A stretch of 64,000 nucleotides of DNA from Lingula anatina (GCA_051362555.1 CM120646.1:3348001-3412000), one strand, 5' to 3'. Counted from the stretch's first letter, positions 1 to 64,000 are shown. Made by a program: numbers and translations. The notes: generated by a model not told the origin, from the sequence alone.

Positions 1-936
1 TGTTCAGGAGCGTCCGCAAATCCGGAGTCACGGATGTGACTTGTGTCAACGAGCGCTAGTGGTGGTGGTGGTGGTGGTGGTGGTGGTGGTCGTGGTGATG
101 GTAGTAGTGGAGAGCCATTGTCACCGAGAGAACTAGGACCTGGTTGAGGTTGCCCTTCCACAGTTTCGTCGCTAAAGTGTGGTCCATCTGGGCCTTCGTC
201 TCCAGTCTGACATGTTCCATCCTGTGTCGCCACCCCCTTGTTTTGAAAGGAATAATAAATTATTCAATATATTTTGTTACATTGCAAATAGTATGATTTT
301 AGAATGTAAATGCTGAAATGACGACATCTGTTATCCAAGTGTATTTGGGTGATATACATATTTGGGACTCGTATCAGAAGAAGAGCAAAACAAATGAGAA
401 CTAGAAAAGCACTCCGAGAGAGCAGACCTCCGCCAAGGTAGAAATTATTGATCCGGATCAACACCAAAAACTAATCACTTCTAAGTTAACCTATTTCTGA
501 CCTACCTTGAAAATTTCATCAAAATCGGCCCATAACTTTTTGAGTTATGTTGATGACAAACAATCAAACAGACAGACAGACAAACAGGGGCAAAAACATA
601 ACCTCCTTGGCGGAGAAAATGCAATTTAACCAAAACGTAAAAAAATCCCAGCCCACAAATTTGTCGTGCAACTTTAATACATGTATTCAGGGTAGAATGT
701 AATTTAACCTGAATTAACTATTGTTCATAATATTAGATCTTTATACCTCTTGTTGGCATTCCAAGCCGTCAGACTGTCTCTGGAGAAAAGGGGGAGGTAG
801 GCCACCCCTAAAAAAAATATAAAAAATGAAAATCAATGAAACTTGAAATAAGCTGAAATAACAACTATTTTATCAGTTCCTTCCTATCCCCCCTCTCTCT
901 CTCTCTCTCGTTTAATAAATAGGAGGGAGGTCGAAA

Positions 937-971
<35 letters not shown>

Positions 972-1651
972 ATATTAAGGCCGTGTTCACAACCAGCAGA
1001 ATAACTAGTCCCGGATTAAATATGGGGCGCACTTGGTAATGGATTTCCGCTTCCCAAACGCGCCGTCCCAGTAGGGGCAGAGCTGTTTTAAAATCTCTAC
1101 ACGCTTTTAAAAGTGGGTCGCACCATAATATTTGGTCCGCGGACTAGTTATACATTAACATACTAGTTATACATTAACATACTAGTTATACATAAACATA
1201 CTAGTTATATGTTAACATACGTGGTGTCATCGAGTGGAGAATTGACGTCACATGACGAAGCTGTCTCTTCCTGTGGTTCACCTATAGTTTCTTCGTTGCT
1301 TACATCGCCTTGTCCTTCGTTATTCCTGGCATCTGTAAATTAACAATAAGTGAGAGGCCAAATTCAGTAAACATTCTGAATTTTTTACAAAAAGAAAGAA
1401 AGAAAAATAGAAAAGATTAAAAGAAAACAAGATCGTTTCCTCAACAACGTAGGCCTACTAACAAATAGGTGACAAAACTCCGCCCAAGAGTCATTTGAAC
1501 CCCCTGTATTGACAGTGAGCGGTGGCTTTATTGCAATAATTCTTGTCACGTTTGTCATCGGACTACGTGACCTCCATTGTTCTTAGAAGACTATTATGGG
1601 TCAGAGGTTTTTTGGTAATGATGAGATTGTTAAAAAATTATTATAAAAGGG

Positions 1652-1689
<38 letters not shown>

Positions 1690-2406
1690 TAATAATAATA
1701 ATCAATCGACTAATTTTGAATGTTGGTACAGATTCACTATCCATTGATAAAGATGGGAACATCGTCGGTCACTTTTCCGGACAAAATGAAACGTTGGTCT
1801 TTAAAAAATATCATGCTCATTTAAATTTATTTAAATTTATCATTTTGACGTTGCAAGGTATTCTGATATCAACACTAGAGGGTTATATTTTTAACGGAAA
1901 AACATTATTATAAAAAGGGGGTTAGCACTAGTCTATGACTCAGTGAAACTCCCTTTTTGACATGATAACAAAAAAGTCCATTGCTTGTGCGAGGTCATGT
2001 GCAACAGTTCCTACAAACAATGCACCTGTGTCAAGAAAAATCCCCTTGTGTCTCAGATTTTCAAACTGTAACTCAACAATAAATGTGAATAAAACAAACC
2101 CAAGTCAACCAATTTTATTAATCTTATTCTCATTCAGTGATTTTTTAAAAGTACATTAACATACTAGCTATACATTAACAATAGTTATATTATTATTATT
2201 ATTGTTAAAACGATTTACGTTATTGTAAATCCAACCACTGTTTAGAAAATGAACATTATCATTATTATAATAATAGTAGTTGTAGTAGTAGGAGTAATAT
2301 TATAGCCTCTTCTCGCAAAGCAACTCTTCAGCAGTCCCAGATTTTCGCGATCACGACTCTTACATGTAGCAGTGATCTGAGTAATAGATCTATTTTGTAT
2401 TTAACC

Positions 2407-2453
<47 letters not shown>

Positions 2454-2462
2454 TCCAGTTGT

Positions 2463-2496
<34 letters not shown>

Positions 2497-3026
2497 ATAA
2501 GAGTAGGCCTATATTTCTCTACTTCTGCTACAGTGTGACACCGACCTTGTTCCGGCTGTGAAATACCCGCATTCAGCGCTCTCCGCAGCTTATCCAGTGC
2601 TTCTGGGTTGTCTTTAGGAAGGACGGCATCTCCGAAGGGAAGACCTGTAGTAACGTTAAATTTTTTAAACTCCTGTATGTTGTTAATATCTTGTTTGCTA
2701 ACATCAAGGACATAAAGAGGTATAAACCTATCAGTTTTCAGCCGATCTAGAAAGGCGTTTTGAGCAGTATAATTGTTCCAGCAGTCTTCGATGAAAGCTC
2801 GGCACATGACTGGTACAATAAACTTGGAGTTTTCGAAAGCATCAATAACTGAGAAAACACTTTGCCCAGGCAAAACGTCTCTGAGGTCGAAGTATACGTT
2901 TAGGTTACATTCGGTTTCCAAAAAGCTAGCGAGCGCATACGCAAAATTTCTACTTGTACTTCTACCATCATGGCCCAACAGGCAAACGTCATACTTGTAT
3001 GGCTCTACTCTGGAACTTGCCGCCAT
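1..3026 (-). CDS. Gene A: TIR-domain protein with Pro-rich linker (3' end outside window); exons 2546-3026, 1221-1332, 747-807, <1-236
   Basis: TIR motifs YDVCLL, VYFDLRDVLPG, SKFIVPVMCRAF, RFIPL. In-frame TGA two codons before the ATG. GT/AG boundaries with phases 1/2/0 give an open frame ...SQPEQ-DARNNEG...DDT-TGGLPPPF...CQQE-GVATQDG...PPPPPPP...DSGFADAPE. Confidence 0.8.
399..616 (+). mobile_element. Short HINE/MITE-like element in gene A intron 3
   Basis: AACTAG start, sub-terminal IR CCTCCGCCAAGG…CCTTGGCGGAG, (ACAG)n; absent in paralogous introns. Confidence 0.7.
2546..3026 (-). CDS. Gene A exon 1, TIR domain (subtype 1)
   Basis: ORF 2451..3026. Donor GAACAAG|GTCGGT, shared with all paralogs; the ORF beyond it runs into a (CT)n microsatellite. 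Confidence 0.88.
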
Positions 3027-4828
3027 TTCTCAAAAATTGTAGGGCCTAATACTAAAAAAACGTACTTTCGGTTTGGAAGTTCAGTCTATCTTCTAGTGTA
3101 AGGTGTCCTAATTACGAGCTTTTCGACCTTTGTCAGTGAGTATATATCTCTGTCAAGTATAGAGAACACGGAAGTGCCATCGCGTCCGAATACAGCTTGG
3201 GTTGTAGGGCCCACTAGTCAGAAAAACCGACAGGAATCGTTGTCTCTTCATCTTGTTACTTTTTCAACCAACGATGTTTTTGTGAAATATACGACCCATT
3301 GGCTTTGATGATAGTTAAAATTAGACAGCGTTTAAAAATAATTTAATTGTGAAGTCCCGACGTAAACAGGTACTTGCAGATCAATAAATAGGCTCATTAC
3401 TCTCTTGATAAGGACATACGTGCTTGGTCGCTTACGTGAATGTTATTACTAATTGCATTCAAAAATGTAGGAAGGTTAAGTTTAGGCACTTCATATCAGA
3501 AAACCCACCAGCTCGGCGAAATTAACCGACGTAACGCATTAAACTTTCACTGCCGCGAAATGATCAACAAATTTAATATTTGAAAGCGAGGCAATGGCAC
3601 TAATCTACAGGAGACGATTTATAGCCTCGTAAAAATTGAATGTTATAATAAAAATCTAAAAAGCGCTAAACCAAAATACGTCTTGGTTGTAATTGGATAT
3701 CTTCAATAATAATAAATATAATCACACATCATCTAAAAAAACCCTAGGTTTCTTTCTAACCCCGTCCATGTTCCGTCCAGAGCGAATAAGAAGATGTGTC
3801 GGTACACCCCGGGGTCAGACAGCCGGACATTACACTGACCACTGCGTCTGGCACCGCTAAGATGGCGTGTGAGGAACCAGGGCGCTTGGTTAGTGGAATA
3901 TCCCTTATGGCCGTACACGTGTAGCGGACACGCGAGGGCGCAGAGAACTATTACATGTACAACGATGCTGAAAATATTCAAAATGTTTTTGTCCTGAAAT
4001 GTCATCGTGGTTACGTTAAAATATATGATCTTGATTGACTGGAAAATAAAGATGGGGTTTCTGGTTTTTGGAAGAGATGAAATCAGTCAAATGCAGGTAT
4101 CTTCATGGAAATGTTTATTGTATTGGAACAACCTGAATTTGAAATTGGGGTTGCACTTATTAAATAAATGTTTGAACTCTCATAAAGGTACTTACGTAAG
4201 TCATGCATGTTAACTTATGAAATTCTTTTTAATCAAAATAAAAAGATCCGTGTGCAGAATTCTGGAGCAAAAATTTAACATTGGCCTTTTATTCTCATAT
4301 ACATATTCACTGCAGGTAACTAGTTTTTACTGACCGGCGTTACTATACATGGACTAAAATAATGTCCTGTAAGCCAACGTTTTAAAGACCACTTTTTGCC
4401 TTCGCCTGAGTCCAAGTACATAAGTGTGTGCATCCCTGGATCTTAACTGTGCTAGCCTATATGTGGTGACGGGGAGGGTGAGAAGTCAAATCGCATTGAT
4501 AGGGTCAGACACGAAAATTTTGACAGTAAAATGAGGGCGTTCAGTATATACTGCAGGAAGGTATTTGAAAAGCAAAATTTTTAAAATTGCAATATCTTTC
4601 TGTGCGTGGTCTCAAATTTCGATTTTAACTCTCCTAATGTTGTCGCTATCATATGATGTTTTCTCATATGTGACGACATTGGAGGGGTCTGTATTGAAAT
4701 CCAAGTATAATTTTAAAGTAATAAGTTCAAATTATGGAATATATATATATATCATTGGCAAAGTCGTGACAAACACATCTTTTGTGCTGGTCATCCGTTA
4801 TACAGGCAGCATGACTTTTGTTAACGGG

Positions 4829-4900
4829 AGCAGAGTGGCGCAGTGGAAGCGTGCGGGGCCCATAACCCCGAGGTCCTAGGATCGAATCCTATCTCTGCTA
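4829..4900 (+). tRNA. tRNA-iMet-CAT: Initiator tRNA-Met (CAT)
   Basis: AGCAGAGTGGCGCAGTGGAAGCGTGCGGGGCCCATAACCCCGAGGTCCTAGGATCGAATCCTATCTCTGCTA. A1-U72 pair, consecutive G-C pairs in the anticodon stem, A54, T-run terminator at ~4916. One T-stem mismatch and T at position 60. Confidence 0.88.
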
Positions 4901-5301
4901 TTCACACATGTTTGCTTTTTTAACTAGCAGCTTATCTTTAAAATCTTTTGAAAATAATGTCACACCGTTTATTCTTTTACTTCAAATCAAACGTAGAAAA
5001 GTTATATATCGTTACATAGTGTTACACTTACTGCAGACAAAGTCAGGTACAGTTTAGTTTAACGTCTTCAAACCTGTCCAGATCAGGATTATAAAGATTC
5101 ATAATGACCAGAAATAAGTAAATCAGGACTTGATTTTGGTTATATATACGGGTTGTCATCGATATGTTGGTTTCACGGGGTTTTACAAAGGTCGTCATTG
5201 TTATCTATTTAATTAATCAATGGGAGATCAATATAAGTGTGAAGAAATGAATGGAACAAATCAAGTCATGTTAAGTTGCATATAGATCCTGGAATATAAA
5301 C

Positions 5302-5763
5302 GCAAGCCCGTAGCCTGAGCAAAATGCCAGGGGGGGGGGGGCAGTAAGCGGACACGAGGGGGCCAAGCCCATGAGGGGTGTGTGTGTGGGAGGGGGGTCC
5401 CCCCTCCCACGGTGTGGAACATTTTTAAAAACTGTATGTATAATACTGCATTCTGGTGGATTTTAACTGTTATTTATTGCTCAATCAGAAGTCAGAAATT
5501 GTGGGTTCATTTTGCCATAAGTACAGTCATTTATTCAACACAACATGCCAATTGGACTTTATTTCGTAGATTGTCTTGTCTTTGTAAACAGATTGTTGAA
5601 TGATTGTCTAGTGGCCATGAGTGCATTTTCTCACAGAATTGATACCAACTTTGCAATTATATTTTTTCACCTTTGCGATTATTATTTTTTTTGCACCTCA
5701 AATCCCGGGGGGGGGGGGGGGGGGGGGGGGCAGCTGCCCCCCCCACCCGAGGCTACGGCCCTG
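5302..5763. mobile_element. hAT-like MITE with poly-G tracts
   Basis: Ends CAAGCCCGTAGCC…GGCTACGGCCCTG. Confidence 0.6.
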
Positions 5764-6331
5764 AAACGTCACTTTTTATATATGAGTACATTGTAACAAT
5801 AACTATTGTCAGAAAGATTTGAATGTTATTTTAATAATTTATAATTCATAGCTAACTTCAAACCCCTAACGTTGTCGCCAACATATAATGTTTCCTCATG
5901 TACTGCGGCATTAAAGGAGTCTGTATAATTTTAAAGTAAGGAGTCCAAATTATGGAGTGAATACATGTGTATCTTTAGCAAAGTCGTCACAAACACATTT
6001 TTATGTCTCCTCCACCTCAGTGTACCACAAACTTTTGTAGTCTCATTCATAACAAGAAAGAAGGCAACAAGGAATATTGATTGTTCGTGATTTGGCCAAA
6101 CAAGGCTGCTTTTATTATATAACCCCTCTATCCTAATCGTTTTAACAATAATAACAATGTAGCAAATTGTTGCCTGTATTAAATGTTATGGCCTTAGGGA
6201 AAAAATTATATATCAAATATTCAATAAGACTCATCCTAAAAATTATGATGTGACGCGTCAGCAAAAGTTATTATTTACCAACAATTTTGCACAAATTTCA
6301 TTTGTGGGGTTGCAAACAGGCCCCAAACGTA

Positions 6332-6402
6332 AGCAGAGTGGCACAGTGGAAACGTGCAGGGCCCATAATCCGAGGTCCTAGGATCGAAACCTAGCTCTGC
6401 TA
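6332..6402 (+). tRNA. tRNA-iMet-CAT: Second initiator tRNA-Met (CAT) copy, probably a pseudogene
   Basis: Perfect acceptor and T stems, but D-arm substitutions and a 1-nt deletion in the anticodon stem (71 nt). Flanks are homologous to those of the first copy (4636-4790 vs 5868-6005). Confidence 0.72.
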
Positions 6403-6477
6403 GTAGTCCCTTTAATTTCAAAACTTATGCTACCTTTCCATTAAACCCGAAGATGATGTCACACCGATCTTTGTACT

Positions 6478-7035
6478 TGTAAGATCCCACGGATCTTAAG
6501 TGAGAACAATAAAGTCTTGGTTAAATATTCTGTATGTTTATTTCAGTAACCAGCATCAGATACGCATCAGTACTTGTAGTCCAATGGTTCTGACTAAAAC
6601 GAAAACAAACCAAAAAAGAACATAAATATGTCTTCTTAAATAAAACAGAGTGTTACAAACAATTTTAAACTGCATTAAGAATGTTAAACTAACTTATACA
6701 ACAGAGCAATCATAAAACTCACATTGCTGGCTTTCGTGGATGTCAATTATTCCTTTTTATCCTGAAAAGCTGAATTTCCTCTAACAAAATCACTGAACAT
6801 CTACATGTAACTTGACGATATTATACTATGTGGTGTCTGAAGTGTCATAAAAGCACAAAGGAGTGTCGCAAAAATGTCTATTCCTACAGAATGAAAACTG
6901 CAAAACAGCCACGCTGCTGAAGTGTCAATCAATTCTTCTCGCAATCCTATCTCCTCACATAAAAGATCACGCAAATGGGCCGCTTAAGTCTACATTAATC
7001 AAAATAAACAAGAAATCGGTTATCCGATTCTTACA
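6478..7035 (-). repeat. 3' LTR of BEL/Pao element
   Basis: Direct repeat of 13079-13636; no differences seen by eye. Confidence 0.96.
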
Positions 7036-7166
7036 CCGGCCCCTTATGCACATGTACCCACATTGCATAAATTATATTATAAATTTAACCACAGACCCAG
7101 ATTACAATATTTTGTCTATGTTGTAATTAAAAGGTCTATGACTTAACCACTTTAACCTCCGTCACA

Positions 7167-10100
7167 TCAGTCTACACCTTCCAGAAGACAAAGTTTTGTC
7201 ACTGGTCTCTTGAAGATTCCATGTTGTGTTCTAACTTGGACTGAGCGAACACGGCCGTCCATACTTGGACTTGTATTTGTCACCATGCCCATTGGCCATT
7301 GCAGACGCGGGGTACTTTCATCTTTCACTAATACCAAATCCCCAACTTTGAGATTTCGCTTAACACTGAACCACTTTTGCCGCTCTTGTAACAAAGGCAG
7401 ATATTCTTTTAGCCAACGCTGCCAAAATAAGTCAGCAATATACTGAACCTGTTTCCACCGCCTATGGTACATATCTTGTTTCACGAATTCCCCAGGTGGT
7501 AACACTGGTCCTGAACGCAACAGTAAAAGATGATTAGGCGTCAGTGGCAACAGGTCTTTGGGATCATCAGAAAGCTTTGTGATAGGCCTTGAATTCACAA
7601 TATTCTCCACTATGCACATAAGAGTACAAAGAGCCTCATCATCCAACTTGAGCGGTTGTTGAGCCAACAATGAGCTGAGAACTGATCGCACTGTTCTAAT
7701 TTGCCGTTCCCATATCCCTCCCATATGTGACGCGCAGGGAGGATTAAACACCCACTTAATTTCCCTTTGACGTAAACAGTCCGTTATCTTGTTTTGATTC
7801 CACCTACTAATATGTTCCCTCAGTTCACGATGTGCTCCTGTGAAATTGGTTCCATTATCAGAGCGAACTTCCTCAGGCTCTCCTCGTCGGCAAATGAATC
7901 TCTGCATAGCATTCAGGAACGAATCGGTGCTTAGTGAATGAGATATCTCAATGTGTATTGCTCTGCATGTTAGGCACGTGAACAGACAACCGTACCTCTT
8001 TTCTTCACTACGTGCACGTTTTACAAAGAATGGTCCAAAAAAGTCAACGCCCACTATAGTAAAGGGTGGTAGAAATGCTTCTGTGCGATTCTTCGGCAAA
8101 TCAGCCATTCGTTGTTCAAGTGTCGGGGCCTTTAACTTTCTGCACAACATACACCTATAGATCTCTCGTTTAACGGCAGCACGGCCATTCATAATCCAAT
8201 AACGCTGTCTGATGTCTGAAAGGACATGTTCCACTCCTGTATGCCCTGCTTCATTATGATAATGTCTCACTATCAAAGAAACAACTGGATGCTTTTGTGG
8301 CAAAATCCACTGGTGTTTGGCTGTCTCCACAAGGCTGGAATATCTCAAACGACCGCCAACCACCCAAATGCCGCTGGGTAAGGTTTCTGGCGATAGTCTT
8401 TTGAAACCTTTGCTCTGAAACTGTTCCCTTGTCATGTTTCTTTGAACATACTTAACAATCTCTTCTTCAGCCACATTAAGTTCTTCAACAGAGAGCAAGT
8501 CACACGTTTGCTGTACCCTTTTTAAGACTTTACTCCTAAGTACAGACTTTGCTCTTAATATCCACGCTACTGCTTTCTTTAGCTCATTCCAAGTGGAATA
8601 TCTTGCCATCAGCTTGTCAAGTATGTCCGTTTTCATAATCTCAGCATGATAGACACTAACGTCTTGTTTTACTTCAGTATCATGAGCTTCTACTTCTGCT
8701 ACGTAAGGTGAACTAGGCCATTCCGCCTCAGGAAACTGCAAAAAACAGGGACCACAAATCCACTGTTCCTTACTGACCAACTCTTGGGGCGTTGCACCAC
8801 GTGATACGTCATCAGCTGGGTTTAATTTGCTACTTATATGCCTCCACTGAGATGGTGAGGTCACTTCTCTTATCTTAGCAATACTGTTTGCCACGAAAGT
8901 CTTAAATCGCTTGTCCTCATTTGCAATATATTGCAGTACTATCATGCTATCAGACCAGAAGACAGAAGGAGAAAAGGAAAAGTCCAATTCCTTCCTTAGC
9001 AATTCATCTAAATCTACTGCCATAACAGCTGCAGACAACTCCAATCTGGGTATTGTGGTCGCTGAGCAAGGGGCCAATCTAGCTCTACTCATGACAAATG
9101 CACAGTGTACGTGGCCTTCTCCGTTTGTCAAACGTAGGTAAGTAACGACACCGTACCCATTTTCAGATGCATCTGCGAAGTGATGAAGTTGAATATCAAT
9201 CGGGGTACCAAATGCTGGTGGTACTAAACATCGCTGAACTTTCATCTCATTGATCAAAGGTAAGTCATTTTGCCACTTGTTCCACTGATGAGCTATGTCT
9301 TCTGGTAATGGATCATCCCAGCCGATCTTCAACTTGCACAGCATCTGGAACATCATTTTCGCTTTCTGAATAAAGGGGCTGACAAATCCCAAGGGATCAT
9401 ACACAGAGCTTACAACACTTAACAGTCCTCGGCGGGTAATAGGTTTCTGTTTGACTAGTGTATTGAACCCAAGTTTGTCAGATTCCACATCCCACAAAAC
9501 ACCTAATGCTCTCTCCACAGGTAATTCATCTTGTTCAAGATCTAAGGTTGGAATTCCTTTGGCCCACTCTGCTTCTGGAATAGAGTGTTGGAGTTCCCGT
9601 GAATTGCTTATCCACTTCGTGAGCTTGAACCCTCCAAGTGCCAATAATTCTCGCAATTCTTTAACTAATTGAATCGCATGTTGTGTATCAGGTACTGATT
9701 TGAGACAGTCATCAACATAAAAATTCCGCAATACAGTTTCTATAGCCTGAGAGGTGAAATTCAAGGAATTGTCCAGCGCAGTACGCCGTAGGGCAAATGA
9801 TGCACAACTTGGACTCCATACCCCTCCAAACAGATGCCTTGTCATTCTATAAACTTGAACTGGTTTGTTCATATCATCATCCTTCCACCACAAGAATCGA
9901 AGCACGTCACGATGATTCTCGTTCACCTTAACTTGTAAAAACATTCCTTCAATATCAGCCATGAAAGCAACGGGGTGATGCCTAAAACGCAGTAAAACTC
10001 CAATCAGTTTGTTTGTTAAGTCTGGGCCTTGATATATTGCATCATTCAGGGAAATGCCTTTGTGCTTGGCTGCACAGTCGTAAACAATACGTACTTTATC

Positions 10101-13056
10101 TGGTTTTCTGGCGTGTAATACTGGATGGTGGGGCAGATACCAAACATAACCATCATCTCTACTGACCTCTTTCACCTCTTCTGCATAACCTTTGTCTCGT
10201 AGTTCTACCATACTTTCAACATACTTTTCTTGGAGCCACTTGTCTTTCTGTAACCTTCTTTTGAGGCACTGTAAACGGAAATTTGCCACAGGCCAGTTAT
10301 CTGGGAGATTTAGTGGCTGCTCTTGGAATGGAATGTCCATGCTGTAATGTTTTTCTTCTTCATCATAGTGTAATGAATTTTCCCAGATAGTCATAACCTT
10401 CTTGTCATTGACAGACATAGCTGAAAAATCTTCATCATGTCCATCTAGCTTCCACAAGTTCTTGATCTGGTCCTGGAGTTCATTGGAAGTGTTCACAAAA
10501 TAACTTCCAACATTTTCTCTTAACCTTTCTCCAATTGGACCGTTGATTGTCCATCCCAGTGCTGTTCTCACTGCATATGGCATACCTGTCTTTCCTTCTC
10601 GGATCTCTCTTGGTTTGAGTAATTCTGGCATGTCTTGTCCGATAAGAATGTGCACTTGGTCAATGTCTACTTCTGGTAACTTTATGTCCTTCAAATGTTG
10701 CCAGTTGTCCAACTCTTCCTGAGTAACAATATTATCAGTGCCTATATTTAGCTTGGGCCTAGTCAATATATCTGTCATGTCATATATCAAAGTTTCATCT
10801 GCATTTGTCACCTCCAAGTTTACAGATTTACTGAATACTCTCTTTTGGTGACCAAGTGTGTTTAAAACAATGTTGTGAATTTTCCTGGTAGATTCCAAGT
10901 TCAATGACCTCGTTAACTCTTCTGAACAGAAACTTTGAGTTGAGCCACTATCTAAAAGAGCATATGTTTCAACAAATTGGGTTTGACCTTGCCCACGGAC
11001 CTTCACACTAATGATGGGAAGTGCAATCTTTTGCTTGCCCACCCCGGCCCCTGTGGCATTACAAGCAACTTCTTCAGTACTCGTTTCATCTATATTCTGG
11101 TTTGCATTTCTCTGGGGTAGATGTAGAAATTTTGTATGCTTCTGTTCACACCCTTCTACTGAGCATACTCGGTTCACTGGACATCTTAAGGCCACATGTC
11201 CTGTTCTCAAACAATTGAAACATAAATTCTTCTGTTTTGCTAAAGTTAGTCTATCTTGTACTCTCAAACCTTTGAATTCTTCACAGTTAAATAAACTGTG
11301 ATGTGAACCACAGCAGGCACACAGTGGACTGTCGGTACTTGTGCTGTAATTGGCAGTGATCTGTCTGTTCCTTCCTTCTCTGCCAGTAGACAGAAGTTGG
11401 CCAAAAACAGGGTCATTCCTTTCGTCTGCTGCTAAAGAGATAAAGTTAACCAAGTCCCCTATGTCAGGATTTCTTCCTTCAGACCGGATACTGTGTACCA
11501 ACTTCAACCATCTGGGTTTAATATATTGGGGCAGCTTTTGTACAATCTTAAGTAGGTAGTCCCCACTATTTATGTCTTCCTTTCTCCCAACTGCACGCAA
11601 GGTTTCAAAGCAGCATCTCAACTCATCAGCAAAGTGACGTAAAGCTACATTATCCGTCACTGGTCCCCTATTCATGATTTTCTGTATCCAGGCCTGGGAA
11701 ATAGTGTAACTGTCTCCGTACCTTTCTTTCAATAACTCTAAAGCCGTGGCATATCCCTGTTCTGGTTCCATAACACAGCAACACTGTATAAGATTATAAG
11801 CTTCGCCGCGACAATATTGCAAGAGCCTGGCCAATTTTGCAGCATGAGGAACATTTTTATGTCCTACCATGTTTTCAAATGATCTCATAAATGGGTGGTA
11901 CTGCAGAGGATTTCCATTAAAAGGCATCAATTCTACCTTTGGCAACTGCATTGCATCTATCAGTGGGGTCAGTGAGTCACTTGTTGGTGAAACAGACTCA
12001 GATATTGGTGTATATACTGCACTGTGTTGTATAGTCTGAGATGGAATACTGTATGCAGGCATGGGTGCGGGTGGCACTGCGACAGACGCTGTTGTTTCAA
12101 ATCTCGTTGGAATCGGAGTCTGAGATGCGGAGAATGCTACTGCACCATGGGGATGATAAAGATTTGGTTGTGTTATGTGAATAAAGTCGGGTAAGCTTGT
12201 ACTAAATACAGCTGGAGATGGCACTGTAAGCTGAGAAGTCGCAGGTAATTCACATGATACAGGAATACTTCCCAGTAAACGGTCACCCTGTGATGTCATG
12301 GACTGTGTTGCATGCGAAGCAGTGAGAGGGGCAGCCTGCATTGTCCAAACAGGTTTAGGAAAAGGTGTGAGTGGTACCGCAACAGACACTGGTATATTAG
12401 ATGTTGATATTGCAGACTGAGACTGTGGTACAACTGGTACATTGTGAGATGTGAATGTCGTCTGGCTGAAAGCTGGAATGTTTGAACTTAATGCACTAAC
12501 CCGCAAGAAAATGCAGTAGTATCGAAGTAGCAAAGAAGCATTAACGCAGTAGTGGTGTGGAGCATATTTGCAGTAGAAATGCAGTATAGCCTACTGCAAT
12601 TCTACTTCAAAAATTACATAGGGTTGTACAGAGGAGGAGCATTAATGCAGTAGATTAGCAGCATAATAGAAGCATGTTTCAAATATGCTAATAAGCTCCC
12701 ACATCGAAGCAGATTTGAAGCATGTTTGCAGTATGATTGCAGTAGTCTACTGCCCTGGAGTATCTACTTCGTTTTCGTGCGGGAAGTGATGGCATTGTGA
12801 CAGGAGATGTCACAGACACTGCATTCATTGTGGAAATACCCTCTGATCTACATGTGTATGGTGTCCCTGGATGAGGTATGGGGCTTATAGAAGCTTCACT
12901 GATTGATGTACTAGTAGCTACATTGTGCGGTGTACTGGTAAGAAGTGAATGTTCTCTCTTTATGTCTCTTAAAAGAGAGTGAATAGATTGATCAATGTCT
13001 CTCTCTAATTCTTCAATTAAATGACGCTGTCTTTCTATTTCCTCTTGAAGTGACAT
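7167..13056 (-). CDS. BEL/Pao gag-pol polyprotein (triple CCHC knuckles, protease LLDSGS, RT YVDD, Pao peptidase A17/RNase H region, integrase) interrupted by a MITE
   Basis: ORFs 12688..13056 and 7167..12533 fuse in frame (…TMPSL-SALSS…, 1867 aa) after removing 12500-12785. Confidence 0.92.
12500..12783. mobile_element. 284-bp MITE (CCC-ended, 2-bp TSD, EnSpm/CMC-like) inside BEL gag
   Basis: TIRs CCCGCAAGAAAATGCAGTAG / CTACTTCGTTTTCGTGCGGG, AA duplication, internal GCAGTAG repeats; removal restores the ORF. Confidence 0.88.
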
Positions 13057-13078
13057 GGTTGGAAAGCCAATTCAGAAC

Positions 13079-13636
13079 TGTAAGATCCCACGGATCTTAA
13101 GTGAGAACAATAAAGTCTTGGTTAAATATTCTGTATGTTTATTTCAGTAACCAGCATCAGATACGCATCAGTACTTGTAGTCCAATGGTTCTGACTAAAA
13201 CGAAAACAAACCAAAAAAGAACATAAATATGTCTTCTTAAATAAAACAGAGTGTTACAAACAATTTTAAACTGCATTAAGAATGTTAAACTAACTTATAC
13301 AACAGAGCAATCATAAAACTCACATTGCTGGCTTTCGTGGATGTCAATTATTCCTTTTTATCCTGAAAAGCTGAATTTCCTCTAACAAAATCACTGAACA
13401 TCTACATGTAACTTGACGATATTATACTATGTGGTGTCTGAAGTGTCATAAAAGCACAAAGGAGTGTCGCAAAAATGTCTATTCCTACAGAATGAAAACT
13501 GCAAAACAGCCACGCTGCTGAAGTGTCAATCAATTCTTCTCGCAATCCTATCTCCTCACATAAAAGATCACGCAAATGGGCCGCTTAAGTCTACATTAAT
13601 CAAAATAAACAAGAAATCGGTTATCCGATTCTTACA
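13079..13636 (-). repeat. 5' LTR of BEL/Pao element
   Basis: Direct repeat of 6478-7035. Confidence 0.96.
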
Positions 13637-14732
13637 GTACTTCAATCAAATTTGGAAAAGGTAGAGATCGTTAATTGCATTGTTATGTTGCCTGCTTACA
13701 AGATGAGCAACAGCAGTTATTTTTACGTCTTCAAAGCCTTTTACGTCAAACGAAATGAATATCTGTCCACAAAGCTCACTAAACAGACTTCCTTACTGAA
13801 GAAACTTTAGCATATTTTTCACATAAATTTCTCTTCCTTAAGGGGAAGGCAACTTTTGCTCTATACAGGCATCTCGTGGCAAATTATCTTCTAGAAAATC
13901 ACAGAAACCACTGCAGTGTCAGAGGATTTCGGATCGGCTACATCCTAGCGATACATCATGATCAGTATATAAAAAACACAATTGAAATAAAAAAAAAACA
14001 CGTGCATATTGTGGTGAAGGCACGGTCAGCATCAAAACCGGTCAATGCACTTCCTCATTTCTCATCGCAAACTTTTGTCGCTTGACCATGAAAGGGAGTC
14101 TGCATTACCATTTAAATCAAAGCGCCTTTGAGGGCATTCTCACCTAATCAATAAGCAAATAAACCTGCAAATATGTAAAAATGTATTTCTTAATTATTCC
14201 CTTACAACGAAAACCCGACAGGGTCAGGGGACGCCTGAGGGTTAACAGTGTGGGGAACCACCCGTATCACAATATAATATGTACATTTTGTGCTCTGGTT
14301 AGAAATTGCAACAATAATAACAATTATTATATTTTATGATAAGCATTTAAAAACTACAATGAAGATAAAAACTACGTACATATTATGGTGAAGGCACTGT
14401 CAGCATTAAAACCGGTCAATTCACTTCCTTAATCCTCATCCCAAACTTTTGTCGCTAGACCATGAAAGGGAGTCTGCATTACCATTACTCCCCCCCCCCC
14501 CCCCCAATTCAAAACATAATATACATGTTGGCTCTGGTTAGAAAATTTCAATAATTTTATAATATTATAATATTAATCTATCACAAATTTCTGCCAACAT
14601 TTTTTAAGTAAAAATATGATCACAGTGCAATAGATCTGATCGGCCTCGGGCTATAAAGAATCACTGGAACGTGCACGAGTATTAGCCAATAACTTGTCTT
14701 AGCATCAGCCAGTCTTTGCAATGGTCAGTCTA

Positions 14733-14946
14733 AGGGTGCATTCCCAGAGATTTAGAGGGTATTCCCAGAGATTTGGATCGATCCAGAGATTAAGATTTAG
14801 ATCGACCTAACTCCCTGGGGGTTCACGCTAAATTGCAGTCAGCCCTTACAGTAGGCGGGTCAGACGCTTAATCCGTCTAAGCTGACAGTAATCTAGTGAG
14901 ACTCCTCACAGGGATAGATCGATCTAAAATCTATGGAAATGGGGTC
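14733..14946. mobile_element. PIF/Harbinger-like MITE family; further copies at ~24511-24711 and partial ~24985-25082
   Basis: GGGTGCATTCCCA…TGGGAATGGGGTC-type ends flanked by TAA/TTA, shared GATCGATCTA core; all three lie just 3' of genes B and C. Confidence 0.7.
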
Positions 14947-14972
14947 TTAGCATCAGTCAGTCTTTGCAATGG

Positions 14973-15317
14973 TCAGTCATCTGATTTGTCCGGGAACAGC
15001 TGTGGTGTCGAGTTCTCTGTATACAATAAACTGGTCCAGATGACTGGGGCAACCTCTCTAAGAAAAGAGGACAGTGAACCCATCCAACTTCGCACAGCAT
15101 TCTCGCCGCTTGCATCCTCCACAGCGTCTTGACCCTGTCTCTCTTCGGCCGTCTCTTCTCCAATAGCTTCGCAATCCTTGTTAAGGCCCTCAAATACCTT
15201 TGATTGTGTTTTAGGCATAGATGAGCCGGGGCTGTTCAAGGCTGCATGGGGCGAGGAGAAAACGTGGTCATCAGGAGCGTCCACAAAGCCGGATTCACTT
15301 GGTTGTGTCTCCATTCC
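14973..15317 (-). CDS. Gene B last exon (acidic linker + conserved C-terminal tail)
   Basis: ORF 14973..15314 preceded by acceptor AAAACAAG|GGA; tail WMGSLSSFLREVAPVIWTSLLYTENSTPQLF. Confidence 0.8.
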   Translation of the reverse strand, partial: GMETQPSESGFVDAPDDHVFSSPHAALNSPGSSMPKTQSKVFEGLNKDCEAIGEETAEERQGQDAVEDASGENAVRSWMGSLSSFLREVAPVIWTSLLYTENSTPQLFPDKSDD

Positions 15318-15760
15318 CTTGTTTTAAAAGGAATAAAAAATATTCAATATATTTTGTTATATTACAAATAGTATATTTTAAGAATGTTAATGTTGAAATG
15401 ACGACATCTCTTATTCAAGTGTATTTGGATGCTACACATATTTGGGGCTCCTAGCAGGATATGAGCAAAACAAATACGAAAAACAAATTAATGTGAGAAC
15501 ATGCAATTTAACCAAAACGTTTAAAAATCCCAGCCATCAAATTTGTCGTGAAATTTTCGATTGCGATATATATATTGTCACTGCAGATATTCGGAGTAGA
15601 ATATCTCGTAATTAAACCGGAATGAACTATTGTTCATAAAGCTACAATTATATACCTCTTGTTGGCATTCCACGCGGTCATACTGTTTCTGGTGACCCCT
15701 GAAAAATATAGAAAATGAAAATAATTGAAACCTGACGACGATTTTATCAATTTCTTCCCA

Positions 15761-15796
<36 letters not shown>

Positions 15797-16549
15797 AATA
15801 AATATTAATTTTTGAGTAAAATGAAAGGTCACTTCACTATGCAAACCATTTTCAGAGATAAAGCCAACTTAAATTTAAAAATTGTCGAAACGAAACAGGA
15901 GGACGAGGGGCTCTCTGTAGCCCTCTGCATCTGCCTCTCGGTATGCTTCTGATTATCAGATTATTCTATATATAATCATGATCCAATTTACACCTGATTC
16001 AGCTCTATATCAAAGTAATTGCCCTGTCCATCGAAGAGGAGTACAGCGCGTAATGGTAAAGACTTACGTGACATCATCTCGTAAATAAATGACTTCACAT
16101 CGCGGAGCTGACCCTGCCTGTGGTTGACTTATTTTTCCATTGCCTACATCGCCTGGTCCTTCGTTATTCCTGTCATCTGTAAATACGTAAACAATAAAAT
16201 TGCTCATAGAGCAAAGGCCTTGCAAATGTGAAATTTTTTTGAAAGGCACTTAAAAGTATTGTTAGTATAGACTTATTTTGGTGACAATTATGGCTATTTA
16301 GAAATTTAGTCAATACTTCAACCAAGGAGTTACAACTGTTGTAACTCCTTGCTTCAACTTAAGCTAAGACTTGTTTATAAAAAGAATAGAGGCTGTCTTT
16401 TTGGATTGATATGTCATTAATATTGGGCATGGAAATATCACCTGTCTATATTTATACGAAATGGTGGCGGCGATCAGCTGTTATTGCTTAGAAAATGTCA
16501 GTGACTTTTTGTCCAATCAAGTACATGCTATTTTTTTCTTTTTTTCTTT

Positions 16550-16594
<45 letters not shown>

Positions 16595-18820
16595 GGAGGG
16601 GGGGGGGTTGTCAAGGGTGTAGAGGTATTTGGTAAGCTGAAGGTTGGACATATCATTCGACAGCTTAACTGCTTTGTGCAAGCTAAAGGAGACAAAACAT
16701 TTAGTGAGGCGGGCAGTCTCCCACCATACTGAGTTTCAATGTATTCAACAATCTAGACCTTCCTTTTTCAAGTTACATTTTTCACACTTGAAGCTTCTGA
16801 AGTCTAAAAAATATAATTTTTTGCCAATATTTCAACAACAGCCTACTATCGTCTTCAAAGGGAAGAAGTTACTAAAAGTACGTTAAGCTGAGAGTGTGCA
16901 GTCTAACTTATGCAGGTGTTATGAATCCCCCTAGCATTAGTATTCAGAAAAAAATCCATATAACAGTAAATATATAAAGAAACGTGCCAACAACTACCCC
17001 TCTCATTCAGTAACCATCCCGCAACCATATCTTTCCTTGCTCCGCCTTCTAAAACCACACAGAAACCAATTTCACACTCGAACCAAGCATGCACGCGAAC
17101 TTTCACAAAATGTAAACATTCCGGCTGGTCTAGTTTTCTAGCCTCACTGTAACACTTAGGTCCCCTAATAACTTCAAATTGAACGTCCCACTGGCCAAAA
17201 CGAAGCAATCGGATGATATATCCGCCGTACATTTACCCCCGGGTATTTTTCATTCTTTTTTCCCGATCGTGTGACTTTTGTTGCACATTCAGATTGATAG
17301 TGCTACTTATGCACGCCATGTCGGACGTTTGATACTGACTTATAAATGGTCATGTAAGCGTTATTTTAGAGCACTTTCCGATCAAGTTAATGTGTCTTAA
17401 TCGTGAGAAGGCAGGAATGAGTTTCAATTTTCATTTTACTGTTTTATTTGTAAATTCATATACATCTTCACACACATAGCCCTACTAGTAAGCGTATTTT
17501 CCCCAACGTTTGGTACACTTATAAGTAATACCTCAGCATATAATCTGCCAACTACATACGCCACGATATTTAAGATTAGTTTTTGTACCTTTACAATGTC
17601 AGTTATTTTTCTTTCTCATTTTCAGTCTTTTCCACCACCGAAGGATGCAGAGTAACTGCAGGGTGTCACAGATCCACGAAAAAGACTGAACCCCCCATAC
17701 CAGGCCTACCCAACTACCAGACTCGGCACCTAAGGATCCTGAATTAACCGGTATATCGGACCACACTACCCGTTTTCAAGGTGTGTGTCAGATCGCATTT
17801 CGGAGTATCATACCCCAGAACAAATTTTGTAGGACGACCGCGGGCTCATCCTAGTTCCGCTGTCACCTTGATTGGATAGTAAACGATTGTCGTAAAATCG
17901 CTATATGATTTTGGTGGTTTTCAAATTTATGCACCCGGTTTTAAAATCATATAGCGATTTTACGACAATCGTTTACTATCCAAACAGCCGAGCGTGGGCT
18001 CATCCTGTCGGTGTTCTGACTGATACTCCGAAATGCGATCTGACACACACCTTGAAAACGGGTAGTGTGGTCCGATATACCGGTTAATTCAGGATCCTTA
18101 TGTGCCGAGTCTGGTAGTTGGGTAGGCCTGAACATGCAGATTTTCTTTTACTGTCTGTAATTCCCGCTATTACTCTTCCCTCTGTCCCCACTAAATATGG
18201 TAGCAAGATTAAAGGAAGTGTGATCAGCTACCAGCAAAAACAACATTCTGACTATATTTTGAATTTATATGATACTGAAGATTTTCCTTCCTTGTCCTGC
18301 AATGATCACATGGTAATTGTATATGCAGCAGTGATGGACAAAGAAAAATCAGCCAAGTTGGGAACACTAGCAGTGTCTAAGGAGGAAGCTTCTGTCATTG
18401 AAGAGGAAACACGGTTACAGTCAACTGACCCTAAATGGCACAGTGTGCGACGTGAACGTAGGCTATTACTGCATCCAAGGCTGGAGAAGTAATTACTAGA
18501 AGAAAAGACTTTGAAAAATTTGCAGAGAGGTGGAAGTGACTTAACCAGCGTGCAAATTATGTTGTTTTAACGTTGAAACAACGTTGAACCATAACGTTGA
18601 GAAGACATTGGATAAACGTTGGATTTGAAAGTTGTGTCAACCTCAGATAAGAACGTTGTATCAACGTCAGAAAACAATGTTACATCAACCCCACCCAGCG
18701 GGATATTTGCCTGGATGTGTTTAGCAGCTGGACATGTTTGATGGCTAAATATATGTAGGGTATAAATGTATGGCCTTTAAGTTAAAATTTCCAAGGTTTA
18801 GATTAATATATGTTTCTTTT

Positions 18821-18862
<42 letters not shown>

Positions 18863-21442
18863 AAGATAACTAGAAGATAACTACAACCTTCAATATACAT
18901 ATATATAACAAAGTCACAGTCACCTCAGCCTGTCTATCTATAATAGCAGGTTACCAAGAACTGTTAACTTCATCACATTTACAGCAACTTATTCATCCTA
19001 GTGTTAGCTGACCTTGCAAGGAATTCAGTTTATTGGAATGTATTTCTGAATAACAAGTTAGGAAAATTCACTAGTTAACTAAAGACACAAAACAACTATC
19101 ACTTTTACTTTAAAACCGTTTTGTTATTATTTTGATAAATTTAGTTACAGTATTGATAAACAAAGTATCACGTTTTCAATAATTAATATTTTAAATTACA
19201 ATCTATGTCTGCAAGGCTGTGTCAATGACCAAAATACAACATTTAGTCAACGTCACATTATGAGGGTGTTTTGACGTGGCTGGATCAACGTTGATTTTAC
19301 GTTTAATTTAGGTAGATCAACGGCAATTCAACGTATCAACCTGTTTTCAACGTTGATCTAACGCAACTATATGCCTACTGGGTTTCGCCTTTGGCCATGC
19401 CATTACAATAAATAGTGTGTGGGATCAGATTTGGTCCTACTGCAGCTGAGGTCGATTGTTGGACAGCACAGGCGACCTGTTGCGGTTTAACTAATAAATG
19501 TTTTTCTGGTGCTTATGTGACCCATTTCATGCCTTGTGATGCCCCTGGAGGTGTACTTAACTGAGGGACCGTTCACATGAAATATGTTTTCTAAAAATAT
19601 AAAAATCTATTAGCGGTATCTTGTGATCACGGTCTGGTGTCAGAATCTCCTCCGAACACAGCCGAGAATTAATTACAGCTTTGGAAGAAACTCGCTCGCG
19701 CCGCGGGGTATTCAGGGCACAGACCGTGATCACAAGATACCGCCAATAGATTTTTAGATTTTCAGAAAATAGATTTTTCATTGCAGACGTTGCAGACGTT
19801 GCTGTGTATGACCTGCTGTTAACAGTGGTTTCCCTACTGGTCTTTGTGCAAAATAACCGGCTTGCAGTAATCTCTTGTTCATGAGGCACCTTGAAACGGG
19901 CGTTTGAATGACATTCTGCCACTCTTTTCTGAGGACACGGGTTGTCTTTGTACGACCAGCACGGCGCACTCTACAGAGAAGCCGATTCTGTGTTCTTGGT
20001 GTGATACGCGGACACCCTGGTCGAGGTATTGGAGTAGGTGTCCCTGTTGTAGCATTTCTTTTGAGGACTTTACTAACGGTTCCCGATATATGTTGCATTG
20101 CCTGGCAATGGCTGTCCGTTTCTGGTCATTTTCTCTGAGAGCAAGAATCCCATAGTAATCCGCGTTGCTTAGCTGTCGAACCATATCTTCTCTAAGGCAC
20201 CTGTCAAGTTACAGAGCGACCCCTTTGTTGCTTCTCTTAATGCACTCCAAATATTGGCCAAACCCATGCATTTTTATACAAGGGCAGAAATTGCCGAAAA
20301 GACCACCCAGCACATTACTGACCACAGAACATGCAACTGCATGCATCAATTGTTTGGAGAGTTGTGTAGTAATAAGGTAACACACCTGGCTACACATGGA
20401 GTGACACCTTAGTTTTGGATTTAAAGTAGTTAGAGAGAAAATACATTTTTTGTAGAAAATTTACTCGCCAAAAAATAATATTCCATATTTCAATATGGAA
20501 TTAATACTTTAAGGTAGTAACCCTGTATGCTTAAATAGATCACTTAGACGTTGCAAGGTATTCTGATACAGTATCTGCAAAATACCCGAAAAATAATAGG
20601 CTACTATGTGTCAACGTACTATAGCACAACACGACTCAGCCTATGACTTATTTGAACCCCCCTATATTGACAATAAGCCCTCGCTCGGATGAAGTCTATA
20701 CAACAGGGTCTACAAACATTTTCGCAATCATGATCAATAGCATTGATCTGAGTAACATATCTATTCTGTATTTAAACTATAAATTCATTCTATATTTACA
20801 TATTGTCCAATGATCTATTTATTCATTCATCCAGTTGTCTTTCTTTATATTTTCTATCCATCAATTTATAAAATTTATATTACATAGAGAGAGACAGAAG
20901 AGTCGAATTTTTTATTTCTGTTACAAACCTTGTACCGGCTGTGAACCACCTGCAGTCAGCGCTCTCCCCAGCTTATACAGTGCTTCTGTGTCGTGTTCTG
21001 GTAGGACTGCGTCAGCTTTAAAGTAAAGGCATCTTATAACTCTATATTTCTTCATCTTGTCGTTAATATCTTGAACGGTAACGCCGAGGGCACATACGGG
21101 TATAAACCGGTCACTTCCCAACCGATCTAATAAGGCACTATCAGCAATATATTTGCTCCAGCAGTCTTGCATGAAAGCCGGGCATATAACTGGCACAATA
21201 AACTTCGACTTTTCTAAAACATCAAAAAGTGCGTCAAAAACTCTTTGTCCAGGGTTCACGTCTGTGCAGTCAAGGAACACTTTCAGCTTACATTTTGTTT
21301 CCAAATATTTTGCGAGGTCACGCGCAAAGTTATGATTTTTTCTTATAGCTTCCTCGTCTACTTTTCCTGTCGCCAGTGTACGATCAAAGCCCAACAAGTA
21401 AACGTCATACATGTAAGGCTCTACACTCAAACTGGCCGCCAT
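14973..21442 (-). CDS. Gene B: TIR-domain protein, 336 aa predicted; exons 20929-21442, 16068-16176, 15656-15698, 14973-15317
   Basis: 514+109+43+345=1011 nt, open frame with GT/AG sites. Exons 3 and 4 carry in-frame deletions relative to paralogs. Intron 1 (~4.7 kb) is full of nested TEs. Confidence 0.82.
17701..18130. mobile_element. Palindromic MITE with ~110-bp near-perfect TIRs (hosts the hAT MITE)
   Basis: 17701-17810 is the reverse complement of 18021-18130 (CAGGCCTACCCAAC…); TSD not evident. Confidence 0.8.
17851..17996. mobile_element. Second copy of the hAT-type MITE
   Basis: Same TIRs as 27878-28180; 8-bp TSD GGCTCATC. Confidence 0.85.
18131..18535 (+). pseudogene. Remnant of a YqaJ-like (lambda exonuclease family) transposon gene
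   Basis: IEEETRLQSTDPKWHSVRRER[ggcta]ITASKAGEV matches the E..TR.Q…W…R..RITAS motif once a 5-bp insertion is removed. Confidence 0.7.
18544..19382. mobile_element. MITE-like element with CAACGTTG sub-terminal repeats
   Basis: Imperfect CCAG…CTGGG ends, clustered AACGTTG motifs in inverted orientation at both ends. Confidence 0.55.
19778..20525 (-). mobile_element. Truncated copy of the same Tc1 family in gene B intron 1
   Basis: Reverse complement of ~41219-41905, one TIR ending at 20525 next to TA, HTH-region ORF fragments (MVRQLSNADYYG…). Confidence 0.9.
20929..21442 (-). CDS. Gene B exon 1, TIR domain (subtype 2)
   Basis: ORF 20921..21442: YDVYLL, VFLDCTDVNPG, SKFIVPVICPAF, RFIPV. Confidence 0.88.
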
Positions 21443-22002
21443 ATCTCAGATACTGGTTTGGGAGTTCAATCCTCTTGTGTAGGGTGTCCTGCCAACGAGG
21501 TTTTCGACTCCTATTGTCAAGCGAAGAACAAGGAAGTGCCGTCGCGTCCGAATACAGTTTTGGGTTGTACTAGTGGGCAACACTACAGGGGATATCGTCC
21601 CTACATCTTGTTGCGTTTCCAACGCCGCCGTTCTGTAATATATAAATATATATATATATACACGAGCAATATGCTTTAATGATATTATAATCAATTGATC
21701 GCATCAGCCATCTTTGAAAAAAGCCCCAGTGTAAAACGAGTACTTGTCTAAAACGAGTCTATTGCGACATCCACAAATTTCAGTCCATTCAATATTAAAT
21801 ATGAAAAATAAGTAAGAAAACTCTCCTTTATCTCAGATACAGATACCAATAGTCTAAAACAATTGCGGCACTTGCGTTGGGGTGATTAAATTTAGCCCTC
21901 TCAATTTCCGCTAGAACTCTTAACACAGTCTGCTTGCAGTTCAGATTCATGGTGAACTTAGTAAATGGAGGTCTATTTAACATCTGTCTGTTTCGCCTTT
22001 TT

Positions 22003-22044
<42 letters not shown>

Positions 22045-22283
22045 ACACACACTGCATATCAAACATATGTTTACCCGACATTTACATCCAAAAACGTGTT
22101 AGTGCGTTTTTTCTTTGGCCCCCTTATTGAGTCTTTCATGACACGCACTATTTGGCCAAATACACAATCAATGCATTAATCTGGTTTGTATATTGACTCT
22201 TTTCATCTTTTCATCGTTGGAAATTGCATTGTGGGAAAGCGAGTCCTTGCTATGTCGAAACACTTACAGCGGTGCTGAAAACC

Positions 22284-22482
22284 ATGCCTGGGTTTACGTA
22301 CTTTGTGTCCCGCTGCTACAATAACAGTAAGCGAGATCGACACGTGAGTTTTAGTAAGTTCCCAGCAAATCCGTTAGAATGAAAAATATGGCAGAAAGAA
22401 AGGAAAATATAGCAGATTTGTATCAAAAGCAGGGCACCGCGTTTGCGCCGAACATTTCGAAGGCGGGAAGAAAACCTATAAT
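22284..22482 (+). pseudogene. Degenerate THAP-domain coding remnant (DNA transposon derived)
   Basis: MPGFTYFVSRCYNNSKRDRHVSFSKFP…W…HRVCAEHFEGGKKTY with an internal stop/frameshift. Confidence 0.7.
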
Positions 22483-25160
22483 ATTAGGAGATCAACGGCG
22501 CTTAAATAAAAAAAAGAGGAATGCTTAGTTAATCAACGGATCTAACGAAGTATCGGCAAATAGAACTCAGGGGAAAACAATGCGCAAAAAAAACATTATA
22601 AAGATCTGAAGAAAAAATTGAAGAATAGGGACCTAAAAAGAAAGAAAAGACTTTAAACATGAAGTTATGGAAAAAGAAACTAAAGGCTGTTTTAACTTAA
22701 AAGTTTTACACGGGGTTTTCTAAGAATTCAAGAACTTTCACGACTTCTAATATAACAACAAAGAGAGGGTTTGAAAAGTTTTATATGTAATACCCTTTTT
22801 TATGTGTTTTATTGATAACTGATAATTTTAAATGTAGTATCACAGATTTTAGTCTCTCGTAACCCTTTGTAGGGTGGGTTTTATTATTTTTTGAACGTGA
22901 GACGTTGTGACGGCCCGATATGCCCGACAGGCCAGATATGTCCTACGACTAGAGAACAGGCCAGATATATGTCTGACAAAAAAGAGCCAGATATGTCCGA
23001 CAGGCCAGATTTGTCTGACAAAAAAGAGCCAGTTCAAATCCTGCCCCTGTCTGTTGTATATCGCTTTCAGCTGACAAAAAAAAGGTATATTCTTTGCAGA
23101 ATTATTTGCCAAATATATTTTTCTTAAAATTTGCGTTGTTGCAATTGCTTTTGCACGTTTGAACGTTTTGAAATGATTCCCTCTTCTTATAGGGGCTTGC
23201 TTAAACCAAAACCGTTCCCATTGTGCTCTTTAACGTCATACGTGAAACCAAGCTAAATCTCAGCACAAAACGAAGTCACAGAAGAAAAAACTATCTAGGA
23301 ACGCTTCGTGTCGGCTTCTCAAACAAGGCCTCGTGTACATCGTGAACTTCAACAATGATGATAAGACCATGTTCGGGACTATCGTTGCGCGAGATGAAAT
23401 ACATCTGTATGGCACCCGGGCTATCGATTATAATTGCAGATGTAAACATGTACGATTATAATTGCAGATGTAAACATGTACCACCAAACGTACCCTTTGC
23501 GTGACAAGGTACGGTATCAGGACAATCTCGCCACCCCCCACCCCGGACTATTCCCCCCGGACAATCCCCCAGGACAACTCATTTTAATTCTTTCTTTTGT
23601 CATCTTTTCTGTCATTTAAGTCAAACTTGCATTTTGTAAATGCTATCCATTAGTTTCTATAGCATGTTCATCTGTAAATAAACGAAAAAATTCACTTTAT
23701 GATCAAGTTCGAGCATTTTGAAATAGTTGCCATAAATTAAGTGAAATGAAAACCAAGATGCAGGTAAGTCTAATGTTCTAATATGCTACCGATCAGTAAA
23801 TGAAATGTCAAATGATTTTTATTTTACTTCTTTATAAATAAGGATTAATAGTAAAACATTTATAAAGGAAAATAAGTTGCAGTTACAAAGCTTTTGTTGT
23901 TACAACGGGTCTCATTAAATGACCAGTCAAAGGAGAACTATGAAAAATGAACAGTATCTTTAATATGTCTATTTTGCATCCACCGGCGTGTTTAGACAAG
24001 CAGCTCTTTAAAATCCCAAAGACAGTAATGTAAATTGACAATTTATAAACGAAAAAGAGTGGACAACTGTATAAGGTTCTTGCTCTACAAACCTCAGGGA
24101 AATAGTGAAAAAGGAAGTTTATAGACATCACCGATTGAAGAATCTTTGTAAAAAAAAAAAGAAATTGGAAATTTCAAATTGCACCACACGGGAGTTACTA
24201 ATTTAAATTTAGTAATTATGATAACCTAAAAATGAAGCAATTAAACCCTTGATAGCACTGGATTATTTTATTTACAAATGTCAAATTCTTGTAGAATGTA
24301 CATGGACCTACTTTCAACATTGATCTCATTCACTGAATGCAAAACAGTAATGCCACTCCCATAAAGTGACAAAAAGGCTGCAAATGAATCTCTGCAAAGG
24401 CCATGAAGGTGATTAAATATAACTGTGAAAGTCCATCACTCCGATTCAAAATGTATAACAATATGTCCCTGATATATAAACAAGATTTGTTAAGTTTTTA
24501 TGTACACTAAGAGTGCATTCCCATAGATTTTAGATCGATCTATCCCCGTGGGGAGTCTCACTAGATTACTGTCAGATGTCCGTCCCAACTACTGCAACCT
24601 GTAAGTTGGTAATTAACTTTCGTGCCCGCTCGGCTGACAGCTATTTAGCGTGAACCCCGAGGGAGTTAGGTCGATCTAGTTGGATTGATCTAATCTCTGG
24701 GAATGGGGTCTAAGACATTTGACCTTCAAAATCCATCCCTGCAGCTAGAGGATATAAGTCAATTTAGACTGGTTTACATTTGCCAAGTAATGTGATCCAT
24801 CTTTAGCCCAGAGTTTGCATGTGAGGCTATCCAGTCCCTTATACCAAGTAAAGAAATCGCTGCTCTACTTCCTCGTGGTCACCACATTTTAACCCCACCT
24901 CAAGACGCAAAATCGTAAAATCACGGGGAAATTTGGCCTCCACGACGAGAACTAGGACAGGCCCTATTACCCACTTACAGTTTTTAGTAGGCGGGACAGA
25001 CGCTTAAGCCGGCTAAGCTGACAGTAATCTAGTCAGCCTCTCCACAGGGATATATCGATCTAAAATCTGTGGGAATGGGGTCTTAAATCACTGGAATGTA
25101 CACGAGCGTTAGCAAGTTTTACCATTAGTCAGTCTTAGCATCAGTCAGTCTTTGCATTGG

Positions 25161-25742
25161 TCAGTCATCTGATTTGGCCGGGGTCAGCTGTGGTGTCGAG
25201 TTCTCTGTATACAATAGACAGGTCCAGAGGGCTGGGGCAACATCTCTAAGAAAAGAGGACAGTGAACCCATCCAAACTTGCACAGAATTCTCGCCGCTTG
25301 CATCCTCCACACCATTCTCTTGCTCCTCTCTCTCTTCGGCCGTCTCTTCGCTTATGGCTTCACAACCCCTGTCTTCACGGTTAAGGCCCTCAAAAACTCC
25401 CCACTGTGTTTGAGGCACAGGTGAGACGGGGCTGTACCAGGCCGCAAGGGGCGAGGGCGGACCGCGGTCTTCAGGAGCGTCCGCAAATCCGGATTCACGG
25501 ATGTGACTTGTGTCAACGAGCGCTAGTGGTGGTGGTGGTGGTGGTGGTGGTGGTGTCGTAAGTGGTGGTGGCGCTAGTGGTGGTGGTGGTGGTAGTGGTG
25601 GAGAGTCCTGACTCGGGAGGCCATTGTCACCGAGAGAACTAGGACCCGGTTGAGGTTGTCCTTCTACAGTTTCGTCGCTGAAGTGTGGTCCATGTGGGCC
25701 TTCGTCTCCAGTCCGACATGTTCCATCCTGTGCATCCATCCC
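25161..25742 (-). CDS. Gene C last exon (poly-Pro, acidic linker, conserved tail)
   Basis: ORF 25161..25739, acceptor AAAACAAG|GGG. Confidence 0.75.
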   Translation of the reverse strand, partial: GMDAQDGTCRTGDEGPHGPHFSDETVEGQPQPGPSSLGDNGLPSQDSPPLPPPPPLAPPPLTTPPPPPPPPPLALVDTSHIRESGFADAPEDRGPPSPLAAWYSPVSPVPQTQWGVFEGLNREDRGCEAISEETAEEREEQENGVEDASGENSVQVWMGSLSSFLRDVAPALWTCLLYTENSTPQLTPAKSDD

Positions 25743-26958
25743 CTTGTTTTGAAAGGAATAATGAATTATTCAATATATTTATGAATCACAATAGTATATT
25801 TTAGAATGTAAATGTTGAAATGACGACATCTCTATTCAAGTGCATTTGGGACTCCTATCAGGACAAGACCAAAACAAATACGAAAAACAAATCAATGTGA
25901 GAACATGCAATTTAACCAAAACGTTTAAAAATCCCAGCCCATAGTCGTGCAACTTTCGATTGCGGTATATATATTGTCATTGCAGATATTCGGAGTAGAA
26001 TATCTCGTAATTAAACCTGAATTAACTATTGTTCATAAAGCTACATCTATATACCTCTTGTCGGGATTCCACGCGGCCAGTCTGTCTCTGGAGAACAGAG
26101 AGAGGTTGGTGACCCCTGAAAAAATATAGAAAATGATAATAATTTAAACTTAAAATAAGCTTAAATAACAACGATTTTATCAATTCCTTCCCAGTTATCT
26201 CTCTCCCTCTCTTATTTAATAAATGGGAGTCTATGTACAAGCAATAAGGTGAGCGTAGGGTGACCTCTGACCGGAGAGTGTGTGGCAGAAAGACCCCCTT
26301 GTGTCTCAGACCTATTCAAACCTCTAAGTCAAGAACAAATGTAAATATGGTGCTTGATTACACAATATCCCCTTCTGCTGAGTAACCCTTTTTTAATCCC
26401 AGGTTTTTCGTGATGACAGCTACATGTACTGTATGTGCATCAGGATAAAAAGAAGTTTTGTTTTATAGTATTTTCTTATTAAAGGGATACCAGCTCTTCA
26501 AATGAAATTCAAAATTCCTCAATGAATACATTGTAAGCAACACAGAAACATTATAAATTTCATTTTACAACCAAAACGGTGGCTATCGCAGTTATTCTGA
26601 AATCTGATTGCCATCGGACATCGTGGACCTTCATAGATGGCTACACTTAAAAAAACTTTGAATGTCGGAACAGATTCATTATCCATTAGTAAAGATATCG
26701 ATGGGAACACCGTCGGTCACTTTTCCAGAAAAAATTAAACGTTGCATGGTTTGTAAAAACTATGGACCCATGATCATTTACATTTGTTTAATGGATCACT
26801 TTTACGTTGCAGGGTATTCTTATATAGCTACTAGAAGGCTATATTTATAACAGAAAAATAATATTATATAAAAAAGTCCCGTTGGTTTCTTTGTCAGCGT
26901 ACTGTAACACAACTCGACTCAGTCAGTCCATGACTCATTTGAAATCCCCTGTATTGAC

Positions 26959-27001
<43 letters not shown>

Positions 27002-27734
27002 GGGCCCTCGCTCAGATGAATTCTATACAAAAGGGTTTACAAACAACTTTGCGATCACGGTTATTAGCATTGATCTGTGTTTTCTGTATATATATATTTG
27101 TCCAGTGATCTATTTATTCATTCATCAAGTTGTTTTTCTTTATATTTTCATCTATCAATGTAATTTATAATACATATATATAGAGAGAAGAGTCAAATTC
27201 TCTTTTTTTTTGCTACCGACCTTGTACCGGCTGTGAAACACCAGCAGTCAGCGCTCTCCGCAGCTTATCCAGCGCTTCTGGGTCATCTTCTGGTAGGACT
27301 GCGTCAGCTTTAAAGTAAAGACATCTTATAACTCTATATTTCTTCATCTTGTCTCTAGTATATTTTTGGGTAACGCCGAGGGCACATACGGGTATGAAAT
27401 GGACACTTCCCAACCGATCTAGAAAGGCACTGTCAGTAATATATTTGCTCCAGCAGTCTTGGATGAAAGCCGGGCACATGACTGGTACAATAAACTTTGA
27501 CTTTTCTAAAACATCAAAAAGTGCGTCAAAAACACTCTGTCCAGGGTTCACGTCTCTGCAGTCAAAAAATACGTTCAAGTTACATTTTGTTTCCAAATAT
27601 TCTACGAGCGCACACGCAAAGTCTTCACTTCTCCCTATAGCTTCCTCGTCTGCGTTTCCTGTCGCCATTGTACGATCATAGCCCAACAAGTAAACGTCAT
27701 ACATGTAAGGCTCTACTCTGAAACTGGCCGTCAT
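25161..27734 (-). CDS. Gene C: TIR-domain paralog lacking exon 2; exons 27221-27734, 26055-26115, 25161-25742 (joined frame shifts; possible truncated isoform or pseudogene)
   Basis: No exon-2 homologue between 26116 and 27220. Phase-1 donor joined to phase-2 exon 3 shifts the frame, giving a TAG near 25665. Each remaining exon is individually open. Confidence 0.7.
27221..27734 (-). CDS. Gene C exon 1, TIR domain (subtype 2, closest to B)
   Basis: ORF 27213..27734: YDVYLL, VFFDCRDVNPG, SKFIVPVMCPAF. Confidence 0.88.
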
Positions 27735-27877
27735 ATTTCAGATAGGCCTACTGGTTTGGGAGTTCAATCTTCTTGTGTAAGGTGTCCTAACACCGCATGT
27801 AGGCCTATAAATATTTTGGCTAGAATTGTCAAGCGAATCTAACAAGGAAGTGCCGTCGCTTTCGAATACAGTTAGGG

Positions 27878-28180
27878 CACGTTCGGCTGTCACCTTGATT
27901 GGTTAGTAAACGATTGTCGTAAAATCGCTAAATGATAATAAAACCGGGTGCATAAACTTGAAAACCACCTAGGACAACCTTGGACTGCCACATTAATCCA
28001 ATAGGCCCCTACAATGCAAAAGTAAACTATAACAAGTGGTTAAAGCCTTCAAACCGAATGTCGTAAAGTCCCCATATACCTCCATAGAGACATAAAATAG
28101 ATTACTTTAATATCATTTAATATCATTTAGCGATTTTACGACAATCGTTTACTATCCAATCAAGGTGACAGCCGAGCGTG
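27878..28180. mobile_element. hAT-type MITE in the upstream region of gene C
   Basis: ~58-bp TIRs, 8-bp TSD AGTTAGGG. Confidence 0.9.
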
Positions 28181-30829
28181 AGTTAGGGTTGTAGGGCCTA
28201 CTAGTGAACAACGCTACAGGGGATATGGTCTCTACATCTTGTTGTGTTTCCAACCAACACCGCCATTTTGTCGTATATATGCACACGAGCAATATGCTTA
28301 TATGACCTTATAATCAATCGATTGCCTTTGTCAGTCTTTAAAAATATAATGCACAAAAAGCCCATATGTAAACGGGTACTTGCGGGTCAGTACGGTCTTT
28401 TGCGACATTCAAAAATTTCAGTCCATTCAAGTTTTAATGCATACAAATAAGTTAGAAAAATCTCCTTTATCTGAGAAACAGATGCTAACAGTCTAAAACA
28501 AGTGCGGCACTTGCGCTGAGGTGATTAAAATTGGCCCTTTCAATTTCCGCTAGAACTCCTAACACAGTCTGCGTGGCGTTCAGATTCATGGTGAACTAAG
28601 TAAATGCAGGTCTATTTAACACTTGACTGTTTCGCCTTTATATCCTTTTTGCGCGTGTTACTATTGAATTTTTTAAACGCGAGAACTTCTTATGTTTGAG
28701 AATTCTGAAATATAATTAACGTCGCTAAGCTGGTTTAATATTAAAGACTGCCTTAACCGAACAGACTTAACGTGCTCGATAGACAAAACCAACACATTTA
28801 CCATCCCGTGTCCTATATATAACAGTGAACTGTCCTTATTAACAGTGTACTAGGTTTACATAATATCTGCCAGGGTGAGTGAGGTGATTTCTTCCAGTTT
28901 TCTCACCTTTGCCACAGATTACAAAAATTCTCTTTGCCAAAGATTGTAAATTCTTACAGACTATCAACATCCACAGTAGGACTCGACTATAACTATTGCT
29001 ACATTTCTTCCACTCGTGGACCACGCCATATACATTTTTCACCCACTTTGGTAGGCCTATAATATTTTGAGGCCATTTAGAATTACAAACTACTTTGTGG
29101 GTAGGCCTACTGATATATCAGCATTGATTTTGGTCGTTGATTACACATTCATACCCAAGGTCTAGAGTATTGTCAGTTCGATCTTGATTCCATATATAAC
29201 CTACAAAGCTACGACATCAAAAGGTGTATTGTGATCAAGTTAGCTTTATAGTGCCCTGACACTCACTCATTCATTGCCTCAAATCAAAACTATAATATAT
29301 ACTGGGTATTTGTCGATAAAAAACTACATAAACTTGGTTTTAGTATGATATTTGCTATGCCATAAATACCCAGTAAGCATTAAACAGAATATCCTCACAT
29401 AAAAATAACGCTGACTTTTTGGTTTAAATAAAAACTTAAAGTAGGCCTACAGGTCACAGGAGGGTAGCAGGGGGGGGGGGGGAGGGGGGGGGGTCGAAAG
29501 AACCGCCCTTTTTTGCTGGGGTCCACTCTGAATAAAATTTAATCTAGGTACATGAAGGTTTTACGGTTAAAGGTAAACTTTTTCAGAAAACGAACCCCCA
29601 TTTAAAATAGTTGGCTACGGGTCTGGGTCATGCATTTCTCGACCTCATACATGTACAATTAATACGGTACGTTCTATTCACATTTGCCAATTCTTTACCT
29701 TTCACTAAAGCTGTCCTAACCTGTAGCTATTTCTTGAAAACCAGGTTGTTGGTGCTTGATTACTTCCACCTCCAACTTGGCGCAGGCCCAGTACATAATA
29801 CATGTATCTGGACTGAATCAGGAATTCACAAAATACACCGAGTTTCACTGATTTCCAGCCAAAGGCTATTAATTCTCTTAGCAGGAAGTGTCCTGAGTGT
29901 CTCGGTCCAGTTATAGACATTTTTTTTATTTGCGTTCTGTGCACAATCCCAGCGTATTCCTGTATTTATAAAAGTAATCACAAGACCATTTTAAAATTAC
30001 TTTTTAAAGACATAAAGACATACAAGGATAAACAAGCATTACGGTGCAGAAGACAATATTTGTTGAGGTCACGTGATTGCCCAGATTTGGGTTTACCTGT
30101 TTATATTTACCTGACATTTACATCCAGAAAACGTGTTAGTGCGTTTTTTTTATTTGCCCCCCTTATTGAGTCTCTCATGTCACGTAGGCCCTACTATTTG
30201 GCAAAAAACACTATCAATGCATTAATCTGGTTTATGAACACCGTATAAAACCTATCACAGACAGTTGCTTTACAAGTGCTAGGAGTGGGGGGGGGGGGGG
30301 GGGGGGAGGGATTGGGGGGGGGGTTGCATCAGGATTTAAAAGAGGGGCAGGTATTCTCTTTGAACCCCCCCCCCCGCCCCATGGACCCATTATAGATTAC
30401 AACACTCGCTGTCAAACTGAAGATCTTATTTTATCATCAACAACATTATGATACATTTTTAATCTCTTTGGACCCCCCTCCTCTCTCTATCTTTAAGACA
30501 GAAGACTATACTTATTTGTCCACAAAGTTCACTAATATTTTTTCCATCTCTTTCTTAAGGCGCAGCAATTTTAGCCCTATACAGGTATCTCGGGGCAAAT
30601 TATTTTGTAGAAAATCACAAAAACCACTGCATTGTCGAGTAAATCCTAGTGGTCTATCATGACACGTATTAAAAAAAATACAATTAAAGAGAACAACCGC
30701 GTACATCTTATCGCAAACTTTATTTCTTATCGCAAACTTTTGTAGCTAGACCATGAAAAGGAGTCTGCGTTTACATTTAAATCTAAGCGCCCGTTGGGGG
30801 CATTCTAACTTAATAAATAAGTAAATATG

Positions 30830-33770
30830 CACCTAAAACACTTGCTATTCTGAAAGTAATCTACTTCTAGTTCTTCAATAAAATGCATTTATTTGAAAGA
30901 GAACAAAATTTCTTAAGTCATATAAAACCGACAAATATGCTGATTACACCAAATCAACTAAGTGATTACTAAAAATTCGTTCTGAATAAAAGTAGTAAAC
31001 GAAGCTCAAAATTCATACATTGATAATTACATGAGCATCAGCTTGACTTGCCTAAAACGTATTACAAACAATCAGGTTATTGAAAGGAAGTGCAAAACTT
31101 CTAGGCTAACAATATCCGTAAAAATGCGCATCAACACAAGCAGCACAGGAACTTTTTTATCTGTATAAAGCTTAACGCGCCAAACTTTATGGTGGGTAAA
31201 TATGTGACCAAGGTGGATCAAACCATGAAACAAGAGTGGTCAGGCAGTCGAAGCAGAGAGACGAGACCCGGCATACAAATTTGGCAGCAAGTTCTTTATT
31301 TTGACACTGTAATCTAAAAGATTTCTTTAAGTAAGTATATAAAAAGCTTTAATTTGACACTGGATTTTGACATGTCCAAAACAAGCTATGAGCAGCTTAA
31401 AAAACTTACATAAGTGTTTTCTTTGAAGCACGGATACTTCGTTAATGTCGTTTCAATATCAAGTCCCATATCATCCTCACTCAGGAGTGCCACTTGGTGT
31501 GGTCGTGTGCTCCTCAGCAACGCCTTTACATGCTACGAATTTTTCCTAGTCCAAGCAGTCTGCAGTTCCTGCACTTGACACTCTACATCCTCAGGATTTT
31601 CTACATGTTGCTCAACTACTGGTTAGTTCATGTATGTCTTCATCTTTTTCAATGCTGATGTGGTAGATAGTATTTGCTGAAATGAGTGTAATATTGACTA
31701 ATAAATCAACAACCGAACCATCTCTTTTTAACAATAGCTTTTCGTTACAATAAGTCATTTAGTATCTTAATCTTTTGAGCACCACGATTGTTGTCCAATT
31801 TTCATAAAAAAAAGTTTCACAGTTGGGCACCTCGAGAGACTGTGGTACAAAGAGACTTTTCAGTTATTATGAAGACATTGAAGATTTACATTCAATGAAA
31901 CTTGCATTCCTGAAGGCCCACCTCCAAAACATTATCAGTTTATTTTGTTCAAAGCGGATAAAAAAACTTACCCATGGTTTTGGTCCTTTCAATGCAACCA
32001 GAGGATAGCGTTGGTACATTTTCTCCTCAATCGCAAGATAGTGAGCCTGGTCCCCAATTGTTGACAATATGTTGTAGCAAAAGGAGGCCACTTCTGTGAT
32101 CATAAAGACTACACCCTTGCAGGGGTCCCATTGACACCGAGGTGGACTTGACCAAATCACTGAATGGAGAAAGTGGTGACATTAGAATTTCTTCAGAGAT
32201 TTTATCTGAAGCTAATTAAATTTACGAATAAAAAAGTAACTGCATGAAACATTAGTACTGTAGTGGAAAATGACTGAAATAAAATGACTGATATATGTCC
32301 AAAGAGATGCATGAACTTTTAATGAAATGTACAGAATTTACCAACAGGAAAACAATGCTTTTGACATTTTTAATAGAAATCAAAATTTTATTCGTCGTTA
32401 CTTTTAAAAATAATTTCCAGCCAAAATGTAGTATGGCATTCTTGTGTGCAAAAAAGCAGACTTTCGAGAAATGAAGGAAGTTTTACTGTATTATGTAAGC
32501 ATGTATACCTTTATCCACATTCAGCAAAATAGTCTCATCAGTCTTGAAAGGCTCATGGGATGTAGGGCCAGGCTGAAGGATTACAACAAGTCACATCCTG
32601 CTCCAGGACTATGCTTATGCCTTGAGACCTGATGAAGCATTTCATGATGTTTCCTCTTAACAAGCACTTTATAACACTGCCAATTTTTTTGTGGTGTAGG
32701 CACATGCACCAATACAACAAACCACTGCAAATTTTTAGTCATGTTGATGGTTGCGAATAAAATGTTTGCTAAAAAGTTGATAACTGTGATTGGCAATTGC
32801 ACTTAGACCACGGTGGACGTGAAGAACAAAAAACTCAGACGTGGTGTAACTCGCATAACCGCACGTCTCGCATGAATGCGTTATAACCCGTTCATGGACC
32901 GTGGTCTAAATAAGATAGAGCCCTCGTCAGCGGGGGTTATGTGACATCCCCATTTCCCACATAACCCTCGCTGACTCGGGATCTATCTATTACATAGATT
33001 GCACTTGAAATTACCTGACATGGTGAAAAGGTGTGGAATATGGAGTGCTACACTACTGTAAACCCTAACACTACAAATCCCTGTAATGTCCAGAACAAAA
33101 TCCACTTCGTTCAGAAAGTTTTACAAAAAGATGAATTACTTTCAGTTTGACTAAACCGCACGCCGTTGCAGCAGACAAGAATCGGAGGTAAAACTGCTCA
33201 TGTAAGAATAGTGCACATGCTTCACCTTGCGGTGAAACCATGTACTAATGTTCGTGTTCTAGAATGTGTCGGAGATCAGAACGTTGTGTTCTGATTTCGA
33301 ACACTGACTTGGTGTGTTAAACTTTATCAAGAAGAAACAATTTTCAAACGGGTTAACATAACACCAGATATTTTTGAATCACTTTTATTTTTAATAATTT
33401 CCATTGAACAGGGCTATTTTCGGTACATTTCAATAAACATTGATTCAATTATGCCAGAATACCGTATGACGCAGTAAATCGCCGTAGTTGCTAACTACGA
33501 GGGGACGGCACTCAATTCCAAAACATTGAATGTCCAAAAACATTTCAGCACACTATAAAAAAAAATTTCCTACATGGAGCCTATAACGCAATTATACCAC
33601 TGTGGATATGAACATCACACATGTTCTCAAAATAAACACTAAAAAAGCCAAGTATTCTGATGAGAACAGAAATGTATTCTGGCGAGAACACAAGGTTTTC
33701 CTTATTAGAACACAGCGACGGATAATAGAATATATGCTACGCGTCGTTGCGTTCATTTACTTTAGAGTGT
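30830..33770. mobile_element. Degenerate ~3-kb insertion (possible CACTA-like DNA transposon) carrying two small hairpin MITEs (~32803-32910, ~32911-32992)
   Basis: Absent from the paralogous spacer at ~41040-41190; CAC…GTG-like ends, AGAAC sub-terminal motifs; class uncertain. Confidence 0.4.
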
Positions 33771-33788
33771 ACTCCGGTTAAATATTGC

Positions 33789-33819
<31 letters not shown>

Positions 33820-34229
33820 GTTACAATCTGCATTCCATTGTGGCTTCAACAACGTCTAATATCATCACATAAGTTACATATCACAACTTCGTATTTTTTT
33901 AAAATATTTTCTGAGGCCTTCATTAACAGATTATCAATGAACTGCCATCTCTTACTTCATCCTGGTGAAATTTTTGGATGGGCATCAAAGCTCTCTTTTG
34001 CCAAACCTTTTTTATGTATAAACTTATCACAACACAATAGATTTGATGGGTATCGGTCTACACTTAAATTATTGGAATGTACAAGAGTATTAACCAGTCT
34101 TACATTGTACCATTAGTCAGTCTGTGCATTAGCCGGTCTTTACATAAGCCAGTCTTAGCATTAGCCAGTCTTAGAATTAGTCAGTCTTTGCATTAGTCAG
34201 TCTTTGCAGTCTTGCCATTTGATTTGGCC

Positions 34230-35459
34230 AGTCCCCAGTCAGATTTTCATAATGAAAATGTGACTCCCCCTATGAAATTTTGACTCCCCCCAAAAAAACA
34301 TTCATAAATCTTATTTTATTTTGAGTATATGACTGTGATCTTGTAGTATGTAAAATGGAGGATACATTGGCACTTTTTTTTTGTAGTTTGCGGGTGAAAA
34401 TTTCCATAAAAAAATAAGAAAATTAAAAATGTGCACATAATGAAAATCTGACTCCCCCATGAAAATTTGACTCCTCCTAATTGCAATTAACCAAGTACCA
34501 CAGGTAAGGCATGGAGCACTGAAATGCCTGTGGTCATTGCTTGATTGCAATCAACTTGAGATCACAAGGCTACCACCAAACATGTCACAGTCCTGGCAGC
34601 TACCTAATTGCAATAAACCAAGTGCCACAGGTAGGACCTAGAGCACTGAAATTTTCTAATGCTAAAAATGAAATATGTAGCAAATGTAAATCCAGGTAGT
34701 AAGATGAATACCTTTTGAAAACATTTTCAATTTTGACAAAAGTTTTCACCACCAAATTTTCAAATGTGATAGGGCTGTGACATGCTTGGTGGTAGCTTAT
34801 TCATATGCCGTAGCTTAAAAGAAAAAATATTCAAATATTAAATATGAAACAATTGATTTGTAAGTTGGGTCGTCAAAGTCCTATGGGCGCAAGAATGCAT
34901 GCATGTACTTATTATCCTTTTTGCTTAATTAATCCCCATTTTTCATTAGGCTTTGGGGAAAATAATGGGAAAAACAACAGACAGTGTTTAGTTGGGTATG
35001 CTATATAAGAAGAATTAAATAAAAATGCGATGGGGCCAATTTCTTGAGTTAAAAATGTAGCGTTTTGACATGGGAGTGTAAAACCTACAGGAAGTAAGAT
35101 GGATACTTGTTTTAAAAATATTCACCAAAATTTTCACCATCAAACTTTCAAATAATAACAAAATATACATCTCTATGCAAACTATGTGGAAAACAATGGT
35201 ATGTTGACAGAATATAAAATAGGTCCTTTTCTTCATGGGAGTCCAAATCTCATGGGTATAAAAATGAAGATTTTCATTTCTTTTTCATTCTTTCACACAC
35301 TATTTTATCATCAAATTTTTAAATATTTCCAATATATTTTTCATAAAGTATCCTAAAAGGAAAGGTGTTGAAATGATCATCAAATATTAAATAGATAGCT
35401 TTTTCATTGGGGAGTCATTGGGTGATAAAATGCACATTTTTAATTTTCTTATTTTTCAT

Positions 35460-35494
<35 letters not shown>

Positions 35495-36207
35495 TTTTCA
35501 CCCAATATTTTACCATCAAAATTTAAATATTTCCAATATAATCTTCATATAGTAAAAGTTAAGGAAAAGTGTTGAAATGATCATCAAATATTAAATAGAT
35601 AGCTGGCGGTTAAGTGCATTTTTAGTGCATTTCTAAATTTTTTTTTTTTTCATGAAAATTTTCACCTGCAAACTACAAAAAAGTGCCAATGTATCCTCCA
35701 TTTTACATACTACAAGATCACAGTCATATACTCAAAATAAAATAAGATTTATTAAGTTTTGTGGAGGGGGAGTCAAATTTTCATGGGGGAACCAGATTTT
35801 CATTATGTGCACATTTTAAATTTTCTTATTTTTCATGAAAATGTTCACCTGCAAACTACAAAAAAGTGCCAATGTATCCTCCATTGCGCATACTACAAGA
35901 TCATAGTCATTTACTCAAATAAAATGAGATTAATGAATGTTTTTTTGGGAGAGTCAAAATTTCATGGGGGAGTCAGATTTTCATTATGTGCACATTTTTA
36001 ATTTTCTTATTTTTCATGAAAATTTTCACCTGCAAACTACAAAAAAAGTGCCAATGTATCCTCCATTATGCATACTACAAGATCATAGTTATTTACTCAA
36101 ATAAAATGAGATTAATGAATGTTTTTTGGGGGAGTCAAAATTTCATAGAGGGAGTCAGATTTTCATTATGAAAATCTGACTGGGGGAGTCAGATTTTCAT
36201 GTTACAT
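34230..36207. mobile_element. Foldback-like non-autonomous element inserted into the last codons of gene D
   Basis: Interrupts the conserved GATTTGGCC|GGGAACAGCTG sequence. Left arm 34233-34490 is the inverted copy of three tandem ~178-bp units at ~35650-36190. Confidence 0.82.
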
Positions 36208-36557
36208 CGGGAACAGCTGTGGTGTCGAGTTCTCAGTATACAGTATACAGGTCCAGAATACTGGGGCAACATCTCTAAGAAAAGATGACAGTGAACCCAT
36301 CCAACTTCGCACAGAATTCTCGCCGCTTGCATCCTCCACAGCGTCCTGCCCCTGTCCCCCTTCGGACGTCTCTTCGCCCGTGGCTACGCAATCACTGTCT
36401 TCACGGTTTGGGCCCTGAAAAACTTCCGACTGTGTTTGAGGCACAGGTGATAAGGGGCTGTACCAGGCGGTAGGGGGTGACGAAGAAGGAGCATTCGCAA
36501 ATCCGGAGTCAAGGCCGGTGCCAACAAGCGCTAATGGTGGTGGTGGCGCTAGTGTTG

Positions 36558-36589
<32 letters not shown>

Positions 36590-36608
36590 GGTGGTGGTGG
36601 CGCTAGTG

Positions 36609-36640
<32 letters not shown>

Positions 36641-39017
36641 GGCGCTAGTAGTGGTGGGGAGTCCTGACTCGGGAGGGCATTATGACTGAGAGAACTAGGA
36701 CCCAGTTGAAGTTCTCCTTCCACAGTTTCGTCGCTTAAGTGTGGTCCATCTGGGCCTTCGTCTCCAGTCTGCCATGTTCCATCCTGTGTCTTCATCCCCT
36801 TGTTTTGAAAGGAATAATAAATTATTCAATATGTTTTGTCATATTACAAATAGCATGCTTTTTTATAATGGAGAAGCTGAAATGACAGCATCTGTTATTC
36901 AATTGTATTTGGGTGATATAATTATTTGGACTCATATCAGAAAAAGAGCAAATCAAATACGAAAAACAAATCAATGTGAGAACATGCAATTTAATCAAAG
37001 CTTTTAAAAATCTCAGTCCACAAATTTGTTGTGCAACTTTCGATTGCGATATATAGGCCTATTTTGTCATTGCAGATATTCAGTAGAATATCACGTAATT
37101 AAACCTGAATTAACTATTGTTCATAAAGCTACATCTTTATACCTCTTGTTGGCATTCCACGCGGCCAGACTGTCCCTGGAGAAGAGGGGGAGGTTGGTTA
37201 CCCCTGAAAAAATGAAAAATAAAAAATAAAATAAAAATAACTGAAACTTGACACGAAAAAAAAAGGTTTTAAAAATTCCTTCGTAGTTATCTCATTTTCT
37301 CTCTCTTATTAAGAAAATGTGGGAGGGGGATAGACTTAACTGGGTTTATATCACTAAAAATTCGAATACTGAAATAGTTATTTCCTAGTGTACATTACGT
37401 AACAAAACCCTGTTATAAAAATGGCTACTTGGCGTTTTAAACGCTTAATATGCGAAATCTGTTATTACTGACACTCCTATTCAGAACATCAAAGGGGAAA
37501 TTTCACCCTCTCTATGTGCGATTTGTGGTATTTTTCATTAGTTTTTAGTAAGTTAAGATCTCAGTTCACTACACAACCCATTTTGTTAGAAAAGGCATTT
37601 CGTTAAAAGAAATAAAAAATTAATAAAAATTTGAAAATTGACAAAATGAAACGGGAGGGAAGGTTTAACTCCCTACATCCCTCTGTATATGCCCTTATCT
37701 GTAAGACTCTAATTATCAAATTATTATGTATACTTATGATCCAATTTACACCTCACTCAGCTCTCAATCAAAGAAACTACCCTGTCCATAGGAGAGGAGT
37801 TCAGTGCATAATGGTTAATGCATTAACTTACGTGACGTCATCTCGTGAATAAATGACTTCATATGGCGGAGCTGACTCTACCTGTGGTTGACTTATTTCT
37901 TCATTGCTTTCATCGCCTTGTCCTTCGTTATTCCTAGCATCTGTAAATACATTAACAATAAGAGGCCAAAATCAGTTAAAATTCTGAATTTTATTACAAA
38001 AAGAAAGAAAGAAAGAAAGAAAGAAAAGAAAAGAATGAAAGAAAACAAGACAGTTTTGCTGACTGTTTTCTTAGCAACATACCAACAGCTGACAAAACTC
38101 AGTCCAAGAGTCATTTGAAATCTCCTGTATTGACAATAAGGGCTGAAAAAAAACCTCGCAATCATGGCTATAAGCATATGGATAAAATAACTATTTTGTA
38201 TTTTTATACTATTTTTTAATTAAGGGATAAAAACTCTGCATGTGTAATTCAATTTCCACAACAAATACATTGTTAACAACACATGGAAATATAATAAATT
38301 CAATTTTACCACCAAAACGGTGGCTATTGCAATAACATTAAATTCTGTGCTTGCCATCGGACCATGTTACCTCCATAGAATTTCTGTAATAATCTCTTAA
38401 GAGATAAATATTTCTTAAGAGATTACTACAAAAAAACACACTAAAAATGCAATCAACTAACTTTGAAAGTTGAAAGATGGGAACGTCGTCGGTCACTTTT
38501 CCCGACAAAATGAAACATGGTCATTAAAATAGAATATGCTGATTTACATTTGTTTAAACATTTCATTTTGTAGTTGCAAGATATCGACACCAGAGGGCTA
38601 TTTTTTATAACATAATAATATTATAATACAAACGGGGTAGACCCGATGTTGGTTACTTTGTTAACGTTCTAACAGACAAATTGACTCAACCTATGACTCA
38701 TTTGAAATCCCCTGTATATTGACAATAAAAAAGTCCCTTGCTTGTACAAGGTCATGTGCAATAGTTCCTACAAACAATGCACATGTGTGAGGAAGAAAAA
38801 ATCAGATTTTCAAACCTGCAAGTCAAGGACAAATGTGACTAAGGCAAACCCAACCCTACCAATCTTATTAATCTTATTCTCATTTAGCGATTTTTTTAAA
38901 AAGTACATTAACATACTAGTTATATATTTACAATATATAGTTATATTATTATTGTTAAAACAATTTATATTATTGTAAAATCCCACCATTGTTTATAAAA
39001 TAAATATTATTATTTTC

Positions 39018-39048
<31 letters not shown>

Positions 39049-39792
39049 CAGTAGTAGTAGCAGCAGTAGTAGTAGTAGTAGTAGTAGGAGGAGGAGGAGG
39101 AGGAGGAGGAGTGATATTATAGCCCCTTCTCGCTAAGATTTTCGCGATCTCGACTATAAGCAGTGATCTGAGTAATAGGTCAATTTTATATTTAAACTTT
39201 TTTTTATTTTTTCAGTATCTATCGATTTAGCTATTGATTTATTTTCCATACTTATAAGAGAGAGAGAGAATAATAACAGTCCAACTACCAGTACAGTGTG
39301 ACACCGACCTTGCTCCGGCTGTGAAATACCCGCAGTCAGCGCTCTCCGCAGCTTATCCAGTGCTTCTAGGTTGTCTTTAGGAAGTTTAGCATCTCCAAAG
39401 TGAAGACTTGAAGTAACGTTATATTTTTTAATCTCCTGAATGTTGTTAATATCTTGTTTTCTTACATCAAGTACACAGAGAGGTATAAACCTATCAGTTT
39501 TCAGACGATCTAGAAAGGCACTTTCAGCAGTATAATCGTTCCAGCGGTTTTCGATGAAAGCCCGGCACATCACTGCAACAATAAACTTTGACTTTTCGAA
39601 AGCCTTAAGAACATCGAAAACACTTTGGCCGGGCAAAACGTCTTCGAAGTCAAGGAACACATATAGGTTACATTCAGTTTTCAAATAGGCCTAGTCAGCA
39701 AGCGCATACGCAAAATTTCTACTTGTACTTCTACCATCATGGCCCAACAGGCAAACGTCATACACGTATGGCTGTCTGGAACTTGCTGTCAT
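36202..39792 (-). pseudogene. Gene D: TIR-domain paralog (subtype 1) with premature stop; exons 39309-39792, 37832-37940, 37143-37203, 36202-36798
   Basis: ATG at 39792 (MTASSRQPYVYDVCLLGHDGRSTSRNFAYALAD*AYLKTEC). TAG at codon 34 (39691-39693) is created by a 6-bp GGCCTA insertion. The last codons are displaced by a ~2-kb TE. Frame otherwise intact. Confidence 0.8.
36535..36657 (-). repeat. Coding (CCA)n/(ACA)n microsatellite giving poly-Pro/poly-Thr; homologous tracts at 57-110 and 25526-25600
   Basis: GGT/GTT triplet runs inside exon 4. Confidence 0.9.
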
Positions 39793-40567
39793 CCCTCAAA
39801 ATCGTAATACTTCTGGTTTTGAAGTTCAATCTTCTTGTTTACGGTGCCCTAACAACGCGACCTCTCTCAACATATAGTCAGGCAGAGAACGCGGAAGTAG
39901 GTTGTCGCGTCCGAATACAGCTTGGGTTGAACTAAACGACAGAGAATATTGCTTCTAAACCTTGTTACTTTTCCAACGGTGTCGTTGTTGAATATACGAG
40001 CAATATAGGCTTTGGTGACAGTTGAAATCGATCTATCGCAGTAATCGGTGTTAAAAATAAAAGGCCCCGACGTAAACAGGTACTTAGAGATCAGTAAATA
40101 ATAGTGAATTATTTTGCGACATCCAAAATATCAGCCTAGGGTTGAATACGAAACATAAGCTACAAAACTCTCTTTCATCTGAGATGTGGTGACCAAAAAC
40201 AGTTACCTTGCAAGTGCCCAATCCGGGGGATGGAAAGGGGGGTGGGTGGACAGGGTGAAATGCCTGCATCAGAATTTAAAAGAGGGGCAGGTTCCCTCTC
40301 TGTCCCTTTCCCGACCCATGGACTCATCATTGATTACAGCACTTGCTTGCCCTGTGTAGATTGTGTTTGATAAGTGTAATCTAAGAAATTAGACGCTTCT
40401 TTTAAGTATTCAATTTTCCAACTGTCAAAATACAGACAGCACTGGTTTGCCATCCTAGGCCTGTCAAACTGAAGATTTTCTTTTCCCTTCAACATTATCC
40501 CTTGTACAACATTATGGTACTGTTTTTAATCTCTTTGGACCCCGTCTCTCTTTTTTGCTCTCTCTAG

Positions 40568-40620
<53 letters not shown>

Positions 40621-41218
40621 TAAGAGAGATTCTTTAAGTCAAAACATTATACTTATTTGTCCACAAAGTTCACTAAACAGACTTCCTCAGTTAAGGAACT
40701 TCACATAAATTTCTCTTCCTTGAGGCGAAGCAGTTTTTGCTCTATACAGGCATCTCGGGGCAAACTATCTTCTAAAAAATCAGAAAATCCACTGGATTGT
40801 GGAAGTAATTCAGATCGGCCAGGGTACATCCATGTGATCTTTCATGGCACGTACTTAAAAAAAGACAATTAAACGAAAACGACGACATACATATTTTTGT
40901 GAAGGCAAGATCGGCAACACTAACAGCCAATTCACTCCCTTGTTTCTTATCGCAAACTTTTGTCGCTAGGCTATGAAAAGGAATCTGCGTTTACATTTAA
41001 ATCTAAACGCCCGTTGAGGGGATTCTAAAGTAATCAATAAGTAAATACACCTTCACAAAATAAACCATATATTTCTTAAAATAACCCCTTTACAATAAAA
41101 ACCCACAGGGTCAGGGGGCTGTGAGTAAAGGCTTTTCTTCAAACAGGTAAAGGTTTATACAAATTGCACTCTGGATGTATATTGCCATTACTATTATTAT
41201 TATTCATTGTGTATACTA

Positions 41219-42845
41219 CAGGGTTACCACTTAATATGGAATATTATTTTTTGGTGAGTAAATTTTCTACAAAATATTTAATTTCTCTCTAACTACTTTA
41301 AATCCAAAGCTGAGGTGTCACTCCATGTGTAGCCAGGTGTGTTACCTAATTACCACACAACTCTCGAAACAATTGATGCATGCAGTTGCATGTTCTGTGG
41401 TCAGAAATGTGAGGGGTGGTCTTTTCGGCAATTTCTGCCCTTGTATAAAAACGCATGGGTTTGGTCAATCTTTGGAGTGTGTTTAGTGAAGCAACAAAGG
41501 GATCGCTCTGAAACTTGACAGGTACCTTAGTGAAGATATGGTTCGACAGCTAAGCAACGCAGCTTACTACGGGATTCTTGCTCTCAGAGGAAATGGTCTG
41601 AAACGGACAGCCATTGCCAGGTAATTCAACATTTATCAGGAGCCGTTTGTGAAGTCCTCCAAAGAAATGCTGCGACCAGGGTGTCCGCGTATCACACCAA
41701 GAAGACAGAATCGCCTTCTCCTTAGAGGACGCCGTGCTGGTCGTACAAAGACAACCAGTGTCCTCAGAAAAGAGAGGCAGAATGTCATTCAAACTCCCGT
41801 TTCAAGGTCCCACGTGAACAAGATTTTTCTGCAAGCCGGTTATTTTGCACGAAAGCCAGTAGGGAAACTACTGTTAACAGCAGGTCATGTACAGCGACGT
41901 CTGCAATGGGCTGGGGACCACGTGCGTTTGCAGCCAAAACACTGGAATCACGTCGTTTTCAGTGATGAGGCCAGAAATGGATTTTTTAGGGTTGATCGTC
42001 GAATCCGTGTCCACCGACGTGTACGAGGGGCATAAAACAATGATTGTGTACTGCCTAGGGTGCAAGCAGGGGATGGTAACATCTCTGTTTTGGGAGCATT
42101 TCATGTCGGTGCCAAGAACCAGTTGGTTTTTCTAGGAGGCAACCTCATCCAGGATTCCTACAGATACATTCTTCAGCAAACAATGCTTCGATTGGTAAGA
42201 GTCATCTTCAGGAACAACTTTGTGTACCAAGACGACTGCGCAACCCCACATCGCAGAATCACTGTTTTTCCTCAAAACCAATGGGTTCAGCAACTGCCCT
42301 GGCCTGCAAACTCTCCAGATATGAACCCAATTGAAAATCTCTGGGCGGAAGTAACTCACAGAATTAATAGCTATGGTCCTCGGCCGGTAAATAGTGATGA
42401 ACTGCGATAGGCAAATATCACTGCGTGGAATGATATCCCCACCCAAACTCTAAAAAACGTGTCACAGGGTATGCCGTGTAGGATGAGGGCGCTGCAAGCG
42501 GCTGCTGGAGGTCATACCCGCAATTACTGACTTTTCATGATTTACTGTAGTGAGTTCTTTGACTGTGTAACATATCACTGTCCGGAGGCTATCATTTTCT
42601 TTAATATCTTATCTTAAAGTTTATACTGACATCAAACTGTTGATATGGTTTTCTGGGGGTGTTCCTTTCTTTTGAATGGCATCTTATGTCAGATTTGATA
42701 TTATTGACCAAAATATCTCACAACAGAAGACTGGATGTTATTATCACTCAGTGACATACTTTTTTAATGACTCAAGCCAAAAAAATTTTAATCAGCACTC
42801 AAAAATAACAATGATAAAAATATTCCATATTAAGTAGCAACCCTG
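41219..42845 (+). mobile_element. Full-length degenerate Tc1/mariner transposon
   Basis: TA TSD; TIRs CAGGGTT(A/G)C(C/T)ACTTAATATGGAATATT. Frameshifted transposase ~41538-42529 with VVFSDE, YQDD..TPH, WPANSPDMNPIENLW. Confidence 0.93.
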
Positions 42846-43372
42846 TATTGTTACAATCTGCATTCCATTATGGCTTCAACAAGGTCTAATATCATCACAT
42901 AATTTACATATCACAACTTCGTATTTTTTAAAAATATTTTCTGAGGCCTTCATAAACAGATTATCAATGAACTGCCATCTCTTATTTCATCCTGGTGAAA
43001 TATCTAAATGGACATCAAAGCTCTCTCAAACTTTTGCCAAACCTTTTTTATGTATAAAGTTATCACAACACAGTGCTGCACTCATCAGCAATTGAGTAGT
43101 AGTAGTCCTTTTTTTAAGTAAATAAGTAAATAGGTAAGTAGTCTTACTCATTGTGATTGTTTAATAGAATATTCACAAAAATTGTATTCATATTGTCATT
43201 TTCTTCCACACAAGTGGATGCATATGTTACAGTGAAATAAACTAAACTAAACAATAGATTTGATGGGTATCGGTCTACACTTAAATTACTGGAATGTGCC
43301 AGTTTTACCATTAGTCAGTCTGTGTATTAGCCGGTCTTAACATTAGCCGATGTCACGTGACACAAGAGTCCC

Positions 43373-43549
43373 TGTGACGACCCGATATGTCCGACTGGCC
43401 AGATATGTCCTACTACCAGAGAAGGCCAGATATATCCGACAAAAAAGAGCCAGTTGTGTCGGACATATCTGGCCTGTCGGACATTTCTGGCTCTTTTTTG
43501 TCGGACATATCTGGCCTTCTCTGGTCGTAGGACATATCGGGTCGTCACA
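43373..43549. mobile_element. Palindromic TGT…ACA MITE (Ginger-like ends)
   Basis: TIR TGTGACGACCCGATATGTCC, 5-bp TSD GTCCC, internal GGCCAGATATGTCCGAC repeats; one-armed copy at ~22907-23032. Confidence 0.8.
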
Positions 43550-43795
43550 GTCCCCCATAACAGAGAGTCTGCTTCCCATTCATTTGTACAGGTGAGACTT
43601 GCCCTAGATTTTGACCCACTTAGATCAGACTAACCCTAACCATTATAACTATATGGAGGGCGGAGGTTCTGTTACACGGACCCTCAGTTTCGTTACAAGG
43701 TTCTTAACATTAGCCGGTCTCAACATTAGCCAGTCTTAGCATTAGTCAGTCTTTGCATCATTCAATCTTTGCAATGGTCAGTCTTGCCATTTGAT

Positions 43796-46700
43796 TTAGC
43801 TGGAAAACAGCTGTGGTGTCGAGTTCTCAGTATGCAACATAGAGGTCCAGATGGTTAGGGCAACACCTCTAATAGACAGTCCTTCTACAGTTTGGTGCAT
43901 TACATCTTCGCTGAAGTGTGGTTCACCTGGGCCTTCGTCTCCATTCTGACATGTTTTGAAAGGTAAAAAATAAAATATTTTAATTAATTTTGTTATATTA
44001 CAAATAGTATGTTTTAGAAAGTAAATTTAAAAATGACGAAATTTGTTATTCAAGTGTATTTGGATGATATGCATATTTGGGATTCATATCAGAAGAAGAG
44101 CAAAACAAATATGAAAAACAAACCAATGTGAGAACATGCAATCAAGTTAATCAAAAAGTTAAAAATTCCCAGCCCACAAATTTGAACTGCAACTCTCGAT
44201 TGCGATATATGTATTGTCATTGCAGATATTCAGTAGAATATCACGTAATCAAACCTGAATTAACTTTTGTTAACAAAGCTAGATCTACCTCTTGTTGAAA
44301 TTCCACGTGGCCAGACTGTCCCTGGGCACCCCTGAAAAAATGAAGAAAAAAAAAATAAATAAATAAAAATAATTGAAACTTGACATGAAAAAAAAAAAAA
44401 AACAGTTTAATCAATTCCTTCCTACTTATATCCTTCTCTCTCTCATATAAAGGGGATCAACTGAAGTGGGTTTACATAACTGAAAGATGCACATACTAAA
44501 ATAGGCATTGGATATGTGTACAGTGCATAACAAAATCCTGTTTTAAAAATGCTTACTCGGCGTTTTAAACGCTTACCTCTTTTTTTTCTTATTCCTAACT
44601 TTATTCTTATTGTATTTCCGAATGTTTGATCTACAAAATTTCTGTGTCAGGTCACATCCTCTGGTCATCTGTTCTCACGTTTGAAGTAGTTAGCTTATAT
44701 GTATTTTGGTATTTGAATGATCTAAAGTAGTTATACTTATTTAGGCTTATGTGCACAATTTATGTAAAACTGTAGTATAGAGAGCTTGTAAAATGTAACT
44801 GTACACATTTTAATGATCAATAAATTATCAATATTATTATTATAATAATTATTATTATTATTATTATCAAGAAATCGCGTTAAAATGTTTGCAGCACTAA
44901 GTAAATATAAGACTTACAAAAATTTAGGGAGAAAGTTAATGTTTCTAGGATAGGTTCGTTTTATAAAAAAAGCTACACTATACTGCAAAGAGAAAATGCA
45001 GTGAAGGTGAAAAATCCACGAAGAGCCGTCTACGAGACGGGTAAGCACTGAGATTATAACAGAATACGTAACAAAACTGATCTTGATCATTCAACATCAC
45101 ATATCGCTCACCAAATTTATGATGCGAAATCTGTTATTACTGTCACTTTCCTATTTAGAATATCAAAAAGGGGAAATTTCATCCTCTCTATGTGCGATTT
45201 GTGGTATTTTTCATTAGTTTTTAGTAAATTAAGATCTAAGTTCACTACACAAACCATTTTGGTAGAGAATGAAAACTAGAGGATCAGAGAGGCGATACTG
45301 CCTCCGAATGTTGTACCACCAGCTGGAGTAAGCGCATTCGTATAGACCCCCCCCCCCCCCCACACACACACACACACAAAAAGAGGGACACCACCACCAG
45401 TCTTATGCTTGACAAGCTGTAAAAAATTCAATCAACAAGAATTCTCAAAATATGCCAAATATATATATATATATATTTCAAGGTCACAATTAGATTGCCA
45501 GTATATGACTTCCTATTCGAATTCAATAGTAACTATGGGCGTATCTTTGCCAGTTTTGGAGATAAAAGGGAACTAAAATTTGCAAAGTTACGTCCATGGT
45601 TAAAAGTAGGTCAAAGGTCAATTTTAAGGTCACATTTAGATTGCCAGTATACGACTTCCTATTTAAGTTCAATAGTAACTATGGACCTCTCTCTGCTAGT
45701 TTTGGAGATAAAAGGGAACAAAATTTGTCAAGTTCAGTTCATGGTTAAAAGTAGGTCAAAGGTCAATTTTAAGGTCACAGTTAATTGCCTCTAATGACTT
45801 TCTATTCAAATTCAATAGTAACTATGGGCGTATCTCTGCCAGTTTTGAAAATAAAAGCATTAAAAAGTTGCAAAGTTCAGTTTATGGTTTAAAGTAGGTC
45901 AAATGTCAATTTCAAGTTCAGAGTAAGATTACAAGTATATGACTTCCTATTCAACTTCAATAGTAACTATGGACCCATCTCTGTCAGTTTTGGAGATATA
46001 AGGGACTAGATGTTATAATTTTGAAGTTACAATAATGTGCCATAAATTTCCTACAGAAAAATAATTAATTAAAATAAAGAAATGGTCATTTTGGTTGAAA
46101 TTCTTGAAATGGGAGGTGCTCAGAAGTTCCAGATGTTCAAATTTCATGAAATAATGTCATTTTGACCAGAAGTTGTCTGCCTCGCCAAGCCTTATGTTTT
46201 ATTTTCCCGGGGTTCAAAATTTATTATCCATTACCGTACTGCACATTTTGCTTTCACCACCAATATGTACTTTTTGATACAGCGTCACTCGAAAACCGTA
46301 AGGAATACAAAAAAACGGAGACCACTTTCAGTGTTGAGCTTTACATGCTCTACAAAATGCAAAAAAGAATGGTCGTCTAGTATTAACGGTTCCCGAATTA
46401 GAGACAGTTTTCAGTTTTTGGTATCTTATGGCCGCTACTCCCGTGAAAATGCACCGATTGACCCCAAATTCACGGAGATGAAAGATGACCCGAAGGGTAA
46501 CACTTTCCAATAATATTATTGGTTAAGTCTGTGTAGTGTCTGAATAACAGCGCAAAGTATTCTTTTTCGTAAAAAATTTCGTTTTTTTTTTTGAAAAATT
46601 TGGCCCGTTTGACCTTGAAATAAAGGTCAAGGGTCAAGTCGAGGGCATATTTGAAATCTACACATATGACTTTTGGAAACCCTTTTGAAGAAATTTTTCC

Positions 46701-49700
46701 CATACTTCCTTCCGTAGGGTAGATAATTAGCATTTAATTTTGCCATTTTTGGACAAGGGTGCATTGCAATGAGTGCCACACCTAGATCCCAATACCGACA
46801 AAGCCCAAATTTTACGTGGAACGAGTTGAGATAATAGGTGACCTAAATCCAAGAGATGGGTACGGAGGCCCTTACCGTCTAGGAGGAGAAGCGGTAACGG
46901 TAACATGTCGGCGGAGCCGGCGGAACGATCCGGACGGGACTAAAACCATGTGTACCGCCAGCGCCAACGCTGGTGGTACAATTAATAAACATTTGAAAAT
47001 TAACAAAATGAAAAGAGAGGAACTCCCTATATCACTCGGTATCTGCCCTTGTCTGTATGACTCGGATTATCAAATTATTCTTTATAACTATGATCCAATT
47101 TACAACTCATTCAGCTCTTAATCAAAGTAATAATCCTGTCCATTGGAGAGGAGTACAATGCATAATGGTTAAGACATTAACTTACGTGACATCTTCACCT
47201 GACGGAGCTGACCCTGCCTGTGTTTGACTTATTTCTTCATTGCTTTCATCGCCTAGTCCTTCGTTATTCCTGCTATCTGCAAATATGTTAACAAAAAGTA
47301 AGAGCCTAAATCCAGTTAACATTCTGGATTTTATTACAAAAAAGAAGCAAAGAAGGAAAGAAAAAAGAAAAGAAAGAAAAAAGAGAAAAAAAAAAAGAAA
47401 GAAAACGTGGTAGTCAGCTGGCGACTGGTTTCCTTAACAACATATAAACAAATAGCTGACAACAAATAAATAACCTATCAGTCATTTGAACCTCCCCCCC
47501 CTCCTCTGCGTCGTTCAAACCTTAAAGTCAGGAATAAATGTATAAATGGTGCTTGATTACACCCCATCCTTTTACACTAAGTAACCCTTTTTTAATTCCA
47601 GATCTTCATCCAAACCCAACATAGAGGTGCAATTCACATGCTGAAGTGTCAAAAAATAAAATTTATTGAATTCAAAGTTGTATTCAATTTTTAAAAACAT
47701 ATATGTATTGTTACGTCCTATATTGAGTTCTTTAATAACAAAAAAAATAAAGCATAAACATAAATACGAATGAAAACAAACACCTCAAATTAAAATGATA
47801 ATATTTTACTAATTGAACTAAAACCTAACTAAACATATAATAACATTGAACTAAATAACTTAACTAATATGGGCTTTATAATGTTCAAACAAAGTTAGTG
47901 TTCACAGGATAAAAGAGTCATTCCACGCACTTCCATTTCATTGTCATTGTTCATTTGTGTAGGCCTACGTACCTTCCTTGCGTTGTTCGTAATAGTCAAT
48001 GCTTTTTCTCAACGTTACTTATCTTTTGTCAATCATAGTTCCCTCTCTGTTTTCCGTCAACTTGTGTACTGATGCATGTACAATCATTCGCTTTTTCCAG
48101 CTTCCATATTTTCCATCAACTTGTGTACTAGTGCACGTACAGTCACTCACTTTCCTTTGCCTTTATGTATAGTACTATACATCCATGATCATTTAAAACA
48201 TAGTCCATCTATCCTAGCTCCTTGCTCTCCACGCCTACATGTCTCTCTTCTCCTTCCTTTCTCAGTGGGTGTGTCCAAAAACCTCCACATCCGGGCTCCT
48301 TTATTTTTGTCCACAGTTGTCACCAAAAGTGACCACGAGTTATACTCGCTATAGTTATAATGCCCATTGATATAGAATACAATTGACAGGAGTACTAGTG
48401 CGACGTAACACCCTTCCCCTTTTAAGTCAAGTTTAATTGATAAGATTAAACTTGGAATATTCCTATAAATATTGTATACAAACTACATAATTCTTAATTA
48501 ACTATAACTACTATATACACAACAACATGATCCTTAATTAACTATAATATTTAATATATTCTGGACAAAGCATCGGCGATGCAATTATCTTTTCCTCTAA
48601 TATGCAAAATATCCAAATCATATTCTTGCAACAATAAACTCCATTTAAGCAGACGTCTGTTATGATTTTTCATCTTTCGCAAGAATGTTAAAGGGTTGTG
48701 ATCAGTGTACACAACCACTGGTTGAGGTGTACATTCAACATAGACATCGAAATGTTGCAGAGCTAACACTAGTGCTAACGTTTCTTTTTCGATAGTGGAA
48801 TAATTTCTTTGATGAGAATTGAATTTCTTCGAAAAATATCCCACAGGATGTTCAATACCAAACCCATCACACTGCAATAACACTCCACCCGCTCCTACGT
48901 CACTAGCGTCAATAGCTAATCTAAATGGCCTATCAAAGTCAGGTGCCATTAACACGGGGTTTGAACATAATAACGCTTTCACTTTAGTGAAGGCGTTGTC
49001 ACACTCTAACGACCAGTTGAAAACATTCCTCTTTTTTAACAAATCGGTCAAAGGTGCAGTAACATCAGAAAAATTTTTGCAAAATTTCCTGTAATAGCTA
49101 CACATGCCTAGAAATCGCATAAGCTCTTTTTTGTTCTGAGGTTGAGGAAAATCAATGATGTTTTTAACCTTAGCTTCTACAGGTGTTACGCACCCCTGAC
49201 CCACGACATGTCCCAAATACGTAACTTTTGCCTGACCAAATTCACACTTGGCTAAATTTATGGTCAGACTAGCCTGTTTTAACCTTTGGAAAACTTCTTC
49301 CAACTTGATCATGTGTTCCTTCCAAGAATTGCTGAAAATCACAATATCGTCAATATATTTCTCAACGCCTTCCAAGTTATTCAAACAACTATCCATCATT
49401 CTTTGGAAGGTAGCACCCGAGTTTTTCATACCAAACGCCATAACTTTGTACTGGTATAAACCGGTTGGTGTAACAAACGCAGAAATTTCTTTCGCTCGTT
49501 CTGACAACGGTACACACCAATACCCTTTGAGCAAATCGCACTTTGTTATGAATTTTGCTTTCCCTATCTTGTCGATACAATCGTCCATTCTAGGAATGGG
49601 GTAAGCGTCAGTTTTGGTCACTGCATTGAGCTTACGGAAATCAGTGCAAAATCTCATTGATCCATCTGCTTTTGGTACTAAAATACAAGGAGAGGCCCAA

Positions 49701-52700
49701 TTACTCTGGCTCAATTCAATGAAACCGTTTTGGAGCATGTAATCAACCTCTTTCTGCATTAACTCGGCCTTTTTAGGACTTAGTCTGTACGGGTGTTGTT
49801 TGATAGGAGTACACTCCTCCAGAACAACGTCATGTACAGCTGCATTAGTCCTATTTGGTACATCAGGAAACAGACACCGGTATTTCAAAATCAATTCAAT
49901 CAACTCGTGTCTTTCTTTTGGTGATAAATGATGTAATTCACTATCTAATTTCTCTAATACATCTGAGTTGTGAAGTTTTACTTCTTTAACATCACTATCA
50001 TTCTCATTTTCCTCAACTGACTTCCTCTCCATCCATTCCACATTCATCACTTTTTCACTTCTGTCTCGTTTTTCTTTGCGTTCAAAATGTGCCTTCATCA
50101 TATTTATGTGACACAACTGAGTCATTTTTTTACGATCTGGAGTTCGTATTTCATAATCTACCTCATTGATCTTTCTAACCACTTTATATGGACCGTGATA
50201 TTTTGCCTGTAACGAATCTCCTACAATAGGTAACAAGACTAAAACGTCATCACCTATGTTGAATTCGCGGGCACAAGATTTTTGATCGTACCAGTTTTTC
50301 ATTTCAATTTGCGCGGACTTCAAATTGTTCCTTGCAAATTCACAAGCCCTATTCAATCTGTGCCTAAATTTTGTGACATAATCGAGAAGATTCAGTGAGG
50401 GACTACTTTGATTTCTACTCTTTGCCAGCATTGTTTCTTTTAATGCCATCAACGGCCCACGCACAGTATGTCCAAAAACCAACTCAAACGGACTAAAACC
50501 GAGAGATTCTTGTTTTGCGTCTCTTACCGCAAACAGTAGGAGATCAACACCTTCGTCCCAGTCTTTTTCATTTTCATAACAATATGTCCGTAACATGTTT
50601 TTCAAGGTCCCATGGAATCTTTCCAATGCACCCTGTGACTGCGGGTGATACGCGCTTGAGAAAATTTGCTTTGATCCGATCTCGTATACGACCTGTTGAA
50701 ACAAAGATGAAGTAAAGTTTGAGCCTTGATCAGACTGGATTTCCTTCGGCAACCCAACAAAAGAAAAGAAATGTATCATGGCCTTTGCCACTGTAGCTGC
50801 TTTGATATTTCTTAAAGGTATTGCCTCCGGAAATCGTGTCGAAGAACACATGATTGTAAGTAGAAATTGATTTCCCGTTTTCGTTCTAGGTAAAGGACCA
50901 ACGCAATCTACAATGACTTTACTAAATGGCTCGTCAACTGCTGGTATTGGATGAAGTGGAGCCAATGGGATTTTTTGGTTTGGTTTTCCCACCACTTGAC
51001 ACGCATGGCAGGTTTTGCAATATTCTGAGACGTCCCGTCTGATCTTTGGCCAATAAAAATATTTCATAATTTTGTCTTGCGTTTTTCTAACCCCAAGGTG
51101 ACCTCCCATAGGACTATCATGTGCGACGCTTAAAATCACTGGTCGGAATTTTTCAGGTACAACAATTTGGTAAATTGTGGCCCAATCATCCGATGCAGGT
51201 ATAGCGGGAGATCTCCATTTTCTCATCAATACTCCGTCTCGTATAAAATATCCACGAGGGACTTTTTTTATCTCGACCTCAGACAACACTAATTTGAAAA
51301 GTTTAGCTAAATCAGCATCCTTTCTTTGTTCGGTAACTAAGTCATTCTCTGGGTGTTGTAACTCACTACTCTCAACATCCAGTTCATTTTCTCCATCATC
51401 ATCAACACATTCATCAATTATACCTTCCATTTCATTCTTTTTCTCATCAGTTTTTGACATAGCACGGGTAAGCACATTTACGGAGCAAGACCGTTCACTT
51501 TCAACCTCATTTTCAAGGTGAGCATGGGGATCTTTACAAACTATAGGATCTGCAATCACTTTTCCTCCTGCTAAATCATTTCCAAGCAACAATGTCACCC
51601 CTTTAATTGGTAAAGATGGACGCACACCAACTATCACAGGACCTGAGACTAAATCTGATTTCAAATGAATCTGATGTAAAGGGACGTTCAAGAAACCGCA
51701 TTCTATACCCTGCGCAAGAACCTGCTCACCCGTGTCCGAATTTTCATCTAAAGGCAAAACTCCCTGTAACAACAAGGATTGGCTAGCCCCCGTATCCCTT
51801 AATATTTTAATTGGTTTCATATCACTCGGATTGTTCTCGAGAGACACGTACCCATCAGAGATGAAAGGCAAAAACCTATCCTCATCCTTCTGAGTAGCAT
51901 CTCTAAAATCTGTCACAGGGAACGATACCAATGCATTTGATTTCAATGTTTCGTTTTCTTTCTTCCTTTGCAAAGTCCAACATTCACTCAAAACATGCCC
52001 TCTTTTCTTACAAAAATTACAAAATGGTCCCAAAAATGCTTTTGACCCAGCGTCCTCCCTTCTTTCAGTACGAGGGAAATTTCGGGGAAACTCATTTAGG
52101 TGTGACAATGTTTGACTGGGAGAAACCTTTTCCACAGCCTTTTTACTCTTTGAAAAATTTTTATGCGTTAACGCATAGTTGTCGGCTATAGTAGCTATAC
52201 CTTCCAAACTATCTACATGAGATTCTTCTATATGAACTTTCAATGAATCTGAGACACATTCCTTAAACTCCTCTACTAAGATCATTTGCTTTAATTTCTC
52301 AAAATTTGATCCAACATCTCTCGACCTACACCACCGATCGAATAACATTTCTTTCTCACGCGCAAACTCAATAAACGTTTGGTCGTCCCTTTTGTATAAC
52401 TCTCTAAATTGCTGCCTATATGCCTCTGGTACTAATTCATAGGCTTTGAGAATGGAGTGCTTAACTTTCTCGTAATTTCCGCTATCCTCTAACGAAATCG
52501 CGGCATATGTTTCCTGAGCCTTCCCCGTGAGCACACTTTGGAGCATAATACACCACTTATCTATCGGCCATTCTAAGTTTTTTCGGCCATTCTAAGTTTT
52601 TTGCAACCTTTTCAAAATGCATAAAAAACTTGCCTACTTCTCTTTCGTTGAAGGGTGGGACAAACCTCAATTGTTGTGAACAATTTGTGAAACTACTACT

Positions 52701-55467
52701 ATGATTATCCCTAGCCTCTAGTTCTATCTTTCTCAACCTAACTTTTAACTCAAGCGTCTCATTTTCCTTTTCTATTTTTGCAATATCTAATTTCTTCAAC
52801 TCGATGTCTAATTCTTTAAGCATTATTTCCGATTCTATGTCAGGCTTAGCTTTCTTTGCGTCTTTATCAGAGCTTGAGCTTAACGGTAAATCAATGTCAC
52901 TGATGTCTATGATTATTTCTTTCAACTGGCTCTTAGACATAGACGTTTGGACATCTGCCTCTAATATTTTACATATTGCGATTAAATCGGCCTTTTTGAA
53001 TTTTTGCAACTCTTCTATTGTGGGATTTTCTAAAAATTCTTTATACTCCGACATCTTTAGGCTACTACACTATCTACTACTATCTACACTATTGTACTAT
53101 CATAAATAAGACACAACTTTGAACCTAACTACTCATACAGTCTATTTGTTCAGTAGAAAACGCGTCATTTCCCGGACGAGCCCCCATTTTTGTTACGTCC
53201 TATATTGAGTTCTTTAATAACAAAAAAAATAAAGCATAAACATAAATACGAATGAAAACAAACACCTCAAATTAAAATGATAATATTTTACTAATTGAAC
53301 TAAAACCTAACTAAACATATAATAACATTGAACTAAATAACTTAACTAATATGGGCTTTATAATGTTCAAACAAAGTTAGTGTTCACAGGATAAAAGAGT
53401 CATTCCACGCACTTCCATTTCATTGTCATTGTTCATTTGTGTAGGCCTACGTACCTTCCTTGCGTTGTTCGTAATAGTCAATGCTTTTTCTCAACGTTTC
53501 TTATCTTTTGTCAATCATAGTTCCCTCTCTGTTTTCCGTCAACTTGTGTACTGATGCATGTACAATCATTCACTTTTTCCAGCTTCCATATTTTCCATCA
53601 ACTTGTGTACTAGTGCACGTACAGTCACTCACTTTCCTTTGCCTTTATGTATAGTACTATACATCCATGATCACTTAAAACATAGTCCATCTATGCTAGC
53701 TCCTTGCTCTCCACGCCTACATGTCGCTCTTCTCCTTCCTTTCTCAGTGGGTGTGTCCAAAAACCTCCACATCCGGGCTCCTTTATTTTTGTCCACAGTT
53801 GTCACCAAAAGTGACCACGAGTTATACTCGCTATAGTTATAATGCCCATTGATATAGAATACAATTGACAGGAGTACTAGTGCAACGTAACAGTATATAG
53901 AACAAAAATCCACGACTGGCTCAATTTAAATTCAAATTTTAATTTTTACCATGTCTTTTACATTACGCAGAGAGCCCTAAATAGTTACGTATGTTCCAAA
54001 AACGTGCGGTACACTGTACCTCAAGGGGCTTTGCGTCATGGCTAATATTTGGTATCGTATGTTCTCTAGAAAAATTATTACAATGTTTCATTGTTGGTGC
54101 AAGAGAAAACAGTGTTTTCTTTTGCTGACCGAAAAAACATATTGTGATTCCATGAGAGTTTGGCATTTCTGATATAATACTTGGAGCACGAGGGGAAAAA
54201 TAATTTATATAATGTTTACTTTACTGTCGGTAGGGTGTATTCCCCTCCCCCCCTTTTTTTTTAATATTCATTGACAAGCAAACTAAAGTTTTTCAAAGAC
54301 AATTGCTCTATACAGAAGATTATTTTAATTTTTTACAACGTTATACTTGAAGGAGATAAATCAAAGACCAAAACCAGTGATGACTGGATTTTCAAACGTT
54401 TCACAGTTGGACGTTTGCACTTGTGACATTAACGTATGTTCCTTTTTGGGGTTAGACGATGAATTATTTTTTATTATTCATGGTTCCAGTAGAGTGAAAC
54501 TCTGATACAAACTTCTTCATGTGAGGCCCTAACATAGTTTGCAATCTGAGCACTAAATATTTTAAGAGCATGCCTGTGACATCAATTGCACCTCTATATT
54601 ACAGTAGGTTTGGGTGTTTATGCGAGGACCGCCATATGCATAAGGATAAAAGAACTGTTTTGTTTTGTACTATTTTATTAAAAGGATAACAGTTCTTCAT
54701 ATGAAATTCAAAATTCCACAATGAAAATACATTGTAAGCAACACACAGAAATATTATAAATTCCATTTTACCACCAAAACGGTGTCTATCGCAATTATTC
54801 TGAAATATGTCGGACATCGTAGACCTTCATAGATGGCTACTCTCCGACCCGTAAAAACGCACTTAAAAACAATGCAATCAAATAGCTTTGAATGTTGGAT
54901 CAGATTCATTATCCATTACTAAAGATGGGAACATCGTCTATCACTTTTCCCGACAAAATGAAACGTTGCAAGCCATTCTGATATATTATCTGGAAAATAA
55001 TATATAAAATGGGGATTGACCCGCCGTTGGTTTCTTTGTCAACGTACAAACACAACTCGACTCAGCCTATGACTCATTTGTACTGACAATAACAAAAAAA
55101 GCCCCTCGCTTGGAAAAAATCTATAGCCTACAAAAGGGTCTACAAACATTGGCACTTATGAATAAGGGGACTGCGTAGTGAGCTCTAATCGGAGAATGTT
55201 AGGCAGAAAGATCCCCTTGCGTCCCAGGTTTTAATTTTTAATTTCAAACCTGTCAGTCAAGAAGAAATGTGAATAAGGTGGACTCAACCCACTCAACCAA
55301 TAAACAATTTTATTAATCTTATTCTCAATTAGTGATTTATATTATTGTACATTTGTTTAAATTGACCACTTATACGTTGCAAGGTATCCTGATATAGCTA
55401 CTAGAGGGCTATATTTATAACGGAAAAATAATATTGTATAAAAAAAGTCCCGTATAGACCCACCGTT

Positions 55468-55503
<36 letters not shown>

Positions 55504-56647
55504 TCAACGTGCAAAAACAACTCGACAAAGCCCACGACTCATTTGATACCCCCTGTATTGACAATAACAAAAAAAGCCCCTCTTTCGGATGAAGTCTATA
55601 CAGTAGGGTCTACAAACAGTTTCGCGATCACGATCATTAGCTGTAACCTGAGTAACATACCTATTTTGTATTTAAACTATATTAATTTATGCTATATTTA
55701 TATATTTGCCCAATGATCCATTTGTTCATTATTCCAGTTGTCTTTCTTTATATTTTCATATATCAATTTATAATACATTTACATCAAATAATACTAATTG
55801 TAAAATATTATATATATAGGAAGAGAATTAAAGAAACTAAGTTAAATTTTAATGAATTGGAAAAAATGATAAGGTGGTATTTTGAAGTAGAAAAATTCAG
55901 GTACATTAGTAAAGGTGAGAAAGAAAAGTTAAACAAAAATGGACATCATTAATACACTTGTTTCAGAAAGAAGACGAATGAATGAGGAGTGAGTGAGTGA
56001 GCGAGAGAACAATTTATGTAATTTGTAACAACATTTTCTTTCTGGGAGAATAAATATATTAAAAAAAAATTATAACACATCGAGGGAGAGGGAGAGAGAG
56101 ATAGATAAGATCGAATCATCTATTTCTGCTACTGACCTTGTTCCGGCTGTGAAACACTCGCAGTCAGCGCTCTCTGCAGATCACCCAGCGCTTTTTTGTC
56201 TTTAGGAAGGACTTCATTAGCATTAAAGTAAAGGGATCTTATAACCCTATATTTCTTCATTTTGTCGTTAATATCTTGGACGGTAACGCCAAGGGCACAT
56301 ACGGGTATGAACTCGGCACGTCCCAACCGATCTAGAAAGGCACTATCAGCAATATATTTGCTCCAGCAGTCTTGGATGAACGCCGGGCACATGACTGGTA
56401 CAATAAACTTCGACTTTTCTAAAGCATTAAAAGGTGCCTCAAAAACAAGTTGCCCAGGGTTCACGTCTCTGCGGGCATAGAATACATTAAGTTTACATTC
56501 TTTTTCCAAATATTCCAAGAGCGCTTCCGTAAATTTTTCACTTCTCGTTATAGCTTCCTCGTCTGCGTTTCCTGTAAACATTGTTCTATCACAACTCAAC
56601 AATAAAACGTCATATTTCCTCTGCTCTGCTCTGGAACTTGCCGCCAT
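43796..56647 (-). CDS. Gene E: TIR-domain protein with short tail, 264 aa predicted; exons 56137-56647, 47186-47276, 44289-44331, 43796-43945
   Basis: 511+91+43+150=795 nt, open. The usual exon-4 acceptor is deleted but the next CAG is in phase 0. Last exon NGDEGPGEPHFSEDVMHQTVEGLSIRGVALTIWTSMLHTENSTPQLFSS*. Gypsy element in intron 1. Confidence 0.68.
45273..46982 (+). mobile_element. Helentron/HINE-like non-autonomous element with ~146-bp internal tandem repeats (gene E intron 2)
   Basis: Starts AACTAG. Sub-terminal IR TGTACCACCAGC…GCTGGTGGTACA, 3' hairpin, about 4 core repeats at 45480-46000. Absent from the paralogous intron of gene D (~37590). Confidence 0.75.
47709..48410 (-). repeat. 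3' LTR of Gypsy element
   Basis: ~99% direct repeat of 53191-53892. Confidence 0.96.
48551..53054 (-). CDS. Gypsy/Gmr1 gag-pol (CCHC, protease LRDTGA, HHCC+DDE integrase, RT YIDD, RNase H) frameshifted by a 19-bp tandem duplication
   Basis: ORFs 52557..53054 and 48551..52546 join (…NLEWPIDKWCIMLQSV…, 1494 aa) when one copy of TCGGCCATTCTAAGTTTTT (52564-52601) is removed. Confidence 0.92.
53191..53892 (-). repeat. 5' LTR of Gypsy element
   Basis: Followed on the minus strand by the tRNA-Pro PBS at ~53170-53186. Confidence 0.96.
56137..56647 (-). CDS. Gene E exon 1, TIR domain (subtype 2, closest to F)
   Basis: ORF 56129..56647: YDVLLL, VFYARRDVNPG, SKFIVPVMCPAF. Confidence 0.88.
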
Positions 56648-58599
56648 ATCTCAGATAGGACTATTGATTTGTGAGTTCAATCTTCTTGTGTACAGTGTCC
56701 TAACAACGAGCTTTCCTACCTCTGCCAGTGTGTAAACCTATATATATTTTGGCCCCTTACTGTCAAGCGGAGAAAACTGAAGTGCCGTCGTATCGACAAC
56801 AATACAGGGAATATGTTTATATGTTGTTGCGTTTCCAACCAACGCCGCCAATTTGTTATACAGTACATTTATGCTTTATTCCAATAATCAATGATTGCAT
56901 TTGTCAGTCTTTAAAAATATAGTGCAGAGAAAGCCACATGTAAACGGGTACTTTCGGGTCTTTTGTGACATTCTTTTAAGTTTTAATATGAAAAATAAGT
57001 TAGAAAACTCTCCTTTATCTGATATACAGAAACCAATAGTCTAAAACAAGTGGGGCACTTGCGCTGAGGTGATTCATCCCCAGAAATAGACTGCATGACG
57101 TCACGCATAGCCCACTGCGCATGCGTGTATTTTTAATACGTTGCTAGATTGCCATAGATAAATGAATGGGTTCGCGATTCGTGGGTAATTCGTGATACTT
57201 GACAAACTAACGGCCTGCTGTCGATAGACAGCAACGCTGTGCTATGCTTCAAGCAACTCCTGACCAATAGGGTTTAAAAAAATTATGTTGTACACACGTA
57301 CTAAGAAGTTTGCCGTGCATTGCCTAGCCTACCCTCAGCAAAACGAAATTATTTTCAGAAATAGTGATTTTAGACTGTAGATTCACTCAGAAACAAAGGC
57401 AAACTAATTCGTTGCCGATAGCACCAGCAGATGGCAGCACCATACAGAGTCTGTTTTAAAACTTTCATGGCAATTGAAGAACTTTTACCACTGTACAATG
57501 GAGTCCAAAAAAAAAATAATAATAATAATAAAAAAAGCACTTGGCACAAATGTAAAACTGTCCAGTGCAAGGCCAAGAATTCAATCATTTTCAATCATAT
57601 TATCAGATTCTACATAAATTGACTGACAATATCACTATTTAATTAATCTCTTAATCCAAAATTCCTACCATCATTTAGTAATTATGCAAAATTCTTCTTT
57701 CAGATTGCTATTTATTTTAATTTTTTAATGCTGCAACTGTTCCAAAATAATCTTGCAGAAAAGGAAAAATACAAAATAGAAGTGGAAGACCATTTTTACT
57801 CAAATTATTCATTTATTTGAATATAAAAAGAATAAGATCACTATTTAACAACTTAAAATAATATTTCATGAACTCTTTCATAAATAACATATTAAACAAA
57901 AATAATAGTTATAAATTAGTGGTAATGGCTTATTCTGAAATATATGACCTCTGCACACCATCAGTACTTGGTACAGTATAGTTACTTCTTGGATACAGAG
58001 TTATATTTTTTATAATGTAACAATAAGAACAATATATATTACAATAAACTCCTCTGCACGTGTCAGACGCTAGTTACTACGAACTAACACTTGAGCACTT
58101 ATCACAGAGTCTGTGTACGATGACATTGTTGTGCTGTGATTGGCTAGTTAAGTCACGTGAAGCCCTACTGTAGCGCCCTCGCGTATCGCGTGAAAGCTGC
58201 GCATTATTGGCCTTTCAGCCAGAACTTCTAACACAGTCAGCGAGCCTTTCAGATTCATGGTGAACTTACTAAATGTAGGTCTATTTAACACCTGTCTGTC
58301 TCGTTTTTTTTTTTCCTTTTTGACACATGCATTGCATTTTTAAACACGAACGCTTCTTATGTTTGAGAATTCTGAAATATATGAAACGTCGCCAAGCTGA
58401 CTTTAAAAATGTTAAAGACTGTCTTAACCAAACAGACTAAGCGTGCTCGAAAGGTATACTGGAGTATCTGATTTGTTTTGTTAAATGAGCTTTGAAATTT
58501 TCATCATATGACTAACAATGTCACATCACTCCAATGCAGAGGTACTCCTTCCATCTTAAAACATAAAAACACACGCATGCATGCATGCATACATGTATG

Positions 58600-58636
<37 letters not shown>

Positions 58637-59587
58637 TAAGCGATAAAAGGCAAAACCAATACATTTACCGTCCTGTGTCCTATATAACTAGTTAACTGTC
58701 CTTATTAACAGTGTACTACATTAGGTTTACATAACATCTACCAGGGTGAGTGAGGTGATTTCTTTCAGTTTTAATTGTCACCTTTGCCAAAGATTGTAAA
58801 GATTTCCTTTGCCAAAGATTGTGAATTCTTCCAGACTATCTACATCTACAGTAGGTCTCGACTATAACTATTGCTGCATTTTTCTCCACTTCTAGACGAG
58901 GCCATATAAAATGTTTCACTAACTTTGGTAGGCCTATAATATTTTTAGGCCATTTAGAATTACAAACAACTTTGTGGGTACTGGTATCAGCAGTGATTTT
59001 GGTCGGTGATTACACATTCATTGCCCCAAATCAAAACAATTATATATACTGGGTATTTGTCGATAAAAAAAACTACGTAAACTTGATTTTAGTATGATAG
59101 TGCTATGCCATAAATACCAGTAAGCAATAAACAGAATATCCTCACATAACAATAACGCTGAGTTTTTGGTTTAAATAAAATGCTTTAAGTAATACAGGTC
59201 ATGCATTTCTCGACTTCATACAATACGGTACGTTCTATTTACCTTTGCAAATTATTTTTATTTTTATTATTATTATAATTATTAGTGTTACAATCTACAT
59301 TCTATTATGGCTTCAACAAGGTCTAATATCATCACATAATTTACATATCAGAACGTCGTATTTAAAAAAGATATTTTATGCGCCGTTTGAGGCCCATAAA
59401 CAGTTCATTAATGAACTGCCATCTCTTACTTCATCCTGGTGAAATATTTGGATGGACATCAAAGTTCTCTTAAACTTTTGCCAAAGTTTCTTTATGAAGA
59501 AACTTGATCACAACACATTAGATTTGATGGGTCTCAGTCTACACTTAAATTACTGGAATGTACACGAGTATTAACCTTACATTGTGC

Positions 59588-59712
59588 CATTAGTCAGTCT
59601 GTGCATTAGCCAGACCTAGCATTAGTCAGTCTTTGCATTAGCCAGACTTAGCATTAGTCAGTCTTTGCATTAGCCAGTCTCAACATTAGCCGGTCTTTGC
59701 ATTAGTCAGTCT
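59588..59712. repeat. 16-bp tandem repeat (GCATTAGTCAGTCTTT) immediately 3' of the stop codon; homologues at 34112-34210, 43706-43785, 25123-25165, 14700-14977
   Basis: Directly visible, with variable copy number between paralogs. Confidence 0.85.
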
Positions 59713-59738
59713 TATCAATGGCCATTCTTAGCATTGTT

Positions 59739-60293
59739 TTAAGCTGAGAACAGCTGTGGTGTCGAGTTTTCTGTACACAAAATACACATCCAGAAGACTG
59801 GGGCAACATCTCTAAGAAAAGATGACAGTGAACCCATCCAACCTCGCACAGAATTCTCGCTGCTTGCATCCTCCACAGCGTCTTGGCCCTGTCTCTCTTC
59901 GGCTGTGTCTTCGCCCATGGCTTCGCAATCCCTGTCTTCACGGTTTGGGCCCTGAAAAACTTTCGACTGTGTTTTGGACATAGGTGAGACGGGGCTGTAC
60001 CAGTCCACAGGGGGTGAGGAAGAACCACGGTCTTCAGGAGCGGCCGCATTTCCCTCACTGAAATTCTGATTTAATGGCTCCAGTCGCGCTGTAACGGAGT
60101 CACGGCCGGTGCCAACATGCACAAGTGGTCGTGGTGGTAAATCCTGACTCAGATTATCCCCGGGAGAACTCGGACCTGGTTGAGGTTGTCCTTCCACAGT
60201 TTGGTGCCTTACATCGTCGTTGAAGTGCGGTCCATATGAGCTTTCGACCCTTGTCTGACGTACTCCATCCCGAGGTTCTAGTGTCTTCATTCC
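59739..60293 (-). CDS. Gene F last exon (linker + conserved tail)
   Basis: ORF 59739..60290, acceptor AAAACAAG|GGA; tail WMGSLSSFLRDVAPVFWMCILCTENSTPQLF. Confidence 0.8.
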   Translation of the reverse strand, partial: GMKTLEPRDGVRQTRVESSYGPHFNDDVRHQTVEGQPQPGPSSPGDNLSQDLPPRPLVHVGTGRDSVTARLEPLNQNFSEGNAAAPEDRGSSSPPVDWYSPVSPMSKTQSKVFQGPNREDRDCEAMGEDTAEERQGQDAVEDASSENSVRGWMGSLSSFLRDVAPVFWMCILCTENSTPQLFSA

Positions 60294-60758
60294 CTTGTTT
60301 TGAAAGGAATAAAGAAATAATTTAATTTAATTTGTTATATTACAAATAATATGTTTTAGAATGCACATGTTGAAATGACGACATCTGTTATTCAAGTGTA
60401 TTTGGATGATACACATTTAGGTCTCCTATTAGATCAAGAGCAAAACAAATATGAAAAACAAATCATTTACATGTGAGAACATGCAATTTAACCAAAACGT
60501 TGATTTGTCGTGCAACTTTCGATTGTGGTATATATTTTTTGTCATTGCAGATATTCGGAGTAGTATATCACGTAATTAAACCTGAAGTAACTATTGTTCA
60601 TTAAATTAGATATGTATACCTCTTGCTGGCATTCCAAGCCGTCAGACTGTGTCTGGAGAAGAGGGGGAGGTTGGCCACCCCTGAAAAATTAAGAAAATGA
60701 AAATAAATGAAATTTGAAATAAGCTGAAATAACAACAATTTTATCAATTCCTTTTTAG

Positions 60759-60807
<49 letters not shown>

Positions 60808-63752
60808 AGAAAATGGGAGGGGTCGAAATAGGTAAAGTTTGGTATTTCTCATTAGGTTTTAAGTTAAATAAAATCTTACTTCAGTATACAACCCATTTTT
60901 AAAGAAAACCCATTATAATAAAAGACATAAAACTTAAATTTAGAAATTCACAAAACGAAGCAGGAGGACGAGGGGGCTCCCTGTAGCCCTGTGTATCTGC
61001 CTCTCGGTATGCTTCTGACTATCAGATTATTTTATATATAATTTTATATATATATGTGGAATAATCTGATAATCATATTATTCCATATATAATTATGATT
61101 AAATTTACACCTCATTCAGCTCTCAATCATGGAAACCACTCGGAGAGGAGTACAATGCATTATGGTTAAGATATTAACATACGTGACGCCGTCGCATGGC
61201 GGAACTGACTCTTCCTTTGGTCGACTTAATTCTCCATTGCTTTCATCGCCTGGTCCTTCGTTATTCCCGTCATCTGCAAATATATTAACAATATTTAAGG
61301 GACCAAATTCAACTCACATTCTAAATTCTACTTAAAAACTAGACAGCAGAGCTGAGAAATATACAGATACCATAGAGGAAACAAGGGAGCAAAGCTGACA
61401 AATGTTCAGTACACAGAAAAGAGTGCGCCAAATAATATTTTGACCAATTTTAGTGCACTGTTTCCGGGTACATAATGCTTTAAAACAGCATACTCTTATC
61501 TTCTTACATTATGTACTACAAGTAAATGGACACTGAAATACTAGCAAGTAATTCAGTTTCATGGGATAGAAAAGCCACTGAAAATGTGTAAAATAAAATA
61601 AATATAAAAAAAAAGATTAATTACCGTAAACGTAAACCTATCATGCCGATTTTTGAAAGCAAGCTGCCTTTTAATCAAATAAAGCCACGAAGTAAATTTA
61701 AAGTAAAACGAAAATATAGTTTGATAACCGATAATGCTGATTTTTGAAAGCAACCTCATTATTTACCAAACAAAGCCACTCAGTAACTTTAAAGCAAAAC
61801 AAAAATAAGGTTTAGAAGTTGTGGGGCGAACGTCACCAAAATGTGAAAAAAACGAATTATTGCCGTAAATGAAAACAGATCGTGCCGATCTTCGAAAGTG
61901 ACCTGCCTCTTTACCAATGAAAGCCACTCAGCAAATTTCAAGTAAAAGAAAAATACGGTTTGGAAGTTATGGGGCGAAGGTCATGTGTCGGATAGCGACA
62001 GCGACGGCGAGGACACACCAATCAGACACACCAATCAGGATTACATGTGTCTGTATATAGATAGCAAAAAGAAAGAAAACGCGGTATTCCGGCGGCTGGT
62101 TTCCTTAACAACGTACCAACAAATAACTGACAACAAATAAACAGCCTATCAGACATCCCCTGCACATGCTATACAAACAAACCGACAACTTGGCCAATTA
62201 ACTTGGTCATTTAACTTGCCCGTTATGCTGTTAACAATGCAAAGACGACCTAAAGAATGGGCCCAGCCAGGGTGTTATAAACATGGGGCACGTATGAATA
62301 AGGGGACTGCGTAGTGAGCTCAAATCGTAGGATGTTAGGCAGAAAGATCCCATTGCGTCCCAGGTTTTAACTTTTAATTTCAAACCTTTAAGTCAAGAAG
62401 AAATGTGAATAAGGCAGACCCAACCCACTCCACCAATAAACACTTTTATTAATCTTATTCTCATTTTGTGATTTTAAAATTTTGCGTTATTGTACATTTG
62501 TTTAAATTGACCACTTATACGTTGCAAGGTATTCTGATATAGCTACTAGAGGGCTATATTTATAACGGAAAAATAACATTATATAAAAAAGCCCCGTATA
62601 GACCCGCCGTCGTTTTCTTTGTCAACGTACAAACACAACTCGACAAACCCCATGACTCATTTGATACCCCCTGTATTGACAATAACAAAAAAAAAAAAGC
62701 CCTCGGATGAAGTCTATACAATAGGGTCTACAAACAATTTTGCGATCACGATCATTAGCTGTAACCTGAGTAACATACCTATTTTGTATTTAAACTATAT
62801 TAATTTATGCTATATTTATATATTTGTCCAATGATCCATTTGTTAATTATTCCAGTTGTCATTCTTTATATTTTCATATATCAATTTATAATACATTTAC
62901 ATCAAATAATACTAATTGTAAAATATTATATATATAGGAAGAGAAATAAAGAAACTAAGTTAAATTTGAATGAATTGAAAAAAATTATAAGGTGGTATAT
63001 TGAAGTAGAAAAATTCAGGTACATTAGTAAAGGTGAGAAAGAAAAGTTAAACAAAAATGGACATCATTAATACACTTGTTTCAGAAAGAAGGAGTGAGTG
63101 AGTGAGCGAGAGAACAATTTATGTAATTTGTAACAACATTTTCTTTCTGGGAGAATAAATACATCTAAAAAAATTATAATACATCGAGGGAGAGGGAGAG
63201 AGAGATAGATAAGATCGAATCATCTATTTTGTGCTACCGACCTTGTTCCGGCTGTGAAACACTCGCAGTCAGCGCTCTCCGCAGATCACCCAGTGCTTTT
63301 TGATCTTTAGGAAGGACTTCATTAGCATTAAAGTAAAGGCGTCTTATAGCTCTATATTTCTCCATCTTGTTAAAAGTATCTTGTACGGTAACGCCAAGAG
63401 CACATACGGGTATGAACTGGGGACGTCCCAACCGATCTAGAAAGGCACTTTCAGCAATATGTTCGCTCCAGCAGTCTTGGATGAAAGCCGGGCACATGAC
63501 TGGTACAATAAACTTTGACTCTTTTAAAGCATTAAAAAGTGCCTCAAAAACTCTTTGCCCAGGGTTCACGTCTCTGTGGGGATAGAATACTTTAAGTTTA
63601 CATTCTTTTTCCAAATATTCCAAGAGCGCTTCCGTAAATTTTTCACTTCTCGTTATAGCTTCCTCGTCTGCGTTTCCTGTTAACATTGTTCTGTCACAGC
63701 TCAACAATAAAACGTCATATTTCCTCTGCTCCGATTTGCAACTTGCCGCCAT
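59739..63752 (-). CDS. Gene F: TIR-domain protein, 405 aa predicted; exons 63242-63752, 61183-61273, 60620-60680, 59739-60293
   Basis: 511+91+61+555=1218 nt, open frame, GT/AG sites homologous to paralogs. Confidence 0.83.
61336..62066 (+). mobile_element. Helitron/Helentron-like non-autonomous element with ~120-bp internal repeats (gene F intron 1)
   Basis: AACTAG start, TATATAGAT end, three related units at ~61617, 61735, 61856; absent in paralogs. Confidence 0.55.
63242..63752 (-). CDS. Gene F exon 1, TIR domain (subtype 2)
   Basis: ORF 63234..63752: YDVLLL, VFYPHRDVNPG, SKFIVPVMCPAF. Confidence 0.88.
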
Positions 63753-64000
63753 ATCTCAGATAGGACTATTGATTTGTGAGTTCAATCTTCTTGTGTACAG
63801 TGTCCTAACAACGAGCTTTCCGACCTCTGCCAGTGTGTAAACCTATATATATTTTGGCCCCTTACTGTCAAGCGGAGAAAACTGAAGTGCCGTCGTGTGG
63901 ACAACAATACAGGGAATATGTTTATATGTTGTTGCGTTTCCAACCAACGCCGCCATTTTGTTATACAGTACAATATGCTTTATTCCAATAATCAATGATT

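What the first reader, a model, noticed from the sequence alone, without database searches (positions are those of the whole stretch)
1..63752. Tandem array of six TIR + disordered linker + conserved C-terminal tail genes: candidate unnamed innate-immune adaptor family
Seen: the 'TIR-only' ORFs and the separate Pro/acidic ORFs in the ORF track are exons of the same genes. Homologous GT/AG sites with phases 1/2/0 join them into open frames in A, B, E and F. Known: metazoan TIR adaptors (MyD88, TIRAP/Mal, TRIF, TRAM, SARM1) and TLR/IL-1R have other layouts; none is an N-terminal TIR followed by a Pro/acidic linker and this C-terminal helix. The layout recalls MAVS (interaction domain, Pro-rich region, membrane tail) with TIR in place of CARD. 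Inference: a lineage-specific, rapidly diversifying signalling adaptor or decoy family evolving by birth and death.
Basis: partly seen in the sequence, partly recalled or inferred. Interest (0 to 1): 0.85.

Follow-up and report, generated by a model that had tools for sequence, protein, structure and literature searches.

The report
Tandem TIR adaptor-like gene cluster
Six side-by-side copies of a spliced gene, likely from a brachiopod, encode an immune-type TIR domain on a long linker with a short helical tail; molluscs have relatives of similar layout, and the proteins likely act as non-enzymatic adaptors of Toll-like receptor signalling.

Summary
Six minus-strand TIR exons head a four-exon gene with intron phases 1/2/0. 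A (cut by the window edge), B, E and F are open, C lacks exon 2, and D has an in-frame stop. RNA reads show the TIR exon spliced to exon 2 (17 reads, 3 of 4 runs) and exon 3 to exon 4 (8 reads), but they come from paralogues or alleles. Two RefSeq Lingula anatina models have the spliced layout and put two different TIR exons on one tail. The TIR keeps the BB-loop Pro-Gly and lacks the NADase glutamate and Box 3. The family is not lineage-specific: its nearest relatives are uncharacterised mollusc proteins with N-terminal TIR, long low-complexity region and short C-terminal motif. The tail is not a clear membrane anchor, and its similarity among copies is no greater than young duplicates would give. 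The frame down to the tail is selected (19 of 21 exon indels in frame, 7 of 28 in introns). Best reading: a bridging TIR adaptor family in birth-and-death expansion, within the known 'orphan TIR' class. The two key catalogues could not be read.

The parts
2546..3026 (-). Gene A exon 1: whole TIR domain (A/D type)
   Evidence: Pfam TIR_2 E 4e-9; model
1221..1332 (-). Gene A exon 2 (acidic linker)
747..807 (-). Gene A exon 3
1..236 (-). Gene A exon 4, open, runs off the window; tail not visible
20929..21442 (-). Gene B exon 1: TIR (B/C type)
   Evidence: Pfam TIR_2 E 4e-10; depth 0 in 4 of 4 runs at 90% likeness
16068..16176 (-). Gene B exon 2
15656..15698 (-). Gene B exon 3 (18-nt in-frame deletion)
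14973..15317 (-). Gene B exon 4: shortened linker (285-nt in-frame gap) and tail; protein 336 aa
27221..27734 (-). Gene C exon 1: TIR (B/C type); no exon 2 follows; read-through into the intron would give a 173-aa TIR-only product
   Evidence: 143 of 171 residues identical to RefSeq isoform X1
26055..26115 (-). Gene C exon 3 (out of phase with exon 1)
25161..25742 (-). Gene C exon 4: Pro-rich linker and tail, open on its own
39309..39792 (-). Gene D exon 1: TIR (A/D type) with in-frame TAG at 39691-39693, inside a TAGGCCTA motif
   Evidence: 123 of 159 residues identical to RefSeq isoform X2, which has no stop
37832..37940 (-). Gene D exon 2
   Evidence: 12 junction reads begin exon 2 with D's first six letters
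37143..37203 (-). Gene D exon 3
36202..36798 (-). Gene D exon 4: poly-Pro/poly-Thr linker and tail
56137..56647 (-). Gene E exon 1: TIR (E/F type)
47186..47276 (-). Gene E exon 2, beyond a Gypsy element in the 8.9-kb intron 1
44289..44331 (-). Gene E exon 3
43796..43945 (-). Gene E exon 4: internally deleted, predicted new acceptor, keeps the second half of the tail; protein 264 aa
   Evidence: not covered by either read call
63242..63752 (-). Gene F exon 1: TIR (E/F type)
   Evidence: Pfam TIR_2 E 4e-9; donor at 63242 used by junction reads
61183..61273 (-). Gene F exon 2
   Evidence: joint 61273-63242, 1968 nt skipped, CT..AC ends
60620..60680 (-). Gene F exon 3
59739..60293 (-). Gene F exon 4: acidic/Pro linker and amphipathic tail; protein 405 aa
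6478..13636 (-). BEL/Pao LTR retrotransposon between genes A and B (bystander)
47709..53892 (-). Gypsy-type LTR retrotransposon in intron 1 of gene E (bystander)

Best explanation
This is a tandem, birth-and-death array of spliced genes for TIR-linker-tail proteins that likely work as non-enzymatic bridging adaptors on Toll-like-receptor signalling complexes. Shown: gene structure, family-level splicing and transcription, TIR fold (predicted model), BB-loop Pro-Gly, no catalytic Glu, no death domain, frame kept down to the tail. Inferred mechanism: the N-terminal TIR joins receptor or MyD88 TIR assemblies through its BB loop and helix C; the acidic/Pro linker is a flexible spacer whose length is free to change; the short amphipathic tail docks on a membrane surface or a downstream partner, the job TIRAP and TRAM do with N-terminal signals. 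Unequal crossing-over and conversion swap TIR exons against 3' parts, which would vary receptor specificity, and kill some copies (C, D in this haplotype). The array is probably the local expansion of an older lophotrochozoan family.
For: Structure and splicing; RefSeq Lingula models P0001 and P0002. Exon indels are multiples of 3 in 19 of 21 blocks against 7 of 28 in introns. TIR dN/dS 0.65, with 1.0 worse by 4.2 log-likelihood units on the same coarse grid. BB-loop Pro in 6 of 6 copies, no Glu at the catalytic position in 6 of 6, no FW Box 3. Box 2 without Box 3 is described as peculiar to TIRAP, and E75 as rare in TIRAP and MyD88 (PMC7075850, passages). The Lingula-only profile hits TIRAP best in the PDB (E 4e-7). 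Ten named mollusc proteins among 23 hits have an N-terminal TIR of the same signature. Their C-terminal motif is alike across gastropods and bivalves (Aplysia-Gigantopelta Z 10-11, Argopecten-Mytilus Z 6-8, 300 shuffles). One relative (Mercenaria) carries a death domain after the TIR.
Against: No binding, localisation or signalling data exist; adaptor and decoy predict the same sequence features. The wider profile ranks TLR15/TLR2 above TIRAP (69 against 57 bits), and the fold search gives a tie among TIR families (TIR-STING Z 15.1, MAL Z 12.8). Homology of the window tails to mollusc tails is not established: Z 2.4-4.6 to one Mytilus protein, 2.6 or less to the rest, and 0 of 6 positive with a mollusc tail profile. 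Tail and linker dN/dS cannot be told from 1. B had no reads in 4 of 4 runs and C only traces. RefSeq isoform X1 has Leu at the BB-loop Pro.
Confidence: 0.5

Rival explanations
1. The proteins are decoys or brakes: a TIR with no signalling module caps receptor or MyD88 assemblies, and the tail only sets location or half-life.
For: No death domain or other Pfam module in any window copy. In B, C, E and F an unspliced intron 1 gives a stop after two codons, i.e. a TIR-only product. Negative regulation has been proposed, unconfirmed, for mollusc orphan TIRs (PMC11103948, passages).
Against: The frame is kept to the tail through large deletions, mollusc relatives keep a C-terminal motif across classes, and one has a death domain. 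Read depth at the start of intron 1 of F was 0 to 0.5, so intron retention is not prominent there.
Confidence: 0.25
2. One or two copies are functional and the rest are redundant young duplicates drifting towards loss; the array itself has no special function.
For: C and D are disabled and E is internally deleted. Pairwise TIR dN/dS runs from 0.36 to 1.00. B is silent in 4 of 4 runs. 28 of 33 reads at one diagnostic site of the TIR exon are of the A/D type. Two recent LTR insertions lie in the array.
Against: All 7 indel blocks in exon 1 are in frame, and three TIR types persist. RefSeq holds models with both A/D-type and B/C-type TIRs. This rival concerns the copies and is compatible with an adaptor role for the family.
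Confidence: 0.13
3. MAVS-like tail-anchored adaptor: the TIR replaces the CARD and the tail is a transmembrane anchor on mitochondria or peroxisomes.
For: Domain-linker-tail order. Two Haliotis asinina relatives reach hydropathy 1.60 and 1.65 with basic flanks. Abalone and Aplysia are reported to lack MAVS (PMC11103948 search listing; PMC9334734 passages).
Against: Window and RefSeq tails score 0.94-1.36, hold Arg and Asp/Glu in the middle and are followed by polar or acidic residues. The model gives a 7-residue helix at pLDDT under 50. The Haliotis tails do not resemble the others (Z under 1).
Confidence: 0.07
4. Enzymatic TIRs (NADase or signal-molecule producers, SARM1-like) kept inactive by the tail.
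For: The fold also matches enzymatic TIRs (SPARTA Z 14.2, SARM1 Z 12.6). An Asp/Glu/Gln lies two residues beyond the usual catalytic position.
Against: The catalytic position holds Ile or Thr in 6 of 6 copies and is non-Glu in 20 of 20 mollusc-type relatives where the helix was located; only the two bacterial-like hits keep Glu.
Confidence: 0.04

Closest known systems
RefSeq LOC106177431 isoforms X1 and X2, Lingula anatina (XP_013415649.1, XP_013415650.1; uncharacterised)
   Same: Same family and same exon 1/exon 2 junction and tail; X1's TIR is 84% identical to C, X2's 77% to D.
   Different: One locus with two different TIR first exons on one short, shared exon 2 and tail; lacks exon 3 and most of the linker; not identical to any window copy.
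Uncharacterised mollusc N-terminal TIR proteins (Haliotis, Gigantopelta, Aplysia, Mytilus, Argopecten, Solemya, Mercenaria; named 'mucin-21-like', 'serine-rich adhesin' and the like)
   Same: N-terminal TIR with extended AA loop, RDxxPG, WxxY without Glu, no Box 3; long low-complexity region; short hydrophobic C-terminal segment in most full-length records.
   Different: Only about 25-40% identity in the TIR; linkers up to 1600 aa; tail homology to the window copies only suggestive; Mercenaria has a death domain.
'Orphan TIR' (OrTIR) / cytosolic TIR-DC proteins of molluscs and other invertebrates
   Same: TIR is the only recognised domain; no signal peptide-LRR-TM layout; function unknown, adaptor or negative regulator proposed (PMC9334734, PMC11103948, PMC10279657, passages).
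   Different: That class is a bin by domain content, not a family; the passages seen do not describe this layout, exon structure or array.
TIRAP/MAL (TIR group 10 of PMC7075850)
   Same: Box 2 without Box 3, no E75, W71 and Y74; best PDB sequence hit of the Lingula sequences.
   Different: TIR is N-terminal with no N-terminal membrane-binding segment; lacks C7, Q78 and the helix D motif; not top with the wider profile or by fold.
MAVS
   Same: Order of interaction domain, Pro-rich low-complexity region and short tail (MAVS layout recalled).
   Different: TIR, not CARD; no convincing transmembrane segment.

Membership tests
TIR domain proteins | Pfam TIR/TIR_2 above cut-off and TIR fold | tested here: met
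   6 of 6 exons; model pLDDT mostly 75-95 over residues 11-160, Z 15.1, rmsd 2.3, 133 aligned to oyster TIR-STING
Orphan TIR / cytosolic TIR-DC class | TIR is the only recognised domain | tested here: met
   No Pfam family in 4 of 4 exon-4 frames; TIR only in P0001 and P0002; no usable Atlas hit for the tail
ecTIR-DC families of Gerdol et al. 2017 (notably 8, 10, 15, said not to be identifiable by Pfam architecture) | Family definitions in the original paper | not testable with these tools
   Papers not held; only the footnote in the PMC8662601 supplement was seen
TIRAP/MAL | Box 2 (RDxxPG) present, Box 3 (FW) absent, E75 absent | tested here: met
   RDxxPG exact in 4 of 6, Pro-Gly in 6 of 6, no FW, no Glu (definitions)
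TIRAP/MAL | Helix C patch W71, Y74, Q78, E82 | tested here: inconclusive
   W in 6 of 6, Y in 5 of 6, position 78 Ser/Asn, position 82 Asp
TIRAP/MAL | Box 1 YDVCVCH with C7; helix D motif YPxELRxxY | tested here: not met
   C7 in 0 of 6 and the helix D motif in 0 of 6 (alignment)
TIRAP/MAL | N-terminal lipid-binding region before a C-terminal TIR (recalled) | tested here: not met
   TIR begins at about residue 11
TIRAP/MAL | Closest known TIR by sequence and structure | tested here: inconclusive
   First, second to TLR15, rank 25 by Z; no tree with TLR, TIRAP and MyD88 sequences could be built
MyD88 | Death domain plus TIR with Box 3 | tested here: not met
   No death domain, no FW
SARM1 / NADase TIRs | Catalytic Glu (E75), SAM and ARM domains | tested here: not met
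   Ile/Thr at the position in 6 of 6; no SAM or ARM
TRAM/TICAM2 | Gly2 myristoylation signal (recalled) | tested here: not met
   N-termini read M-A/T-A-S in 6 of 6
MAVS | N-terminal CARD | tested here: not met
   TIR at the N-terminus
MAVS | C-terminal transmembrane anchor | tested here: not met
   Best Kyte-Doolittle 19-mer 0.94-1.36, under the recalled mark of about 1.6; charged residues inside. A simple scale only; no dedicated predictor was available.
Mollusc N-terminal TIR-linker-tail proteins | Nearest relatives by TIR and shared signature | tested here: met
   20 of the 22 non-Lingula hits are mollusc or mollusc-like; none of the 20 hits looked up is named TLR, MyD88, TIRAP or SARM1; one-way search only
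Mollusc N-terminal TIR-linker-tail proteins | Homologous C-terminal motif | tested here: inconclusive
   Z 2.4-4.6 to one Mytilus tail; profile tests negative

The most novel reading that the evidence does not exclude
An old, undescribed lophotrochozoan adaptor family fills the place of TIRAP/TRAM-TRIF in brachiopods and molluscs, with an inverted design (TIR first, docking motif last). In this brachiopod the locus works as a cassette: several diversified TIR first exons are spliced or recombined onto a common linker and tail, giving variable receptor specificity on a constant output, as the two RefSeq isoforms suggest.
Probability: 0.2. Interest if true: 0.8.

Novelty: new variant of a known kind. 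Interest (0 to 1): 0.5.

Why it matters
Lophotrochozoans have expanded TLR sets but no recognised TIRAP, TRAM or TRIF, and the partners of their many cytosolic TIR proteins are called elusive in recent papers (PMC10279657, PMC9334734, passages). A defined family with a TIRAP-like, non-catalytic TIR and a C-terminal motif kept across molluscs gives concrete candidates for the missing bridging adaptors. Databases hide them under names such as 'mucin-like'. The array also shows how TIR exons are shuffled against a common 3' part.

Tried and rejected
The run search listed no RNA holder; the runs laid were raw-read runs added by species label. The word-based search for longer homologues of F's TIR found none among 984 candidates (weak). 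Complex prediction of F's TIR with F's tail gave no verdict (score 0.01). The Atlas search of the tail gave no usable hit. Profile and profile-profile tests of tail homology to molluscs were negative; the 8-sequence mollusc tail set was picked by eye from 21 long records, and leave-one-out recovered the tail with a positive score in only 2 of 8. No relative was found in metagenome or viral contigs (0 of 451 and 0 of 291 pattern matches confirmed). No kB-like site and one ISRE-like site lay within 700 bp upstream of the six starts (248 bp for F), no more than background. The topology test of mosaicism was one-sided: exon 1 rejects the 3' tree, but the 3' data do not reject the exon 1 tree (p 0.115). 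The protein tree has only two bacterial-like outgroups and cannot show that Lingula and mollusc proteins form one clade against TLRs or TIRAP. TIRAP orthology was considered and not accepted. Three look-ups in earlier findings returned nothing. Nine paper searches listed no paper whose title or seen passages describe this family or array.
Full report
Observation. The window is AT-rich eukaryotic DNA (GC about 0.38). Six minus-strand frames pass the Pfam TIR cut-offs (6 of 6). Self-comparison shows that each is followed by homologous downstream blocks. Aligning those blocks gave a four-exon model with GT/AG introns in phases 1, 2 and 0 in A, B, D, E and F. A is open for 296 codons up to the window edge, B encodes 336 aa, E 264 aa and F 405 aa. 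C has no exon 2 (no remnant by BLAST), so splicing exon 1 to exon 3 shifts the frame. D has six extra bases with an in-frame TAG at codon 34. E has lost the usual last acceptor and most of exon 4; its model rests on the next in-frame AG and was not covered by reads.

Transcription. No RNA holder was listed, but nine raw RNA runs with the same species label were offered; eight were laid. On F at 82% likeness, a joint skips exactly the predicted 1968-nt intron 1 in 5 reads (4 in X5, 1 in X8; the tool flags 'between: not known'). Twelve more reads (8 in X8, 4 in X9) use the same donor and enter exon 2 with the six letters that start D's exon 2. Eight reads (4 in X5, 4 in X6) join an exon 3 variant to exon 4. 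No exon 2 to exon 3 joint was listed. Depth lies on exons and on repeats in intron 1, and is near zero in intron 2. The two runs that look stranded point to minus-strand RNA under the usual convention. The reads are from relatives, not F: 1 of 1608 is 99% or more alike, 28 of 33 at position 63260 carry the A/D-type letter, and 30 of 32 read F's stop as a sense codon, matching the RefSeq C-terminus. On B and C at 90% likeness (four other runs) B's TIR exon had depth 0 in 4 of 4 runs and C's under 1.

Named relatives. The only close proteins are two RefSeq isoforms of Lingula anatina LOC106177431, so the window is probably from Lingula or a near relative (inference). X1 has a C-like TIR (143 of 171 identical) and X2 a D-like TIR without the stop (123 of 159); both sit on the identical exon 2 and tail. 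This is either true alternative first exons or a merged gene model. It fits the window's mosaic look: E and F are 92% identical in exon 1 but 80% in exon 3 plus intron 3, while A and F are 72% and 86%. The formal topology test was one-sided (p 0.115 for the 3' data).

Wider family. A full HMMER scan with C's TIR gave 23 hits: the Lingula isoform, two bacterial-like TIRs that keep the catalytic Glu, ten named mollusc proteins (Haliotis asinina 2, H. rubra 2, Gigantopelta, Solemya, Argopecten, Mercenaria, Mytilus, Aplysia) and ten unnamed records of the same type. I looked up 20 of the 23; none is named TLR, MyD88, TIRAP or SARM1. A profile search added nine hits of 380-635 aa, six named Mytilus and three unnamed (only the top 7996 candidates were scored). 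These proteins start with the TIR and continue with low-complexity sequence. Many end in a short hydrophobic segment: the most hydrophobic stretch after the TIR ends within 35 residues of the C-terminus in 15 of 28 sequences, window copies included. That motif is alike between gastropods and bivalves (Z up to 11). Its link to the window tails is only suggestive (Z 2.4-4.6 to one Mytilus protein; profile tests negative). The window and RefSeq TIRs form one group (99/98), so the array arose after the split from molluscs; the tree cannot test monophyly against other TIR families.

The TIR. AlphaFold on P0001 gives a confident TIR and a low-confidence remainder (pLDDT under 50 for 209-260). Fold matches are tied across TIR families. 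By sequence the Lingula set hits TIRAP first (Atlas 0.89, a lead only), but the wider profile ranks TLR15 first. Against the group definitions in PMC7075850 (passages), the copies share with TIRAP Box 2 without Box 3, the missing E75, and W71/Y74, but lack C7, Q78 and the helix D motif. I read this as a non-catalytic, scaffold-type TIR that resembles TIRAP without being shown to be its orthologue.

Linker and tail. The linker is acidic, Pro/Gly/Gln-rich and poor in hydrophobic residues, and varies widely in length among copies. The tail has a moderate amphipathic moment (about 0.6) but a best hydropathy of 0.94-1.36 with internal charges, so a transmembrane anchor is unlikely. Its similarity among copies is close to that of the neighbouring intron, and its dN/dS is not distinguishable from 1 on 41 codons. 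The stronger sign of function is the frame: 19 of 21 internal gap blocks in exons are multiples of three (the other two are adjacent and sum to 12), against 7 of 28 in introns (exons were delimited as open frames, which favours this a little). TIR dN/dS is 0.65: purifying but loose, compatible with relaxed constraint or some positive selection.

Mechanism. Most likely the TIR joins TLR or MyD88 TIR assemblies, the linker spaces, and the tail docks on a membrane surface or partner, making a bridging adaptor (0.5). A decoy role is the main rival (0.25). All steps after the sequence features are inferred.

Comparison with print. By domain content these are 'orphan TIR' proteins, counted but uncharacterised in Aplysia (17; PMC9334734, passages) and abalone (21; PMC11103948, passages). 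PMC10279657, PMC6321704, PMC5549309 and PMC6836662 (passages) and PMC8662601 (passages and supplement parts 7-8 of 8; the column heads of its Table 4 are missing from the text) refer to ecTIR-DC families, three of which are not definable by Pfam architecture. The defining papers, Gerdol et al. 2017 and the 2018 Lingula immune catalogue, were not held and I saw nothing of them; they may already list this family. Nine searches found no description of it.

Verdict. Interest 0.5.

Noticed in passing
window 6478-13636: BEL/Pao LTR retrotransposon with identical 558-bp LTRs, a 5-bp target duplication and one unbroken 1807-codon frame: a very recent insertion.
   Followed up: partly
window 47709-53892: Gypsy-type element with a SCAN-like hit, LTRs differing at 6 of 703 positions and a 4-bp target duplication, inside intron 1 of gene E and on the same strand.
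   Followed up: partly
window 19790-20489 and 41233-42450: Broken Tc1/mariner transposase pieces, 88% alike and inverted to each other; one lies in intron 1 of gene B.
   Followed up: no
whole window, e.g. 39686-39693: TAGGCCTA occurs 12 times against 0.59 expected; one copy holds D's stop codon. It looks like a transposon excision footprint at TA sites (inference).
   Followed up: partly
window 59700-59741: F's stop appears premature by about ten codons: 30 of 32 reads and both RefSeq models continue through it.
   Followed up: partly
window 14800-14945, 24506-25083, 17482-18375, 27876-28200: Short interspersed repeats with high RNA depth (hundreds of reads from other copies), some inverted.
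   Followed up: no
window 35628-36170 and 45475-46005: Tandem repeats with units of about 180 and 146 bp; the first has an inverted copy at about 34233-34478.
   Followed up: no
P0015 (Mercenaria mercenaria): TIR followed by a death domain, the reverse of MyD88's order, then a long linker and tail.
   Followed up: no
P0008 and P0016 (Haliotis rubra): Two loci of this family on contigs of the same length (1,615,937), probably one scaffold: clustering may recur in abalone.
   Followed up: no
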